64,000 nt of DNA. It comes from Planctomycetota bacterium (GTDB lineage Bacteria; Planctomycetota; UBA1135; UBA2386). Location of the stretch: assembly GCA_965228735.1 (NCBI GenBank), contig OZ245838.1:6304001-6368000 (forward strand), in the 5' to 3' direction. Both the position numbers and the translations under genes were made by a program. Positions 1 to 64,000 of the stretch are shown here, piece after piece. The notes under the pieces were generated by a model. It saw nothing but the letters and a program-made list of their open reading frames with translations. It did not search any database and had not been told where the DNA came from. Numbering within the stretch: position 1 is the first letter of the stretch; each line of letters starts with the position of its first letter.

Positions 1-344
1 ACTTCTGCGTGCGGCAGGACGGCCGATCGGCTGGCCGCGACAGCACCGGCCGCGCCAAGCAGCTCGGGCAAGGCCTCGATCGCTGCCTCGCGGAGGACGA
101 CAAGGCCGTCTCACCCGCCGAGATCTGGGGCGTGCTGTCCAACGTCGAGCGTGGCGGCGGCCGGCGGTTCGGCACCCTGCACTCGCTCGTGTTCCGCCAC
201 GAGCCGTGGTGCTTCGAACTGCGCATCGGCACGCTCGACGACAACGGCCGCATCGTCGCAGCGACCGCGAGCGAGCGGCGGTTCGAACTGACGCGCGAAC
301 AGATCTTCGGCCCCGAAGACGCCCTCCCGGGCACGAGTCGCTGA
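1..344 (+). CDS. Hypothetical protein, 3' part (probably begins before the window)
   Basis: Open frame with GC3-rich codons ending in TGA at 342-344, convergent with the next gene; no recognisable motif. Confidence 0.5.
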   Translation, partial: FCVRQDGRSAGRDSTGRAKQLGQGLDRCLAEDDKAVSPAEIWGVLSNVERGGGRRFGTLHSLVFRHEPWCFELRIGTLDDNGRIVAATASERRFELTREQIFGPEDALPGTSR

Positions 345-388
345 CGGGGTTGTGGTTGGTGCCTGGCACCGTACACAACCCCGCTCGC

Positions 389-2380
389 TCAGAAGGACCC
401 TGTCAGCAGGGCGAGGGCGTCGGATACGACGGCGCCCAGAGCGTTCGTTCCCGGGTCGAGCACGAGGGCCTGGACGTAGAAGTTCACGCCGGCAAACGTC
501 CCGTTGTTCGGCAGGGAGATCGCGTGTTGCGCGATGCCGCCGGTACCGATCAGGATGACGTTCGCGTCCGGGCTGGCGTGGCCGGTGCAACCCGGGGCTC
601 CGAGGCTCGCGAGCGATAGCGGCAGCGGGCCGAACGGCGACGTCGTGTTCGACAGGCCGATCATCAGGAAGCCGACGTTGGTCGGCATGTTGTCCAGTTC
701 GACCGTCGTGGTCGTGCCGAGCTGCGGCCGGCTCGTGCCCACGGGCTGCAGCGTCGGAACGCCGAGTGAGCCGGCGCAGCCCGGCGCGTAGAACGTGATG
801 CTGCCCTGCGGGAAGGAGTTCTCCCTGAGGTAGTGCAGCTCGCCGACCCACTGCCGCGGCGCGAACTGCGGCGCGACGGTGAACGGTCCGTTCGGGACCC
901 ACGCGGCGGCGACCGGGGTGAGCGTGAGGTCAGCGTTGCTGATCGGAGCGCTCGCGTTGAGGTAATACGCGGAGTTGCCGTTGTGATAGATGCCGACGCC
1001 GTAGCTCCTGCCCGGCAGCAGCAGGATCGGGCGGTCGAGCACGACGCGCGCGGGCACGTTGGCGCCCGGCGTGATGCCCGTGGCGGTGGCGACGCGGCGC
1101 CACGCATCCGGGTTGGTCTCCTTCCCGAGCGCGCTGCCGTCGGTCAGGAACACCTCGATGGCCATCGGGTTGCCGGCCGGCGTGTAGCTGTTGCAGTCGA
1201 TCGCGCAGATCGACAGCGCTTCGGTCGCGTTCACCGTGAGGTCGAACATCACGACGCCGAACTCGTTGATGAAGCTCGCGGCGTTGTAGCCGCCCGTCGA
1301 CAGGCTGTCGCTCGCGATCGTGACGCGGCGGGTTCGGGACGACGTGCGGCAGCCGTTCGTCACCGTGAGCGTCGCCGCGTAGCTCCCGGGGCCGTAGGTC
1401 GTGAGCGGGTTCTGCAGCGTCGAGTCGACGTTGCCGTCGCTGTCGAAGTCCCACGCCCATGACAGCGGCGTGCCCGTGCTCTGGTCGGTGAACTGTACGT
1501 TGAGCGTCGGTGCCGGACCGGTGTTCGGGCTCGGATCGAAATCCGCCACGAGCGGGTCGATGCTCATGAGATCGGGCCAGACCACCGAGGTCGAGCCCGC
1601 CGCAGTCGTCACCGTGAGTCGCACCGAGTAGTCCCCGCAGGTGGCGTAGGTGAACGCCGGATTCTGCAGCGTCGAGTCGACCGTGCCGTCGTCCTCGAAG
1701 TCCCACGCCCAGCCCGTGATCGCCCCGCTCGCCGCCGTCGATAGGTCGCGGAACTGGACCAGGTGCGGGCTCGCGCCGGTCGGCTCACTGGCGGTGAAGT
1801 CGGCCTCGTCGCTCGTCGCGGGCGCGTAGTGCACGCGCACGTTCGCCTCACGTGGCGAGAACACGGTCGAGACGAACGGCTCGTTCTGCGCGGAGCCTGG
1901 CGTGATCGTCAGGTCACCGTTGGCGGATGGCGTCGAGTTGTTGCTGTAGCGCGTGGCCGCGCCGTGGTAGAGCACCGCGACGCCGTAGCTGCCGGGGGCG
2001 AGCACGAACGGCTTGTCGAGGATCGCGACCGTCGGGTTGTCGCGGCCGGCCGTGAACATGGTTGCGCGGCCGCGCAGCATCCACGTTCCCGGCGCCGGGC
2101 CGACGAGGTTGCCGACGTGTGAGACGCCCGCCGCGGTGGTGTAGACCGAGATGCTCGCCGGCGTCGCGCGCGGGTTCTGGCAGTTCACGTCGAAGCGGTG
2201 GATCGAGAGTCCCGCCGGGTTGGTCACGGTGACGTCGAAGTAGACCGCGCCGCCGACGCTGCCGCCGTTGTTGCTCGTGAAGGTCGTCGTGAGCGACTGC
2301 GCGGCGAGCGACGGGATGAGCAGGGCGAGCAGCAGAGCGAATCGGGCGCGGAGGCAAACGAGAGTGGCAGCCTGCAACAT
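389..2380 (-). CDS. Secreted protein: beta-sandwich repeat + 2 PKD domains + beta-sandwich repeat + shared C-terminal domain
   Basis: Signal peptide ending SLAA|QS; two PKD motifs (W(A)WDF..DG.VDST.QNP...Y...G.Y...LTVT); GAGGAG SD upstream; C-terminus FYAPGCAG...QALVLDPGTNALGAVVSDA. Confidence 0.85.
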   Translation of the reverse strand: MLQAATLVCLRARFALLLALLIPSLAAQSLTTTFTSNNGGSVGGAVYFDVTVTNPAGLSIHRFDVNCQNPRATPASISVYTTAAGVSHVGNLVGPAPGTWMLRGRATMFTAGRDNPTVAILDKPFVLAPGSYGVAVLYHGAATRYSNNSTPSANGDLTITPGSAQNEPFVSTVFSPREANVRVHYAPATSDEADFTASEPTGASPHLVQFRDLSTAASGAITGWAWDFEDDGTVDSTLQNPAFTYATCGDYSVRLTVTTAAGSTSVVWPDLMSIDPLVADFDPSPNTGPAPTLNVQFTDQSTGTPLSWAWDFDSDGNVDSTLQNPLTTYGPGSYAATLTVTNGCRTSSRTRRVTIASDSLSTGGYNAASFINEFGVVMFDLTVNATEALSICAIDCNSYTPAGNPMAIEVFLTDGSALGKETNPDAWRRVATATGITPGANVPARVVLDRPILLLPGRSYGVGIYHNGNSAYYLNASAPISNADLTLTPVAAAWVPNGPFTVAPQFAPRQWVGELHYLRENSFPQGSITFYAPGCAGSLGVPTLQPVGTSRPQLGTTTTVELDNMPTNVGFLMIGLSNTTSPFGPLPLSLASLGAPGCTGHASPDANVILIGTGGIAQHAISLPNNGTFAGVNFYVQALVLDPGTNALGAVVSDALALLTGSF

Positions 2381-2527
2381 GGTGGTTCTCCTCGGTTCCG
2401 GGTGTGGCGCCGCGGCGCGGCGATCCAGGGTCTCGCAGGATACGGCGGGACGGGGTCGGCTGCAGGGGGGGGCGCGGCGATCTTGCCCCTCGACCTCCCT
2501 GGCGAGACCGGTAACCTACCCCGCTCG

Positions 2528-3481
2528 ATGGCCGACCGATCATTGCAACAAGCCGCCAAGGGCCTCGGTTGGGGCGCGTTCCTCGCTGGCCTGATCCCGG
2601 GGCTCCTGCAGTTCCAACTCGGTCAGAAACCGCGCGCCGTCATGGCGTTCGTCAGCTGCACCGTGGTGTTCTTCGCCGGGTGGGTGATCGTCGGCGAACG
2701 GCTCTTCTACTGGAGCCTCGTCGTGCCGGACGCGAGCACGGACATCGTGCGCGGCATGGCGCGGGTCGGCTTCCCGCTCACGCTGCCCGAGCTGCTCAAC
2801 GTGCCGGCCAACGCGCTCGGCGCGATCCTCGCGTTCGACGGTTCGCCGAGCGGCGAGCGGCTCTGGCGCGCGCCACGCGACTTCGAGCACATCGCCGGCT
2901 GGTTGACCGCTGCGAGCGGCATGCTCGCCGCCTTCTGGGCGGCCGCGGCACAATGGCAGCTCCGACTGCGTCGCGACGGCAAGGAGAGCTCGCCGGCGCC
3001 CGTCGCCGATCCGGCGCTGTGCGCAGCGCTGTCGTGGGTCGTGCCCGGACTCGGGCACGCCAAGGCCGGGCAGAAGGACAAGGGCCTGCTCATGGCGGGC
3101 GCGGTCGTCATCGTCTTTGCGATGGGGCTGCTGTTCTCGCAAGGCCACGCCGTCGACCGGGCGACCGCGTCCGTGTGGTGGATGGGGCAGAACCTGTTCG
3201 GCGGCGGCACGCTGTTCGCCGCGCTCGTGACCGGGCCGATGCAGATGGAGGCCGCGCCGCAGCACCTCGATCTCGGCGTCGTGCTCTGCACGGTCGCCGG
3301 TCTGATGAACCTCGTGGTCATGGTCGACGCCTACACGGTCGCCGAGCGCTCGGTGTTCCCGGTGAAGGGCAAGCCCGGCGGCGGTTCCGCCGTCGAGGAT
3401 CGCGCCGTCGACACCGCGCCGGTCGCGAGTGCCGCCACGGCCGAGGCCGTGACTGATGCGGCCAGTGGAGGAACGGCCTGA
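2528..3481 (+). CDS. Membrane protein with two tandem DUF6677-like halves
   Basis: Repeated motif LAGLIPGL.Q...GQK.RA / LSWVVPGLGH...GQK.KG and GLMNLVVMVDAY; multiple hydrophobic helices; ATG at 2528 preferred over the 2198 start. Confidence 0.7.
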   Translation: MADRSLQQAAKGLGWGAFLAGLIPGLLQFQLGQKPRAVMAFVSCTVVFFAGWVIVGERLFYWSLVVPDASTDIVRGMARVGFPLTLPELLNVPANALGAILAFDGSPSGERLWRAPRDFEHIAGWLTAASGMLAAFWAAAAQWQLRLRRDGKESSPAPVADPALCAALSWVVPGLGHAKAGQKDKGLLMAGAVVIVFAMGLLFSQGHAVDRATASVWWMGQNLFGGGTLFAALVTGPMQMEAAPQHLDLGVVLCTVAGLMNLVVMVDAYTVAERSVFPVKGKPGGGSAVEDRAVDTAPVASAATAEAVTDAASGGTA

Positions 3482-3675
3482 TGGACCTGCTCTTCCGCAT
3501 CGCGGTCTACGTGCCGGTCCTGTTCCTCATCGCGATCGTCGTCGTCGCGCAGAACCACGCGGATGCACGGGGCACCCTGCAGGAAGCCGTGAAGCGCACC
3601 GGCCGCTGGGTCTGGTGGAGCGTGCTGCTCGTCGCGTTCATGCTCGCGCTCGAGTTCCTGTTCATCGGCTTCTAG
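3481..3675 (+). CDS. Small 2-TM membrane protein (64 aa)
   Basis: ATG overlaps the upstream TGA, GGAGG SD, two hydrophobic segments. Confidence 0.7.
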   Translation: MDLLFRIAVYVPVLFLIAIVVVAQNHADARGTLQEAVKRTGRWVWWSVLLVAFMLALEFLFIGF

Positions 3676-3753
3676 TTGGTTCTTTCGGGGCGAACTGGCC
3701 GGCGGATGAGCAGTCGGTCGCAATAGTCCGGGGCTCCGTTCGCACCTGCCCGG

Positions 3754-4674
3754 ATGCGCCGTCGCTCCATCGTCCTGCTGACCGCAGCCGTCGGCCTCGG
3801 TGGGGCCGGGCTCGCTGCGGCCCTCGGCCTCTGGCTGCCGCTCGCCTCGCCCGTGCTCGCCAGCGTGCCGCCGCTCGCCGCGCCGCTGCGAACGGGCGCC
3901 GAGCACGACGCGCTCTACGGCCCGCCCGATGATCCGTCGGCCTACGTGATCGACGTGGCGGCGCCGAACCGAACCGCGGAACGTGCCGGCCACGCGCTCG
4001 TGCTCGGTCTGCGGCACACCAACGCCGAAGCGGCGCCCCAGATCGCGGAGCTGCGAACGCGTTTCGCCGGCTTCGAACCGACGCTCGTGCTCGTCGAGGG
4101 CCGGCTCGGGCTGCACTTCGGGTCCAGCTCGGGGCTGCTCGCGCGCTTCGGCGAGTCGGGCGAGGCCGTCGCGCTTGCCGCGGCTGCTGGCGTCCCCTTT
4201 CAGAGCCTCGAGCCCGATCGGGCGAGCGAGGTCGCGGACGCGGTCACGGCGTTCTCGCCGGCCGAGGTGCTGGCGTTCTACTTCCTGCGCGTCTTCACCA
4301 GCGAGCGCGGCAACAGCTGGCCCATCACCGAGCTCGAGAGCGAGGCCGCGCATCTGCTCGGCAAGCGCGGGTCGCGGACCGGGCTGGCCGACGCGTTGCC
4401 GGACCTCGCCGCGATGGACGCGTTCTGGCGTGAGCATCGGCCACAGGCCGCGCCCGCGGACTGGCGCGAGCTGCCGGCCAAGGCGCTGTGGCGCGATCCC
4501 GAGGGCACGTGGCTCGCGCGCCTGGCCGAGCACATCAACGGCTACCGTGACCGTCACTTCGTCGCGGCGATCGCGGCGGCCGTGGCGCGCGGCGAACGCG
4601 TCCTCGCGGTCTGCGGCAGCAGTCACGCGATCCTGTTCGAACCCGCGCTGCGCGCCGCGATCGCCGGGGGGTAG
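3754..4674 (+). CDS. Hypothetical exported or membrane-anchored protein
   Basis: N-terminal hydrophobic segment; globular-looking body with RDRHF...VLAVCGSSH (loosely TraB/GumN-like). Confidence 0.65.
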   Translation: MRRRSIVLLTAAVGLGGAGLAAALGLWLPLASPVLASVPPLAAPLRTGAEHDALYGPPDDPSAYVIDVAAPNRTAERAGHALVLGLRHTNAEAAPQIAELRTRFAGFEPTLVLVEGRLGLHFGSSSGLLARFGESGEAVALAAAAGVPFQSLEPDRASEVADAVTAFSPAEVLAFYFLRVFTSERGNSWPITELESEAAHLLGKRGSRTGLADALPDLAAMDAFWREHRPQAAPADWRELPAKALWRDPEGTWLARLAEHINGYRDRHFVAAIAAAVARGERVLAVCGSSHAILFEPALRAAIAGG

Positions 4675-4691
4675 CGGCCGCGGTCGACGCC

Positions 4692-5747
4692 TCACGTCGC
4701 GATCCAGACATCACCCGGCTGCCGCCGGATCACCCCGCGGCCCTCGAGTGCCAGCGTCACCCGCAGGAACGTGGCGCGGTCGAGGCCGCTCTCGCGATGC
4801 AGCAGGTCGCTCGGGCGCGCGCCGCGCCGCAGAACATCGAGCACGGCCTGCTCGTCGGCGCTCGCGGTGAGTGCGAGTGCGCGCCCCTGGCCCGCCACGC
4901 CGAGGTCGCGCAGCAGCGCTTCGGGGCCCTCGACGATGCCCGCGCCGTCCGCGATCAGTCGATGACAGCCCTGGCTGCGCTCGCTGTGGAACGGTCCGGG
5001 CAGCGCGAACACGTCCCGCCCGCAGTCGGCGGCGGCCGCGGCGGTGTGGAGCGCGCCCGACGTCAGGCTGGCCTCGATGACGAGCGTCGCCGCCGCGCCG
5101 GCGGCGAGGATTCGATTGCGCCGCACGAAGTGGCCGCGCCGCGCGCGGCGGCCGGGCGGCAGTTCGCTGACGACGCAGCCGCCGGTCCCGACGATCGCCT
5201 CGATCAGCCGCTCGTGTTCGCGCGGATAGACGTGGTCGAGTCCACCCGCGAGGACGGCGACCGTCGGCCGATCACCCTCGACCGCGGCGCGGTGCGCGAT
5301 CGCGTCGATGCCCCGAGCTAGCCCGCTCCACAGCACGACGCCGGCACGAACGAGCGCGCCCGCGAACTGTGTCGCGCCCTCGCGGCCGTAGCCGGTCGGG
5401 GTGCGGCTGCCAACGAATGCGACGGCGGGTTGGTGCGCCAGGGCCTCGAGGTCACCGCGGCAGAACAGCGTGAGCGGGCGGTTCGGCAGCAGCTGCAGCC
5501 CCGCCGGATACTCGGGCCGATCCGGCGTCAGCAACGCGAGGCCGAGACGCTCGGCATCGCGCCGCATTCGTGCAGCCGCCGAACCCAGGTCCGGATCGTG
5601 CAGCCGCCGCAGCACGCGCGGCGGGACCTCCGGCGGTCCTGGCGGGTCGGTCAACAGACGGCAGGGATCGGCCGTGGGGTCGAGCAGCGCGTCGACGGTG
5701 CCCTCGTCGAAGCCCTCGGCCACTGCTAGTTGCAGGTAGGCGTCCAC
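4692..5747 (-). CDS. dprA: DNA-processing protein DprA
   Basis: VAFVGSR, SGLARGIDAIAH, AVLAGGLD.VYP, F.RRNRI, SGALHTA motifs; GGAGG SD before GTG. Confidence 0.92.
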   Translation of the reverse strand: MDAYLQLAVAEGFDEGTVDALLDPTADPCRLLTDPPGPPEVPPRVLRRLHDPDLGSAAARMRRDAERLGLALLTPDRPEYPAGLQLLPNRPLTLFCRGDLEALAHQPAVAFVGSRTPTGYGREGATQFAGALVRAGVVLWSGLARGIDAIAHRAAVEGDRPTVAVLAGGLDHVYPREHERLIEAIVGTGGCVVSELPPGRRARRGHFVRRNRILAAGAAATLVIEASLTSGALHTAAAAADCGRDVFALPGPFHSERSQGCHRLIADGAGIVEGPEALLRDLGVAGQGRALALTASADEQAVLDVLRRGARPSDLLHRESGLDRATFLRVTLALEGRGVIRRQPGDVWIAT

Positions 5748-5890
5748 GCCTCCCTGTGGCGCGCAACTGGCCGTTGGTTACATCGTGCTCCGCGTTCCCA
5801 CGCCCCCTGTACGCAGAACGGGCGGCCCCACGTCCGCGGAGCCGCCCGTCCTGTAGTCGCCGTCGAGCGCGGGAGCGCTCCCTGGCGGCA

Positions 5891-8488
5891 CTACGACGAT
5901 TCGCCGTCGCCGTCCGAGCTGCTGTCGTCGTCGCCCGGCTCGTCGCCGGCGCTTTCACCGTCGGCCACCGCGGCCTTCGCCTTCGGCTTCTCCGGCTTGG
6001 CGGTCAGCACGAAGTCGACGTCGTCGTCCTTCATCGTCGCCTTGATGTCGTACGGCGTGTCGAGCTCGCCGCGCAGCATCTGCTCGCTGAGCGGATCCTC
6101 GAGGTGCTTCTCGATGCCGCGCTTGAGCGGCCGCGCACCGAAGTCCTCGGTGAACGACTTGTCGATGAGCCACTCGAGCACGTCCGGCTGGACCTCGAGG
6201 CTGTGACCCTTGTGGCGCAGGCGGTCGTTCACCTTCTCGAGCTCGTTGCCGACGATGCGCTGCATGTCGTCACGCGTGAGCTGGTTGAAGATGACGATCT
6301 CATCGAGGCGGTTGATGAACTCCGGCCGGAAGTGGCGCTCCACCTCGGCCATGATCATCTCGCGCATCTTGTCGTTGCCCTGGTCCTTGCCCGACTTGGC
6401 GAAGCCGAGACCCGCGCTGTTCTTGATCAGGTTGGCGCCGATGTTCGACGTCATGATCAGGACCACGTTGCGGAAGTCGATGTGGCGGCCGAACGAGTCG
6501 GTCAGGCGGCCCTCCTCCATGATCTGGAGGAGCATGTTGAAGATGTCCGGGTGCGCCTTCTCGATCTCGTCGAGCAGCACGACCGAGTACGGCCGCCGGC
6601 GCACCTTCTCGGTGAGCTGGCCGCCCTCCTCGTAGCCGACGTAGCCCGGAGGCGCGCCGACGAGTCGCGAGGCGTTGTACTTCTCCATGTACTCGGACAT
6701 GTCGATCTGGATGATCGCGTCCTCGCTGCCGAACATGAACTTGGCGAGGCACTTGCTCAGCCAGGTCTTGCCGACGCCCGAGGGGCCGAGGAAGACGAAC
6801 GAGCCCATCGGCCGGTTCGGATCCTTGAGGCCCGCGCGCGAACGGCGCACGGCCTTGGCGATCGCCGTGATCGCGGCCTCCTGATTGATGACGTCGCGCC
6901 CGAGTTCGTCCTCCATCTGGAGGAGGCGCTCCGCCTCCGCCTGGTCGAGGCGGTTGAGCGGGATGCCCGTCATCTTGGAGACGGTCTCGGCGATGACTTC
7001 CTCGTCGACCTCACCGCCCGACTCCTTGCTGTTCTCGCGCTCGCGCCACTCCTTCTGGATCTCTTCCTTCTTCTTGCCGAGCTTGAAGGCTTGATCGCGG
7101 AGGTCCGCGGCGCGCTCGAAGTCCTGACCCGCGACCGCTTCCTCCTTCTCCTTGTTGAGACGGGCGATCTCGTTGTCCATCTCGCGAAGGTCGGGCGGCG
7201 CCGTCATCGACTTGATGCGGATGCGCGCGCCGGCTTCGTCGATCACGTCGATCGCCTTGTCCGGCAGGAAGCGGCCCGTGATGTAGCGCGTCGACAGCTC
7301 GACGGCGGCCTGCAGCGCGTCCTCCGTGAACGTGACGCGGTGGTGGGCCTCGTACTTGTCGCGCAGACCCTTGAGGATCTCGACGGCCTGCTCGGGCGTC
7401 GGCGGCTCGACGTTGACGGTCTGGAAGCGGCGCTCGAGCGCGCCGTCCTTCTCGATGTACTTACGGTACTCGTCGAGCGTCGTCGCGCCGATGCACTGCA
7501 CCTCGCCGCGCGAGAGCGCCGGCTTGAGCACGTTGCTCGCGTCGATCGCACCCTCGGCGCCGCCCGCACCGACGAGCGTGTGCAGTTCGTCGATGAAGAG
7601 CACGACGTCCTTGGCGCGGCGCACTTCGGTCATGACCGCCTTGATGCGCTCCTCGAACTGGCCGCGGTACTTCGTCCCGGCGACCATCATCGCGAGGTCG
7701 AGCACGACGAGGCGCTTGCGCCGCAGGATCTCGGGCACGGTGCCCTTGACGATCTGCTGGGCGAGCCCTTCGACGATGGCCGTCTTGCCGACGCCGGCTT
7801 CGCCGAGCAGCACCGGGTTGTTCTTGGTGCGGCGCGACAGGATCTGGATGACGCGCTCGATCTCCTGGTCCCGCCCGATCACGGGATCGAGCTTGCCGTC
7901 CTTCGCCAGCTCGGTGAGATCGCGGCCGAACGAGTCGAGCGCCGGCGTCTTGCTCTTGCCCTGCGAGCTGCCCTGGCGCGAGCTCGAACCCTCGGAGGAG
8001 CCGCCGCCGATGGACTCGCCACCCTCGCTGTCGTCCTCGTTGTTGTGTTCGGACGCGCCGAGGAACTCGAGGACCTCCTCGCGGACCTCGTCGAGCTTGA
8101 CGCCGAGGTTCATCAGCACCTGCGCGGCGATGCCCTCGTTCTCGCGGATCAGGCCGAGCAGCAGGTGCTCCGTCCCGATGTAGTTGTGGCTGAGCTGCGA
8201 GGCCTCCTCCATGGAGAGCTCGAGCACCTTCTTGGCCCGTGGCGTGAACGGCAGCTGGCCCATGGTGACCATCGAGGGGCCCGTCTTGACGATCTTCTCC
8301 ACCTCGTGGCGGATCTTCTCGAGATCGACGGTCATGTTCTTGAGCACGTTGGCGGCGACGCCGCTGCCTTCCTGGACCAATCCGAGGAGGATGTGCTCGG
8401 TCCCGATGTACTCGTGGTTGAACTTCATCGCCTCTTGGCGAGCGAAGCTCATGACCTTCTTGGCGCGGTCGGTGAAGCGATCAAACAT
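5891..8488 (-). CDS. clpC: ATP-dependent Clp protease ATP-binding subunit ClpC
   Basis: [10 protein letters not shown]-domain, two Walker A motifs ([16 protein letters not shown]), UVR coiled coil, LGF loop. Confidence 0.97.
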
Positions 8489-8711
8489 GCTGTTGTGGTC
8501 TCCGCAGGGCCCGGGTGGCTCTGGTCTCTAGATCGGTTACCTGCGGTATAGGATTTACCCGGTTTGGAGATCCAGATGCGAAGGGCAAGACGGGGGTTTT
8601 TCGGCCGTTTACGGCCACCGCCTTGAATCTGCGGTTTCGGCAGTCTCGGGGCGCTTCGGGTTTACCCCTTGTCCCCTTGGGCAGGCCCGGGCTGGCGGTG
8701 TGACGGCGCCC

Positions 8712-9797
8712 TCAGAGGTCGACCCGCAGGATCTCGCGCACGAGCCGCGCGCGGCGCTCGTCACGGGCCTCGGCGTCGAGCCGCTGGCGCGAATCGCGCT
8801 GCAGGTGGCCGGGCTGCGACATCAGCAGCGCGCGGTTCACGTCGGCGACGGCGAACCCCGACAGGATCTCCTCCTCGAGCCCGAACCGCAGCGCCGAGAG
8901 GCAGCCCAGACACTCCTCGCTCGTGAGGATCTGGGCGCGCTCGATCGTGCCGAGGGCGCGGTGGATGCGGTCGAGGGTGCGGGCCCGGGCCGCGCCGCGC
9001 AGCAGCGCCTGGCGCACTTCGCGCTCCCACGTGACGAGGCGGCCGACCGCGAGGTTGACGTCGTCGAGGATCTGCTGCTCGTCGCGGCCGAGCGTGATCT
9101 GATTGCTGACCTGGTAGAAGTCGCCGAGCGCCCGGCTGCCTTCGCCGTAGAGCCCGCGGACCGCGAGGTGGATCTTCTGCGCCACGTTGGTCGCGCGCTC
9201 GATGTCGTCGGACCACACGAGGCCCGGCAGGTGCAGCATCACGGAGACGCGCAGACCCGTGCCCGTGTTGGTCGGACACGACGTCTGGAAGCCGAACTCC
9301 TCGGACCACGCGATCGGCAGCCGTTGGATCAGCGCATCGTCGAGCCTCTCCGCGCGCTGCCAGGCGCCAGCGAGGTCGAGGCCGGACTCGAACACCTGCA
9401 TGCGCAGATGGTCCTCCTCGTTGACCATGATCGCGACGCTCTCCTTGGTGTCGATCGCAGCCGCGCGCGGGCGTCGGCTCGACGCGAGATCGCGGCTGAT
9501 GAGGTGACGCTCGACGAGCACCGAACGGTCGAGTTCGTCGATCGAATCGAGGTCGACGACCGCGAGGCTCTCCGGCAGGCCGGGCTTCTGCAGCCGGTCG
9601 ATGACGAAGTCGCACAGCCGGCGCGCCTCGCCCTCCTCGAGCCGGGGGGTGAAGTGGTAGCCGACGAGGTTGCGGGCGAGCCGCACGCGCGTGCAGATCG
9701 CGATGTCGCTGTCGGGGCCGGTGCCGCGCAGCCACGCGCCGCCGTCGAACTCCGAACCGCCCTCGAAGTCGGCGCCGCGCTCTCGGCGATCGCTCAC
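8712..9797 (-). CDS. mcsB: Protein arginine kinase McsB
   Basis: TRVRLARN, VNEEDHLR, TSCPTNTGTGLR, VRGLYGEGS; GTG start overlaps the mcsA stop. Confidence 0.93.
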   Translation of the reverse strand: MSDRRERGADFEGGSEFDGGAWLRGTGPDSDIAICTRVRLARNLVGYHFTPRLEEGEARRLCDFVIDRLQKPGLPESLAVVDLDSIDELDRSVLVERHLISRDLASSRRPRAAAIDTKESVAIMVNEEDHLRMQVFESGLDLAGAWQRAERLDDALIQRLPIAWSEEFGFQTSCPTNTGTGLRVSVMLHLPGLVWSDDIERATNVAQKIHLAVRGLYGEGSRALGDFYQVSNQITLGRDEQQILDDVNLAVGRLVTWEREVRQALLRGAARARTLDRIHRALGTIERAQILTSEECLGCLSALRFGLEEEILSGFAVADVNRALLMSQPGHLQRDSRQRLDAEARDERRARLVREILRVDL

Positions 9798-10315
9798 GAC
9801 GACGCGCCTCCCTGCTCGAGTCGCCGCAGATCGTCGCGCAGTTGCGCGGCCTCTTCGTAGCGTTCGCCGCGAACCGCGTCCTCGAGCTTCTGCCGCAACT
9901 CCGTCAGGTCCTGCTCGTTGCTCGGGGGCGGCGCGGACGCGAGGTGGCCGGGCAGGCGACCGCGGTGGCTCTGCGACTCGTGGATGCGCTGCAGCAGCGG
10001 CAACAGGTCGTTGCGCCACGTGTCGTAGCAGCGGGGGCAGCCGAGCCGTCCCTTGTTGCGGAACTCGCTGACGCTCATCGCGCACCCGGGGCATGCGTCG
10101 GCCTGGTGGCGCGGGGCCGACTGCGTGCTCTTCATGCCGCCGAGCAGATCCTCGAGGATCTCGGCCGAGAACTTCGGCGGCGCCTTGGGCTGCGCGAGAC
10201 CGAGCTGCTCCGCGCAGTTCTGGCAGAGGTGCTGCGAGCTGGACACGGCACCTTCGTCGAGGTCCAGGATGACGACCGAGGCGATCGCCGTCTGGCATGC
10301 GGAGCAGTACTGCAT
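9794..10315 (-). CDS. mcsA: McsA, protein arginine kinase activator
   Basis: Four CxxC motifs (CSAC, CQNC, CPGC, CPRC), IH...H.G..P, C-terminal UVR motif (E.YEEAA.LRD); upstream of mcsB-clpC. Confidence 0.92.
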   Translation of the reverse strand: MQYCSACQTAIASVVILDLDEGAVSSSQHLCQNCAEQLGLAQPKAPPKFSAEILEDLLGGMKSTQSAPRHQADACPGCAMSVSEFRNKGRLGCPRCYDTWRNDLLPLLQRIHESQSHRGRLPGHLASAPPPSNEQDLTELRQKLEDAVRGERYEEAAQLRDDLRRLEQGGASS

Positions 10316-10328
10316 CGGTGGACTCACA

Positions 10329-11768
10329 TTACCCGCTGGGCGTCGCGTGCGCACGCGTGCCGCTCGCGCGCCCGAGCCACTCGTGGAACGCGAGGCCGCG
10401 CGCGCGAAAGTTGGGGTATTGATCGAACGATGCGAAGCCCGGACTGAACAGCACGACGTCGCCGGGGGTCGCCGCTCCGAGCGCGGCGGCGAGCGCGTCG
10501 TCCAGGTGTTCGCTCTGCGTCAGGGTGGGAGCGTTCGGCCAGTGCGCCGCGAGCGGAGCCGCAGCGGCGCCGAAGACGTGCGCCGTGGCGCAGCGCTGCG
10601 CGAGTTCGCGCGCGGCTTCGTCGAACCGGCCGTCCTTGCTCTTGCCGCCGCCGACCCAGTGCACCCGCGCCGCGGGACGACCGCGTTCGGCATCCAGGGC
10701 GAGCGTGTCGAGCGCCGAGACCGTCGAGTCGAGCGCCGTGCTCACGGCGTTGTCGAACACCCGCACGCCGCGGATCGTCGCGACCTGCTGCAGGCGGAAC
10801 GGCAGCGGCGAGGCCAGCGCGAGCGCGAGGCCCGTGTTGTGTTCGTCGGCGCCGAGGCTGTCCGCCGCGAGTGCCGCAGCCAGGGCGTTCTCCAGCTGGA
10901 AGCCGCTGCCGCCCTGCAGCATCGCATCGCGGTGGGCCAGCCGGACGGCCGCCGCGACGCCGCGACGCAGCGCGAGGAACCCGTCGACGAGGCCGCCGCA
11001 GTCCGGGGCGGGCTCGGTCAATGCGAAGCGCCGGCGCGTGTTCGCTCCGGTCGGATACGCCGCCGCGACCTCGTCGGCCGCCGCATGCACGACGAAGCGT
11101 CTGGCGGCCGCCGCGAGCCGCCCCTTGGCCGCGTGGTAGTCGGCGAGCGTGCCGTGACGATCGAGGTGGTCGCACGTTACGCGCGTGAACACCGCGCCGT
11201 GGACCGCGCGTTCGGGCGCGAGGCGCGCGAGCTGGAAGCTCGACATCTCCACCACCGCGATCTGGTCCGAACGCCACTGCGCTTCGTCGGCGAGGAGGCT
11301 GTGGCCGATGTTGCCGCCGAGCAGCGCGTCGATCCCGGCGCGCCGCAGCGCCCGGTGCAGCAGCGTCGCCGTCGTGGACTTGCCGTTCGTTCCCGTGACC
11401 CCGACGACGCGGCCCGGATAGGCCGCGAGGAACAGGTCGAGCTCCTGCGTGAGCGCGATGCCGCGCGCGCGGGCCGCGCCGATCAGCGGGTGGTCGTCGG
11501 GCACGGCGGGGTTCTGGACGACGAGTTCGATCCCCGCGAGCAGGCCCGCGTCCTCGCGGCCGAGTTGCCAATCGACCGTTCCCGCGCCCGGCGTCCGATC
11601 ACCCTCGCCGATGCTGCGGCGCACGTCCTGCAGATCGGCGCCGTCGGCCCGATCGGCGACCCGGACCCGACAGCCGTGACGCACGAGGAAGCGGATGGCC
11701 TCGCGACCACCGCCGAATCGCCCGAGCCCATGGACGAGCACCGCGGTGCCGGGGGCCGGGCAGCTCAT
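10329..11768 (-). CDS. murD: UDP-N-acetylmuramoyl-L-alanine--D-glutamate ligase
   Basis: GLGRFGG, VTGTNGKSTT, GGNIG, EMSSFQL, DHLDRH, GGKSK, SPGFASFDQYPNF..RG..F. Confidence 0.92.
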   Translation of the reverse strand: MSCPAPGTAVLVHGLGRFGGGREAIRFLVRHGCRVRVADRADGADLQDVRRSIGEGDRTPGAGTVDWQLGREDAGLLAGIELVVQNPAVPDDHPLIGAARARGIALTQELDLFLAAYPGRVVGVTGTNGKSTTATLLHRALRRAGIDALLGGNIGHSLLADEAQWRSDQIAVVEMSSFQLARLAPERAVHGAVFTRVTCDHLDRHGTLADYHAAKGRLAAAARRFVVHAAADEVAAAYPTGANTRRRFALTEPAPDCGGLVDGFLALRRGVAAAVRLAHRDAMLQGGSGFQLENALAAALAADSLGADEHNTGLALALASPLPFRLQQVATIRGVRVFDNAVSTALDSTVSALDTLALDAERGRPAARVHWVGGGKSKDGRFDEAARELAQRCATAHVFGAAAAPLAAHWPNAPTLTQSEHLDDALAAALGAATPGDVVLFSPGFASFDQYPNFRARGLAFHEWLGRASGTRAHATPSG

Positions 11769-12217
11769 CGTGAGATCCGCGCGGCTTCGACGCGGCGCCG
11801 AACCTGTTCGCTGTTCTGCGGCCGGACATCCTCTTCCGCGCGCATCGAGAGCGGCGTCGCGGGCGGCGTCACGAGCACCGTGTACGACGGATCGGGGTCG
11901 AAGAGCCGGCCCGCGGCTTCGAGCACGAAGTCGAACGGAAACAGCCAGGGGCTCGCCGGCTCCTCCATCACGAGGGCCTGGCTCATCGACAGCCGCGACC
12001 AATCCGGCCGGCCGTCCGGTCGCGGCCTCGGGATCACGTCGACGCGGCTCGTGCCGTAGTAGCGGAACGGCAGGATCGGGCGCGTTTCAAGCCGCCCATC
12101 GACGTAGCAGCGGTGGCCACCGTCGTTGTCGAGGAACGTCGTCGGTCCGGCGCAGCCCGCGAGCGCGATTGCGGCGAGCAGAGCGAGGCTGGCAGCGACT
12201 GACCGGTGACGCGACAT
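11765..12217 (-). CDS. Hypothetical lipoprotein, coupled to murD
   Basis: Lipobox LAGC after a hydrophobic stretch; stop overlaps the murD ATG. Confidence 0.7.
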   Translation of the reverse strand: MSRHRSVAASLALLAAIALAGCAGPTTFLDNDGGHRCYVDGRLETRPILPFRYYGTSRVDVIPRPRPDGRPDWSRLSMSQALVMEEPASPWLFPFDFVLEAAGRLFDPDPSYTVLVTPPATPLSMRAEEDVRPQNSEQVRRRVEAARISR

Positions 12218-12257
12218 CGAAGCGGGCAATCCGCCGGTTCGGGCCCGGCGGGAAAGT

Positions 12258-12349
<92 letters not shown>

Positions 12350-12681
12350 GCAGGTGCCGTGACGGGATTCAACGCGCTGCCGGCCAGCCCGTCAACAGCC
12401 GTCTCCAGAACGAGCTGATGCCTTGCGTGTGGTGCGGTTGCCCTAACGCCGCGTCCGGTCTTCGGGTAGGGCGTTCTGGTGCGCCGGTCCGGCCGGTCGG
12501 GTCCCGGTCCGGTCCCGGTCGTTCCAAGCACCGGGTTCGTGCAGCCGTGCACCGTGCGACAACCACACGCATGACATCAGTCTCCGGAAGGTGTCGGGTC
12601 GCGGTGGGAGCGGCGGGGTCGGGGTCGGGCCACCTCGACACGGCGGTTCGGGACGCGACTCGAACGACCGCCGAAAGGCGC

Positions 12682-12735
12682 TTGCATTCCGTGGCCGACA
12701 AACTAGACTGTCGGTCGGACAGGAATAGTTGTCGG
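12682..12735 (+). promoter_or_regulatory. sigma70-like promoter overlapped by two tandem palindromic operators (GACA-N8-TGTC)
   Basis: TTGCAT(12682)-N16-TAGACT(12704); CCGACA-AACTAGAC-TGTCGG at 12695-12714 and CGGACA-GGAATAGT-TGTCGG at 12716-12735. Confidence 0.7.
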
Positions 12736-12807
12736 TGGCTGTGCGCGCCAGCCGCCGGTCGAGCCGGTCCGCCTACCAGCAGAACCCAATCACCAGGAGA
12801 ATGACCC

Positions 12808-13638
12808 ATGTCAGTCAGTAGCAGACAGTTCGAGATGGAGATCCGGCTTCCCGCGACGCCCGACCAGGTTTGGAGCGCGATCGCCGACAAGACCGAGTTG
12901 CAGCGCTGGTTCGCGCCACGCTGCGAGATCGAACCGCGCGTCGGCGGGGCGGTCCTGTGGCAGTGGGGTGAGCACCACACCTGGCCGCAGGTTGTCGAGA
13001 CGTGTGAGCCGGGCGCGCACCTGCGGACGCGCTACGACTCCGTCGTCGACGATGGGGCGGGCGGCAAGCGGCCGCTGTTCATCGACTTCTTCCTCACCGG
13101 CGACGGGGGCGAGACCGTGTTGCGGCTCGTGCACTCCGGGTTCGGACCCGAGGGCGACTTCGACGCCGAGTACGACGGCATCTCGAGCGGTTGGCCGGTC
13201 GAGTTGCGCAGCCTGCGGCACTACCTCGCGCACCACCGCGGCAGGGATCGTCAGATCGCGTGGAGCCTGTGGTCGACGCAGCTCGATCCCGAGACCGCGT
13301 GGTCGCGGCTGACCGGCGACGGCGGGCTGCCGCTCGGCGGTCTGCACGAGTTGGCCGAAGGCGACTCCTACTCGGTGTCCATCCCGGGCGCGGGCTCGAT
13401 CGCCGGGCGCGTCCTGCACGTGCCACACGCGCGCGAGTTCTCCGGCACCGCGGAGAACCTGAACAACGGCTGGTTCCGGGTGCACTGCGAGCACTGGGCC
13501 GGCGCGACGCAGATCTGGATCTGGCTCGCCGCCTACGACGCGGATCCGAACGAGTTGGCGAAGTTCGAACGCGCGTTCGACACCACGCTCGGAGCGTTGT
13601 TCGACGACGGCAAGAAGACGGCGGGGGCGGTGGCTTGA
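12808..13638 (+). CDS. SRPBCC/AHSA1-like domain protein
   Basis: EI.LPATP.QVW.AI.D...L.RWF, IEPRVGG, TVLRLVHSGF, GW...L..LR.YL; AGGAG SD. Confidence 0.88.
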   Translation: MSVSSRQFEMEIRLPATPDQVWSAIADKTELQRWFAPRCEIEPRVGGAVLWQWGEHHTWPQVVETCEPGAHLRTRYDSVVDDGAGGKRPLFIDFFLTGDGGETVLRLVHSGFGPEGDFDAEYDGISSGWPVELRSLRHYLAHHRGRDRQIAWSLWSTQLDPETAWSRLTGDGGLPLGGLHELAEGDSYSVSIPGAGSIAGRVLHVPHAREFSGTAENLNNGWFRVHCEHWAGATQIWIWLAAYDADPNELAKFERAFDTTLGALFDDGKKTAGAVA

Positions 13639-14234
13639 GCGCCGCCGTCGATGACGCAGTCCTCGTCGTCGAGGAGCCCGAGCAGGCCAGAACCCTGCTG
13701 CACGACACCCGACTCGAGATCCTCGAGCGGCTCACGAACCCGGAGTCCGCGGCGAGTCTCGCAACGGCGATGAACCTGCCGCGCCAGCGGCTCAACTATC
13801 ACCTGCGCGAGCTCGCGGCCCAGGGGCTCATCGAGACGGTGAGCGAGTCGACGCGCGGCAGCGTTCGCGAGCGGACCTACCGCCGCGCCGGCCGCTGCTA
13901 CGCGATCTCGGCGCACGCCCTCGGCACCCTCGGCGCCCGGCCGGAGCACGTGCAGGACCGGTTCTCGTCGGCCTACCAGATCGCGGTCGCCAACCAGGCG
14001 ATCGCCGACCTGGCCCTGCTGCGCGCCGGCGCGGCTGCCGCGGGCAAGCCGCTGCCGACGATGACGCTCGAGGTCGACGTCCGGTTCAAGGACGCCGAGA
14101 GTCGTAGCGCGTTCGCGCAGGAGCTGTCCGACTCGGTCGCGGCATTGGTCCGGAAGTACCACGACGACACGACCTCGGGCGGGCGCACGTTCAAGTTCTT
14201 CGCCGGGTCATACCCCAAGCCGAAGGCGACGTGA
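13635..14234 (+). CDS. ArsR-like winged-HTH transcriptional regulator
   Basis: TRLEILERL..PESAASLA..MNLPRQRLNYHLRELA..GLIE; TTG start overlaps the upstream stop. Confidence 0.88.
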   Translation: MSAAVDDAVLVVEEPEQARTLLHDTRLEILERLTNPESAASLATAMNLPRQRLNYHLRELAAQGLIETVSESTRGSVRERTYRRAGRCYAISAHALGTLGARPEHVQDRFSSAYQIAVANQAIADLALLRAGAAAAGKPLPTMTLEVDVRFKDAESRSAFAQELSDSVAALVRKYHDDTTSGGRTFKFFAGSYPKPKAT

Positions 14235-14409
14235 CCGGCCGTGCGGCCGGGGCCACCTGCTGCCGACGGCACGACAGGGAGCAACGCTGGCAGCGTCGAT
14301 TACCGATCGCAGCAGTCTGCTCCCGACCGCTGGGCGATCGGGATACGGGCTGCGGACTGTCGGTTGGCCCGGCGGTAGTCTCACCGACCACCATGGCTTC
14401 GGATTCCGC

Positions 14410-14590
14410 TCACGGGCGGGTGCTGCTGGGTCGGGCATGCCCCACGGTCTCGGGTAGGGCCCTGCCGTCCCATTCTCCCCGGGCGTCCGGCTTCGCCGGC
14501 ATGCCGAGCATGCGATCGACGCAATCGCTCTCGAAACGGGCCGCTGGAGTGGCGACGAAGGTCCTTCGGGACGTTCTTCGTGCGCGGCAT
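14410..14590 (-). pseudogene. Frameshifted N-terminal remnant of a tyrosine integrase (arm-binding region)
   Basis: Reads MPRTKNVPKDLRRHSSGPFRERL, then after a frameshift DCVDRMLGMPAKPDARGEWDGRALP; resembles the planctomycete integrase N-terminus as I recall it (MPR..VP..RRH.SG...V.L.G.D.YLG....EA......EW...GR.LP); starts 66 bp past the tRNA 3' end. Confidence 0.55.
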
Positions 14591-14655
14591 GGGAACTCGC
14601 GGGAACACTCCCGGCCATAGCCACCCTGGCTGAGATGACAACAGCGATGAGAAGG

Positions 14656-14745
14656 TGGCGGTGGGAGAGGGATTCGAACCCCCGGTCGGCTTGCACCGAC
14701 GCCGGTTTTCAAAACCGGTCCATTCGGCCGCTCTGGCATCCCACC
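14656..14745 (-). tRNA. tRNA-Ser(TGA)
   Basis: GGTGGGA/TCCCACC acceptor stem, GCCA end, anticodon arm CCGGT-TT TGA AA-ACCGG, long variable arm. Confidence 0.97.
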
Positions 14746-14850
14746 GGGCCGGCCGCGGGCTGCGCGACGCCGGCAGCGTAGTTGCGTCGGAGCCCGGAGT
14801 CCATGCGCGCGCAGATGCCCTGGCGAATTGCGGGCCTCGGCCGGTCTGCG

Positions 14851-15273
14851 CTAGTCGACGCTGACTTCGTCGAGCACGTGGCGGGCGACGAAGATGCGGG
14901 CCTGGGTCTGCACGGCGAGGGCGATCGCGTCCGAGGGGCGGCAGTCGACGCGCACCTCGTCGGTCTGGCTGTCCGGTGCGGTGCCCTTCGGCACGAGGCC
15001 GAGGAACGCGAAGAACGTGCCGTCGCGCAGGTCGTTCACGACGACGCGTTGCAGGCGGTGGCCGAGGTTCTGGATCACGCGGCCCACGAGGTCGTGGGTC
15101 AGCGGGCGCTGGGTCTCGACGGCGTGCAGCTTGCGGTTGATCTCCTCGACCTCGTGGAAGCCGATCACGATCGAGAAGATGCGGCTGCCCTGGCGTTCCT
15201 TGAGGTTGAGGAACTGCTGCTCACCCTTCTGCTGGATGATGACGCGAGAGAGTTCGACTTCGACGAGGTCCAT
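14851..15273 (-). CDS. Bifunctional nuclease family protein (DUF151)
   Basis: I.IG..E, RPLTHDL, V.V.DL.DGTFFA.L, DCRPSDAIALAV. Confidence 0.9.
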   Translation of the reverse strand: MDLVEVELSRVIIQQKGEQQFLNLKERQGSRIFSIVIGFHEVEEINRKLHAVETQRPLTHDLVGRVIQNLGHRLQRVVVNDLRDGTFFAFLGLVPKGTAPDSQTDEVRVDCRPSDAIALAVQTQARIFVARHVLDEVSVD

Positions 15274-15349
15274 GCGGGAGCGTGCCGTGGCGGGTCCGTC
15301 GGCGCAGTGTAGCCAACGCCCTGGGCCGCGCGCACGGTATAACGGGCCG

Positions 15350-16495
15350 GTGGCTCATCCCGACAACCCGGTCCTCAGCGTCGTCACGCGCAGCGACCGC
15401 GTCGAATCGTGGCATCGGGGTGCGCTCGTGGTCGTGCACGACGGCGAGCTCGTCGTCGCGATCGGCGACGTCAAGAACGCGGTGTATGCGCGATCGGTCG
15501 TCAAGCCGCTGCAGGCGCTGGCGCTGCTCGAGCGCGGGCTGCACGAACGTCTCGAACTGACCGCCGCGGAGATCGCCGTGCTCTGCGCGAGTCACGACGG
15601 CACGCCGTTCCACACGGAGCTGGTCCGCACGTTCCTCGGTCGCGGGGGGCTCGACGAGACCCACCTGCGCTGCGGCCCGCATGCGCCGTTCGATCCGGGG
15701 ACGCGCCGCGCGATGCTCGGCGCGGGCGAGGCGCCGAGCCGGTTGCACAACAACTGCAGCGGCAAGCACACCGGCTTCCTGCATCTCGCGCGCGAGTGCT
15801 CCGACGATCTCGCTGACTACCTCGACCCGGCCTCGGCGGCGCAGCGCGAGGTCCATGCCGCGGTCATCGGGATGGCCGGGCTGAGCCACGAGGTACCGAC
15901 GGGGCTCGACGGCTGCGGCGCGCCGACGTTCTGGCTGCCGCTGGCCCGCATCGCGCGGGCTTTCTGCCAATTGGCGAACCCGATCGGGGTCGCCGACGTT
16001 CGAGCCACGGCATGCCGAACGATCCTGGATGCCGTGGGCCGCGAGCCGGTGGCCCTCGCGGGCGAGCGCCGCTTCTGCACGGCGCTGGCGCGGGCGTTCC
16101 CGGGCCGGGTGTTCCCGAAGAACGGCGCCGAAGGGGTCTACGCGGTCGCGCTCGCGCCCGACCCGGCGCGGCAGCGATGGCCCGGCGCGATCGGGCTCGC
16201 GGTCAAGATCGACGACGGCAACGAACGGGGCTATCAGCCGGTCGTGATCGACGCGCTGCGGCGGCTCGGTGCGTTCGGCGAGGCGGCTGTTGGCGCGCCC
16301 GGGTCCGGGGCCGCCAAGTCCGGGGCCGCCAAGTCCGGGGCCGCCAAGTCCGGGGCCGCCGGGTCTGGTTCCGCACGCTCTGGGGCCGCCGGGTCGCTCC
16401 CGAGCGAGCTCGAGAAGTGGGCGCGGTTGCCGATCCTCAACACCCAGAAGCGCGTCGTCGGCGAAGTGCGGGCGGAGTTGCCGTGGCCAGTCTGA
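15350..16495 (+). CDS. Asparaginase II family protein (Rhizobium AnsA-like)
   Basis: VES.H.G, RS..KPLQA, ASHDG, HNNCSGKH, DGCGAP, K.GAEG, KI.DG..R. Confidence 0.9.
   Translation: MAHPDNPVLSVVTRSDRVESWHRGALVVVHDGELVVAIGDVKNAVYARSVVKPLQALALLERGLHERLELTAAEIAVLCASHDGTPFHTELVRTFLGRGGLDETHLRCGPHAPFDPGTRRAMLGAGEAPSRLHNNCSGKHTGFLHLARECSDDLADYLDPASAAQREVHAAVIGMAGLSHEVPTGLDGCGAPTFWLPLARIARAFCQLANPIGVADVRATACRTILDAVGREPVALAGERRFCTALARAFPGRVFPKNGAEGVYAVALAPDPARQRWPGAIGLAVKIDDGNERGYQPVVIDALRRLGAFGEAAVGAPGSGAAKSGAAKSGAAKSGAAGSGSARSGAAGSLPSELEKWARLPILNTQKRVVGEVRAELPWPV
16304..16393 (+). repeat. 15-bp in-frame tandem repeat (SGAAK x3 plus 3 degenerate units) in the asparaginase gene
   Basis: TCCGGGGCCGCCAAG exact three times from 16304, followed by diverged copies. 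Confidence 0.9.
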
Positions 16496-17364
16496 GAAAG
16501 AGCGCGGCGCGCCGCGCGTTGCCTTCGGCCGCGGGCTCGGGCATCGGCTCGTGGCGGCGCGTTCGGCGGGTGCCGGCTCTGCCCCCGCGCGCGACCGATC
16601 TGCACAAGGGCGCGGCGGGTCGCGTGCTCGTCGTCGCCGGCAGCGACGGCATGCTCGGCGCGGCCATCCTCGCGACGACGGCTGCATTGCGCGGTGGTGC
16701 GGGGCTCGTCACGGCGGCGTTGCCGAAGCCGTTGATGGCGCCGCTGACCGTCGCGGTGCCGCCGGCGATGACCCTCGCACGCACGGCGGCCGCGCTCGCC
16801 GGAGCGGTGCCGGCCGCGGATGCGATCGTGCTCGGCCCGGGCCTCGGCCGCACGGCCGCTGCCAAGGCCACGGTGCAGAACGTGCTGCAGCAGGCGACGG
16901 CGCCGGTCGTCGTCGACGCGGACGCGTTGTTCCTGTTGTCGCCGCTGCGACGCCGCGCGCGCCCGGGAGCTCCGATCGTGCTCACGCCGCACGTCGGCGA
17001 GGCGGCGCGATTGCTCGGCGTCGATGCCGGGGTCGTCGTGGCGGATCGGCAAGCCGCGCTCGCGCAGCTGTGCGAGCGCAGCTCGGCGACCGTCGTGCTC
17101 AAGGGCGAGGCGACGCTCGTCGGCGGCGCCGAACGCTGGTATCGCAACGCGACCGGCAACCCCGGTCTCGCGACCGGCGGCACGGGCGACGTGCTCGCGG
17201 GGCTGATCAGTGCGTTCCTCGCGGGCGGGATGGCGCCGTTCGATGCCGCGTGCGCCGCGGTGCACTGGCACGGCAAGGCGGCGGACCGGGTGGCGGACCG
17301 ACTGTCGGAGCGCGGGCTCATCGCGTCGGACCTGCCGCTCGCGATCGCGGAGGTGTTGCCGTGA
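16483..17364 (+). CDS. nnrD: NAD(P)H-hydrate dehydratase (stand-alone YjeF C-terminal domain); start may be GTG 16570
   Basis: HKG..GRVLVVAGS..M.GA, GAGLV, GPGLG, VVDADAL, TPH.GE, VLKG, GNPGLATGGTGDVLAG. Confidence 0.88.
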   Translation: MASLRKSAARRALPSAAGSGIGSWRRVRRVPALPPRATDLHKGAAGRVLVVAGSDGMLGAAILATTAALRGGAGLVTAALPKPLMAPLTVAVPPAMTLARTAAALAGAVPAADAIVLGPGLGRTAAAKATVQNVLQQATAPVVVDADALFLLSPLRRRARPGAPIVLTPHVGEAARLLGVDAGVVVADRQAALAQLCERSSATVVLKGEATLVGGAERWYRNATGNPGLATGGTGDVLAGLISAFLAGGMAPFDAACAAVHWHGKAADRVADRLSERGLIASDLPLAIAEVLP

Positions 17365-19778
17365 GGTGCTCGACCGCGCTGACGGTTGCGGCGTTCGTGG
17401 GTGTCTGGGCCGCGCAGTCGCCGGCCCAGGTCGAGGTCGCGGTCGGTCAGCTGCACGAAGCGCAGGACCGCGGCGAGCTCGACGTGGCGACGGTGGTCGC
17501 AGCGCTGCGCCAGGGTGGCGACGCGGGCCGGGCCGCCGCCGCGATCGTGCGCCACGAGTGGCTCGACGTTCCGGCAGAACTGCTCGACGCCGCTGCCGGG
17601 CACCCGGCGAGCGCCACGCTGCTGCTGCGCGAACTGGCGCTCGCGCCGCGCCCGAGCGTGCAGGCATGGGCGAGGACGCAGGTCGAGCGCGACGACCTGC
17701 CGAACGACGTTCGGTGCTATGCGATCGCGGCGGCGCAGCTGCCGGCGACGGGCAAGGTCGCGAACCTGCTCGTCGATACGGCGCTCGATCCCGAAGGCGG
17801 CGACGGTTATCGGACCGCGGCGTGGCTCATGGCATCGCGCGATGCCGATCGGCTCCTCGGTCGGCTGCACGCGGCGGCGCTGCAGCAGCAGGCCGAGTTC
17901 GATCGGTTGCTGCCGTTCTTCGACCGGCTGTCGCCGCGCGGTCACGAGCACCTCGTCGGGCTCGCGCTGTCGTTGCCGAACGAGCTGCAGCAGCCGCTCG
18001 TGCGGTATTTCCTCAACAACGACGTCGCGGCCTATCGCGACCGTTCGGCCGACGCGCTCGACGGCAAGCTCGAGCTCGAGCCGATCTGGCTCGCGCGGGC
18101 CGCCGAGTTGCTCACGGAGCGCTCGCGCGTGGAGCGGTTGTTCGGCGTTCTCGACGACGAAACGGCGTCGGCCGAACTGCGGGATGCGGCGTTCCGCGCG
18201 TTGCTCGAGGCCTCTGTGATCGAGCCGCCCGTGGTCGACTACGCGGGCGACGCCGTCCAGCGCAGTCGCGACATCCGGGCGTTGCTCGATGCCGGTGTCG
18301 GTCAGCTGCCGGTCGACACGATCCTGCACCTGCTCACCGGCGACGTGCGCGTCGCGGCGCTCACGGCTAGCGCGTTGCTCCGACGCGACCCGCTCGAACC
18401 GGCGATCGAGGCGCAGCTCGTCGAGCTGCTCGCCGACGTCGTGCCGGCCACTCCGACGCTGCCGCTCGTCGTCGCGCTCCTGCGGCGCGGATCCGAGGGC
18501 TCGGTTCGCGCGATCTGGCCGCGGTTGCGCGGCTCGGAGCTGTTCGATCAGTGCGTCGACATCCTCGCGCGGCGCGAGGCGGCCTGGATCTCACCGCTGC
18601 TGCTCGAGGACCTCGCGCACGACGTCGGTGACGAAGAATCGCTGCCCGCGCGCCGGCAACGCGACCGTGCGTCGGTCCGGCTCGCGCTCGTTCGGCGCGG
18701 CGACCGGCGCGAGCTGGACCGCCTCGTCGAAGGCGCCGCGACGAGTTCGCCGTCGTTCTTGCGTCGGTGCACGCACCACGCTGCGCCGGTCGGGGTCGAG
18801 CACAGTCTCACGCTCCTCGAGTTCGCTGGCGCGACGGCGGATGATGATCTCGCGGTCGAACTCATCAGCTGGGCCGCGACGACCGATGATCCGCAGGTGC
18901 ACGCCGCGCTGTTCGGTTTGTGGCAACCCGCGGAGCTGACCGAGCGGCACATCGCCGCGCTCTCCGGGCTCGGGCACAGCGCGGCGCGGCCGCGGCTCGT
19001 CACCGAGTTGCGCGCGGCGATCGAGGCCGGCACGCGCGACGATCGTGCGGAGATGCTCGCGTACGAGCTGATTTCCACGATGCGGATGCCGCTCGCGCAA
19101 AGAGACATCGAGCTGCTGGCCGAGCTCGCGCTCGTGTGGCCGCTCGCCGATCCCGAGCGGGAACGTGGGCGGGCGCAGCGCTGGTCGGACGGCCGCAACG
19201 GGTTTCCGCTCGCGGCCGCGATCGCGCACCGATTGCGCGGTGCCGACCCGGAGCTCGTGCACGCGGTGTTCGGCCGGACCGCGCAAGCGGTGCAGGAGCA
19301 CTCCGAGTTCGCCGCGTTTGCGCCCCAACGGCTCCTCGTGATGTGGCGGGCGTTGGTCCCGGACCAGCGCGTGCAATCGGCGCTCGGTCGCGCGACCGCC
19401 GCGTTGTTGCTCGCGGCAAACGATCCGATGGCGGTCGGCCACGGGCCAGCGAGCCTCTACGCGAGCCAGGAACGGGAAGCTCGCGGCGAGTTCGCGGCAG
19501 CCGTCCAACACGCGCGCCGGGCCGTCGCTCTGCTGCTGCGGCAGCCTGACGCGCGGCGCGATGCCCGGCTCTTCCTCGGCGAGCGCGACCCGGTCGCGGG
19601 CGTGGATCCGTGGAGTCGGCTCGCGGCGCGACCGTTCGTTCTCGAGGCGAGGGCGTGCCTTGCTGCGAGGAATGATCCCGGCGCGGGCGCGGCATTGCGC
19701 GCGGCGGCCGAGCTCGTCGGGCACGACGCCGACGGGCGGGCTACGATCGAAGAGCTGACCCGAGCGAGCAAACGGTGA
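17361..19778 (+). CDS. Large secreted alpha-helical (HEAT/TPR-like) hypothetical protein
   Basis: GTG overlaps the upstream stop; signal-like N-terminus; Leu/Ala-rich amphipathic helices. Confidence 0.65.
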   Translation: MRCSTALTVAAFVGVWAAQSPAQVEVAVGQLHEAQDRGELDVATVVAALRQGGDAGRAAAAIVRHEWLDVPAELLDAAAGHPASATLLLRELALAPRPSVQAWARTQVERDDLPNDVRCYAIAAAQLPATGKVANLLVDTALDPEGGDGYRTAAWLMASRDADRLLGRLHAAALQQQAEFDRLLPFFDRLSPRGHEHLVGLALSLPNELQQPLVRYFLNNDVAAYRDRSADALDGKLELEPIWLARAAELLTERSRVERLFGVLDDETASAELRDAAFRALLEASVIEPPVVDYAGDAVQRSRDIRALLDAGVGQLPVDTILHLLTGDVRVAALTASALLRRDPLEPAIEAQLVELLADVVPATPTLPLVVALLRRGSEGSVRAIWPRLRGSELFDQCVDILARREAAWISPLLLEDLAHDVGDEESLPARRQRDRASVRLALVRRGDRRELDRLVEGAATSSPSFLRRCTHHAAPVGVEHSLTLLEFAGATADDDLAVELISWAATTDDPQVHAALFGLWQPAELTERHIAALSGLGHSAARPRLVTELRAAIEAGTRDDRAEMLAYELISTMRMPLAQRDIELLAELALVWPLADPERERGRAQRWSDGRNGFPLAAAIAHRLRGADPELVHAVFGRTAQAVQEHSEFAAFAPQRLLVMWRALVPDQRVQSALGRATAALLLAANDPMAVGHGPASLYASQEREARGEFAAAVQHARRAVALLLRQPDARRDARLFLGERDPVAGVDPWSRLAARPFVLEARACLAARNDPGAGAALRAAAELVGHDADGRATIEELTRASKR

Positions 19779-20761
19779 TGATCAGGACAATGACGATGGC
19801 GATCGGAATGACGGTGGGCACCGGCCTGTTGGTGGGGCTCTTCCTCGGTTGCGGTCAGCGCGATGCTGGCGGCGGCCAGTCGCCGGTGCACGCGGGCGTC
19901 GGGCTCGGCCCGGTGCGGGGCCAGCAGTCGGGGCAGGATCCGCAGGCGCAGGATCCCCAGGTTGGGCAGGACCCGAAACAGAACCCCGAGGGCGACGCGA
20001 AGACAAAACCCGCGGTGACCCAGGATCCGAAGGAGCTGCTCGCCGAGATGATGGCGCGCTTCAAGGAGCAGAAGATCGCGGTCGACCTCGAGGCGCACAC
20101 CGTCGCGATCCCGGTCGTGCTCAACCTGCCACAGGATCCGGTCGAGTACCTGCTGATCCATCGGCGCGGCAAGCGTCACGAGGCGATGTTCGTGACCGAG
20201 GCGAAGCCGAGCCTGCTGAACGGCGCGCTGCTGCTCGCCGGTCTGCAGATCGGCAAGAACGCGCGCGTGCGTGACGTCGAGCCGATGCCGTCGCTCGAAG
20301 AGGTGCAGAACGGCGCCGAGACGGTGATCGTGACGCCGCCGAAGGGGCAGCCGTTCTGGATGACCGCGCGGTGGGCCAATGCCGCCGGCAAGGTCGTCGA
20401 ACATTGCATCGAGGATCTGATCCTCGATCTGACGACGCAGGAGCCGATCACCGACTGCCAGTGGATCTACATCGGCGGCCGGATGGCGAGGCTCTACAAG
20501 AACGACCCCGAGGTCTACGTCGCCGACTTCGAGGGCAACATCGTGAGCATCTGCTACATGCTGCCCGACAACCACCTCGCGACGATGCGGCATGCGTCGG
20601 CGCGCGACGACCAGAACTGGTGGTTGTCCGATCTCGTGCCCGAACCGGGGACCGAGGCGCAGCTGATCTTCCACGCGCAGAAGTCCAAGCTGCACGTCGC
20701 GCGTGACGAACGGCTGGCGGCCGAGGCGAAGAAGAAGAGCGCGACCGACGGCGGCAAGTAA
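19775..20761 (+). CDS. YdjY-like domain lipoprotein
   Basis: Lipobox-like FLGC, QDP(Q/K) linker repeats, VEYLL....GK.HEA.F.TEA.PS.L..ALLL.G. Confidence 0.65.
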   Translation: MMIRTMTMAIGMTVGTGLLVGLFLGCGQRDAGGGQSPVHAGVGLGPVRGQQSGQDPQAQDPQVGQDPKQNPEGDAKTKPAVTQDPKELLAEMMARFKEQKIAVDLEAHTVAIPVVLNLPQDPVEYLLIHRRGKRHEAMFVTEAKPSLLNGALLLAGLQIGKNARVRDVEPMPSLEEVQNGAETVIVTPPKGQPFWMTARWANAAGKVVEHCIEDLILDLTTQEPITDCQWIYIGGRMARLYKNDPEVYVADFEGNIVSICYMLPDNHLATMRHASARDDQNWWLSDLVPEPGTEAQLIFHAQKSKLHVARDERLAAEAKKKSATDGGK

Positions 20762-20800
20762 TTGCGCGTCGCCGCGGGCGCAGAATCGTCGGTCGGCAGC

Positions 20801-22726
20801 TCAGTAGATCAGCGTCTTGCCGCCGCTCGACATCGCGATGCCGTTCGTCGCGCTCGGGTCGAACACGAGCCACTGGAAGAACAGCGGCACGTTGCTGAAG
20901 CCCGGCGGCAGCGTCGGCATCACGAAGCGGAACTGCCCGTTCGCGCCCTGCGGGACGATGTTGCTGCGCATGTCGGGTGACACGAGCAGCTGGGATTCCG
21001 TGAAGCCGAAAGTCGCGAGGTTGACGGGCAGCAGGGTCGGGCCGCTCGCCACGTTGCTGAAGCCGACGTAGAGCGCGGCGAACGGGGCGGTGTTCGGCGC
21101 CATGCCTTCGAGCCGCAGCTCGAAGTTGCTGGTGCCCTCGAACGGCTGACCGCGCATCGTCGTCCGGCCGCGCAGGCTGCGGCCGAAGCGCCACGGCCCG
21201 TGCAGCTCGTAGAGCACGCTGCCCTGCCCGGTCTGCACGACCGCGAGCATGTGCATGCCGCCGCGGTTGTTCGGGTTCAGCAAGCGGTAGACCTCGAAAC
21301 CGCGCGCGATGCCGCCGGGCGGCCCGCCCGCGTTCGGCACCTGCAGGTTGCCCCAGAAGCGCGTGCCGGTCGGTCGGTGGTCATAGGCCGAGTACTCGGA
21401 GCCGTTGACGCGCAGCGTGCCGCGCGGCGTGGCCTCGGGCTGGCTGCTGAAGAAGTAGTAGCGGCCGAACGTGTGGTCGTAGCCGGCGCCCTGGGCGCGT
21501 TGCGGCAGGGACTGGAACGTGCGGAGCACGGCCCCCGTCGTGAGTGCGACCTCGTAGCCGAGGCCGCCCTGATCGGTGATCAGGAACGTGCCGGCGCCGA
21601 GATCGCCGTCGCGGTTGAACGCGATGCTCAGGGGCTCGGGACCGCCCGCGGCCGGCAGCGCTGCCGTCACGAACAGCGGTGTCAGCAGCGCGCCGGACAG
21701 AGCGTCGATCGCGCGGATCTCGACGCTGCCGCCGGGCGAGCCGCGGCGATCGACGATCGCGTAGACGACCTGCGTGTGCGGAGCCGTCGGCGAGGTTTGA
21801 ATGGTTCGCACCGTGAGGTCGGAGGCGCCGAACGGGGCCGCGGCCGGCGTGTCGGGCAGGTTGGTCGACGAGATCGGCTGGCCCGACGCGTTGAAGCGGA
21901 TCAGACGGTGGGGGAGGCCGGTGCCGGGCGCGAGCGCGCTGACCCAGTAGCTGCGCTGGAACGTCGCCGGGTTCTCCGTCAGCGCCGCGGCGACGCACGT
22001 CCGGCCGCCCGTCGCCGCCGTGAGGTTGATGCCGGTCTGCCCGAACGTCGAGTCGTCGACCTCGCCGAGCGCCTCGGCGTCGGCGTCGGCGTCCTCGACC
22101 TTCACGCAGCGACTGCTGACGAACAGGTCGTCGATCGCGACGTCGTTGTTGAGATCGGTGAACAGTTCGATCACGACGTCCTCGTCGTCGGGTTGCGGCC
22201 AGAGTTCACCCATGATCGTGACCGTCTCCCAGCCGCCGCCGACGGGCACCGACTCCCACGTCACCGAAGAACGGTCGTAGGCGGCGAGCTGCTCCTCGAG
22301 AGACGCCGTGATCTCGCCGACCGTGCCCTCGAGCGCGTCGAACTGCACCTCGAAGATCTTCACCCAGTTGACGTGCGGATCGTTGTCCGCGGTCAGGTCG
22401 ATCGACGCGGTCTGCGGCGAGCCGTTGCCGAGGATGCCGAGCACGTCCGTGCGGCCGGCCAGCGCCGGGATCACCTGCAGCGGACCAGTGGTCGCGAAGA
22501 CGGTCTGCTGCGGGTTGTACCACGACGCCGTCGCGACCTGCTGCGGCACGAACGGCGTCGCGCCGCTGAAGTCCCAGTACAGCGACATGGTCTCTTCGTC
22601 CTGCACGCCCCACCACGGCGGCGCGTCGAGCGGCGTCGGGATCTGAGCAGCGAGAGTGCTCGCGAGTACGGCGCTCAGCAGCGGGGCGGCGGTGCTTGCT
22701 AGCACGCTTCGGATGCGGTGGTTCAT
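20801..22726 (-). CDS. Secreted protein (beta-sandwich + propeller-like region) with shared C-terminal domain
   Basis: Signal ending TLAA|QI; C-terminus LPVNLATFG...FFQWLVFDPSATNGIAMSSG. Confidence 0.8.
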   Translation of the reverse strand: MNHRIRSVLASTAAPLLSAVLASTLAAQIPTPLDAPPWWGVQDEETMSLYWDFSGATPFVPQQVATASWYNPQQTVFATTGPLQVIPALAGRTDVLGILGNGSPQTASIDLTADNDPHVNWVKIFEVQFDALEGTVGEITASLEEQLAAYDRSSVTWESVPVGGGWETVTIMGELWPQPDDEDVVIELFTDLNNDVAIDDLFVSSRCVKVEDADADAEALGEVDDSTFGQTGINLTAATGGRTCVAAALTENPATFQRSYWVSALAPGTGLPHRLIRFNASGQPISSTNLPDTPAAAPFGASDLTVRTIQTSPTAPHTQVVYAIVDRRGSPGGSVEIRAIDALSGALLTPLFVTAALPAAGGPEPLSIAFNRDGDLGAGTFLITDQGGLGYEVALTTGAVLRTFQSLPQRAQGAGYDHTFGRYYFFSSQPEATPRGTLRVNGSEYSAYDHRPTGTRFWGNLQVPNAGGPPGGIARGFEVYRLLNPNNRGGMHMLAVVQTGQGSVLYELHGPWRFGRSLRGRTTMRGQPFEGTSNFELRLEGMAPNTAPFAALYVGFSNVASGPTLLPVNLATFGFTESQLLVSPDMRSNIVPQGANGQFRFVMPTLPPGFSNVPLFFQWLVFDPSATNGIAMSSGGKTLIY

Positions 22727-22777
22727 GGTCGGTTCTACAGTGCTGGCAGGGGATGCGGTGCGGGGGCAACCGGGTGG

Positions 22778-26441
<3,664 letters not shown>

Positions 26442-26449
<8 letters not shown>

Positions 26450-27113
26450 CCGACGGCCTCGACAGGTACCCCGACAACCGGGCCTGGGCGCGCGACAACA
26501 GCGCACGCACCGCCCCCTCGGTCGGCAGCCCCATCTCGGCGCAGATCTCGTCGGTGGAGAGCTCGAGGTAGCGCTTCAGCACGATGATCTCGCGCTCGCG
26601 GTCCGGCAGCTGCTGCAGCGCGACGCGGATCCGTTCGGCCAGCTCGGTCTCGTCGTGCACCTGTGACGGGGTCGCGTCCTTGCTCGGGATCGCCTCACGC
26701 ATGTGCTCGTCGATGCCGACGAGGCCGCCGTCCTGCGGCCGGCGCTTGCGCGCTTCGACGGCGCGGATGCGACGGATGATCTCGTATTCCGCGCCCTTCA
26801 GCAGCCACGCGAGGAACGAGCCCTCGCCGCGATACTCGAACTGATGCAGTCGCCGGAGCGCCGACAGGATCGCGTCCTGGGTCGCATCCTCGCTGTCCGC
26901 CATGAGCACCCGGTACTTCGGACCGATCAGCTTGCGCAGCGCACTTCGCAACCGATCGCGATAGCGCTCGAACAGCTGATCGATCGCGTCGCGATCCTGC
27001 TCCAGCGCGCGGCTGACCAGGTTGCGGGTGTTGTCGTCCAAGAACGGGGCGTGGGCGGGGAGCTTGCGATTTTGCCGCTTCCTGCCGCGGCGGCAAGTCG
27101 GGTCGGGCTTCAT
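26442..27113 (-). CDS. ECF sigma factor (kinase-associated)
   Basis: A..QLFERYR..L, DSEDATQD, F.YRGEGSF.AWL, TPSQ, ALQQLPDREREII.L, S..EI...MG...GAVR..LSRA. Confidence 0.9.
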
Positions 27114-27231
27114 GGCGCGTTTGCGGGGGGCGGCGCGACGGTCGGCGGTGGCAATCATGGGATGGCTCACCCGCGGAAGCGCCAGACCGCCGCGATCGCA
27201 CGGGGAATTCCGGCCCTGGTGGGATTCGGCG

Positions 27232-27270
27232 CCCGAGACGGCCGACCGTCTCGGGTGTTTCACGGTTTTT
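27232..27270. terminator. Perfect 10-bp hairpin with a T-rich tail on the + strand
   Basis: CCCGAGACGG-CCGA-CCGTCTCGGG followed by TGTTTCACGGTTTTT. Confidence 0.5.
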
Positions 27271-27306
27271 CGGATCCGGGCGCCGGTCGGAGCCGTGGCG
27301 GTGGCG

Positions 27307-28569
27307 CTATCGCGTCTCGTCGAGCGGGCGCAGCACCGTGCTCGATTGGCGGTACGAGCCGAGTTCGCGGCGCAGCGCGGCGAGGATCTCGTCGTCGTAG
27401 AGGACCCGGGCGAAGTCGCCGGTGCCGCCGCTGACGGTCGCGCTGCCGGTCACGACGACGGAGCCGCGGATCTCGGCCGGTTCCTGCATCGTGAAGTTGC
27501 CGCCGACGTAGATCAGACCCGAGAAGCTCGAGTAGCTGCCGGCCTCGATCGCGAGGTCGCCGAGGACGATCACGATGCCCGAACCGAGCAGCCGCTGAGT
27601 GTCCGTGAACGAGAGGTCACCCGAGCAGACGACGAGCGAGTTGGTCGGCAGCGGCGACGGGAACGCAGATGGGTCGGTGATGTGGATGTCGGCCATCGCG
27701 CGCAGCTCGTCGGCCGTCGCACCGAACACGGCATCGAGCGAGTCCTCGTACGGCGTGTTGGTCGCCGTGCCGGGCGAGCCCGAGATCTCGGCGGCCGTGC
27801 CCGTCACCGTCGGCGAGCCCGTGCCCGATTCGCTGAACAGCCCGGCCGCGGCGCTGCCGCCGCGGATCTGACCGCGCGTGCTGACGAGCACCCCGCTCGC
27901 GGTGCGAACGCAGACCGCGGCCTGGCCCGGCAGGTTCATCGCGAGGCGGCGCGCCTCCATCTCGGCGATGTCCTGCGCGATCACGCGGTTGGGCGGCGCG
28001 TCGAACGCGACCGCGGCATCGCGACGCTCGTAGACGTAGCCGACGCTGCGCAGCCGCCACACCGTGCCCGCGGTGAGGCCGCCGCGGGCGGCCGACACGT
28101 CGCGGCACTGCATCTGCGTCCGGAACGCGAGGCGGTCCGGATCGGGGTCGGCGGCCCACTCCTTCCAGACCTCGTAGCGACCCCAGGTCGTGCCGCTGAT
28201 CTGGAACTCGCGCACGATGCCGATGTCCGGCTCTTCGGTCTCGAGCACTGGCGGCGTCGCGAGCTCGTCCCGCTGCGGGTCGAGCGCCGTCACGGGTTGC
28301 GACGTCTGCTTGCGCAACCAGCCGAGCCCGTCCGTCAGCCCGGAGTTCGCGAGCGCGAGCGCCTGACTGTCGCGGGCGAAGCGGGTGTCGTTGAGGTCGC
28401 GGTGCGAATCGAGCGTCTGGCTGTTGGTCAGCACCAGCCCCATGATCACCACGAGCATCAGCAGGGCGGCGATGAGCGCGCTGCCGCGCTCGCTCGCCGC
28501 CGCGGTATGGCGCGGCGGGATCTGCGGAGAACGGGCGGACGACCGGCGACGGGACGGCGAATGAAGCAT
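27307..28569 (-). CDS. PilX-like minor pilin/pseudopilin-related protein
   Basis: ERGSALIAALLMLVVIMGL class III-like N-terminus, AL.LA.SGL..G..., C-terminal G.I.V.G.L repeats. Confidence 0.65.
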   Translation of the reverse strand: MLHSPSRRRSSARSPQIPPRHTAAASERGSALIAALLMLVVIMGLVLTNSQTLDSHRDLNDTRFARDSQALALANSGLTDGLGWLRKQTSQPVTALDPQRDELATPPVLETEEPDIGIVREFQISGTTWGRYEVWKEWAADPDPDRLAFRTQMQCRDVSAARGGLTAGTVWRLRSVGYVYERRDAAVAFDAPPNRVIAQDIAEMEARRLAMNLPGQAAVCVRTASGVLVSTRGQIRGGSAAAGLFSESGTGSPTVTGTAAEISGSPGTATNTPYEDSLDAVFGATADELRAMADIHITDPSAFPSPLPTNSLVVCSGDLSFTDTQRLLGSGIVIVLGDLAIEAGSYSSFSGLIYVGGNFTMQEPAEIRGSVVVTGSATVSGGTGDFARVLYDDEILAALRRELGSYRQSSTVLRPLDETR

Positions 28570-28685
28570 TTGCGAACCTCTCGAGAACACCGTCCTATCG
28601 GCTGCCGAATCGGGTTTTCCCGTGGCGCTGTCCCCGTTCGGGACCGGCCAGAAGTCTCATGGCCAGTCTGGCCGATAGGACGGGC

Positions 28686-29813
28686 ATGAGATTGCTGCAC
28701 ACGTGCGCCTCCGCGCTGCTCGTCGCGTCGGTCCTGGTATGTCAGACGGGGCAACCGGGTGGACCGCCGAAGGCGACCAAGAAGGAAGCCGAGTCCAAGA
28801 CGGAGTCGAAGCAGGACCCCGGCAAGGAGTCGGAGGCGACCGACAAGGCGTCGCGCATCGAAGAGCGCGCGAAGCGCATGCGCCAGGAGTTCGGCGGTGG
28901 CAAGAAGGTCAAGAGTCACGTGCGCGTGCAGGTGCGCCTCAACAACGGCAACCGACTGCGCGGCGTCGTGAAGGACGGCCGCCTCGTCGAGCGCGTGACG
29001 GGTCTGCGCTTCGAGACCGCGCACGCGGCCGATCGCGGCGCCGGCATCCGGATCTGGTACTCGGGCGGCACGCGCAACTACGTGTTCGTGCCGTTCTCGG
29101 AGCTGAAGAACTACACCGTGCTGCAGCGGCTCACGACCGAGCAGCTCGCCGAACTCGAGGCCGAGATGGCGATGAAGGAGGACCGCGAGCGCCGCGGCGG
29201 CTTCCAGCGCGGCGGTGATCCGAACCGCGCGAGCGGCTCGCCGGCGCGCCCCGAGGGTGAGGGACGCCCGCAGGCGGGCGGTGCGACGGGCAGCAACGGT
29301 CAGCCGGCGAACGGGCAGTCCCAGGGTGCCACGCCCGCGGGCCCGGGTGCGGCCGGCGTGCAAACGCAGGCATCGCAGATCGGCTCGGCGAAGCCGTCGG
29401 CCAAAGGCAGCACGGGCAACGGGCCCGGCGCGACGGGCGTCGCCAAGTCGGTGACGTCGGGCGCGGGTTCGACGGGCAGCGCGACGACCGGTGCGGGTGC
29501 GGGCACGGGCGCGTCGGAAGCGCAGCAGGAGGCCCACCGCAAGTGGTTCCAGCTGCTGCAGGACTACCCGCCGGCGCAGGGCTGGAACGAGGCGAAGCGC
29601 ACGGAGATCCAGACGCGCTTCAACCGCATCGGCGCGGCGCCGACGGAGAAGGAGAACGCGTTCGTCGAGAACTTCGCCGAATGGCAGAAGGCGGTGAAGC
29701 ACTTCGCCGCCGACACCGGCACGAGCGACGTCGACGGCTCGCAGGACACGGGCCGCAAGAAGACCCGCCGCGAGCTGCGCCAGGAGCGCCGCGAGAAGCG
29801 CCGCAAGCGCTGA
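28686..29813 (+). CDS. Secreted hypothetical protein with long G/A/T/S-rich linker
   Basis: Signal-like N-terminus, V.VRL.NG..L.G (SH3/Sm-like) segment, low-complexity linker, basic tail. Confidence 0.7.
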   Translation: MRLLHTCASALLVASVLVCQTGQPGGPPKATKKEAESKTESKQDPGKESEATDKASRIEERAKRMRQEFGGGKKVKSHVRVQVRLNNGNRLRGVVKDGRLVERVTGLRFETAHAADRGAGIRIWYSGGTRNYVFVPFSELKNYTVLQRLTTEQLAELEAEMAMKEDRERRGGFQRGGDPNRASGSPARPEGEGRPQAGGATGSNGQPANGQSQGATPAGPGAAGVQTQASQIGSAKPSAKGSTGNGPGATGVAKSVTSGAGSTGSATTGAGAGTGASEAQQEAHRKWFQLLQDYPPAQGWNEAKRTEIQTRFNRIGAAPTEKENAFVENFAEWQKAVKHFAADTGTSDVDGSQDTGRKKTRRELRQERREKRRKR

Positions 29814-29869
29814 CGGATTCCGGAAGCCAGCCTTGATCGGACGTGGGCGCCGGCGAGAAGCTTCTCGCC

Positions 29870-30796
29870 ATGGCACGCGCTTTCCTCTTCACCGGTCAGG
29901 GCTCGCAGTTCGCGGGCATGGGCAAGGAGCTCGCGGACCGCTTCCCCGCGGCCCGCGAGACGTTCGAGGAGGCCGACGCCGTCCTCGCCGAGCCGATCAG
30001 TGAGCTCTGCTTCTCCGGCCCCGAGGAGCAGCTCGCGCTGACGACGAACACGCAGCCGTGCACGCTCACGGTCGCCGTCGCCGCGTTTCGAGCCCTCGCT
30101 TCCGAGAACGGGGGCATGACGCCCGACCTCGCGGCCGGTCACAGCCTGGGTGAATACAGCGCCCACGTCGCGGCCGGCACGATCACGTTCGCCGACGCCG
30201 TGCGGCTCGTGCGCGATCGCGCGGAGTGCATGCAGGACGCCGTGCCCGTCGGCACGGGCGGCATGGTCGCGCTGCGCAAGATGGAGCTGGCCGACGTCGA
30301 GGCGCTCGTCGCCAAGGTCGACGCGGGCGTCTGCGAGATCGCCAACTACAACGAGCCGACGCAGATCGTGTGCTCGGGCGCGATCGCCGCGATGGATCAG
30401 CTCGTCGAGCTCGCGCCGCGGCGCATGGCGATGAAGCTCAACGTCAGCGTGCCGTTCCATTGTTCGCTGCTGCAGGACGCGGGCGCGAGCTTCGCGACGA
30501 CGCTCGATGCGATCACGATGAACGACCCGGCGTTCCCCGTCTGGTGCAACGTCGATGCCAAACCGGTGACGACGGCCGACGCCGCGCGCGACGCGCTCAA
30601 GCGGCAGTTCGCCGGCTCGGTGCGCTGGCTGCAGACGATCGAGGGCATGCTCGAGCAGGGCGTGCGCGAGTTCGTCGAGTGCGGTCCGAAGCCGACGCTC
30701 GTCAACATGGTCAAGCGCATCGCCATGGCGCGTGGCGTCGAGGGCGTCGAGACCCACGCCGCGACGACCGCCGACGAGATCGCCGCGCTCTCGTGA
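29870..30796 (+). CDS. fabD: Malonyl-CoA:ACP transacylase
   Basis: FLF.GQGSQ..GMG, T.NTQP, GHSLGEY, AN.N...Q.V, L.VS.PFH, ECGP. Confidence 0.95.
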   Translation: MARAFLFTGQGSQFAGMGKELADRFPAARETFEEADAVLAEPISELCFSGPEEQLALTTNTQPCTLTVAVAAFRALASENGGMTPDLAAGHSLGEYSAHVAAGTITFADAVRLVRDRAECMQDAVPVGTGGMVALRKMELADVEALVAKVDAGVCEIANYNEPTQIVCSGAIAAMDQLVELAPRRMAMKLNVSVPFHCSLLQDAGASFATTLDAITMNDPAFPVWCNVDAKPVTTADAARDALKRQFAGSVRWLQTIEGMLEQGVREFVECGPKPTLVNMVKRIAMARGVEGVETHAATTADEIAALS

Positions 30797-31821
30797 GCGG
30801 ACCGCCCGCAGCACGCGAGGCCGAGGCCGCCACCGCGGGCAATCCGTTGCGCCAGGCGCTCTGGCCGCTCGGACTGCTGTACGGCGCGGTCACGGCGATC
30901 CGGAACCATGCGTTCGACGCGGGCTGGAAGCAGGTGCATCGGCTGTCCGTGCCCGTGGTGTCGATCGGCAACCTCACGGTCGGGGGCACGGGGAAGACGC
31001 CAACGGCGGCGTGGCTGGGCGCGCTCGCCGCGCAACGTGGCCGGCGCCCCGGCGTGCTCGCGCGCGGCTACGGTCGAGCCGAGGGTGCCGTACTCAACGA
31101 CGAGGGCATGATGCTCGCCGCCAGATTGCCCGAGCTGCTGCAGGAACAGGACCCCGACCGCGTCGCCGGCGGCAAGCGGCTCGTCGAGCGCGGCTGCGAC
31201 TACGTGGTGCTCGACGACGGGTTTCAGCATCGGCGGCTGCATCGCGACCTCGACGTCGTGTGCCTCGACGCATGGCGACCGTTCGGCAACGGCCAGTGCC
31301 TGCCGGCGGGGGACCTGCGTGAGTATCGATCGGGGTTGCGGCGCGCCGGGCTCGTCCTGCTCACGCGTTCGGGCGGACTGACGCGCGAGCAGATCGCGGC
31401 GCGGGTGCAGCGGATCCGGCAGCTCGCGCGGCGCGATGACCTGACCGTTCATGCGTGCGAGCACGCGCCGACGAAGCTCATCGAGCAGCCGGCGGGCGCC
31501 GAGCGCGAAGCGACGGAGCTCGCGGGGCGGCGCGTCGTGCTGCTGTCCGCGATCGCGCGGCCGGCCAGCTTCCTGGCGACGGTGACCGAGCTGGGCGCCG
31601 AGGTCGTGCGGGAGCTGCGCTATCGCGACCACCACCGTTTTACCGCAGCCGAGATCGAGCGCGCGGTCGAGGCCGCGACCGCGGCCGACGCCGTGCTGCT
31701 CACCACGGAGAAGGACGACGTGAAGCTCGCGTTGGTCGCGCCCGACGCGCCGCGCTCCGTGCTGCGTATCGAGCTGCGCTTCGTCGACGCGGACCCGCGG
31801 CCGCAGGAGTTCCTGCTGTGA
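30793..31821 (+). CDS. lpxK: Tetraacyldisaccharide 4'-kinase
   Basis: PVVSIGNLTVGGTGKTP, RGYG, DE..M, LDDGFQHRRL.RD.D, LPAG.LRE, DHH.F, TTEKD.VKL. Confidence 0.95.
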   Translation: MSGPPAAREAEAATAGNPLRQALWPLGLLYGAVTAIRNHAFDAGWKQVHRLSVPVVSIGNLTVGGTGKTPTAAWLGALAAQRGRRPGVLARGYGRAEGAVLNDEGMMLAARLPELLQEQDPDRVAGGKRLVERGCDYVVLDDGFQHRRLHRDLDVVCLDAWRPFGNGQCLPAGDLREYRSGLRRAGLVLLTRSGGLTREQIAARVQRIRQLARRDDLTVHACEHAPTKLIEQPAGAEREATELAGRRVVLLSAIARPASFLATVTELGAEVVRELRYRDHHRFTAAEIERAVEAATAADAVLLTTEKDDVKLALVAPDAPRSVLRIELRFVDADPRPQEFLL

Positions 31822-32798
31822 GCCAGCGCCCGAAGGCCCGGGTCGGCGACCGCATCGTCTACTGGCTCGCACGCATCGCGATCGGGACCGCCGCGCGCGT
31901 CCCCGAACGCCTCGGCTACGGCGTCGCCGCCTGGCTCGGGCGCGTCTACTTCCGGTGTTCGAAGAAGCGCCAGGGCTACGCGCTGCGCTTCCTGCAGGCC
32001 GCGTATCCCGATCGCGACGAACGTGAGCTGCTCGACCTCGGCAGCAAGGCCACGGGCAACCTCTTTCAGGTGCCGCTCGACATGGCGCGCCTCACCCGGT
32101 TGCTCGCGCGCGGCGGCAGGCTCGAGGACGTGCTCGACTACACGGCTGCCGAAGCGTCGCTCGTGACCGCGGCACCCTACGTCGCGGTAACGGCGCACCT
32201 CGGCAGCTGGGAGATGGCCGCCGCCGGCATGGCCAACCGCGCAGGCGAGGCCCACGGCATCGCGAAGGTGTCGAAGAACCCGCTGCTGCAGCAGTGGATC
32301 CTCGACAACCGCCGCCGCGCGGGCCTCTTCATCCACCCGCGCCGCGGCGGGGTGCGCGACCTGAAGCGCGCGCTGCAACGCGGCGCCGTCGGTCTCCAGG
32401 TCGTCGATCAGAACCAGCGCCTGCGCGGCGTGTTCGCGCCGTTCTTCGGCAAGGTCGCGAGCTGCGAACGCGCGGCCGTGACGCTGTGCCTGCGCAACGG
32501 CTACCCGTTGATCGTCGGCGGCGCGCTGCGCGTCGACGGCCGCTTCCGGTTCCGCCTCGTGCTGCTGCCGCCGATCGTCTTCGAGTCGACGGGCAACAAG
32601 GCGAAAGACCTCTACGACGGCGTCTGCGCCGTGAACGAGCGGCTCGAGCAGCTGATCCGCATGGCGCCCGAGCAGTACCTGTGGATCCACGATCGCTATC
32701 GCAAGCAGCCGCCCGCGGGCTGGGTGCCCGGCGCCGACTTCGAGGAGGGCGACGGCGAAGAGGGCGACGGCGAACCGGCGGAAGCGAACGCGTCATGA
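31818..32798 (+). CDS. lpxL: Lipid A late acyltransferase (LpxL/HtrB family)
   Basis: TAHLGSWE, DQ....GVF.PFFG, LE..IR..PEQYLW.H.R. Confidence 0.88.
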   Translation: MSQRPKARVGDRIVYWLARIAIGTAARVPERLGYGVAAWLGRVYFRCSKKRQGYALRFLQAAYPDRDERELLDLGSKATGNLFQVPLDMARLTRLLARGGRLEDVLDYTAAEASLVTAAPYVAVTAHLGSWEMAAAGMANRAGEAHGIAKVSKNPLLQQWILDNRRRAGLFIHPRRGGVRDLKRALQRGAVGLQVVDQNQRLRGVFAPFFGKVASCERAAVTLCLRNGYPLIVGGALRVDGRFRFRLVLLPPIVFESTGNKAKDLYDGVCAVNERLEQLIRMAPEQYLWIHDRYRKQPPAGWVPGADFEEGDGEEGDGEPAEANAS

Positions 32799-32858
32799 GC
32801 GACGCGTCTTGCTGGCTCTCGGGCTCTGCAAGAACGGGCCGCCGGTGCCCCCGGCCAG

Positions 32859-33038
32859 TCACGCGCCGGAGCCGTATTGCGCCACGAAGGCCTCGAATCG
32901 TTGCTTCAGGTCCAGGTCGCGGTGATATCCGCGCTCGTGGATGAGTCGCACGAGGGCGCCGGCTCGCGCGAGGTCCGCAACGGAAGCAACTCGAATGAGC
33001 GCCTGCAGGTCGGCGCGGTCGTTCGGCCGGATGTCAAC
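32859..33038 (-). pseudogene. 5'-truncated C-terminal remnant of a nucleotidyltransferase (AbiEii-like) toxin-family gene
   Basis: Startless frame VDIRPNDRADLQALIRVASVADLARAGALVRLIHERGYHRDLDLKQRFEAFVAQYGSGA*; in-frame TAA at 33060-33062 upstream. Confidence 0.55.
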
Positions 33039-33129
33039 AATTCTGCGTGTGCACGCGAGTTACGGGGGCGTTTCGACGGATGGTGTGCCACTTGGGGTGG
33101 GCGCAGATCCGGGATGGCTCCGCCCCCGA

Positions 33130-33157
33130 TTGACAGTGTGCGACAATGTCATACAAC
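33130..33157 (+). promoter_or_regulatory. parDE promoter with overlapping inverted-repeat operator
   Basis: TTGACA(33130)-N16-TACAAC; TGACA-N11-TGTCA inverted repeat including the GACAATGTC palindrome. Confidence 0.65.
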
Positions 33158-33170
33158 GGCCTCGCGTACT

Positions 33171-33464
33171 ATGGCCAAGCGAGAGAACATCAGCGTGTCC
33201 TTCACCTCCAAGCAGGCCGACTTCCTGGCCGAATGCGTCGCGTCCGGCCGCTACCAAACCGTCAGCGAGGTCGTGCGCGAAGGGCTGCGGCTGCTCGAGG
33301 ACCAGCAGCGGCTGCGGGATGCCGAGGTCGAGCGCGCCCGGGCGTTGATCCGAGAGGGTGCCGAACAACTCGATCGTGGTGAGACGGTCGACGCGGACAC
33401 GTTCTTCGCGGACTGGGATCGCGAGCTCGCGGCCCTGGAGGCGCGACGAACGGACGATTCATGA
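33171..33464 (+). CDS. parD: Type II antitoxin, ParD (RHH) family
   Basis: ISVSFT..QA.F....VASGRY.T.SEVVREGLRLLE. Confidence 0.92.
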   Translation: MAKRENISVSFTSKQADFLAECVASGRYQTVSEVVREGLRLLEDQQRLRDAEVERARALIREGAEQLDRGETVDADTFFADWDRELAALEARRTDDS

Positions 33465-33784
33465 GTCGGATCCAGCTCTCGCGCGCGACCGAGCGTGACC
33501 GCCGGGACATCATGGATTTCACGATCGCGCGCTTCGGACCGAGCCAGGCCCGGCGCGTTCGTGATGCGCTCGAGCAGACGCTTCGCCGACTGCTCGAATC
33601 ACCAGGCCTCGGGCGCACCAATCCGGAGCTGGACCCGCCGGGCCACACGCTCCGCTACTACGTCCTGTTGCGGACGTTCGTGATCGTCTACGAATCCGTT
33701 CCCGATGGGATCCGCGTCGCCCGCTTGCTGCACGGCGCGCGCGACGTTGCGAGGGAACTCGGTGGTGACGTCGGGGATGAGTAG
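33461..33784 (+). CDS. parE: Type II toxin, ParE/RelE family
   Basis: LS..A..D...I...T..RFG..QA, L...PGLGR, I.Y......I.V.R.LHG.RD; ATGA overlap with parD. Confidence 0.9.
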   Translation: MSRIQLSRATERDRRDIMDFTIARFGPSQARRVRDALEQTLRRLLESPGLGRTNPELDPPGHTLRYYVLLRTFVIVYESVPDGIRVARLLHGARDVARELGGDVGDE

Positions 33785-33902
33785 ACGTCCCGGCGCGCAG
33801 CGGTTGCAGTCCGAGTCCCGCGCAGAGTCAGCCACGCCGAGAGGGGCCGTAAGCAACAGCAGACGAGTGCGAATCGCCGCACTGCAGAGTCCAGGGCTGG
33901 AT

Positions 33903-33979
33903 TGGCACGCCCGGCAGGATTCGAACCTGCGACCATCGGCTTAGAAGGCCGGTGCTCTATCCAGCTGAGCTACGGGCGC
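33903..33979 (-). tRNA. tRNA-Arg(TCT)
   Basis: GCGCCCG/CGGGCGT acceptor stem, GCCA end, anticodon loop CT-TCT-AA, GGTTCGAATCC. Confidence 0.97.
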
Positions 33980-34135
33980 CCGCCGGGAGTCTAGCGCGAT
34001 CGATCTGCCCGTGACATGGTCACGATCGAGCGTTCTCACGCGCACCGCCGTGCCGCGCGACGCTTCGCGGTATCGTGTACGGACTACCTATCGTGCCCGT
34101 TCGCCGGGCAACCCCCGTCACCACGAACTCACACC

Positions 34136-35119
34136 ATGCGCGCTACCACCACCGCAACCGCCGTTCTCTTCACTGTCACCATCGCCACCGCCCAGGCCCA
34201 GATCCAGGCGGCGTTCGACCCCTACGGCGAGTCGTGCAACGGCACGAGCGAGTCGGCGTGCCTCACGCAGAACGACGTGGGTCCAAGTCTGTCCGTCGGG
34301 TCGTTGCCCAACGAGTATGCCTACCCCGTCGTGAACACGACGGGCAACCCGATCCAGGTCGTCGGGTTCGAGGTCTTCACGGTGACGAACACCAACCCGG
34401 TCGAGACCGTCAACACGGCGGTCCACCGCGACGCCTCCGGGGCGGGCGCGGTGACGCATACCGCGCCGGACTTCACGGCCGCCGCCGTCGGCACGATCAC
34501 GGTCACCAACGCGCAGGCGTTCTATGCGACGACGGTGTATCCGCCGCTGACGATCGCGCCGGGCGAAGCGTTCTGGATCGCGCACGACTGCTTCAGCATC
34601 GTCTCACCCGCGGAGAACCTCGGTGGTGTCGCCGGGCCGGCCACGGTGCACTGGCGCCGGCCGAGCTACAACGGCAACGCCTGGACGACCTCGTCGTCCG
34701 TGACGAATCCGATCTTCAAGATCCGTTGCCTCGCGAGCAACGTGCCCGCCCCGGGTCTCACGGCGTCGTCGTTGCCCCAGCTCGGCGGCAACTTCGTGCT
34801 GGACGTGGTGGGCGGCGCGCCGAGCCTGTTCGCGTTCGTGATCTACTCGTTCGACAACACCCAGGTGTTCGGGTTGCCGACGCCGGTCGATCTCGCCTTG
34901 TTCAATGCGCCCGGGTGCTTCGGCTACGTGTCGCACGACGTCACCATCACGCTGCAACTCGACACGATGGGCCATGGTTCGACCGCGCCGTTCGCGGTTC
35001 CGAACAACCCGCTGTTCGACGGCCTCGTCTGGTACAACCAGGCCGCGGTCATTGCCCCTGGCGTCAATCCGTTGAGCATGCTCGCGAGCAACGCGGGGCA
35101 GGCCACCGTCGGGATGTGA
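34136..35119 (+). CDS. Secreted protein with the shared domain split around an inserted beta-sandwich
   Basis: Signal ending AQA|QI; FDPYGESCNG at the mature N-terminus; remainder LPQLG...APGC...NQAAVIAPGVNPL...SNAG at the C-terminus. Confidence 0.82.
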   Translation: MRATTTATAVLFTVTIATAQAQIQAAFDPYGESCNGTSESACLTQNDVGPSLSVGSLPNEYAYPVVNTTGNPIQVVGFEVFTVTNTNPVETVNTAVHRDASGAGAVTHTAPDFTAAAVGTITVTNAQAFYATTVYPPLTIAPGEAFWIAHDCFSIVSPAENLGGVAGPATVHWRRPSYNGNAWTTSSSVTNPIFKIRCLASNVPAPGLTASSLPQLGGNFVLDVVGGAPSLFAFVIYSFDNTQVFGLPTPVDLALFNAPGCFGYVSHDVTITLQLDTMGHGSTAPFAVPNNPLFDGLVWYNQAAVIAPGVNPLSMLASNAGQATVGM

Positions 35120-35201
35120 CGCGGTCTCGAACCCGCGGCCGCATCGGGGGCTCGCCGAGCCTCCGGAGAGGTCGGCATGGGGTACACTTCGGGGTCTGCT
35201 C

Positions 35202-35879
35202 ATGCCCCGTTCCGACTCGAGTGCCCCGCATCGCGACCCGACGTCCTGGGGGCAGCTGATCGACAGCATCGACTCGGCGAACGTGTTCGTGCTGATCGCC
35301 GGTTGGCTCGGGCCGAAGGCGCGGCTGTCGGTCACGGTGGAGGACCTGTGGCAGGAGACCCTCTGGCTCGCCTGGCGCGACCGACAGCAGCACGAATGGG
35401 TCAACCTCCGCAAGTACCGGGCGTGGTTGCTCGGGATCGCGAAGCACCGAATCCGGGAGGTCGTGCGCAACCTCGGCCGGCAGAAGCGCGGGGGCGGCGT
35501 GCGGACGGATTCGCTGTCCGCGTTCGGCGGTGCGGACACGGCCGCTTCCTACCTGCCGCCGCAGTCGACGACGCCGAGTCGCGTCGCGTCCAACATGGAG
35601 CGGGCACGATCGCTCGAACAGGCGCTCGAGGCGCTCGACGAACCGTTGCGCGCGGTCGTGCGGTTGCGGCTGTTCGAGGAGGTGTCGTCGCAAGAGGCGG
35701 CTGACCGGCTCGCGATACCGCTGTCGACGGCGAAGGAGCGGTTCGTGCGCGGGACCAAGCGCTATCGGCTGGAGCTCGAGCGGTTGCTCGGCCGCGGCGG
35801 TGGCGACGGGGATCCGGACGACGGGGATGCCGACGACGGCGGCGCGTCGGCGACGACGACGCCGGGTGGGGCGCCGTGA
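35202..35879 (+). CDS. ECF sigma factor (kinase-associated)
   Basis: VEDLWQET, YRAWLLGIA.HRI, TTPSR, AL.AL.E..R.VV.LR.FE, E.A.RL.IP.ST.K.R. Confidence 0.88.
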   Translation: MPRSDSSAPHRDPTSWGQLIDSIDSANVFVLIAGWLGPKARLSVTVEDLWQETLWLAWRDRQQHEWVNLRKYRAWLLGIAKHRIREVVRNLGRQKRGGGVRTDSLSAFGGADTAASYLPPQSTTPSRVASNMERARSLEQALEALDEPLRAVVRLRLFEEVSSQEAADRLAIPLSTAKERFVRGTKRYRLELERLLGRGGGDGDPDDGDADDGGASATTTPGGAP

Positions 35880-38800
35880 CATCCGCGTCGCGTGACGATG
35901 ATCCCGCGTTCGCCGACCTGCTCGACGAACTGCTCGCGGCGTTGCTCGACGGCGAGGAGCCGGATCTCGTGAGCGTTGCCGAGCGCCACCCGGAGGCCCG
36001 CGAGCGGGTCGACGAGGCCTGGCGGCTGGCGTGTGACGTCGCGGGGCGGCGAGTGACGCCGCGACCGGTGCTCGGCGGCTACGAGGTCGTGCGGGAACTC
36101 GGGCGCGGCGGCATGGGATCGGTCTACCTCGCCAAGAACGAGCAGCTCGGCCGCGAGGTCGCCATCAAGGTGCTGCCGCACTCGTTCGGTCTGTCCGCAG
36201 CCAGCCGGCAGCGCTTCCTCGCCGAGGCGCGCGCGCTCGCGCAGGTGCACCACGAGAACATCGTCGGCATTCATCGCATCGTCGACGATGGTGAGCTGCT
36301 CGCGTTCGAGATGGAGTATGTCGATGGCCCGAGCCTGCAGACGCTCCTGTCGCACCTGCGCGCCGTGCGGGAGCGCACCGGCACCATGCCGACGCTGCGG
36401 GACGTCGCCGAACTGTTGCAGCTCGACGAGCATGCGCTCGGGGCTCGCAGCCTGACGCAGTTCTTCGTGCGGATCGGGCTCGCGGTCGCACGGGCGCTCG
36501 GCGCGGTGCACGACCGTGGGTTCGTGCATCGGGATGTCAAGCCGGCCAACATCCTGCTGCGGTGCGACGGCCAGCCCGTCCTGGCCGACTTCGGCCTCGT
36601 GCGCGACACCTCGCTGCAGCGCACGAGCCGGACCGGTTTCGCGGGGACGCCCGTCTACTCGTCTCCCGAGCAGATGCGTGGGCATTCGCCCGTCGGTTCG
36701 GCGACCGACGTCTACGCCCTCGCGGTGACGCTGTACGAATGCCTGACGCTGACGCCGCCGTTCGCGGGGCGCACGACGACGGACCTGTTGCGCCGGATCG
36801 AGGCTGGGCGGGTGCAGCCGTTGCGGCGACTCGCGCCCGATGCGCCGCGCGACCTCGAGACGATCGTCACGCGGGCGATGGAGCTGGAGCCGCACAACCG
36901 GTATGGCAGCGGTGGCGAACTGGCCGACGATCTCGAGCGGTTGCTCGAGCTGCGGCCGATTCGAGCGCGGCCCGTCGGGCTCGGTCGCCGACTCGGCAAG
37001 TTCTCGCGCCGCAACCGTGTCGCCCTGCTCGCCGGTTGTGCGGGTGCGCTCCTGGTGCTGCTGCTCGTCTGGCCGTTGTTCGCCCACGTGCAGGCCGCCG
37101 CCAGAGCCCAGGACGCGGCGGCGGCGCACGTTCAAAGCGCCCGCCAGCAGCTGCTGGCGCCGGCCTGTCGGGCGTTCGCTGCGGGTCGAACACGATCGTT
37201 CGCGGCGCGCGCTGTCGATCCGTCGGCGGATCCGCTGCAGTCGGCGGTTGCCGACTACGAACGCGCGCTCGCGCTGCAGCCGGCGAATGGCGCGGCGCGC
37301 GCCGAACTCGCGGTCGTGCGGATGGCGCTGTGGCAGCGCGACCTCACCGTGCAGAGTCGTGAGGGGCTCGCGGCGGCGATCGCAACGGCCGAATACGCGA
37401 CGCTCACGCGCGCGCTGCCGCCGCTCGTGCGCGAAGTCGCTCGCGGCATCGCGAGTGGAGCGGCGTTGCCGCCCGACCTGAGTGCGCGGCTGACGCGGGA
37501 CTCCGAGCGCGCGGCGCTCGGGTTGCTCGGCTACCTGCTCGGGGAACCCCGCCTGGTCGAGGTCGCCTGGGGAACGGCGGGCGTGGATGTCGGGAATGCC
37601 AGTCTGCGGGATGCGATCCAGGGTCTGCAGCTCCTGGCCGATGGCGACTCCGAGGCTGCATTCGCGCGGCTGCGCGCGGCCCATCGGTCGTTCCCCGATG
37701 TCGGCCTGGAGCTCGAACTCGCCGAGGCCGCGCTCGCGATGGGCGAGGTGACGCGAGCCGAACAGTGGTTCGGCCGCACGGCCGATTCCGGCGCCCGCGA
37801 TCCGCGGCGGCTGCGCGTGCGGGCGGACCTGCTCGCGGCGCGTGGTGACGATGAAGCGGCCGCCGCGCTGTACGGCGAGCTCGCGGAGGACTTCGTTCAT
37901 GATCCGACGCCGTTCTTCCGGCTCGCGCAGCTCGCCGCGCGCGCCGGCCGGCTCGAAGCCGCGGCGGCGCAACTCGAGGCGATCCTCGCCGCGTGGCCCG
38001 ACGAGCCGCGCTTTCGGCTGGCGCGCGCGCGGATCGCGCTGCAGCAGCGCGACAGCGCGCGCTACCTCTGGCAGGTGCTGGCCGTCCTGCGGCTCGATCC
38101 CGCGCGCCTGACCGCCGGTGGCGTCGCCCGGCGGCGCGAGATCCTGCGTATCGGCGGCCTGCTGCGGTTGCTCGGTGCCGACCTCGATCGGGCGGGCGGC
38201 CGGGTCGGAACCACGTTCCTCGGCGGCGAACAGCCCCTGCGCGCGCTGCTACCGAGCGAGCGGGTCGACCGACTCGAAGATCTCCTGCCGCACCTGGCCA
38301 TCGTGCTGGACTCGATGCCGGTCAGGATTCGCGGCGCGGGCATCGATCCCCTCACCCGTCGGTTGTTCGGCGAGTTGCCGTTGGCACTGGCGAGGCTGCC
38401 GGCCACCGCCGCCTGGCTCGGACCGGCACGGCGCTGGGCGTGCGAGCTGATGCCGACGGCCTTGTGGGCGGCCTATCCGACGCTCCAGCAGCTGCATCGG
38501 CAGCTGATCCTCACGTTGCCGGGTTCGGGCTGGAACTCCGTCGATCTGGTCGCGGTCGCGCCGCCGGTCGCGCTGCACCCCGTCCACGAGTTCGGCTCCG
38601 ACCTGCGCGTGGGCGCGGACTGGAACGGCGACGGCACGCCGGAGGTGCTCGTCGGCTGTCAGGCGAAGGACCCGCGATCGGCGCCGGGCCACGCGTTCGT
38701 CGTCGACGGACGGACGGCTGCCGTTCTCGCGTCGGTGGAACGACCGGCCGGCGACCACCTCTTCGGGTACGCCGTGCAGCTGCTCGGCGATGTCGATGGT

Positions 38801-39718
38801 GACGATGTCTCGGACTGGTGCGTCGGCGCTCCGGGTGGCGTCGCCGACGCGCGCGACGGCTTCGTCGAACTGCTGTCGGGCCGGGATCAGACCGTGATCG
38901 GTCGCGTGCGAGAGCCCGCCGTCGCTTTCGGAGTCGCGCTCGCGGCACTCGGCGATGTCGACGGTGACGGTGTGCCGGACTTCGCGGTCGGGGTGCCCCC
39001 GATCGTGCAGAACGCGACGCCTCAGGGCCACGTCTCGATCTACTCGGGGCGCACGCGGGAACGGCTGCGCGAGCTGCGGAACGACATCCCGGGCGTCTGG
39101 TTCGGGGCCTCCCTGGCAGCGGTCGGCGACGTCGATGACGACGGCTGCGTCGATCTGCTCGTCGGTGGCAACTATGGCGGCGCAGCAGGCCTCGTCCGGC
39201 TGTACTCGGGCCGCGCCGGCGTGCCGCTGCACGAGTGGCGCGACGCCTCGACGGTCAGCGGGTTCGGTGCGTTCGTGTACGGGTTCGGAGACCTGGACGG
39301 CGACGATGTCGGCGACATCGGCGTCGCGTCGGTCAGTGTAGACGGCCATCTGGCCGATCGCCTCGCCGTGTTCTCGGGCGCGGACGGGCGGACGCTCAAT
39401 GTCTTCGAATCCGGTCGACCGGGCTCACGTCTCGGGGTCGCTGCCGTGCGCTATGGCTGTGGCCTCGGGCCTCCGGTGCTCGCGATCGGAGCGCCGCTGG
39501 GTGGGAACGCGCAGACCGGTCTCGTCGAGCTGTGGTCGATCGACGGCCGGCCGCTGTCGTCGCTGCTCGGCGCCGCCCCGGCCGGGTTCTTCGGTGGTCG
39601 CCTGGTCTCCGTCGGCGACACGAACGGCGACGGTCGCGACGAGCTGTTCGTCAGCCGGGGGCGGGGCAACGGCGGGGTCGACCGTGTCGACTCGCGGAGC
39701 CTCACGATCTCCCGGTAG
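35876..39718 (+). CDS. Hanks-type Ser/Thr kinase + TM + TPR-like region + FG-GAP beta-propeller
   Basis: LGRGGMGSVY, HRDVKPAN, DFG, GTPVYSSPEQ; TM helix; six Dx(D/N)xDx..(D/E) loops with FG/GAP motifs. Confidence 0.92.
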   Translation: MTSASRDDDPAFADLLDELLAALLDGEEPDLVSVAERHPEARERVDEAWRLACDVAGRRVTPRPVLGGYEVVRELGRGGMGSVYLAKNEQLGREVAIKVLPHSFGLSAASRQRFLAEARALAQVHHENIVGIHRIVDDGELLAFEMEYVDGPSLQTLLSHLRAVRERTGTMPTLRDVAELLQLDEHALGARSLTQFFVRIGLAVARALGAVHDRGFVHRDVKPANILLRCDGQPVLADFGLVRDTSLQRTSRTGFAGTPVYSSPEQMRGHSPVGSATDVYALAVTLYECLTLTPPFAGRTTTDLLRRIEAGRVQPLRRLAPDAPRDLETIVTRAMELEPHNRYGSGGELADDLERLLELRPIRARPVGLGRRLGKFSRRNRVALLAGCAGALLVLLLVWPLFAHVQAAARAQDAAAAHVQSARQQLLAPACRAFAAGRTRSFAARAVDPSADPLQSAVADYERALALQPANGAARAELAVVRMALWQRDLTVQSREGLAAAIATAEYATLTRALPPLVREVARGIASGAALPPDLSARLTRDSERAALGLLGYLLGEPRLVEVAWGTAGVDVGNASLRDAIQGLQLLADGDSEAAFARLRAAHRSFPDVGLELELAEAALAMGEVTRAEQWFGRTADSGARDPRRLRVRADLLAARGDDEAAAALYGELAEDFVHDPTPFFRLAQLAARAGRLEAAAAQLEAILAAWPDEPRFRLARARIALQQRDSARYLWQVLAVLRLDPARLTAGGVARRREILRIGGLLRLLGADLDRAGGRVGTTFLGGEQPLRALLPSERVDRLEDLLPHLAIVLDSMPVRIRGAGIDPLTRRLFGELPLALARLPATAAWLGPARRWACELMPTALWAAYPTLQQLHRQLILTLPGSGWNSVDLVAVAPPVALHPVHEFGSDLRVGADWNGDGTPEVLVGCQAKDPRSAPGHAFVVDGRTAAVLASVERPAGDHLFGYAVQLLGDVDGDDVSDWCVGAPGGVADARDGFVELLSGRDQTVIGRVREPAVAFGVALAALGDVDGDGVPDFAVGVPPIVQNATPQGHVSIYSGRTRERLRELRNDIPGVWFGASLAAVGDVDDDGCVDLLVGGNYGGAAGLVRLYSGRAGVPLHEWRDASTVSGFGAFVYGFGDLDGDDVGDIGVASVSVDGHLADRLAVFSGADGRTLNVFESGRPGSRLGVAAVRYGCGLGPPVLAIGAPLGGNAQTGLVELWSIDGRPLSSLLGAAPAGFFGGRLVSVGDTNGDGRDELFVSRGRGNGGVDRVDSRSLTISR

Positions 39719-39848
39719 GGCGGCCGCTCTCGCCGGCCCGGGATGCCCCGTGGCCCGGGCGTGACCGGGCCGCGGGAAAATGTGAGATGGACTTGGCCAG
39801 GTCCGGGGAAACGGCACCTCAGCGGCTCCGAAACCCTGGAGTCCCTGA

Positions 39849-41264
39849 ATGACCGACCACCGATTCTCCGTTCGATTCTCGACGTTCGCTCTCGCCCTCG
39901 CGGCGCCCCTTGCCGCCCAGTGGGGTGAGCAGACCCCGGCCAGCGCGCCGTCCGCGCGCTCGGGTCACGGCATGTGCTTCGACGGCAGTCAGGCGCTGCT
40001 CGTTGGCGGCTCCGCCGGCTTCTCGACCAGCAACGAACTCTGGTCCTACGACGGTGCCAACTGGTCGGCCCTCGCCGCGTTGCCGAACGCTGGCGGCGTG
40101 ACCGGTGTCGAGCTGGTCTACGACTCCCTGCGCGGTGTCGCGGTGCTCTACGGCGGTCTCAACACCTCGTTCTTCGGCGGCCCGTCGATCGACGAGACCT
40201 GGGAGTTCGACGGGGTCAACTGGACGCAGAACCTCACCGCGACGACGACGCCCGGCGGCCTCGGCATCTACGGCGCCTGCTTCGACTCGACGCGGAACGT
40301 GATGGTCCTCTACGGCGGCAGCGCCGACTCGTTCTTCCCGATCGCCTCCGCGGCGCACTGGGAGTACGACGGCACGAGCTGGACCCAGGTCAGCGCCGCC
40401 GCGACGCCGGGCCCGCTCGAGCGCCCCGCGATGTGCTACCACGCCGGCGGCGGCGTGACCGTGATGTTCGGCGGCATCGACCCGCAGACCGGCGGGGTCG
40501 ACACGACCTGGCTGTACGACGGGGCGACCTGGCAGGCGGCGGGCGTGGCCGGGGCGCGGCCCGTCGAGCGCACGGGCTGCAAGATGGCCTACGACTCCGT
40601 TCGCGAGGTGTGCGTGCTGAGCGGCGGCATGAACCCGATGAACGGCCAGCCGATCGTCGACACCTGGGAGCTCGCGTTCGACGCGGGGACCACGACCTGG
40701 ACCTGGACGCAGGTGCCGACGAGCACGACGCCGCATCGCGACGGCGCGATGACGTTCCTCCCGGGCATCCGGCAGGTCGTCGAGTTCGGCGGCATCGATC
40801 CCGCGACGTTCTCGGATTCGGGCGCGACCTGGCACTACGGTGCGAAGGTCAGCACGTACGGCGCGGGCTGCGCCGGCACGTTCGGGGTCCCGAGCCTGAC
40901 GGCCGCCGACGCCCCGCGCCTCGGATTCGACTACGCCGTTACCCTCGGCAACCTCGATCCGGCCGCGACCATCGCGGCGTTCGTCATCGGTCTGTCGGAT
41001 CAGACGAGCACGTTCGGGGCGCTGCCGTTCGATCTCAGCGGTGCCGGCATGACGGGCTGCTCCCTGCTCGTGAGCAACGATGTCTCGGTGTTCATCGGCA
41101 CGGATCCTTCGGTGCCGGGCACGGCGACGCTGACGACCGCGCTGCCGAGCGACGTCACGTTCCTCGGGCTGCCGTGGTTCCACCAGGGCCTGTCACTCGA
41201 CTTCGCGGCCAACGCAGCCGGGCTGACGATCTCCAACGCCGTGGCGAGCACGGTCGGCAACTGA
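39849..41264 (+). CDS. Secreted Kelch-type beta-propeller with shared C-terminal domain
   Basis: Signal PLAA|QW; repeats M.YD......V.(F/Y)GG...DTW.YDG..W; YGAGCAG...SNAVASTVGN. Confidence 0.87.
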   Translation: MTDHRFSVRFSTFALALAAPLAAQWGEQTPASAPSARSGHGMCFDGSQALLVGGSAGFSTSNELWSYDGANWSALAALPNAGGVTGVELVYDSLRGVAVLYGGLNTSFFGGPSIDETWEFDGVNWTQNLTATTTPGGLGIYGACFDSTRNVMVLYGGSADSFFPIASAAHWEYDGTSWTQVSAAATPGPLERPAMCYHAGGGVTVMFGGIDPQTGGVDTTWLYDGATWQAAGVAGARPVERTGCKMAYDSVREVCVLSGGMNPMNGQPIVDTWELAFDAGTTTWTWTQVPTSTTPHRDGAMTFLPGIRQVVEFGGIDPATFSDSGATWHYGAKVSTYGAGCAGTFGVPSLTAADAPRLGFDYAVTLGNLDPAATIAAFVIGLSDQTSTFGALPFDLSGAGMTGCSLLVSNDVSVFIGTDPSVPGTATLTTALPSDVTFLGLPWFHQGLSLDFAANAAGLTISNAVASTVGN

Positions 41265-41266
41265 TC

Positions 41267-42640
41267 ATGCGCCGGGCTCTGGTTCTGCTCACGGCATCGC
41301 TCGCGTCGACATCGCTACCAGCCCAATGGGGAGCGGTGTCGACGACGGGCACTCCGGCTCCGCGCTCGGACGCGCTCCTCGCCTACGACCTGCCGAACCA
41401 GCGCATGCTGTTGTTCGGCGGGAACTGGAGCAACGACTTCTACAGCCTGCAGAACGGCGTCTACACCGCGCTGACGCCGGCGTCACTGCCGGGAGCGCGG
41501 ACTCGCGCCGCGATCGCGGTCGACTCCATCCTCGGCACCGTGGTGCTGTACGGCGGCGACGGGGGCGGAAGCCAGCTCGCGCTCGACGAAACGTGGCTCT
41601 GGAACGGGACCGACTGGCAGTTGCTGCAGACGACGGTCTCGCCGGGCGGTCTGGCGCGTCACTGCATGGCGTTCGACGTGGCTCGGCAGGAGACCGTGCT
41701 GTTCGGTGGTCGCCAGAACAGCTGGAACAGCACCCAGGCCTTCGGCGACACGTGGGTGTTCGACGGCACGGACTGGGCGATGGCGACGCCGCTGAACTCG
41801 CCGCCAGCGCGCCTGAACGCCGCGTTGGCGTATCACCCGGCGCTCGGCGGGGTGATGCTCCATGGTGGCGAGGATCCGCAGAGTGGTGCGCTGGGTGACT
41901 CCTGGTGGTTCGATGGCCTCGATTGGACGCAGCTGCCGACGACCGGGAACCAACCCTCACCGCGGAGCAAGGCCAACCTCGTGCCGATCCTCGGGCGCGC
42001 GGTGGTCGTGCTCCACGGCGGTGAAGATCCGACGACCCTCCAGATCCAGAACGACACCTGGGAGCACGACGGTTCGAGTTGGCGTCGCGTCGACAACGTC
42101 TACGGCGGCATCTACCCCGCGCGCCGCGGGGCCGCGGTGGCGCACGACTTCGCGCTGGACCGCCTCGTGGCGGTCGGCGGCAAGCTCGCCAACGGATCGT
42201 TGCGGAACGACACCTGGGAATACGGGGCGCAGTGGCAGCGGTTCGGAACCGGCTGCCCGGGCTCGAACGGCCGGCCGGACCTCGCCGGCGGCTCGCTGCC
42301 GCGGCTGGGGTTCACGTGCACGGCGGCGGTGACCAACCTGCCGCCCAGTGCGGGGGCAGCGATCATGACGGTCGGGCTCTCGCGCCAGCAGTGGGCCTTC
42401 GGTTCGCTGCCGATGCTCCTCGACCCGTTCGGCATGACGGGTTGCCGCGCCTACGCCAGCGCCGAGGTCGCGACTGCGGTCGCGGCGGTGGCCGGGGTCG
42501 CGAACTGGAGCTGGGCCGTGCCGAGCGATCCCGCGTTCGTCGGGCAGCCGTTCCATCTGCAGGCGATCGTCGTCGACCCGGCGGCCAACGCTGCCGGCGC
42601 GACCGTCTCCAACGCCGCCACGATGGTCGTCGGTTGGTAG
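41267..42640 (+). CDS. Secreted Kelch-type beta-propeller paralog with shared C-terminal domain
   Basis: ATG 2 nt after the upstream stop; signal SLPA|QW; same repeats; FGTGCPG...QAIVVDPAANAAGATVSNA. Confidence 0.87.
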   Translation: MRRALVLLTASLASTSLPAQWGAVSTTGTPAPRSDALLAYDLPNQRMLLFGGNWSNDFYSLQNGVYTALTPASLPGARTRAAIAVDSILGTVVLYGGDGGGSQLALDETWLWNGTDWQLLQTTVSPGGLARHCMAFDVARQETVLFGGRQNSWNSTQAFGDTWVFDGTDWAMATPLNSPPARLNAALAYHPALGGVMLHGGEDPQSGALGDSWWFDGLDWTQLPTTGNQPSPRSKANLVPILGRAVVVLHGGEDPTTLQIQNDTWEHDGSSWRRVDNVYGGIYPARRGAAVAHDFALDRLVAVGGKLANGSLRNDTWEYGAQWQRFGTGCPGSNGRPDLAGGSLPRLGFTCTAAVTNLPPSAGAAIMTVGLSRQQWAFGSLPMLLDPFGMTGCRAYASAEVATAVAAVAGVANWSWAVPSDPAFVGQPFHLQAIVVDPAANAAGATVSNAATMVVGW

Positions 42641-42671
42641 GTCGGTGCTCGCTCGCCGAGCGCGGCCGCGC

Positions 42672-43118
42672 TCAGTCGAGCGACGCGAGGAACTGCGCCT
42701 TCCAGTGGTAGCCGTCGAGCAGCGTCTCGTCGTCGTCGCCGAGCAGGCGGCGGGCGAGGTAGAGCGCTTCGACCGATGCGAGGCCGCCGGCCGGGTCCTC
42801 GAAGGTCTGGCTCACGCGTGGATACGCGGTGACGACGTCGCCGGGGATCGAGCGCCGCACGGGTTCGCCATCGAGGCACTCGAACAGCTGCGGCAGCCAG
42901 CGCCACGTCGAGTCGAGCAGGAGCAGCGGGCGGCCCGCGTCCGCGGTCGACAGCGGTGGCGCGTCCACGGCGAGGATCGTGTAGCCCGTCGCGTCGAAGC
43001 GGAACGCCTTCGTCGCCTTGAGGAACGTCATCTCCGGGCGGTCGTGCAGGAAGCGCAGCGAACACTTGCTGATCCGCTCGCGCGGGTGGCGGATGACCGT
43101 CGTCGGGATCGATGTCAC
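42672..43118 (-). CDS. Tsr3/DTW (TDD superfamily)-like putative RNA aminocarboxypropyltransferase
   Basis: H..E...KCS, LS.AD, LLDSTW, RS.P....AYPR, LASVEAL, LL..Y.W...FL; GTG overlaps the GT9 stop. Confidence 0.7.
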
Positions 43119-44191
43119 GACGGCGCCTCCGCGCGCGGCGCTCCGAGCTGGCGCAGGACGGCGGCCTCGACTTTGCCGGTGTCGATGCCGAGAACGCACT
43201 GCGGGCTCACGCAGTCGCGCCGCGTGCACGGGCGGCACGGGACGTCGTGGCAGAGCACTTCGTGCTGAATCGGGCCCTTCGAGTCGCGGCCGTGCGAGCG
43301 CGGACCGTAGCGGGCGGTGTCCTTGGGGCCGAAGAGCGCGACGCAACGCGTCCCGGCGAGGGCTGCGAGGTGCAGCGGGCCGGTGTCGGCCGCGACCATG
43401 ACGTCGCACTCACCGAGCACGCCGGTCAGGCCGCGCAGTCCGAGCGAGGTGCCGTCGACGGCGCGGACGCGGTCGCGCTCGAGGAGCGGTGCCGCGAGCT
43501 CACGTTCGCCGGGGCCGAAACCGACCGCGACACCGAGCCCGCGGTCGAGCAGGCGCCCGGCGAGATCGACGAACTTGTCGATCGGCCAACGCTTGAACGG
43601 CGCGAACGCCGACGTGCCCGGGAACAGCATGACGAGCGGTCGCGTGACGCCGGCCAGCAGGTCGGGCGGCGGCGGGGTCGCGGCGAGCGTCGGCGCGGCT
43701 GGCTGCCCCGACAGTCCGATCGCGGCCAGGAGTCGATGGCCGATGTCGGCGCGATGCTGCGGTGTGCCCGGCATCGGCACGCGGCGAGTGAACACCCGCT
43801 CGGCGCCCTCGCGCGCGGTCGGCGCGTCCGGCCCGATCTTGTGCGTGGCGCGCACGCACCGCACGTGCAGCGCGCTCTTCTGGATCGCGTGCAGGTCGAG
43901 CAGCACGTCGTAGCGCGGGCGGCGGCGCAGACGCAGCAGGCTGCCCGGGATTCGCAGGCGATGGCGCCGCGGGTAGACGAGGACCTCGTCGATCTGCGGA
44001 TGGTCCGCGAGCAGGCTCGCGAAGCGATCCTCGACGAGGAAGTCGATCGTGACATCCGGTCGTTCGCGTCGCAGCGCCGCGACCGTCTCGAGCGCGAACA
44101 GCACGTCGCCGAGCGCCGATAGCCGCACGACGAGCACGCGCCCGCCGGGCGGGAGTATCCGTGCCGCGGGCAATCCGTCGTCGCTGGCCAT
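43115..44191 (-). CDS. GT9 glycosyltransferase (LPS heptosyltransferase WaaC/WaaF family)
   Basis: [19 protein letters not shown]....KRWP...[11 protein letters not shown]...VALFGP. Confidence 0.92.
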
Positions 44192-44463
44192 GGCGGTGCG
44201 AGCATTGGGCATCGCCGAGGCGTGTTCCAGCCCAATCAGCTGCCGGCAGCGTCGCTCCCACCGCCGGATGTCGACCGCGAGCCGCCTCGTGTTGGTGAAC
44301 TGCGGGTCAGGTCGGCTCCCTGCGCGGTCGCGGTCGAGGTGGCGAGCTTGCGGTGGCGGGGAACCTGACCGAATCCGGGGTGGGAACTCGAGTCGGGAAC
44401 AGGAGGTCGTTCGGAGAAACCCCCGCGCTGTGTTCTGGCCTGGCCTTACGCTGATGGCCACCA

Positions 44464-45276
44464 ATGAGCGCTCCGGACGGATTCATCGAAGTGCGCCAGG
44501 GATCGGCGTTCGGCTGGCTGCGTAGCGACGTGGCGGGCCTCGGGCTCGACCCGTTCTGGGCCACGCCGGAGCCGCTGCCCGGTGCGAAGGGGCGCGGCGG
44601 GGTCGGCGTGCTCGAACTGCCCGAGCACGAGGTCGTCGTGCGGCCGTGCCGGCGTGGCGGCGCGCTCGGGTCGTTGCTCAAGGACCGCTACGCGTCGGCC
44701 AACCGCGTGCGCAGCGAGATCGAGGTCTTGCTCGCTCTGCGAAACGAGGGGGTGCCGACGGTCGCCCCGATCGCCGCGGTGGGCAAGCGGCACGGCGCGT
44801 TCTGGCGGTTGCGCATGTGCACGGAGCGCGTCCCTGACGCCGAGGCGTTGCCCGCGTTCCTCGCGCGCGAACCCGATGCGCGGCGGCGCACGGCGGAAGC
44901 GGTCGGCACGTTGCTCAAGCTCGCGTTCGCCGCGGGATTGCAACACCCGGACCTGCATCTCGACAACATCCTGTGCAGCAGGCGCGGCGAGCGCGTGCGC
45001 GCCGTTCTCGTCGACCTCGACCGCGCGCGCGTCAAGCCGCCGCTCGAGCAGCGGGACACCGACGCGATGCTCGTTCGCATGGCGCGCTACGTCGTGCGCC
45101 ACAAGGGCCGGATGGCCGCGGTGCCGACGCGGGCCGAAGAACTGCGACTGCTGCGTGCGCTCGGCCTCTCGCGTGCCGATCGGAAGACGACCTACGCGCG
45201 CCTGCGCCAGAAGCTGCAGCGGTCGCTGAAGAACCGCAGCTGGCTGCGCTCGAAGACGGCAACGGCGGCAGAGTAG
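44464..45276 (+). CDS. LPS kinase (Kdo/WaaP/InaA family; KdkA-like)
   Basis: GRGG, RRGG......DRY, R...E, HPDLHLDNIL, LVDLDR. Confidence 0.85.
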   Translation: MSAPDGFIEVRQGSAFGWLRSDVAGLGLDPFWATPEPLPGAKGRGGVGVLELPEHEVVVRPCRRGGALGSLLKDRYASANRVRSEIEVLLALRNEGVPTVAPIAAVGKRHGAFWRLRMCTERVPDAEALPAFLAREPDARRRTAEAVGTLLKLAFAAGLQHPDLHLDNILCSRRGERVRAVLVDLDRARVKPPLEQRDTDAMLVRMARYVVRHKGRMAAVPTRAEELRLLRALGLSRADRKTTYARLRQKLQRSLKNRSWLRSKTATAAE

Positions 45277-45289
45277 GCCCGGACGGCGG

Positions 45290-46384
45290 TCAGCTGCCGG
45301 CGGTCTTCAATTCACGGTCGGCGAGTGAGCGCAGGTAGTCGGCGCGGGTGCGCAGGGCTTTGCGTTCGCCTTCGACGACCTCGAGCGAGTTGCGGATCGC
45401 GTCGTCGATCTCGGTCATGAACGTCGCGCGGTCGCCCATCGCCACGAGGCGCTCGCGGAACTTCGGGACGTCGTAGTCGCACTGCATCCAGAGCCAGCGC
45501 GAGCGGCGGATCAGCGGTTCGTATCTCGCGTCGATGATCGGATCGGCCACGACGTAGGTGGCGGCGGCCGCGAGCACCAGCGAGCGGTAGACGCGGTGCT
45601 CCTGGAAGCCCTCGCGGATCTTCTGGTAGAGGCGGGTGCGCCGGCGATCGGGGGGGATCGGTGACCGAAACGAGCGCGTGTGGCGCACGTGCCGCGCGAA
45701 CGCGATCGCGTCGGTGTCCGGGACCTCGACGATCTTGCCGGAGTTCCACGCTGCGAACATCGTGACGCCCTCGTAGACCCCGCCGATCCGGTCGGCGTAG
45801 AGGTGGCCGAAGAACTCGGCGAGCGGGCGCTGGGCGGCGTCGTGGTCCAGATCCCGGACGATCTGGGCGATTGCCTGATCCGCGCCGGGCAGGTAGCCCC
45901 GGACGTAGTTCTCGAACCGCTCCGCGTCGCTGAGGCTGTCCCGCACGCGAACCACCTTGCCGGTGCGCCAGTCGTAGACCACGCGCGCATGCAGGTCGGG
46001 CAGGAACTCGATCTCGGCCATCCCGGCGGTGCCCTGCCGGTGCCTGCTGCTGCCCGCCGTCACGCGCGACCGCTGCTTCGCGACCGGCGCGTAGTCGGCG
46101 GTGTCATAGAACGGGATCTGCTCCTGCTCGGGGTAGCTGCGGATGCCGCGCTCGAACATGAACACGCGGCGCAGGACGGCATCGCTGTGGCGCTGCAGCC
46201 GCCGCTCCATGTTGCGCACGACGGTGTTCTGGCGGTCGCGATCGAGTTGTCCGAAGCGTTGGATCAGGTCCGCGGCCGCGGGCGGCGGCGCGTCCTGGGT
46301 ACGGAGGGCCGCAGGGGCGGCGGTGAGCGCGATGGTGCCCGCGGCGACGATGCGGAGCGCGCGGCCGTTCGTGGTGCCGTTCAT
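45290..46384 (-). CDS. Secreted hypothetical protein
   Basis: Signal-like N-terminus, coupled to the upstream deacylase by an ATGA overlap; charged/aromatic core HLYADR.G.VY.G.T.F.AW.SG..VEVPD.DAIAF. Confidence 0.75.
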   Translation of the reverse strand: MNGTTNGRALRIVAAGTIALTAAPAALRTQDAPPPAAADLIQRFGQLDRDRQNTVVRNMERRLQRHSDAVLRRVFMFERGIRSYPEQEQIPFYDTADYAPVAKQRSRVTAGSSRHRQGTAGMAEIEFLPDLHARVVYDWRTGKVVRVRDSLSDAERFENYVRGYLPGADQAIAQIVRDLDHDAAQRPLAEFFGHLYADRIGGVYEGVTMFAAWNSGKIVEVPDTDAIAFARHVRHTRSFRSPIPPDRRRTRLYQKIREGFQEHRVYRSLVLAAAATYVVADPIIDARYEPLIRRSRWLWMQCDYDVPKFRERLVAMGDRATFMTEIDDAIRNSLEVVEGERKALRTRADYLRSLADRELKTAGS

Positions 46385-48036
46385 CGATCGCTCGATGCCG
46401 TTCCGGGACGACGCAGCACCATGCCGGCGCGTAACCCGGTGAGCTTGCCGTCGCTGACTGCGAGCTGGCCGTTCACGAACACGTGCGCGATGCCGACCGG
46501 CGGTTCGATCGGAGCCTGGAACGTCGCCATGTCGCGCACCTTCTCGGGGTCGAACACGACGAGGTCCGCGAACGCGCCGACCCGCAACGCGCCGCGGTCG
46601 TGCAGCCCGAAGATCGCAGCCGGCAGCGACGACATCTTGTGGACCGCCGTCGCGAGGTCGATCACGCTGCGGTCGCGCACGAAGCGGGCGAGCACCCGCG
46701 CATTGTTGCCGGCGCCGCGCGGGTGGGGGCGCGACGTGCCGGACAGGCTCCGCACCCCGGCGTCGCTCGCGACCGCGATCCAGTCCTGCTGCATGTAGGC
46801 GTCGACGTCCCGGTCCGCCATCACGTGGTAGACCATGCTGACGCGGCTCGGCGCGGCGTCGCAGAACAGCTTGATCGCGAGGTCGGCCTGGCGTTCACGG
46901 CTGCCCTCGCCGAACTCGATCGCAGCGGCCTCGGGGATGAGCTTGCCGTTCAGCTTCGCGTTGCCGCGCGCGGACGCGATGCGGCAGTACGAGAAGTCGC
47001 CGAAACCGACGCGGTCCATCTTCTGCAGCAGGCCGGCGTGGATCCGGGCGCGATACTCCTGGTCCGACGCCAGCTTCCGCGCGAACTCCTCACGGCCGAC
47101 GTCGAGCTCCGCGGTCGGGAACAGCACGTCGAGGCCGGTCGACGACGCCGCGTAGGCGTATTGGTCGGCCGTGACCCGAACGCCCTTGGCGCGGGCTCGG
47201 CGCAGCATCTCGAGCATCTCGGTCGACCGGCCGTGGTTCTTCTTGCCGCTGTTCTTGATGTGCGAGATGTGGACCGCGCAGTCGGCGGCCTCGCCGATCG
47301 CGAGCGCCTCCTCGATCGCCGTCGTCATGTGGTCGTTCTCGTTTCGCATGTGCGAGACGTAGAAGCCGCCGGCTGCGCTGGCGATCTTCGCGAGCGCCGC
47401 GATCTCCTCGGTCTTGGCGTAGGTGCCGGGCACGTAGATCAGGCCCGTCGACAGTCCGAACGCGCCGGCGTCCATGGCGCGCTGCACGAGGCCCTGCATG
47501 CGTTCGAGTTCGGCGGGGTTCGGCGCCCGGTCCGCGGTCCCGAGCACGGCCCGGCGCACGGTGGCGTGGCCCACCAGGCTGCCGTAGTTGATGCCGATGC
47601 CGCCGCGCTCGATGCGATCGTAGTGCTTCGCGAGATCCTGCACGGACGAGCCGCAGTTGCCGGTGATGAGCGTCGTGACGCCCATGAGCAGGAAGTTGCG
47701 GCAATGCGCCCGTCGGATCACCTGCGCGTCGGCGTGGCCGTGCACATCGACGAACCCGGGGGCGACGTGCAAGCCGTTGAGGTGCAGCAGCGGGGTGCCG
47801 GGCGGCACGTCGAACTCGCCGATCGCCGCGATGCGGCCGTCTCGGATCCCCAGGTCGCCGCTTGCGATCGTGCGCGCGATGCCGTCGATCAGCTTGCCGC
47901 CCTTCAGCACCAGGTCGAACCGCAACGGTTCGGCCTGGGCCAGCAGCGGCGCGGCCATCACGGCGAGTGCGACCGCCAGCAGCCGCACGAGCCCGGTCTG
48001 TCGATTGGTGGCGCAGCGCCGCTTCTCGGTGTGCAT
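46381..48036 (-). CDS. N-acyl-D-amino-acid deacylase (amidohydrolase), exported
   Basis: APGFVDVHGH, GVTT...GNCG, GLSTGL.Y.PG, SHMRNE, HISH.K, ASD, PHPR..G, G.L..G..ADLVVFD. Confidence 0.9.
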   Translation of the reverse strand: MHTEKRRCATNRQTGLVRLLAVALAVMAAPLLAQAEPLRFDLVLKGGKLIDGIARTIASGDLGIRDGRIAAIGEFDVPPGTPLLHLNGLHVAPGFVDVHGHADAQVIRRAHCRNFLLMGVTTLITGNCGSSVQDLAKHYDRIERGGIGINYGSLVGHATVRRAVLGTADRAPNPAELERMQGLVQRAMDAGAFGLSTGLIYVPGTYAKTEEIAALAKIASAAGGFYVSHMRNENDHMTTAIEEALAIGEAADCAVHISHIKNSGKKNHGRSTEMLEMLRRARAKGVRVTADQYAYAASSTGLDVLFPTAELDVGREEFARKLASDQEYRARIHAGLLQKMDRVGFGDFSYCRIASARGNAKLNGKLIPEAAAIEFGEGSRERQADLAIKLFCDAAPSRVSMVYHVMADRDVDAYMQQDWIAVASDAGVRSLSGTSRPHPRGAGNNARVLARFVRDRSVIDLATAVHKMSSLPAAIFGLHDRGALRVGAFADLVVFDPEKVRDMATFQAPIEPPVGIAHVFVNGQLAVSDGKLTGLRAGMVLRRPGTASSDR

Positions 48037-48123
48037 CGCGGCAGGGTAGCCGGGGCGGGCCTCAAGTCGACACCCCCGCCGCCTCGATAGCCCCGGTGAC
48101 GCCGATGATACGGCGCGCAGTCC

Positions 48124-49353
48124 ATGAGCGATCCCGTCCTCACCGCGATGGTCTCGACCTACGCCAGCGAGCGCTACCTCGCGGGGTGCCTCGACAGTCT
48201 GCTCGAGCAGACGATCGCGGACCGGATCGAGATCGTCGTCGTCGATGCCTGCTCGCCGGAGCGGGAAGGCGAGATCGTGCGTGCCTATCAGCAGCGGCAC
48301 CCCGGCATCCGTTACGTCAGGGCGGCAGAACGCGAGAACACGTCGCGGTCGTTCGACCGAGCCACCGCCATGGCGCGCGGGCGCTACCTCACGACGGCGA
48401 ACGCGGACGATCGCCATCATCCTGATCTCGCGCGCGTCCTGACGACCGCGCTCGACCAGCACGCCGACGTCGGCATCGTCTACGCCGACTCGCTCGTCAC
48501 CCACGGGGACAACGAGACGTTCGCGGTCAACTCGGCGAACAAGCTCTACGCCTGGCCCGACTACACGCCTACGACGGCGCTGTCGTGTTGCCTGTTCGGC
48601 GCGCAGCCGGTCTGGCGGCGGGCCGCCCACGAGCTCGTCGGGGGCTGGAACCCGGACTACCGGTATGCGAACGACCAGGACATGTTCCTGCGCATCGCGT
48701 TCGCCTGTGGCGCGCTGCACGTGCGTGAATCGCTCGGCCTGTTCCTCATGCGGTCCGACAGCGTGAGCGGCAGCGGCAGCCGCGAGCCGACGCTGCAGCA
48801 GGTGCTCGCGATCATGCGGCACTACCGCACCACGACTCCCCTCGAGGTCGTGTTCCCGCGGCTCGCGGAGACCGCGGCCGCGGATCTGCCGATGGCGACC
48901 GCCGCGGCGTTGTTCGAGCTCGGCAACCTCTGCGCGCTCGGGCCGTACACCGACGCTGCGCTGGCGCTGCAGTGCTACGACCGGGCCGCGCGTCTCGCCG
49001 TGCCGAGCGAACTGCTGCCGAGCGTCCGCGCCGGCTTCGCCAACAACAGCGGCGCGCTGCTCGCGTGTGCCGGCCTCGAGGAGCAGGCCGAACGCACGCT
49101 CGCCCTGGCCGGAACGCAACCGGCGGCGCGGCACAACGTCGAACGATTGCGGCAGGGCTCCGCCGCTGCGGCACCACCGCGACCGGGCGAGATGCGGTTC
49201 GTCTCGTTCGACCATCCGGTCGTGCAGGCCAGCCGCACCGCGGTCGGGATCGAACTCGGTCACCACGGTGAACCGGTGGTGGGCGAGCCGGCCGTGCGGT
49301 GCCCGTGGGACGTCTTCGACGGTCCCGCCGGCGTGCTGCGCCCGATCGCGTGA
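48124..49353 (+). CDS. GT2 family glycosyltransferase with TPR-like C-terminal part
   Basis: YL.GCLDSL..QT...EIVVVD.CS, ARG.Y....NADD, D.D.FLR. Confidence 0.88.
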   Translation: MSDPVLTAMVSTYASERYLAGCLDSLLEQTIADRIEIVVVDACSPEREGEIVRAYQQRHPGIRYVRAAERENTSRSFDRATAMARGRYLTTANADDRHHPDLARVLTTALDQHADVGIVYADSLVTHGDNETFAVNSANKLYAWPDYTPTTALSCCLFGAQPVWRRAAHELVGGWNPDYRYANDQDMFLRIAFACGALHVRESLGLFLMRSDSVSGSGSREPTLQQVLAIMRHYRTTTPLEVVFPRLAETAAADLPMATAAALFELGNLCALGPYTDAALALQCYDRAARLAVPSELLPSVRAGFANNSGALLACAGLEEQAERTLALAGTQPAARHNVERLRQGSAAAAPPRPGEMRFVSFDHPVVQASRTAVGIELGHHGEPVVGEPAVRCPWDVFDGPAGVLRPIA

Positions 49354-49376
49354 GAAATCGGTAGAGTGGCGGCGCC

Positions 49377-51062
49377 ATGCCGACGCTCGCGCCGATGCCA
49401 GAACCGACGAAGTGCGGGATGCGGGGCCTGCTCGCGATCGCGTTGTCGGTCGGCCTGGTGAGCGCCCAGTCGACCTGGCCCGCGCCGCCGACGCCGCCGG
49501 GCAATCCGACGACGACGGCGAAGGTCCTGCTCGGGCAGGCGCTGTTCTGGGACGAACAGCTGTCGTCGACGGGCACGGTCGCGTGCGGCACGTGCCACGT
49601 CTTCTCGCACGGCGGCGCCGATCCGCGCGCGCTGGACGCGGTGCATCCGGGGCCGGACGGGGTCTTCGGTACCCCGGACGATGGCCGTGGTTCGCCGGGC
49701 GTGCCGCCGAGCGACGGCGCCGGCCGCTACGGCTGGGTGCCGGCGACCGGGTCGAGCCCGCAGCTGACGCGGCGCACGTCGCCAACCGTGATCAACGCGG
49801 CGTTCCAGCGGTCGCAGTTCTGGGACGGCGTCGTGGAGAGCGGTGTCTTCCGCGATCCCGTGACCGGCGTGGTCGTGCTGCAGCAGGACGCGTTCCTCGA
49901 GAACCAGATCGCCGTGCCGCCGCTGAGCGCAGCCGAGATGGGGCACCCGGGGCGGGACTGGCAGGACGTCGTGCGCGCCGTGCGGCGCCAGGTGCCGCTC
50001 GCGCTCGCGAGCGGGTTGCCGCCGCGACTCGCGACGTTCGTGCACGGGCGGCGCTACGCCGAGCTCTTCGAGCGCGCGTTCGGTTCGCCCGGCGTCGACG
50101 CGGCGCGCATCGTCATGGCGATCGCGGCCTACATGCGAACGCTCGTGGCCGACCGGTCGCCGATCGACCTGTTCCTCCGCGGGCAGGCGCCGTTCCCGGC
50201 GGGCGCGACCAACGGCTTCGTCGAGTTCGGCGCGCGGTGCTCGCAGTGTCACAAGGACCTGAGCACGGCGTCCGTGCTCGAGGGCCCTGCGAGCATCGAC
50301 TTCCGCAATACCGGTGTGCGGCCACCGGGCGAGGACCGCGGCCGCTTCCTCGTCACGCAGGACCCGGCGGACGACGGGAAGTTCAAGAGCGTCGATCTGC
50401 GGAACGTCGCGTTGCGCGGGCCGTTCTTCCACAACGGCAGCGCGCGGACCCTGACCGAGGTGCTGCAGTTCTACGATCGCGGCGGGGACTTCGCGGCCAA
50501 CCGCGATCCGCTCGTGACCGCGTTGCAGGGGCAGCTGCCGCCGATCACGCGCGCGGAGATCCTCGCGTTCCTGCACGAGCTCACGGACCCGCGGGTCGCG
50601 GCCGAGACGCCGCCGTTCGACCGGCCGCGGCTGTTCCACGAGGGCGTGCGCGCGCCGCGGCTCCTCGGCACGGAGTCGGCGTGCGGGGCGGCGCCAGCCC
50701 CTCGGGTGATCGCCGTCGAGCCGGCGCTGTTGTCGCGCGGCGGCGTGACCGTTGCGGTCGACGGCGCGGACCCGGGCAGCCACGCGTTCCTCGGGCTCGA
50801 CGTCGCGGCCGCCGGAACGCCGCAGCTGCTCGGCGGCGTGGCCGTCTGGCTCGGACTGACGCCGGGAGTCGACGTGGTCTACGCCGGTAGGCTCAGCGCG
50901 CCGGCGGGCCCCGGCAGCGGTCACACCTCCGTGCGAGTGCCATTGCCGCAGCAGCCCGGCGCGGCCGGGCAGTCGCTGTTCGGGCAATGGTTCGTCACGA
51001 GCACGGGTTGCGCGAACGGGCTGGCGGCGTCGCGGGCGTTCGAGCTACGGTTGTTTCGCTGA
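49377..51062 (+). CDS. Di-heme cytochrome c peroxidase/MauG-superfamily protein with shared C-terminal domain (start may be 49419)
   Basis: LG.ALFWD..LS, CGTCH, QFWDG, CSQCH, FK...LRNVAL..PFFHNG. Confidence 0.9.
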   Translation: MPTLAPMPEPTKCGMRGLLAIALSVGLVSAQSTWPAPPTPPGNPTTTAKVLLGQALFWDEQLSSTGTVACGTCHVFSHGGADPRALDAVHPGPDGVFGTPDDGRGSPGVPPSDGAGRYGWVPATGSSPQLTRRTSPTVINAAFQRSQFWDGVVESGVFRDPVTGVVVLQQDAFLENQIAVPPLSAAEMGHPGRDWQDVVRAVRRQVPLALASGLPPRLATFVHGRRYAELFERAFGSPGVDAARIVMAIAAYMRTLVADRSPIDLFLRGQAPFPAGATNGFVEFGARCSQCHKDLSTASVLEGPASIDFRNTGVRPPGEDRGRFLVTQDPADDGKFKSVDLRNVALRGPFFHNGSARTLTEVLQFYDRGGDFAANRDPLVTALQGQLPPITRAEILAFLHELTDPRVAAETPPFDRPRLFHEGVRAPRLLGTESACGAAPAPRVIAVEPALLSRGGVTVAVDGADPGSHAFLGLDVAAAGTPQLLGGVAVWLGLTPGVDVVYAGRLSAPAGPGSGHTSVRVPLPQQPGAAGQSLFGQWFVTSTGCANGLAASRAFELRLFR

Positions 51063-51066
51063 CGTC

Positions 51067-52716
51067 ATGCAGCCTCTCGTTCCAGCCATCCTGCTGTTCA
51101 CCGCTCTCGTGGGCGACGCGGCTGCGCAGACCCTTTGGCCGCCACCGCCGACCCCGGCCGGCAATCCCACGACCGCGGCGAAGGTCTTGCTCGGCAAGGC
51201 GCTGTTCTGGGACGAACAGCTGTCGACGACCGGGTCGGTGGCGTGCGGCACGTGCCACATCCTGAGTCACGGCGGCGCCGATCCGCGTTCTCTGACGGCG
51301 TTGCACCCCGGCCCCGACGGCGTGTTCGGCACGCCTGACGACCGCCGGGCGTCTCCCGGTGTGCCGGCGAACGACGGTGGCGGAACCTACACGGGAGCTC
51401 CGGGTTTCGGCGCCGCGCCGCAGGTGACTCCGCGCGCGGCCCCGACGGTCATCAACGCTGCGTATCTCGGCGAACTGTTCTGGGACGGTCGGGTCAGGGA
51501 CGGCGTGTTCCGCGACCCCGTGACGGGCCAGGTAATGCTGAATGGCGATGCCCAACTCGAGAACCTGATCGCCGAGCCGCCGATCGATGCAATCGAAATG
51601 GGGCACCCGGGACGCTCGTGGGCCGACGTCGTCCAGCGGGTGCAGGGCGTCGAGCCGCTCGCGCTCGCCTCGCACCTGCCGGGTCCGCTCGCCACGTTCG
51701 TCTCGGGCCAGACGTATCCGGCGCTCTTCCAGCAGGCGTTCGGTTCCGCCGGCGTCGACGCGAGCCGGATCATCATGGCGATCGCGGCCTACATGCGCAC
51801 CCTCGTGAGCAACGGCTCGCGCGTCGACGCGTTCCTCGCCGGCACCGGTACGCTGACGACCGTCGAACAGAACGGACAGCAGTTCGCCGCGCAAATCTGC
51901 GTGCGCTGTCACGGCGACATCGATGACAACGTGTTCCTGCTGGGGCCGGCTTCGGTGCGATTTCGCAACACGGGTGTCCGGCCCATCGCCGAGGACCCGG
52001 GTCGCAGCGCGGTCACTCAGAGCGCGGCGGACGACGGCATGTTCAAGGCGCCGGACTTGCGCAACGTTGCGTTGCGCCCGCCGTTCTTCCACGACGGGAG
52101 CGCCGCGACGCTGGCCGATGTCGTCGCGTTCTACGCGCGCGGCGGTGACTTCCACGTCAACAAGAACCCGCTGATGAATGCGCTGCCCGGGTTTTTCGCC
52201 GCGTCGCCGCGCCTCGAGGCGGAGCTCGTGGCGTTTCTCGAGGCGTTCACGGATCCGCGCGTCGAACACGAGCTGCCGCCGTTCGATCGCCCGACGTTGT
52301 TCACCGAGGGGCCGAACCGGAACCTGCTGTTCCCCGCGGGCACGCCCGGCACCGGCGGCGTCGTGCCGCGCGCGGTCGCCGTCGAGCCGGCGCGCATCGG
52401 CGGTCGGGTCACGGTCGCGGTCGATCGCGGGCAGCCGGGTGAGTTCGCGCTGCTCTGGTGGGACGTCGCGGTGGCCCCGGGTCCACGTACGATCTTCGGG
52501 TTGTCCGTGCAGCTCGCGCTCACGCCGGCGACGACGCTGGCCGTCGCGGGCGCGCTGCAGGGCGCGCCGGGCGAGGCGTGGTTGTCCTGGTCGCAGCTCC
52601 TGCCGGCCGACCCGGTGTATGCCGGGCAACGGCTCTTCGGGCAGTGGCTCGTGACCGACCCCGCCGGCCCGAACGGGTTCGCGACGTCCGGCGCGTTCGG
52701 TCTGCGGCTGCACTGA
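51067..52716 (+). CDS. Di-heme cytochrome c peroxidase/MauG-superfamily paralog with shared C-terminal domain
   Basis: CGTCH, LFWDG, CVRCH, FK.P.LRNVAL.PPFFHDG; highly similar to the upstream gene. Confidence 0.9.
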   Translation: MQPLVPAILLFTALVGDAAAQTLWPPPPTPAGNPTTAAKVLLGKALFWDEQLSTTGSVACGTCHILSHGGADPRSLTALHPGPDGVFGTPDDRRASPGVPANDGGGTYTGAPGFGAAPQVTPRAAPTVINAAYLGELFWDGRVRDGVFRDPVTGQVMLNGDAQLENLIAEPPIDAIEMGHPGRSWADVVQRVQGVEPLALASHLPGPLATFVSGQTYPALFQQAFGSAGVDASRIIMAIAAYMRTLVSNGSRVDAFLAGTGTLTTVEQNGQQFAAQICVRCHGDIDDNVFLLGPASVRFRNTGVRPIAEDPGRSAVTQSAADDGMFKAPDLRNVALRPPFFHDGSAATLADVVAFYARGGDFHVNKNPLMNALPGFFAASPRLEAELVAFLEAFTDPRVEHELPPFDRPTLFTEGPNRNLLFPAGTPGTGGVVPRAVAVEPARIGGRVTVAVDRGQPGEFALLWWDVAVAPGPRTIFGLSVQLALTPATTLAVAGALQGAPGEAWLSWSQLLPADPVYAGQRLFGQWLVTDPAGPNGFATSGAFGLRLH

Positions 52717-52879
52717 ACCCGGCTCGGCCATGGCGGGCTGATTGCCCGGGCGGAAACGCCCGATCCACTGCGGCATGCCGCCAAAAAACGTCGCGCCGAA
52801 GCGAAACCACGGCCGGGGGGGCGAGTAGTTGAACGTGTCCGCGCGTTGGTGTGAGCCGCGTGGCGGACGTTCCTGACGA

Positions 52880-52948
52880 GACTCTCCGCCGAGGAGTGAG
52901 GGGCACGTTGCTCCGAGCTCCGGGGGCGAGGCGGAGAGTCTTCTTTTC
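52880..52948 (+). terminator. 11-bp stem with U-tract
   Basis: GACTCTCCGCC...GGCGGAGAGTC followed by TTCTTTTC; the loop is long (39 nt). Confidence 0.5.
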
Positions 52949-52983
52949 CGTACGGGCCGAGTTCCCGTCGGGCGGATCGGCCG

Positions 52984-53622
52984 TCAGAGTGCGGGGGCCG
53001 GGATGCGCTGCACCCAACCGTGAGCGGCGGCGTCCGGGTCGTCGTGGTCGCAGAACACGGTCCGGACGACCTCCTCGATCTCGCGCCGCGTCGCGCCGAG
53101 ATGTTGCGCGCCGCGCGCGTGGCCCGCGAACTGGCGCTTCTGGTCTGCCGCGACGAGAGCGGCGAGTGCGACGAGTTCGCGCACGCGCGGTGCCAATCCG
53201 GAACGGGCGAGGATGCGGCCGTAGGCGGCCTCGAGCACGAACGACTGGAAGTCCGGATGGAAGCGGCCGAGCATCGCGCGCACGGCCTCGGCGTTCTTGC
53301 CGTAGATGCGATCGAACAGCGCGCGGCCGCGCGCGGCCTGCTCGGCCGGCGTCGGCAGTTCGGTCGCTGCCGGCGGGGTCGTGGCGGGCCACGTGGACTC
53401 GAAGTGTTCGAACGCCGTGACGACCCGCGGGAACCCGCAGAACAGGACCGCCTGCAGCAGCATCTCCTCGCAGTCCGCGCGCTCCGATCCGCGCGCCTTC
53501 GCCGTCCCGAACACGGCCGTCAACCGCGGCCAGTCGGCGCGCCAGATCGCGACCTGCCCGAGCACGAGCAGCCGCACCTCGGGGTCGAGGTCGCCACGGG
53601 CGAGCACGCGATCGATCGTCAT
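52984..53622 (-). CDS. Carboxymuconolactone decarboxylase/AhpD-like protein (two CMD-like halves)
   Basis: E.LLQ...FCGFPR, RG..LF..IY, AYG.IL.R.GL..R.REL..LA.L, H..GA...GAT..EI. Confidence 0.82.
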   Translation of the reverse strand: MTIDRVLARGDLDPEVRLLVLGQVAIWRADWPRLTAVFGTAKARGSERADCEEMLLQAVLFCGFPRVVTAFEHFESTWPATTPPAATELPTPAEQAARGRALFDRIYGKNAEAVRAMLGRFHPDFQSFVLEAAYGRILARSGLAPRVRELVALAALVAADQKRQFAGHARGAQHLGATRREIEEVVRTVFCDHDDPDAAAHGWVQRIPAPAL

Positions 53623-53740
53623 CGGCGGAGGATTAATGCCGTACGGAACCTGGTTCAAACCGCAAGGCTGCCACGCAAGAGCCGCCGAAGGCGGCTCTCG
53701 CGTGGCAGCCTTGCGGATTGAACCAGGTTCCGTACGGCAA

Positions 53741-54484
53741 TCACCTGCGGTTGGTGTGCTCGGGGTTGGTGTAGCGCGTTCGGCGCAGTTGCTCGGCGTG
53801 CTGACGTTCTTCGTTGGTCAACTCGCCCGGCTCCGGTGCGAGATCGAGGGCTGCGGCGAGATGGTGGACGAGCCGGTCACCGAGACGGATGGTCAGCGCG
53901 GCGTCGACGGCGACGGTGTCCGCGACGGCCGCGACGAACGGCGTCAGGGTGGGGCGCGACAGCACGAGCGAGCCGTGATGCAGCACGCGTCGAGCCGGCT
54001 GGGCGATGCGGCGTTGGGCCGAGCCGACGAGCTTGCCGGCCGTGGTCACGATGTCGTCGCGGCCCGGTGTGCGGAAGCACCAGCGGTCCTTGGGGCGCGC
54101 CGTCTGCGCGTGCCCGCTGTCGAGTCGGGTGCTGTCGACGCCGACATCGCGGAGCGCCCGCACGACCGCGTCGTGCAGTCCGCGGTAGCTGCCGGCGACG
54201 TCCGTTCCGAGCAGCTCGGCGGGCAGCGCGAGCGCGAACGTGAGCTCGTCGCCGTGGTGGATCGCGCCGCCGCCGGTGAGCCGGCGCACGATCACCGTGT
54301 CGGGCACCAGATCGGCGAAGTCTCTGCGGCGCTGGAAGTAGCCGAGCGAGACCGCGTGCGGCTGCCAGCCATAGAGCCGCAGCGTCGGCTCGGTCGCTCC
54401 GACGAGCAGCGCTTCGTCGACGGCCATGTTCGTGGCCGGATCGCCGGGCGGGTCACGCAGGACCCGGATCGTCGCGGGCGTCAC
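53741..54484 (-). CDS. Lipoate-protein ligase / octanoyltransferase (LplA/LipM family)
   Basis: NMAVDEALL, LRLY.W....SLGYFQ, RR.TGGGA..H, CF......D, KLVGSAQRR, L.HGS. Confidence 0.92.
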   Translation of the reverse strand: MTPATIRVLRDPPGDPATNMAVDEALLVGATEPTLRLYGWQPHAVSLGYFQRRRDFADLVPDTVIVRRLTGGGAIHHGDELTFALALPAELLGTDVAGSYRGLHDAVVRALRDVGVDSTRLDSGHAQTARPKDRWCFRTPGRDDIVTTAGKLVGSAQRRIAQPARRVLHHGSLVLSRPTLTPFVAAVADTVAVDAALTIRLGDRLVHHLAAALDLAPEPGELTNEERQHAEQLRRTRYTNPEHTNRR

Positions 54485-54499
54485 GAACCCGGCCGGCGG

Positions 54500-54877
54500 T
54501 CAGGACTCGGCCTTGACCGTCTCTTCGTAGGCCGCCGCGTCGAGCAGGTCGTCCGACGTCTCGGTGACCTTGACCTTGATCATCCAGGCCTTCTCGAACG
54601 CGTCCTCCGCCAGCCACTCGAGGTTGTCCGGCAGCTCGGCGTTGACCTCGGTGACCTCACCCGAGACCGCGGCGTAGAGGCTGCTGACGGCCTTGACCGA
54701 CTCGATCTCGCCGAACTGTTCGCCCTTCGTCACGTCGTCGCCGACGTTGGGCAGGTCGAGGAACACGAGGTCGCTGAGCTGTGACACGGCGAAATCGGTG
54801 ATGCCGAGCGTGGCGACGTCGCCGTCGACTTTGCACCACTCGTGGCTCTTCAGATACTTGCGGTCGTCTGGACGCAT
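54500..54877 (-). CDS. gcvH: Glycine cleavage system H protein
   Basis: SHEW, GITDFA...L.D.VF..LP, IESVKAVS. Confidence 0.96.
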   Translation of the reverse strand: MRPDDRKYLKSHEWCKVDGDVATLGITDFAVSQLSDLVFLDLPNVGDDVTKGEQFGEIESVKAVSSLYAAVSGEVTEVNAELPDNLEWLAEDAFEKAWMIKVKVTETSDDLLDAAAYEETVKAES

Positions 54878-54907
54878 GGGTCGGTGTCGTTTGGGGGTTC
54901 GATCGGA

Positions 54908-55999
54908 TCAGCGTTGCCGCTTGTAGAACGGCATGGGGGCCACGACGCAAGCTTCGAGCTGGTCGCGGACGCGGAATTGGAGTTCGGTGCCGGGCTCGGC
55001 GAGCTCGGTCGGGACGTACGCCGTCGCGATGTTCGTCCCGAGCGTCGGCGAGATGCTGCCGGAGCAGACCGCACCGACGTCCTGGCCAGCGTGCACGATC
55101 GGGTAGCCCTGCCGCGGGCAGCGCTTGCTCGCCGCCGTGAGGCCGACGAGCTTGCGACCGGTGCCGCCCTTCTCCTGCACGGCTTCGAGGGCCGCGCGGC
55201 CGACGAAGTCGTGGGTGAACTTGACGGCGAAGTCGAGTCCGGCCTCGAGCGGGTTGGTCGTCTCGTTCAGCTCGTGGCCATACAGCGGCATGCCGGCCTC
55301 GTGGCGCAGCGTGTCGCGCGCGCCGAGGCCGATCGGCTTCAGCCCGGCGCTCTCGCCGACCTCGAAGAACGCGTTCCACACGTCCGCCTCGTAGCCGCCC
55401 GGGACATAGACCTCGAACCCGTCCTCGCCGGTGTAGCCGGTGCGCGAGATCGTCATCGGTTGGCCGCAGATCTCGGTCGCAGTCCACGCGTAGTACTTGA
55501 GCTCGGCCAGGTCGGTCGCCGTGAGTTGCTGCGTGATCGCTTCTGACTGCGGACCCTGGATCGCGATCATTCCGGTCTCGTCCGTGCGGTCCTGGACCTC
55601 GCATTCGAAGTCCGCCGCGATCTTGCGCATGATCTCGAGGTCGCGCTCCGTGTTGCCCGCGTTGATGACGAGGAAGAAGCCATCGTCCTTCGGGTTGCGG
55701 TAGACGAGGATGTCGTCCTGCGTCAGCCCCTGCTCGTCGAGGATCATCGCATAGCGGATGCGCCCGGGCTGGATCTTGCTGACGTCGTTCGTCTGCAGAC
55801 GCTGCAGGAAGTCCTCGGCCTGCGGACCGTTGACGTTCACGCGGCCCATGTGACCGAGGTCGAACAGGCCGGCGGCGTTGCGCACCGTCTTGGCCTCGTC
55901 GAGGATCGGGCCGTATTGCACCGGCATGCTCCAGCCGGCGAACGGCACGAGTCGGGCACCGTGCTCTTTGTGGATCGATTCGAGGGCGGTCGTGCGCAT
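54908..55999 (-). CDS. gcvT: Glycine cleavage system aminomethyltransferase T
   Basis: F.GW.MPVQY, GLFD..HMG, AIQGP, SRTGYTGEDGFE, GLGARDTLR.EAG.PLYG.EL. Confidence 0.96.
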   Translation of the reverse strand: MRTTALESIHKEHGARLVPFAGWSMPVQYGPILDEAKTVRNAAGLFDLGHMGRVNVNGPQAEDFLQRLQTNDVSKIQPGRIRYAMILDEQGLTQDDILVYRNPKDDGFFLVINAGNTERDLEIMRKIAADFECEVQDRTDETGMIAIQGPQSEAITQQLTATDLAELKYYAWTATEICGQPMTISRTGYTGEDGFEVYVPGGYEADVWNAFFEVGESAGLKPIGLGARDTLRHEAGMPLYGHELNETTNPLEAGLDFAVKFTHDFVGRAALEAVQEKGGTGRKLVGLTAASKRCPRQGYPIVHAGQDVGAVCSGSISPTLGTNIATAYVPTELAEPGTELQFRVRDQLEACVVAPMPFYKRQR

Positions 56000-56087
56000 G
56001 GTCGGGGGGGGGGCTTCTGAGCGGGCCGCGGCGAGCGGCGGGGGCGGGCCGCGACCGGGTTGAGCGGCGGCGAGCGGGCGGCCGAGC

Positions 56088-57908
56088 TTAGCTCTGTGCC
56101 GCAGCCGTTGCTACGGTCTCACGGGCGATGTCGCCCGGGACGAGGCTCACGACGGTGCAGCCGGCCTGCAGCGCCGGGCCCGATTCGGCGGCCACGATCT
56201 TCAGCTTGCCCTCGGGGCTCACGACGAACAGCGGCACGACCCGATCGGCGTTCTCGGCCTCGAACTCCTCGGGGCCGTACTGCTCGGTGAGCCCGGTCGC
56301 CTTGAGCTTGGCGCCGGAGGCGAGCTGGTTGCGCAGCCAGTCCGCCGTCGCGCGTTCGTGGAACAGCAGCCGGCCGTGCTCGGACGCGTCGTGGCCGTCC
56401 TGTTGTTTCTGCTTGCCGCTCGGCGGCACGCGGTAGACGTGCGAGCGGCCGAACGTCGCGACGAACTCGCGGGCGGCGAGTCGGTTGACCTCGTCGCTCG
56501 GCAGCAGCGCGAGCAGGAAGCCGATGCGATGCAGGTCCGCGCTCTCCGCGAAGCGCGTCGACAACACGCTGCCCTGGAACGTCGGCAGGCCGAGAGTGCG
56601 CGCGTTCTGCGTGCTGCGGGCGTTGGTGTCGACGAGCAGCACGTCGAAGCCCTGCTCCTTGAGTGCGGCGCCGATCTCGCGGCCGACGATGTCCGCGCCG
56701 ACGATGAGGCAGCCCTGCGGGTCGCCGCCCGAGAGGCCGATCGCCCGCGCCAGCGGCCGCGCGCCGAGGCCGTAGACGAGAACGGTGAGGACGATCGTCG
56801 GGAAGACGAGTGCGACGACGGTGTTGGCCGCCGCGCGATCGGTCATCTGCAGCGCGAGCTCCGAGCTCACGGCGGCGACGACGATGCCGCGCGGGGCCAT
56901 CGCCATGAGGAACGCGCGATCGCGCCCGCGCAGGTCGCTGCCGAGTGTCGACAACCAGACGGCGACGGGTCGAACGACGAGGATCAGCGCGCCGCCGTAG
57001 AGGAGCGCGCGCCAGCCGAGCTCGGTCAATGGCTTCAGCGGCAGGTGCGCCGCGATCGACACGAAGAGCACCGACAGCAGGATCGTCGACAGGTGCTCCT
57101 TCCACTCCGCGATGTGATCGACGTCGAGCGCGCGCCGGTTGGCCAAAGTGATGCCCATGATCGTCACGGCGAACAGGCCGGCCTCGTGGTGCAGCATGTC
57201 GGCGCCGACGAACGCGACGGCGACGGTCCCGAGCGTGACGGGCACGTGCAGCATGTCGGGCACGAGGAACTTCTCGAGTGCCCGCGCCAGGGTCCAGCCG
57301 GCGACGAGGCCGATCACGCTGCCGAAGCCGGCCGTCTTGGCGATGCCGAGCGCGATCGTGGCCGGCCCGGCGTCGGCGCTGCTGATGGCCTCGAACACGA
57401 CGATGGCGAGCAGCGCACCGATCGGGTCGATGAGGATGCCCTCCCAGCGCAGGATCGCGCCCGTCGGACCGGCCGGGCGCACGTGCCGCACGAGCGGGAT
57501 GACGACGGTCGGGCCGGTGAGCGTGAGCAGCGCGCCGACGAGCAGTGCGACCTTGAAGTCGATGCCGACGAGCCAGACGCCGGCGGCCGTCGACAAGAGC
57601 CACGTGACGAGCGCGCCGACCGACACGAGGTTGCGCACGACGCTGCCGCTGCCGCGCACTTCGGAGAAGCGCAGCGTGAGACCGCCCTCGAACAGGACCA
57701 GACCGACCGCGAGCGAGATGATCGGGCGGAACAACTCGCCGAGCGCACGGTCGGGGTCGAACAGCCCCGTGACCGGGCCGGAGATGAAGCCCGTCAGCAG
57801 CAGCAAGAGGATCGCGGGCACCTTGAGGCGCCACGCGAGCCACTGCGCGAGCGTGCCGGCGCCGAGCACGAAGGCAAGGGCCGACAGGGAGTCGAGGGGC
57901 GCGGGCAC
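56088..57908 (-). CDS. NhaP-type cation:proton antiporter with C-terminal NAD-binding (TrkA-N-like) domain
   Basis: QWLAWRLK.P.ILLLL, LFEGG, TGPTV, WEGILIDP.G, APRGIV.AA. Confidence 0.9.
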   Translation of the reverse strand: MPAPLDSLSALAFVLGAGTLAQWLAWRLKVPAILLLLLTGFISGPVTGLFDPDRALGELFRPIISLAVGLVLFEGGLTLRFSEVRGSGSVVRNLVSVGALVTWLLSTAAGVWLVGIDFKVALLVGALLTLTGPTVVIPLVRHVRPAGPTGAILRWEGILIDPIGALLAIVVFEAISSADAGPATIALGIAKTAGFGSVIGLVAGWTLARALEKFLVPDMLHVPVTLGTVAVAFVGADMLHHEAGLFAVTIMGITLANRRALDVDHIAEWKEHLSTILLSVLFVSIAAHLPLKPLTELGWRALLYGGALILVVRPVAVWLSTLGSDLRGRDRAFLMAMAPRGIVVAAVSSELALQMTDRAAANTVVALVFPTIVLTVLVYGLGARPLARAIGLSGGDPQGCLIVGADIVGREIGAALKEQGFDVLLVDTNARSTQNARTLGLPTFQGSVLSTRFAESADLHRIGFLLALLPSDEVNRLAAREFVATFGRSHVYRVPPSGKQKQQDGHDASEHGRLLFHERATADWLRNQLASGAKLKATGLTEQYGPEEFEAENADRVVPLFVVSPEGKLKIVAAESGPALQAGCTVVSLVPGDIARETVATAAAQS

Positions 57909-57927
57909 TGGCGTCGGGTCGGTGGGG

Positions 57928-60159
57928 TCAGGAGACGGCTGCGCGCGTCGACTCGATGCACGCCATGAGCAGGGCGCGGAAACCGGCGGGCGTCGCGATC
58001 GTGCCGGTGGCGTGCACCGACTGGCCACCGATCGCGAGCGCTGCCGCGCCCTCGGGCAGCCGCTGGAACATGTCCTCGTCGGTGCGGTCATCACCCGCGC
58101 AGAGCACGAAGTCGTCGGGGCCGAGTTCCGCGCTGCGGGTCGCGACGTAGCTGCCCTTGTCGATGCCCTGGGCGCGCACCTCGATGACCGCGTGACCCGC
58201 GATCGCCTCGGCCGGCTCACTCGACAGCAGTTCACCGAGGTGATGGTGCAGTTCGCGCGCGCGCCACGGTCCGTAACCCGGATCCGCGATGCGGTAGTGC
58301 CACGCGAGGCCGCCCGGCTTCTTCTCGATGAACGAGCCGGGCAGGTCGTCGCTCGCGCGCTCGAACAGCTCGGTTACGAGTGGCAGCCAGCTCAGGTCCG
58401 CGGTGATCGGTTCGTCCCACTCGCCGCCGGGGCGCTTGTTGGCATAGCCGTGCTCCCCGCAGAGGTGGATCGGCAGGTGGCCGAGCCACGACTCGAGCGT
58501 CCGGCGCGGTCGGCCGCTCACGACGTGCACTTCGGTGTGTGGCAACGCCGCGAGGTCGGTCAGGATCTGCAGGATCTCGTCGGTCGGGTGCGCTTGCTCG
58601 GGCAGCTGCTGCAGCTCGCGGAGCGTGCCGTCGTAGTCGAGGAACAGCGCGCGGTGCGGGGCTCGGGCGAAGCTCTCGGCGATCTCCTGGCGCGCCGCGG
58701 CGTCGAGCCGGGTCGCGTCCGTGTCCGCGTTCTTCAACGCGGCCTTCGCGAGGCGGTCGAGGAACCGCAGGGACCACTTCGCGCTGTCGAGCTCGAGCAC
58801 GCGTTCGTGCATGCCCGCGATCCGGTCGTTGCGCTCGTCGGTCGGCATCCGCAGCGCGTCGGACAACGCTCGCGCGAGACCGTTCTGGTCCCACGGGTTC
58901 ACGAGGATCGCGCGGGTCAGCGACAGCGCGGCGCCCGCGAACTCGCTCAGCACGAGGATGCCCTTGGCTGCGCCGGTGCGCTCGATCTCCTGACCCTGGC
59001 AGAGCACGAACTCGTGGGCCACGAGGTTCATGCCGTCGCGCAGCGGCGCGACGAGGCACGCGTCCGCGAGCTGGTAGAGCGCCGACAGCTCCTGCGTGTC
59101 GATGCCGCGGTGCATGAACTCGAGCGGCATGCGGCCCGGCGCGCCGAAGCGACCGTTGATGCGGCCGACCTCGCGCTGGATCTCACGCAGCAGCGTGCGG
59201 TAGCTCTCGTTCTCCTCGCGCGAGGGCACGAGCACCTGCAGCATCACCGTGTCGTCGATGCGTTCGGGCTCCTGCTCGAGCAGCCGTTCGAACGCGCGCA
59301 GCTTGTGGACGATGCCCTTGGTGTAATCGAGTCGTTCGACCCCGAGCAAGAGCCGGCGGCCGCCCCAGTTCTGCGCGTAGCGCGCCCGATGGGTCTCGAC
59401 CTCGTCGGACTGCAGCGCCTCGAGGAAGTTCTGGACGTCGGGGCCGAGCGCGTTCACGCCGATCGTGACCGTGCGCGTGCCGATCTCGATCGTGTCCGGG
59501 CCGGCCTCGAGGCCGAGGACGCGCAGGCACGAGTTGCGGAAGTGGCGCAGATAGTCCGGCGTGTGGAAGCCGATGTAGTCGGCGCCGAGCATCCCGCGGA
59601 GCAACTCCTCGCGGGCGGGCACGAGGCGCCAGATCTCCGACGACGGGAACGGCACGTGCAGGAAGAACCCGATGTGCAGGTCCGGTCGCTCGGCCCGGAG
59701 CAGCTCGGGCACGAGCATCAGGTGGAAGTCGTGGATCCAGACCTTGTCGCCGGGCTGCGCGCGTTCGAGGATCGCGGCCGCGAACCGCTCGTTGACGCGG
59801 CGGTAGGCTGCCCAGGATTGCTCGGTCGCGTCGACCTTGCTCGGAAAATAGTGCAGCAGCGGCCAGAGCGTGCTGTTGCACATGCCGGCGTAGTAGTGCT
59901 TCTCTTCCTCGGCGGTGAGGAAGACCGGCACGAGCTTCTGCTCGGCGAGCTTGTTCGTGACCTCCTCGCGTCGGCTCTTGGGCACGGGCCCACCCGACCA
60001 GCCGATCCACTCGCGGATCGTCGTGACGGCGCGCAGGGCCGAGGCGAGGCCGCCGGCCGCCGGTGACATCGCGATGCCATCGCGCTCCAGGCGCACCCGC
60101 ACGGGCAGGCGGTTGCTCACGATCAGAACGTCGCTCGTCTTGGCTTCGCCTGGATCCAC
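57928..60159 (-). CDS. Bifunctional trehalose-6-phosphate synthase/phosphatase (OtsA-OtsB fusion)
   Basis: VSNRLP, GGL, LWPL.HY, WIHDFHL, GFFLH.PFP, RLDY.KG, DGMNLV, LSEFAGAA, then HAD domain LDYDGTL...GDDRTDEDMF. Confidence 0.93.
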   Translation of the reverse strand: MDPGEAKTSDVLIVSNRLPVRVRLERDGIAMSPAAGGLASALRAVTTIREWIGWSGGPVPKSRREEVTNKLAEQKLVPVFLTAEEEKHYYAGMCNSTLWPLLHYFPSKVDATEQSWAAYRRVNERFAAAILERAQPGDKVWIHDFHLMLVPELLRAERPDLHIGFFLHVPFPSSEIWRLVPAREELLRGMLGADYIGFHTPDYLRHFRNSCLRVLGLEAGPDTIEIGTRTVTIGVNALGPDVQNFLEALQSDEVETHRARYAQNWGGRRLLLGVERLDYTKGIVHKLRAFERLLEQEPERIDDTVMLQVLVPSREENESYRTLLREIQREVGRINGRFGAPGRMPLEFMHRGIDTQELSALYQLADACLVAPLRDGMNLVAHEFVLCQGQEIERTGAAKGILVLSEFAGAALSLTRAILVNPWDQNGLARALSDALRMPTDERNDRIAGMHERVLELDSAKWSLRFLDRLAKAALKNADTDATRLDAAARQEIAESFARAPHRALFLDYDGTLRELQQLPEQAHPTDEILQILTDLAALPHTEVHVVSGRPRRTLESWLGHLPIHLCGEHGYANKRPGGEWDEPITADLSWLPLVTELFERASDDLPGSFIEKKPGGLAWHYRIADPGYGPWRARELHHHLGELLSSEPAEAIAGHAVIEVRAQGIDKGSYVATRSAELGPDDFVLCAGDDRTDEDMFQRLPEGAAALAIGGQSVHATGTIATPAGFRALLMACIESTRAAVS

Positions 60160-60237
60160 GTTCGTCCGATACGTATGGGTTGTTAGCGTCCGGGGTGCAT
60201 CGCCAGTGTGGCGGTCCGTTCCGGACACCGAATCATC

Positions 60238-61998
60238 ATGGTTGCAGCTACCGGCCTCATCGGCAACTGTTCGTTCAATGCCCTGATCCAGGAGGGGCGG
60301 GTGGCCTGGCTGTGCTGGCCGCGACCCGACAGCAGTTTCGTGTTCGGCGAGCTGCTCGACCGCGAGCAGGCGGGGGTCTACGCGATCGAACCGGACGGCG
60401 AGTACACGACGACCGTCGAGTACGTCGAGAACACCAACATCCTGCGGACGGTGTTCCGGAGCAGCAGCGGCGCGTTCGAGGTGCTCGACTTCGCGCCGCG
60501 CTTTCCGCTGTTCAACCGCTGGTATCGCCCCAAGATGCTCGTGCGGATCGTGCGGCCGCTCGAGGGCGAGCCGACGATCCGCGTGCGCTGCGAGCCGGTG
60601 TACGACTACGGCCGGCAGCAGCCGCAGGTCTGGACGTCGAGCAACCACATCCAGTTCGGCGGTTTCCCGGCGCCGCTGCGGCTCACGACGAACGCGCCGC
60701 TGACCTACGTGCGGCGGGCGACGCCGTTCCTGCTCACGCGCGACCTGCACTTCGTGCTGACCTGGGGTGAGCCGCTCGAGGCGCCGCTCGAGGAGACCGC
60801 GGAGTCGTTCTACGTGCAGACTCGGGACGCCTGGCGCCGTTGGGTCAAGAGCGGCCGCATCCCGCGCGAGTGGCAGCCCGAGGTCATTCGTTCGGCGCTG
60901 GCGCTCAAGCTGCACCAGTTCGACGACACCGGGGCGCTGCTCGCCGCGACGACGACGAGCCTGCCCGAGTCCCCGGGTTCGGGCCGGACGTGGGACTACC
61001 GCTACTGCTGGATTCGCGACGCCTACTTCACGATCGACGCGTTCGAACGGCTCGGCTACGCGGAGGAGATGGAGAAGTTCCTGCTCTTCCTGCGCAACCT
61101 GTGCGGTGACGGGCACTGCGAGTTCCAGCCGGTCTACGCGATCGACCTCGAGGCCACGCTCGAGGAGCAGATCCTCGATCACCTGGAGGGCTTCCAGGGG
61201 GACGGCCCCGTGCGCATCGGCAACCAGGCGTACAGCCAGATCCAGCACGACGTCTACGGGGAGCTCATCCTGTCGATGAGCCGGCTGCTGCTGGATTCGC
61301 GCTTCCGCGGCGGCGAAGGCGTCGACGGCGCGGGTCACCTCGTCGAGGGGCTCGTGTCCCAGATCGAGGCCAAGCTCGAAGAGCCGGACGCCGGCCTGTG
61401 GGAGCTGCGCGGCAGCAAGTTCGTGCACACGTTCACGCTGCTCACGCACTGGGCCGGCGCGCGCCGCGCGGTCGACATCGCGCAGGTGCTGCGCGTGCCG
61501 GCGCTCGAGGCGCAGGCGCGCCGCGTCATGGCGCGGGCGTCGGACTACCTGTGGGAGAAGTGCTGGAACGACAAGATCGGCTCGTTCACGCAGGCGGCCG
61601 GGCGTGACAACCTCGACGCGTCGAGCCTGCTCGCGCTGCACTTCGGCTTCGTCCGCGGGGACGATCCGCGGGCCCGCCGCATGGTCGACGCGATCCAGAA
61701 GCAACTCGAACTGCCCAACGGCATGCTGCGGCGCTACGACGTCGAGGACGACTTCGGCGTGCCGGACGCGGCGTTCACGGTCTGCACGTTCTGGCTCGTC
61801 GACGCGCTCGCGATGGTCGGTCGGCAGGAGGACGCGCGCGCGCTGTTCGGTTCGGTGCTGTCGCACCACAACGGCCTCGGCCTGTTCGCCGAGGACCTCC
61901 TGACTGGCGACGGCGCGCAGAGCGGCAACTTCCCGCAGACCTACAGCCACGTCGGCCTGATCAACGCGGCGTTCCGGCTCAGTCGGTCTTGGGACTGA
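60238..61998 (+). CDS. Glycoside hydrolase family 15 (trehalase-like)
   Basis: LIGNC, W.C.PR.DS, AA.TTSLPE, WDYRYCWIRD, RIGN.A..Q.Q.DVYGE, GLWE.R, GLFAED, GNFPQTYSHVGLI. Confidence 0.93.
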   Translation: MVAATGLIGNCSFNALIQEGRVAWLCWPRPDSSFVFGELLDREQAGVYAIEPDGEYTTTVEYVENTNILRTVFRSSSGAFEVLDFAPRFPLFNRWYRPKMLVRIVRPLEGEPTIRVRCEPVYDYGRQQPQVWTSSNHIQFGGFPAPLRLTTNAPLTYVRRATPFLLTRDLHFVLTWGEPLEAPLEETAESFYVQTRDAWRRWVKSGRIPREWQPEVIRSALALKLHQFDDTGALLAATTTSLPESPGSGRTWDYRYCWIRDAYFTIDAFERLGYAEEMEKFLLFLRNLCGDGHCEFQPVYAIDLEATLEEQILDHLEGFQGDGPVRIGNQAYSQIQHDVYGELILSMSRLLLDSRFRGGEGVDGAGHLVEGLVSQIEAKLEEPDAGLWELRGSKFVHTFTLLTHWAGARRAVDIAQVLRVPALEAQARRVMARASDYLWEKCWNDKIGSFTQAAGRDNLDASSLLALHFGFVRGDDPRARRMVDAIQKQLELPNGMLRRYDVEDDFGVPDAAFTVCTFWLVDALAMVGRQEDARALFGSVLSHHNGLGLFAEDLLTGDGAQSGNFPQTYSHVGLINAAFRLSRSWD

Positions 61999-62033
61999 TC
62001 GGCCCGTCGCTTCTCAGCCGATCACGCCGTCTG

Positions 62034-62906
62034 CTATTCGCCGTCGCCGAGGCGGCGCGCGAGCTCGTCCAGGTCGCAGGCCGCGATCTCCGCCGCCGCC
62101 ACCGGACCGAGCAGCTCGAAGCGCTCCCGCTCGAGCGGCGTGCGGCAGTCGTCGCGGTCCGGCTCGTCGTCGCGGGGCTGCTTCCTGCTCGCGGGTTCGC
62201 CGAACGCCGCCGTCCAGTCGGCGGCTGGCTCGGCGTCCCAATTGTCGACCGAACCGTAGTCCGCGAACGAACGGTCCTCGACCGATCCGGTCGCATCCTC
62301 CCCGACCGGCGGGTTCTCGTGCAACGATCGCCAGGTCGCGCGGTCGCCGGGGCTGTCGAAGCCGTCGTCGAGGTCGTCGATCCCGAGGTCGTCGTTCTCC
62401 GTGCGGAACCCGGTGGCCGTGGGGCCGAGCGGTTCGGCTCCGACGCCGTCCTCGCGGCGCCCCCGACCGGCGCCGAGCTGCAGCCCGAACGGATCGAACC
62501 CGGACGGATCGCGCTCGCGACTCGGGTTGCCGCGGCTCTGGCCCCCTTCGAACGGATCCCGTCCGAACGGGTCGCCGCCGGCCGCGTCACGACCCCATAC
62601 CGGCTCGTGCGTCGTGCCGGCGAGCCGCGGTTCGAACAACTCGAACGGCTGGCGTAGCCGCGAGAAGCGCCCGGGGTCGGCGCGGCGCGCGTGCGCGAAC
62701 TCCCGGCGCCAGCCGGCGTAGTCGCCGTTGTCGTAGGCGATCCGGCCGAGGTGGATGTAGGCCGCGAAGTCGTCACCCTTGAGCCGCAGCACGCGTTCGT
62801 ACTGCCGCCTGGCGCGTTCGCGCAGCCCGAGCCGGAACGCCACCCAGCCGCACATGGCAGCGAGGCGCGCGGCCGCGGATCGGAGGAGCTGCTCGGCCGG
62901 AATCAT
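62034..62906 (-). CDS. TPR-containing protein with acidic disordered region
   Basis: N-terminal TPR-like helices (A...YERVL......AY..LG..AY..GDY..); D/E/G/P-rich middle. Confidence 0.65.
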   Translation of the reverse strand: MIPAEQLLRSAAARLAAMCGWVAFRLGLRERARRQYERVLRLKGDDFAAYIHLGRIAYDNGDYAGWRREFAHARRADPGRFSRLRQPFELFEPRLAGTTHEPVWGRDAAGGDPFGRDPFEGGQSRGNPSRERDPSGFDPFGLQLGAGRGRREDGVGAEPLGPTATGFRTENDDLGIDDLDDGFDSPGDRATWRSLHENPPVGEDATGSVEDRSFADYGSVDNWDAEPAADWTAAFGEPASRKQPRDDEPDRDDCRTPLERERFELLGPVAAAEIAACDLDELARRLGDGE

Positions 62907-63164
62907 CGGGGCCAGAGGGTACGGCGCGGAGTGACGGGGCACAAGCGGTCAAGGGTCCTCTGGGAGCGGCGTTCGTGGCGGCGTCCGCCCGATGGCGTGG
63001 CGGCTGTCGTTGCGCCGCGCAGGATTCGCCCGATCCACGGTCGTGACACCGGGTTCAGGCCGCCAGGACGCGGTGGGGGCAGGCTTTCCCTCAAATGCTC
63101 AGGGCGCCGGGGCCAAACGTCGATAGAGGGCACGATTCGGCATTGACCGAAGGACAGGAAGACC

Positions 63165-64000
63165 ATGGCACTCAGAGGGGATCTAGCAAGCGTCGATCTG
63201 GCACAGGTGTTCCAGATGCTGGCCATGAATCAAAAGGTCGGCCTTCTGAGCATCCAGTCCAAGCGGCTGTGGAAGGTGCTGCACTTCGATCAGCGCGGCG
63301 TCACCATGCATCACAACGAGCATGCCGTGATGGACCGCGTCGTGGCCGGGTTCGTCCGGCTCGGCCGCCTGCGCGAGGACGCGCTCGAAGAGGTGCAGGA
63401 TCATGCGGCGCGCATGGGGCAGCCGCTCGTCGACAGCCTGCTGGCCGGCGGTTATCTCGACGCGGCCGAACTCGAGGAGCGTTATCGCTTCGAGCTCGAG
63501 GAAGAGCTCTACGACCTGTTCTTCTGCCGCGATGCGCGCTTCGAGTTCCACGAGAACGCGGCGACGCTCGAGGGCTTCGACGGCAAGACCGACGACCGCT
63601 TCCTGTTCAACTGCGACAGCATCGTCATGGAGGCCGCGCGCCGCATCGACGAGTGGGCCTACATCGTCGAACGTGTGCCGGCGGACGACGAGGTCTACCT
63701 GGCCCAGGTCGACTCGATCGCGACCGACGAGATCGGTGACGACGGGGCCGCGGTGTTCGAGCTGCTCGATGGTCGGCGCACGATCGCGCGGCTCATCGAG
63801 CTCACGGGCCAGTCGCGCTTCCAGGTCTTCAAGACGCTGAGCATCCTGCTCGACTCGGGCGCGATCGCGCCGGCCCACGAGGACGACCTCGTCGACTTCG
63901 GTGTCGAGTGCCTCGAGGAGGGCCGGCTCGAGGAGGCGGCCAGCCTGTTCGAGCGTGCCGCTGCCCTCGGCGTCGGGCTGCCGGACGTCCACGGGCTGGC
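63165..64000 (+). CDS. DUF4388 (PATAN-like) domain protein, runs off the window end
   Basis: MAL.GDL....LA.VFQ.L....K.G.L.I, LF...DA.FEF, MEAARR.DEW; TPR-like continuation. Confidence 0.82.
   Translation, partial: MALRGDLASVDLAQVFQMLAMNQKVGLLSIQSKRLWKVLHFDQRGVTMHHNEHAVMDRVVAGFVRLGRLREDALEEVQDHAARMGQPLVDSLLAGGYLDAAELEERYRFELEEELYDLFFCRDARFEFHENAATLEGFDGKTDDRFLFNCDSIVMEAARRIDEWAYIVERVPADDEVYLAQVDSIATDEIGDDGAAVFELLDGRRTIARLIELTGQSRFQVFKTLSILLDSGAIAPAHEDDLVDFGVECLEEGRLEEAASLFERAAALGVGLPDVHGL

What the first reader, a model, noticed from the sequence alone, without database searches (positions are those of the whole stretch)
389..52716. Seven unrelated secreted proteins share one ~130-aa C-terminal domain: candidate undescribed surface-display or protein-sorting system
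Seen: the last ~130 aa of seven ORFs align by eye (domain coordinates 389-793(-), 20801-21187(-), 34727-35119, 40857-41264, 42242-42640, 50661-51062, 52324-52716). Consensus: (F/Y)GxGCxG..P.L....P.(L/I)G....h...P...h.h.hG.S......LP..L...G..GC....S.D........G......hP....h.G..h..Q.h..DP..N..G...S.A....G-stop. Example endings: QALVLDPGTNALGAVVSDA, QWLVFDPSATNGIAMSSG, QAAVIAPGVNPLSMLASNA, QGLSLDFAANAAGLTISNA, QAIVVDPAANAAGATVSNA, QWFVTSTGCANGLAASRA, QWLVTDPAGPNGFATSGA. The two di-heme copies are the most divergent. All seven have Sec signal peptides and no TM anchor, and carry different passengers (PKD, Kelch, propeller-like, di-heme enzyme). Established: T9SS CTDs, PEP-CTERM, dockerins and SLH domains show this same many-passengers/one-terminal-module pattern, but this sequence matches none of them as I know them. 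Inference: it is a lineage-specific targeting, anchoring or polymerising module. Seven copies in 64 kb suggests a very large family genome-wide.
Basis: partly seen in the sequence, partly recalled or inferred. Interest (0 to 1): 0.9.

Follow-up and report, generated by a model that had tools for sequence, protein, structure and literature searches.

The report
Unnamed Ig-like surface-address domain, Planctomycetota
About 360 proteins of this planctomycete, most with export signals, carry one copy of an unnamed 130-residue domain predicted to be antibody-like, which sits where other bacteria put their own terminal tags and likely addresses these proteins to the cell surface.

Summary
Confirmed. 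The seven tails are one domain with no Pfam, NCBIfam or PDB sequence match. It is predicted to be a seven-stranded Ig-like sandwich (pLDDT 97; best Z 8.8, generic Ig). About 360 of 5,305 called genes carry it, once each; of 329 firm carriers 306 have it C-terminal, 12 inserted, 11 N-terminal/internal. About ten are signal peptide plus domain only. It is multi-copy in 59 of 300 other Planctomycetota genomes. Carriers form a distinct low-charge class of the secretome (248 of 288 low-charge, 2 of 857 high-charge). Two comparisons show slot equivalence. The window's di-heme enzyme ends at the domain in domain-rich planctomycetes, but in 28 of 30 copies from other lineages a host tail follows (Soli_cterm, FG-GAP, DUF4214). 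A beta-helix protein carries this domain or a dockerin-like tail. Best reading: a lineage-specific, uncleaved address that takes folded cargo to the outer surface and holds it there, probably via type II secretion; the partner was not found. It is not a strict C-terminal signal, and no T9SS was detected. The scan reported the same domain earlier from another window of this genome (e1-5255089).

The parts
389..2380 (-). 663-aa secreted protein: signal peptide, PKD domains, C-terminal module (about 392-775)
20801..22726 (-). 641-aa secreted protein of no Pfam family, C-terminal module (about 20804-21193); downstream of an apparent ECF sigma/Ser-Thr kinase pair
34136..35119 (+). 327-aa secreted protein of no Pfam family, C-terminal module (about 34721-35116)
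39849..41264 (+). 471-aa secreted Kelch protein, C-terminal module (about 40854-41261); this copy was folded (pLDDT 97.4, Ig-like)
41267..42640 (+). 457-aa secreted Kelch protein, C-terminal module (about 42239-42637)
49419..51062 (+). 547-aa secreted di-heme CCP/MauG-family enzyme, C-terminal module (about 50682-51059)
51067..52716 (+). 549-aa secreted di-heme CCP/MauG-family enzyme, C-terminal module (about 52336-52713); its relatives in other phyla carry host-type tails after the module

Best explanation
The module is a single-copy terminal domain, predicted to be Ig-like, that likely acts as this lineage's uncleaved address for taking folded proteins to the outer cell surface and holding them there. 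Shown: one copy per protein, mostly terminal, on signal-peptide proteins that form their own low-charge class, in the slot where other lineages use their own mass-produced tails. Predicted: seven-strand sandwich with a Cys6-Cys61 disulfide. Inferred, in order of falling certainty: (1) carriers cross the inner membrane by Sec, most exposing Gln at +1; (2) they end up outside the outer membrane; (3) the folded module is read by a lineage-specific partner, so a gene in a foreign lineage gains the host's tag; (4) the route is type II secretion; (5) the module stays on the cargo and docks it non-covalently on an envelope partner (protein, lipid or glycan), possibly through its conserved hydrophobic C-C' and F-G loops.
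For: One copy per protein: 272 domains in 272 ORFs. Signal peptides by heuristic: 224 of 269 carriers, 1,683 of 5,036 other genes, 52 of 1,270 internal-segment controls; Gln at +1 in 189 of 214 versus 576 of 1,404; 4 of 269 have a later TM-like segment. Secretome split by K+R+E among 1,206 Sec-type, TM-free proteins: carriers 248 of 288 below 0.10, 27 of 61 at 0.10-0.125, 2 of 857 above; passenger-only median 0.082, n=297 versus 0.168, n=1,490; lower in the carrier in 19 of 22 paralogue pairs, p=1.2e-4. Di-heme enzyme: 47 of 75 scored foreign rows end within 6 aa of the module, 28 have a tail; tails fall in Acidobacteriota (20), Verrucomicrobiota (4), Pseudomonadota (3), Phycisphaerae (1). 16 such genomes hold 0-2 module copies, 9 others 9-150. 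Tails are TIGR03437, FG-GAP, DUF4214, fn3 and the first two are the hosts' mass tags: 35 and 90 copies in G303, G304; 25, 100, 46 in G301, G316, G314; none in G000. Beta-helix family, 120 homologues: 46 module, 31 probable variants, 18 dockerin-like (10 with PF00404), 15 no tail, 10 other. N-terminal, inserted and stand-alone copies fit a retained folded domain. Fold. A GspK-like protein is found in 20 of 21 module-rich genomes; GspD with apparent GspE/F neighbours in G000.
Against: No partner identified. The GspK-like (20/21 rich, 2/6 single-copy, 1/20 none) and Big_5 lipoprotein (17/21, 1/6, 0/20) patterns come from single-protein queries that fade with distance, so they may only track kinship. 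Location is inferred from composition alone; that low charge marks extracellular proteins is recalled, not tested. 31-42 of the carriers were sought only among low-charge C-termini, which biases the split slightly. Two Pyrinomonadaceae enzymes end at the module although G314 has 46 FG-GAP tails; the 310-aa tail in G176/G208 has only 2 matches per genome; 15 of 120 beta-helix homologues have no tail. The enzyme tree's backbone is unresolved, so direction of transfer is not shown. Slot equivalence cannot separate anchoring from export, and the functions of Soli_cterm, DUF4214 and these dockerin-like tails are themselves untested as far as I know. No even-cysteine bias in carriers (130 even, 122 odd, 3 none).
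Confidence: 0.5

Rival explanations
1. The module is a pure export signal, like the Ig-like T9SS C-terminal domain: it is read by an outer-membrane translocon and cargo is released or attached by other means, the module perhaps being cleaved.
For: 93% C-terminal (306 of 329); Ig-like fold with a match to the C-terminal region of PorU (Z 7.3, rmsd 3.0, 95 aligned, rank 46); Gln at +1 as in Bacteroidetes (PMC5837995, search listing only); foreign hosts add their own tag, as T9SS CTDs are species-incompatible (PMC11285876, abstract).
Against: 23 of 329 copies are N-terminal or inserted and about ten genes are module-only, which a cleaved terminal signal does not explain; the PorU match is tied with unrelated Ig domains; no TIGR04183 or SprA match in G000, though the controls were silent; lysine is 0.2% of the domain.
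Confidence: 0.25
2. The module self-assembles (coat, fibre or matrix) and displays passengers; module-only proteins are plain subunits.
For: Strictly single-copy and terminal; about ten module-only genes; conserved hydrophobic loops; cultured relatives form tissue-like aggregates with extensive matrix (10.1101/817700, parts 1-3 read).
Against: Module-only genes are not predicted to be highly expressed (rank 0.08-0.73 of genes) and carriers as a class are average (median rank 0.47); copies share only about 20-40% identity; the model is a complete seven-strand sandwich.
Confidence: 0.12
3. The module is an accessory binding or spacer domain (for instance for an external glycan or surface) that needs no host partner and simply spread through the extracellular proteome.
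For: It is kept, Q usually changed to R, in di-heme enzymes of other phyla that have only 0-2 copies; generic Ig fold shared with adhesin repeats (SiiE Z 7.9, invasin Z 7.3).
Against: Never tandem, unlike spacers; on 248 of 288 low-charge secreted proteins of very different function; swapped one-for-one with dockerin-like tails.
Confidence: 0.13

Closest known systems
T9SS type A C-terminal domain (TIGR04183; Bacteroidota)
   Same: Ig-like seven-strand sandwich on many unrelated Sec-exported passengers; Gln at +1 of the mature protein is common; lineage-specific reading (PMC11285876 abstract).
   Different: About 130 aa with a conserved Cys pair and near-invariant Gln, almost no Lys; tolerates N-terminal, inserted and stand-alone positions; no sequence match; no T9SS genes detected.
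Soli_cterm (TIGR03437), Blastocatellia FG-GAP tail, DUF4214 (PF13946)
   Same: Mass-produced lineage-specific terminal modules; appended to the same di-heme enzyme and mutually exclusive by genome.
   Different: No sequence match to the module; longer (225-290 aa); their own mechanism is not established to my knowledge (one literature search for Soli_cterm found nothing).
Dockerin/cohesin display (PF00404)
   Same: One terminal copy per passenger; occupies the same slot on PF28492 beta-helix homologues.
   Different: All-beta, no duplicated calcium-binding loop; profile comparison with those dockerin-like tails at background (0.28%); no cognate scaffold found.
PEP-CTERM/exosortase and GlyGly-CTERM/rhombosortase
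   Same: Many-to-one C-terminal pattern on exported proteins (PMC1569441, PMC3237569; search listing only).
   Different: Those are short motif-TM-basic tails (recalled); this is a folded soluble domain with no TM helix or basic cluster.

Membership tests
T9SS CTD | Match to TIGR04183 or related CTD models | tested here: not met
   No NCBIfam or Pfam CTD hit for the seven proteins or 137 copies (Pfam)
T9SS CTD | Ig-like seven-strand sandwich | tested here: met
   Predicted model, seven strands; PorU C-terminal region Z 7.3, rmsd 3.0, 95 aligned, tied with unrelated Ig domains
T9SS CTD | Always at the extreme C-terminus | tested here: not met
   23 of 329 copies inserted, N-terminal or internal
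T9SS CTD | SprA translocon and partners in the genome | tested here: inconclusive
   No TIGR04189 or TIGR04183 match in G000 (93% complete), but no control genome rang; PorV, PorU, PorK-N not searched
T9SS CTD | Cleavage on the surface | not testable with these tools
   Needs proteomics
PEP-CTERM / GlyGly-CTERM | C-terminal TM helix plus basic cluster | tested here: not met
   4 of 269 carriers have a TM-like segment after residue 45; K+R 2.7% in the domain
Dockerin | Duplicated calcium-loop repeat matching PF00404 | tested here: not met
   No Pfam hit in 137 copies; profile comparison at background; all-beta model
Dockerin-like display | Cognate scaffold or receptor | tested here: inconclusive
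SLH domain | Three short helical repeats matching PF00395 | tested here: not met
   No Pfam hit; single all-beta domain
Soli_cterm | Match to TIGR03437 | tested here: not met
   0 matches in G000, 35 and 90 in G303 and G304
Type II secretion substrate | T2SS genes present | tested here: met
   GspD-type secretin, GspK-like protein, 12 prepilin-type N-termini in G000
Type II secretion substrate | Export depends on the T2SS | not testable with these tools
   Needs a mutant
Self-assembling coat or pilin subunit | Homo- or hetero-oligomer formation | not tested

The most novel reading that the evidence does not exclude
A deep branch of Planctomycetota, probably including the cultured shapeshifting Saltatorellus, routes essentially its whole extracellular proteome (about 7% of genes) through an undescribed export-and-display system that reads one folded Ig-like tag at either terminus or inside a loop: an independent counterpart of T9SS with its own receptor, possibly a dedicated tag for type II secretion. 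Acidobacteriota and Phycisphaerae tails would be further, mutually incompatible tags of the same kind.
Probability: 0.3. Interest if true: 0.85.

Novelty: new variant of a known kind. Interest (0 to 1): 0.64.

Why it matters
The family is very large (35,031 clusters at 50% identity) yet unnamed. It gives a one-domain marker for the likely extracellular proteome of several uncultured Planctomycetota families. If it is a transplantable tag for type II secretion, it would make the long-open question of how that system picks folded cargo directly testable. The swap pattern also predicts a localisation role for other orphan tails (Soli_cterm, DUF4214, the Blastocatellia FG-GAP tail). A cultured strain, Poly30, has a probable variant, so tests are feasible.

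Tried and rejected
Library scans: no family for the module in Pfam, NCBIfam, PDB sequences (best E 0.3); ESM Atlas 30 of 30 nearest clusters unnamed. First iteration drifted into flanks and was redone. First signal-peptide heuristic flagged 59% of other genes and was tightened; it still flags 33%, so it is a crude measure. Partner candidates: paired TPR-lipoprotein secretins with ExbBDD occur in 40 of 47 genomes including 14 of 20 without the module, rejected as specific; MamK-like actin 15/21, 2/6, 5/20, rejected; Big_5 lipoprotein and GspK-like left open. Beta-barrel heuristic gave no obvious large novel translocon. The 310-aa tail of G176/G208 is not a mass tag. Cysteine parity null. Codon-bias run 123 had a failed reference set and is discarded; run 125 replaces it. 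No T9SS CTD stood out in the fold search; that does not exclude kinship. Literature: eight searches listed no paper describing the domain; subscription papers and bioRxiv supplements (including tables of 10.1101/817700) were not seen and may bear on novelty.
Full report
Observation. The seven ORFs and their tails are as described. Pfam confirms PKD, two Kelch and two di-heme CCP/MauG passengers and finds nothing in any tail; two proteins have no family at all. A profile of the seven tails finds 183 ORFs in the 7.19-Mb, 69% GC genome; after clean iteration 272, with no reversed-decoy hit. A cysteine-free subfamily of 20 aligns to the main profile at 94.5% probability over 49 columns. Sub-profiles on 5,305 genes from my own gene caller raise the count to 329 with no decoy hit, and 31 more score at E<=0.01 against 2 of 907 decoys: 360 genes, 6.8% of genes and 9.6% of residues. 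The host is a Planctomycetota by Atlas taxa and record titles of relatives and has a MamK-like actin, as described for Saltatorellota (10.1101/817700, parts 1-3 of 7 read); its exact placement was not tested.

Anatomy. There is one copy per protein (272 in 272). Of 329, 306 lie within 30 aa of the C-terminus, 12 are followed by 31-45 aa that look like the passenger's last strands, and 11 are N-terminal or internal. Twelve signal-peptide carriers are at most 200 aa; about ten are module-only by eye. Passengers fall in 96 clusters among 278; Pfam on 79 of them shows Kelch and other propellers, peptidases S8, M14, M43 and trypsin, sulfatase, beta-lactamase, dehydrogenase, LamG, PKD, Vps10, and many with no family. 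A heuristic finds signal peptides in 224 of 269 carriers, 1,683 of 5,036 other genes and 52 of 1,270 internal controls; Gln follows a candidate cleavage site in 189 of 214 versus 576 of 1,404.

Fold. Covariation on 416 copies pairs strands C-F, F-G and B-F, packs the C-C' loop on the F-G loop, and couples Cys6 with Cys61 (226 both, 13 neither, 1 and 18 single); Gln103 is 98% conserved. AlphaFold gives seven strands, pLDDT 97.4, pTM 0.89. The wide structural search returns generic Ig domains, best Z 8.8, rmsd 2.5, 92 aligned (LAIR1), with 770 chains at Z>=5 and no outlier; PorU's C-terminal region is rank 46, Z 7.3. The fold is known, the family is not, and the fold shows no function.

Distribution. 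66 of 301 phylum genomes match, including G000 and all 17 of the same family or order; 59 of the other 65 match in at least 7 of 14 scored candidates, six have 1-2 copies. 35,031 clusters at 50% identity match. Kin are not independent, and divergent variants may be missed in the negatives.

A separate secretome class. Among 1,206 Sec-type, TM-free proteins over 150 aa, K+R+E content is bimodal: carriers are 248 of 288 below 0.10, 27 of 61 between 0.10 and 0.125, 2 of 857 above (carrier set of 371, of which 42 were sought only among low-charge tails). Without the module the passengers are still low (median 0.082, versus 0.168), and 19 of 22 carrier passengers are lower than their non-carrier paralogue; several pairs with little difference later proved to involve divergent carriers. 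I infer a different compartment, outside the outer membrane; that link is recalled knowledge.

First natural comparison. Relatives of the window's di-heme enzyme (79 loci) keep the module. Ten ORFs without a module hit (five cut by a locus or contig end, five short, frameshifted or below threshold) were dropped. Of 75 remaining rows, 47 end within 6 aa of the module and 28 have a tail. All 28 come from Acidobacteriota, Verrucomicrobiota, Pseudomonadota or Phycisphaerae; two Pyrinomonadaceae rows have no tail. The tails are FG-GAP repeats, Soli_cterm, DUF4214 and fn3 by library (14 proteins scanned), and a dockerin-like and a short 'IF..GFE'-type end by eye (labels recalled). Sixteen of these genomes hold 0-2 module copies, nine others 9-150. 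Soli_cterm has 35 and 90 copies in the two genomes where it is the tail, 0 in G301 and G000, 3 in G305; the FG-GAP tail has 25, 100 and 46 copies in G301, G316, G314 and none in G303 or G000. Within one supported acidobacterial clade three different tails occur. Against: the two tail-less rows, one from G314 with 46 FG-GAP tails; a 310-aa tail in G176/G208 with only 2 matches per genome; an unresolved backbone, so neither origin nor direction is shown (quick tree).

Second comparison. The carrier with the strongest codon bias (rank 5 of 5,037), a PF28492 protein near a TonB-dependent receptor gene, has 120 listed homologues: 46 end in the module, 31 in probable variants picked by motif, 18 in dockerin-like tails (10 with PF00404), 15 in nothing, 10 in other tails. 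One is Poly30_07210 of the cultured strain Poly30; its tail type aligns in register over 90 columns but weakly (12.7%, E 0.002; reversed control 0.09%), so homology is probable, not shown.

Machinery. No T9SS CTD or SprA was found, with silent controls. G000 has seven secretins: a GspD with apparent GspE/F, type IV pilus-like and Tad-like loci, and a paired TPR-lipoprotein secretin locus with ExbBDD. On 47 chosen genomes (21 rich, 6 single-copy, 20 none) the paired secretin is in 40 and the actin in 22, neither specific; a 547-aa GspK-like protein is in 20, 2, 1 and a Big_5 glycine-rich lipoprotein in 17, 1, 0, which may only reflect kinship. Module-only genes are not predicted to be abundant.

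Mechanism. I commit to an uncleaved, lineage-specific surface address (0.5): Sec export, periplasmic folding with a disulfide, passage through the outer membrane probably by type II secretion, and non-covalent docking through the module. Number, position, charge class and slot swaps are shown; the fold is predicted; compartment, route and docking are inferred. Rivals: pure export signal (0.25), partner-free accessory domain (0.13), self-assembling subunit (0.12).

Known systems. It works like the many-passenger, one-module systems (T9SS CTD, dockerin, Soli_cterm) but fails membership of each on sequence, and of T9SS on position. Eight literature searches listed no description; I read the abstract of PMC11285876, passages of PMC11131199 and three parts of 10.1101/817700; other papers were seen as listings only. 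New here are the charge class, the two slot-swap comparisons and the tests of candidate partners.

Verdict. A real, very large, unnamed domain family and a new variant of a known kind of system; partner and mechanism open. Interest 0.64.

Noticed in passing
G000 genome-wide; window 22778-27113 (-) and 35202-39718 (+): Ser/Thr kinase genes sit near carriers: 35 of 70 have a carrier within two genes versus a mean of 15.0 in 2,000 rotations, none as high. In the window two apparent ECF sigma plus kinase pairs lie directly upstream of carriers.
   Followed up: partly
G000 genome-wide: Apparent Q-rule outside Bacteroidetes: Gln after a candidate signal peptidase I site in 189 of 214 carriers and 576 of 1,404 other predicted Sec proteins. 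No glutaminyl cyclase search was done.
   Followed up: partly
L075:856-19599: MamK-like actin beside two TPR-lipoprotein secretins, ExbB, two ExbD and two TPR proteins; the secretin pair is in 40 of 47 Planctomycetota tested and predicted highly expressed. Function unexplained.
   Followed up: partly
L081:2873-6364 and L082:2765-6196: Family of 1,100-aa lipoproteins with Big_5 domains, glycine-rich repeats and a conserved C-terminal LRLPFRF; found in 17 of 21 module-rich and 0 of 20 module-free genomes. Candidate scaffold.
   Followed up: partly
L079:1263-2903 (-): GspK-like protein of 547 aa, longer than I recall as typical, lying apart from the GspD locus.
   Followed up: partly
L178:9111-11012 (-): PF28492 carrier with codon-bias rank 5 of 5,037, near a TonB-dependent receptor; some homologues are about 1,020 aa and score higher than 630-aa ones, suggesting an internal duplication.
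   Followed up: partly
G000:C1:5689978-5691477, 5970101-5972017, 7038004-7040904, 2954019-2955896, 891893-895762: Five low-charge secreted proteins end in a different shared C-terminal domain (...DIAIDD...), MAM-like by recall.
   Followed up: no
L041:538-1467 (-), L042:517-1440 (-): Unnamed 310-aa C-terminal domain ending W-S-R after the module in G208 and G176; no Pfam or NCBIfam hit, 2 matches per genome.
   Followed up: yes
window 12261-12349, 14659-14745, 33906-33979 (all -): Three tRNA genes.
   Followed up: no
window 33171-33784 (+): Two short adjacent ORFs that look like a ParD/ParE-type antitoxin-toxin pair next to a tRNA, by eye.
   Followed up: no
G000:C1:2878387-2879346 (-): The Omp85 search reported one TGA inside the BamA match, while the called 890-aa gene scores Omp85 positions 2-322 intact; probably an edge effect.
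   Followed up: no

Follow-up and report, generated by a model that had tools for sequence, protein, structure and literature searches.

Some docking modules, among them dockerin, SLH and the CWB2 repeats of Clostridioides, are appended at either end of many exported proteins and are kept on them. Another kind of shared domain is the type A C-terminal domain of the T9SS of Bacteroidota (Por_Secre_tail, PF18962/TIGR04183), which is an Ig-like sandwich carried by many Sec-exported proteins of one lineage. According to PMC4804311, this signal is a seven-stranded sandwich that lies behind a disordered linker and is cut off by PorU.

The domain described here was found in a window of 64,000 nucleotides (the whole stretch of DNA that was analysed, G000:C1:6304001-6368000), taken from a genome of 7.19 Mb with 69% G+C that is held in a single contig and is 93% complete. 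Profile searches of this source genome returned 227-254 copies, varying with the iteration, and two profiles combined gave 299 copies among 5334 called genes, the genes that carry them making up 7% of the bases of the genome. Of 121 genomes sampled from the phylum, 23 have the domain, with a distribution that follows families and, for the most part, many copies per genome. No family model exists for it, and no description was found in the literature on the family or the lineage, as far as main texts outside subscription are concerned; the consulted parts of 10.1101/817700 and PMC11495043 do not mention it.

By analogy, the shared domain works most likely like a retained docking module. The fuller reading, by which hundreds of predicted Sec-exported proteins would be held at the envelope through uncleaved binding, is the one preferred here, with belief and doubt in about equal parts. 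Dockerin, SLH and CWB2 modules differ from it in fold, they show no Pfam or NCBIfam sequence match to it and they are not known to take cargo inside the module; for dockerin, no Pfam match was obtained in the window proteins and the predicted fold is all-beta. The novelty lies in an architecture that is nested, permuted and likely reciprocal, and in its mechanistic implication.

Fold of the shared domain

The domain is about 135-140 aa long, compared with about 70 aa for the T9SS signal, and unlike that signal it has an N-terminal arm, a Cys pair, and split, N-terminal, stand-alone and tailed copies. The model of an unsplit copy (42221..42637 of the window) is a beta-sandwich with a pLDDT of 97.4, and the split protein encoded at 34136-35119 (hereafter 34136), folded with 98 split homologues only, reached a pLDDT of 96.5 and a pTM of 0.91; the folded beta-sandwich expected in an earlier note on this DNA is thus borne out by both models. 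Core residues 15-139 of the 139 in the unsplit copy align with seven-stranded Ig folds (best Z 8.5, rmsd 2.4, 88 aligned), which is a generic fold match with many ties. Since this alignment does without the arm, the modelled Ig core is complete by itself and the arm is an additional, accessory strand, not the one that completes the sandwich, as had been supposed. T9SS signal structures were absent from the 50 fold matches listed for the core. No solved relative was found by sequence (best E 0.065), and an ML-type lipid-binding fold, which filled the top Foldseek rows, was rejected (TM ~0.3, rmsd >11).

An Ig fold and a free position in the protein are typical of substrate-binding accessory modules of the CBM kind, which would bind an outside polymer or surface and bring enzymes and adhesins there, and CBM56 is among the weak fold matches (Z 7.5, rmsd 3.1, 91 aligned), tied with many unrelated Ig folds. 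Such a role is unlikely in our opinion: the passengers are very varied, comprising S8-type peptidases (identified by eye), Kelch, PKD and di-haem proteins, the passenger of 34136 is itself lectin-like, and 299 copies per genome would exceed what one substrate explains.

It had also been proposed that the domain may be a lattice or fibre subunit. In such a case its copies would polymerise, for instance through exchange of the arm, and present their passengers. Stand-alone copies exist and an accessory N-terminal strand could in principle swap, but the single-chain models put the arm confidently on its own core. Moreover, the copies are only ~21-43% identical to each other and are scattered, with 148 of 182 clusters being single genes, unlike a dedicated lattice gene. 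None of the results supports this proposal, which we rate slightly below the substrate-binding one.

The split domain of 34136

The gene and its parts are as follows; residue numbers refer to the full-length protein, leader included.

34136..35119, + strand: gene for a predicted exported protein of 327 aa, with signal peptide, split shared domain and nested passenger
34136..34198, + strand: predicted Sec signal peptide with A-Q-A at its end, followed by Gln22 (from reading the sequence)
34199..34243, + strand: N-terminal arm of the shared domain, with a predicted strand at 34211-34225 and the Cys34 codon at 34235-34237 (from the arm profile and arm-core couplings)
34244..34738, + strand: inserted jelly-roll passenger of ~165 aa, "type A" (DUF4082-like, predicted lectin-like fold)
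34259 and 34727, + strand: Cys42 and Cys198 at the ends of passenger A, with the non-conserved Cys152 between them at 34589
34739..35116, + strand: remainder of the shared domain, a predicted Ig-like core that includes the conserved P-L-P...FG-PGC loop, a near-invariant Gln and Cys261 (34916)

The start and the gene call appear sound, as 34 database proteins of 313-330 aa match the product across 96-100% of its length. In all 34 aligned homologues, Gln22 is invariant and a hydrophobic stretch precedes it. Homologues of the protein carry Planctomycetota labels, and four of the homologue records (L081, L082, L085 and L091) bear the label Candidatus Brocadiaceae. Searches of the protein against Pfam and NCBIfam gave no match.

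All the motifs lie in a single frame. The first element of the domain, AFDPYGESCNG, stands directly after the signal peptide as the earlier note had stated, at 34211-34243 (its start of 34214 was one codon off), and is followed by SACLTQN (34253-34273), KIRCLAS (34718-34738), VPAPGL (34742-34759), LPQLG (34772), APGC (34907) and SNAG (35087). The remainder of the domain does resume behind the insert, though not at ~34727, which is the codon of the second bracketing Cys; VPAPGL begins at 34742. The bracketing of the ~165-aa insert by two Cys was likewise seen correctly, but the protein has five Cys (C34, C42, C152, C198 and C261) and not four, C152 (AHDCF) having been overlooked; it is not conserved among homologues.

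An arm profile made from 60 unsplit copies scored 15.8 bits at C34 of 34136, against -6.1 at the next site and -12.9 at C198. The profile chose the same site in 92 of the 98 split homologues, and in 85 of the 98 without the Cys column. In a MAFFT alignment, the first Cys of all 60 unsplit copies, which had been preselected for both Cys, fell on Cys34. On this profile evidence, the arm match in 34136 is not a chance match. One HMM alignment had given Cys198 as the first Cys of the domain; this was rejected by the arm profile and the couplings.

Within 138 split homologues, the seven strongest couplings of the arm all lead to core residues and none to the insert. The leading pairs were F27-N301 (z 12.2), A25-L213 (9.3) and Y30-V265 (8.9), followed by F27-W299, F27-G321, A25-L216 and F27-A323, and equivalent pairs are present in unsplit copies. 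The first strand of the split model is in the register of the unsplit model, and the arm Gly was aligned to residue 72 of chain 8kgz in both. Packing of the arm on the C-terminal core, as had been predicted, is thus supported, and the contrary outcome of an arm packed with the insert was not seen.

Cys pair of the domain

Among 222 unsplit copies, both Cys of the domain were present in 196, neither in 23 and one in 3, and the pair gave the top coupling (z 15.2). Genome-wide, 155 copies had both, 24 neither and 15 one only (p 6e-18; 194 ungapped copies of the 250 aligned), where several of the "second only" rows belong to split copies. A tree of 153 copies from the genome, computed without the Cys columns, showed 10 and 12 changes for the two Cys and 12 for them jointly, as against ~22 when the labels of the first were shuffled; Cys losses are partly clustered by kinship yet coincide. 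The two Cys thus behave as a pair genome-wide, in agreement with the co-variation suspected from the window, and we infer a disulfide between them (Cys34-Cys261 in 34136). Reading by eye, most of the Cys-less copies also have a shortened P-L-P...FG-PGC loop, from which it is likely that the bond staples this loop to the arm. The pair is absent from roughly a tenth of the copies and from the majority of those in the distant genome G011 (12 copies with ~70% covered, four of them N-terminal), so that the disulfide is dispensable in these and is not the binding determinant everywhere.

The window holds the following copies besides that of 34136.

392..811, - strand: unsplit copy with both Cys, at the end of the PKD-domain protein 389-2380
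20804..21200, - strand, limits approximate: divergent copy with no Cys, at the end of 20801-22726
40836..41261, + strand: unsplit copy with both Cys, right behind the Kelch propeller of 39849-41264
42221..42637, + strand: unsplit copy with both Cys, right behind the Kelch propeller of 41267-42640, chosen for folding
50640..51059, + strand, approximate: divergent copy on the di-haem protein 49377-51062, with two other Cys in place of the canonical pair
52320..52713, + strand, limits approximate: copy without Cys on the di-haem protein 51067-52716

The earlier note correctly listed both Cys as present in 389, 34136, 39849 and 41267 and neither in 20801 and 51067, but the motif of 34136 is SC.G and not GC.G, and a seventh copy, that of 49377-51062, was missing from its list. 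Six copies divided 4 vs 2 are too few alone, the chance of the pattern being 1 in 15. In the seventh copy, the second site lacks a Cys, but one lies close to the first site and another close to the end; from their positions near the arm and near the last loop, these two could form an alternative disulfide. The canonical pair is absent from all six domain-bearing proteins with CxxCH haem motifs, namely the two at 49377-52716 of the window and those at 4423781, 6249674, 2977262 and 6460978 of the source genome; five of the six are di-haem paralogues and so are not independent.

The inserted passenger

The insert of 34136 was modelled as a jelly roll that matches the lectin-like domain of Cwp84, 4ci7 (VIA Z 12.9, rmsd 3.1, 146 aligned), with a second comparison giving a similar result, and also 3no8 (Z 10.8). 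Of the 98 homologues, 14 showed DUF4082 (PF13313) with E values of 0.01 or below (best 1.4e-7). It was not detected in 34136 itself, and the paralogues scored 15.8-25.3 bits against a Pfam cut-off of 28.4. Among known folds, the insert would be closest to the DUF4082, Cwp84 lectin-like and PHR jelly rolls; unlike DUF4082 members, however, 34136 lacks a Pfam match of its own, and the identity to solved folds is only 9-12%.

The bracketing Cys42 and Cys198 couple as a pair (z 10.8, third overall among the 138 split homologues), as had been expected, although imperfectly: both are present in 79 of the 98 homologues and absent in 12, and 7 keep the second Cys alone. Since two of the three genes that have passenger A ahead of an intact domain retain the pair, it belongs, as judged from these sequences, to the passenger and not to the shared domain. 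Orthologues of 34136 were seen to be interrupted inside the insert by a stop in L089 and by a frame change in L092.

Nested, permuted and stand-alone architectures

The split is systematic and not peculiar to 34136. In the source genome, passengers occupy the same loop in 25 of the 299 copies, comprising 7 of type A, 17 of a NIDO-like type B and 1 of type C, which is a third predicted jelly roll. Type B resembles NIDO (PF06119), with one of 13 scanned inserts reaching the Pfam cut-off (25.1 bits) and a second being weak; it differs from the known domain in being nested in the shared domain in 17 genes, and it has no bracketing Cys pair. Six of the seven type A genes additionally have a large N-terminal cargo. 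Passenger A also stands ahead of an intact domain in 3 genes, one of which has the same parts in permuted order, and the earlier suggestion that cargo is accepted either N-terminally or in a loop is well founded. A second family with the order signal peptide, arm, passenger C and core was found outside the source genome (P0168). When 22 other genomes with the domain were searched, a single one had the full-length type A split form, which indicates a narrower spread than that of the domain. Models made from contiguous copies alone will miss or mis-cut about 8% of the members.

The position of the 299 copies was recorded as C-terminal in 256, with little or nothing in front in 15, N-terminal or internal in 13 (~10 of the copies being N-terminal) and tailed in 15. 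About 10 of the 15 with little or nothing in front show a visible signal peptide and stand alone. N-terminal copies were also observed in L222, L223 and L224, before Kelch propellers (two, apparently armless) or before five DUF7452 repeats.

The 15 tailed copies have tails of 13-60 residues, and ten of them, selected by eye, have passenger C ahead of the domain. In sequence, these ten short tails are similar to the final strands of type C passengers that are intact: they rank 1, 2, 3, 19, 30, 90, 393, 527, 764 and 1723 among 5111 (p 1e-6 in a rank test), the profile probability was 87%, and reversed tails used as a control gave at most 2.5 bits. Searching the other way round gave only a weak match (E 0.55), and covariation in this family was noise dominated by kinship. 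For one tailed gene (G000:2026848-2027909, with a tail of 33 residues), 200 homologues were found, and each of the 120 that were listed retains the tail and both Cys. It is thus likely from the sequences that nesting is reciprocal, the domain sitting inside the passenger in these ten copies. A different tail of ~33 residues is common to three genes with a divergent copy at the end (G000:C1 5780-6682, 6752-7645 and 3180940-3182820).

Retention of the domain

The folded sandwich had been taken to argue against a short cleaved tag. The T9SS signal is itself a sandwich and yet is cleaved, according to PMC4804311, so that the fold alone excludes nothing; retention is still the best reading, but on the grounds of the architectures. 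Cutting the domain off 34136 would leave the signal peptide only, its removal from the tailed, apparently reciprocal proteins would take the last passenger strands, and a removable C-terminal tag would hardly be expected to stand alone or at the N-terminus. Hence, the domain would stay on the mature protein.

These architectures bear directly on the idea of a T9SS-like C-terminal signal that is cleaved by a sortase-like enzyme. Like the T9SS signal in PMC4804311, the domain is placed at the C-terminus of Sec-exported proteins, with a predicted Ig-like sandwich fold, and a single Peptidase_C25 match was found in the genome (G000:C1 3598143-3600809), in a protein without the shared domain. The strictly C-terminal and contiguous placement of the T9SS signal is, however, departed from by the split, N-terminal or internal, stand-alone and tailed copies counted above, ten of the tailed ones among them, and the Kelch copies of the window have no linker before the domain. 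None of the 60 copies scanned and none of the seven window proteins matched the NCBIfam models of the T9SS signal, and PorV was not found in the source genome (control positive, genome 93% complete); searches for SprA, PorP and Por_Secre_tail gave no match either, but there the controls were silent too. In addition, the predicted disulfide would still hold the core after a cut between insert and core. A cleaved signal is, on the whole, highly improbable.

The retained docking module preferred here may be pictured as follows. The sequences show that the domain consists of arm and core and that a passenger may precede it, follow it or occupy the loop that comes directly after the first Cys. The core is modelled as an Ig-like sandwich and the arm as folding back beside its last strands, where the disulfide would staple it to the conserved hydrophobic loop P-L-P...FG-PGC. 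In 34136, the lectin-like jelly roll, with its own predicted end-to-end disulfide, would be placed in the stapled loop, which the nested forms mark as one that naturally takes domains of 150-270 residues. The domain would then replace a lipid or membrane anchor and bind a putative shared envelope partner (protein, glycan or lipid), perhaps via the stapled loop. As the nested and permuted forms argue for retention, a partner that binds the domain, or a translocon, becomes the object of the search in place of a protease that processes it, and small test proteins are at hand in the mature 34136 protein of 306 residues and the stand-alone copies.

Export context and the search for a partner

Leaders of the domain-bearing proteins are signal-peptidase-I-like in 202 cases and lipobox-like in 15, compared with 817 and 316 for other genes (p 5e-13). 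A membrane segment was found in 3 of 217 domain-bearing proteins versus 129 of 1133 others, and a Tat motif in none; these calls come from a rough heuristic applied to gene calls made in the analysis. PEP-CTERM, MYXO-CTERM and GlyGly-CTERM gave no NCBIfam match, and the notable elements of the model are beta strands, in addition to the rarity of membrane segments. An envelope location of the domain-bearing proteins is suggested, although free secretion would account for the scarcity of other anchors just as well.

The C-terminal position of 256 of the 299 copies is a point against docking, since it is what would be expected of an export signal. The domain could accordingly be a folded signal that is recognised in the periplasm by an outer-membrane translocon (type II or other) and left uncut, with the cargo being released or attached otherwise. 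This is a less probable reading than docking, but the foremost of its competitors: besides the C-terminal bias, the lineage-restricted spread in high copy number, seven secretin matches in the source genome and the low-charge cargo rich in Ser, Thr, Asn and Gly agree with it, it fits retention as well as docking does, and both could hold together. On the other side, the known terminal export signals offer no parallel to the N-terminal, stand-alone and internal copies, those standing alone would have no cargo, and no translocon was tied to the family.

Cohesin (PF00963) was not found in the source genome (control positive in 2 of 14; genome 93% complete). In a hunt for a partner, 2042 secreted-like proteins of the source genome were compared with ~70% of a distant genome that has the domain (G011, 1.93 Mb). 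Matches were obtained for 534, and 283 of these remained after stricter filtering; screening for barrels yielded 43 candidates, but none was conspicuous among the matches listed. Taken further, and only tentatively, the data may point to an undescribed surface-display system in a Planctomycetota lineage, with an uncleaved Ig-like adaptor on ~6% of genes that works N-terminally, C-terminally, around or inside its cargo and has a dedicated receptor or translocon.

As regards the neighbourhood of 34136, a pair of genes for an ECF sigma factor and a Ser/Thr kinase lies behind it (35202-39718 of the window), and a similar-looking pair precedes 20801 (22778-27158). A functional link of 34136 to its pair was rejected, as the pair is not conserved beside 12 orthologous loci, one of which has a kinase further off. 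Just upstream of 34136, two small genes within 33171-33979 adjoin tRNA-Arg(TCT) at 33903-33979, and these look like a putative ParD/ParE-type antitoxin-toxin pair.
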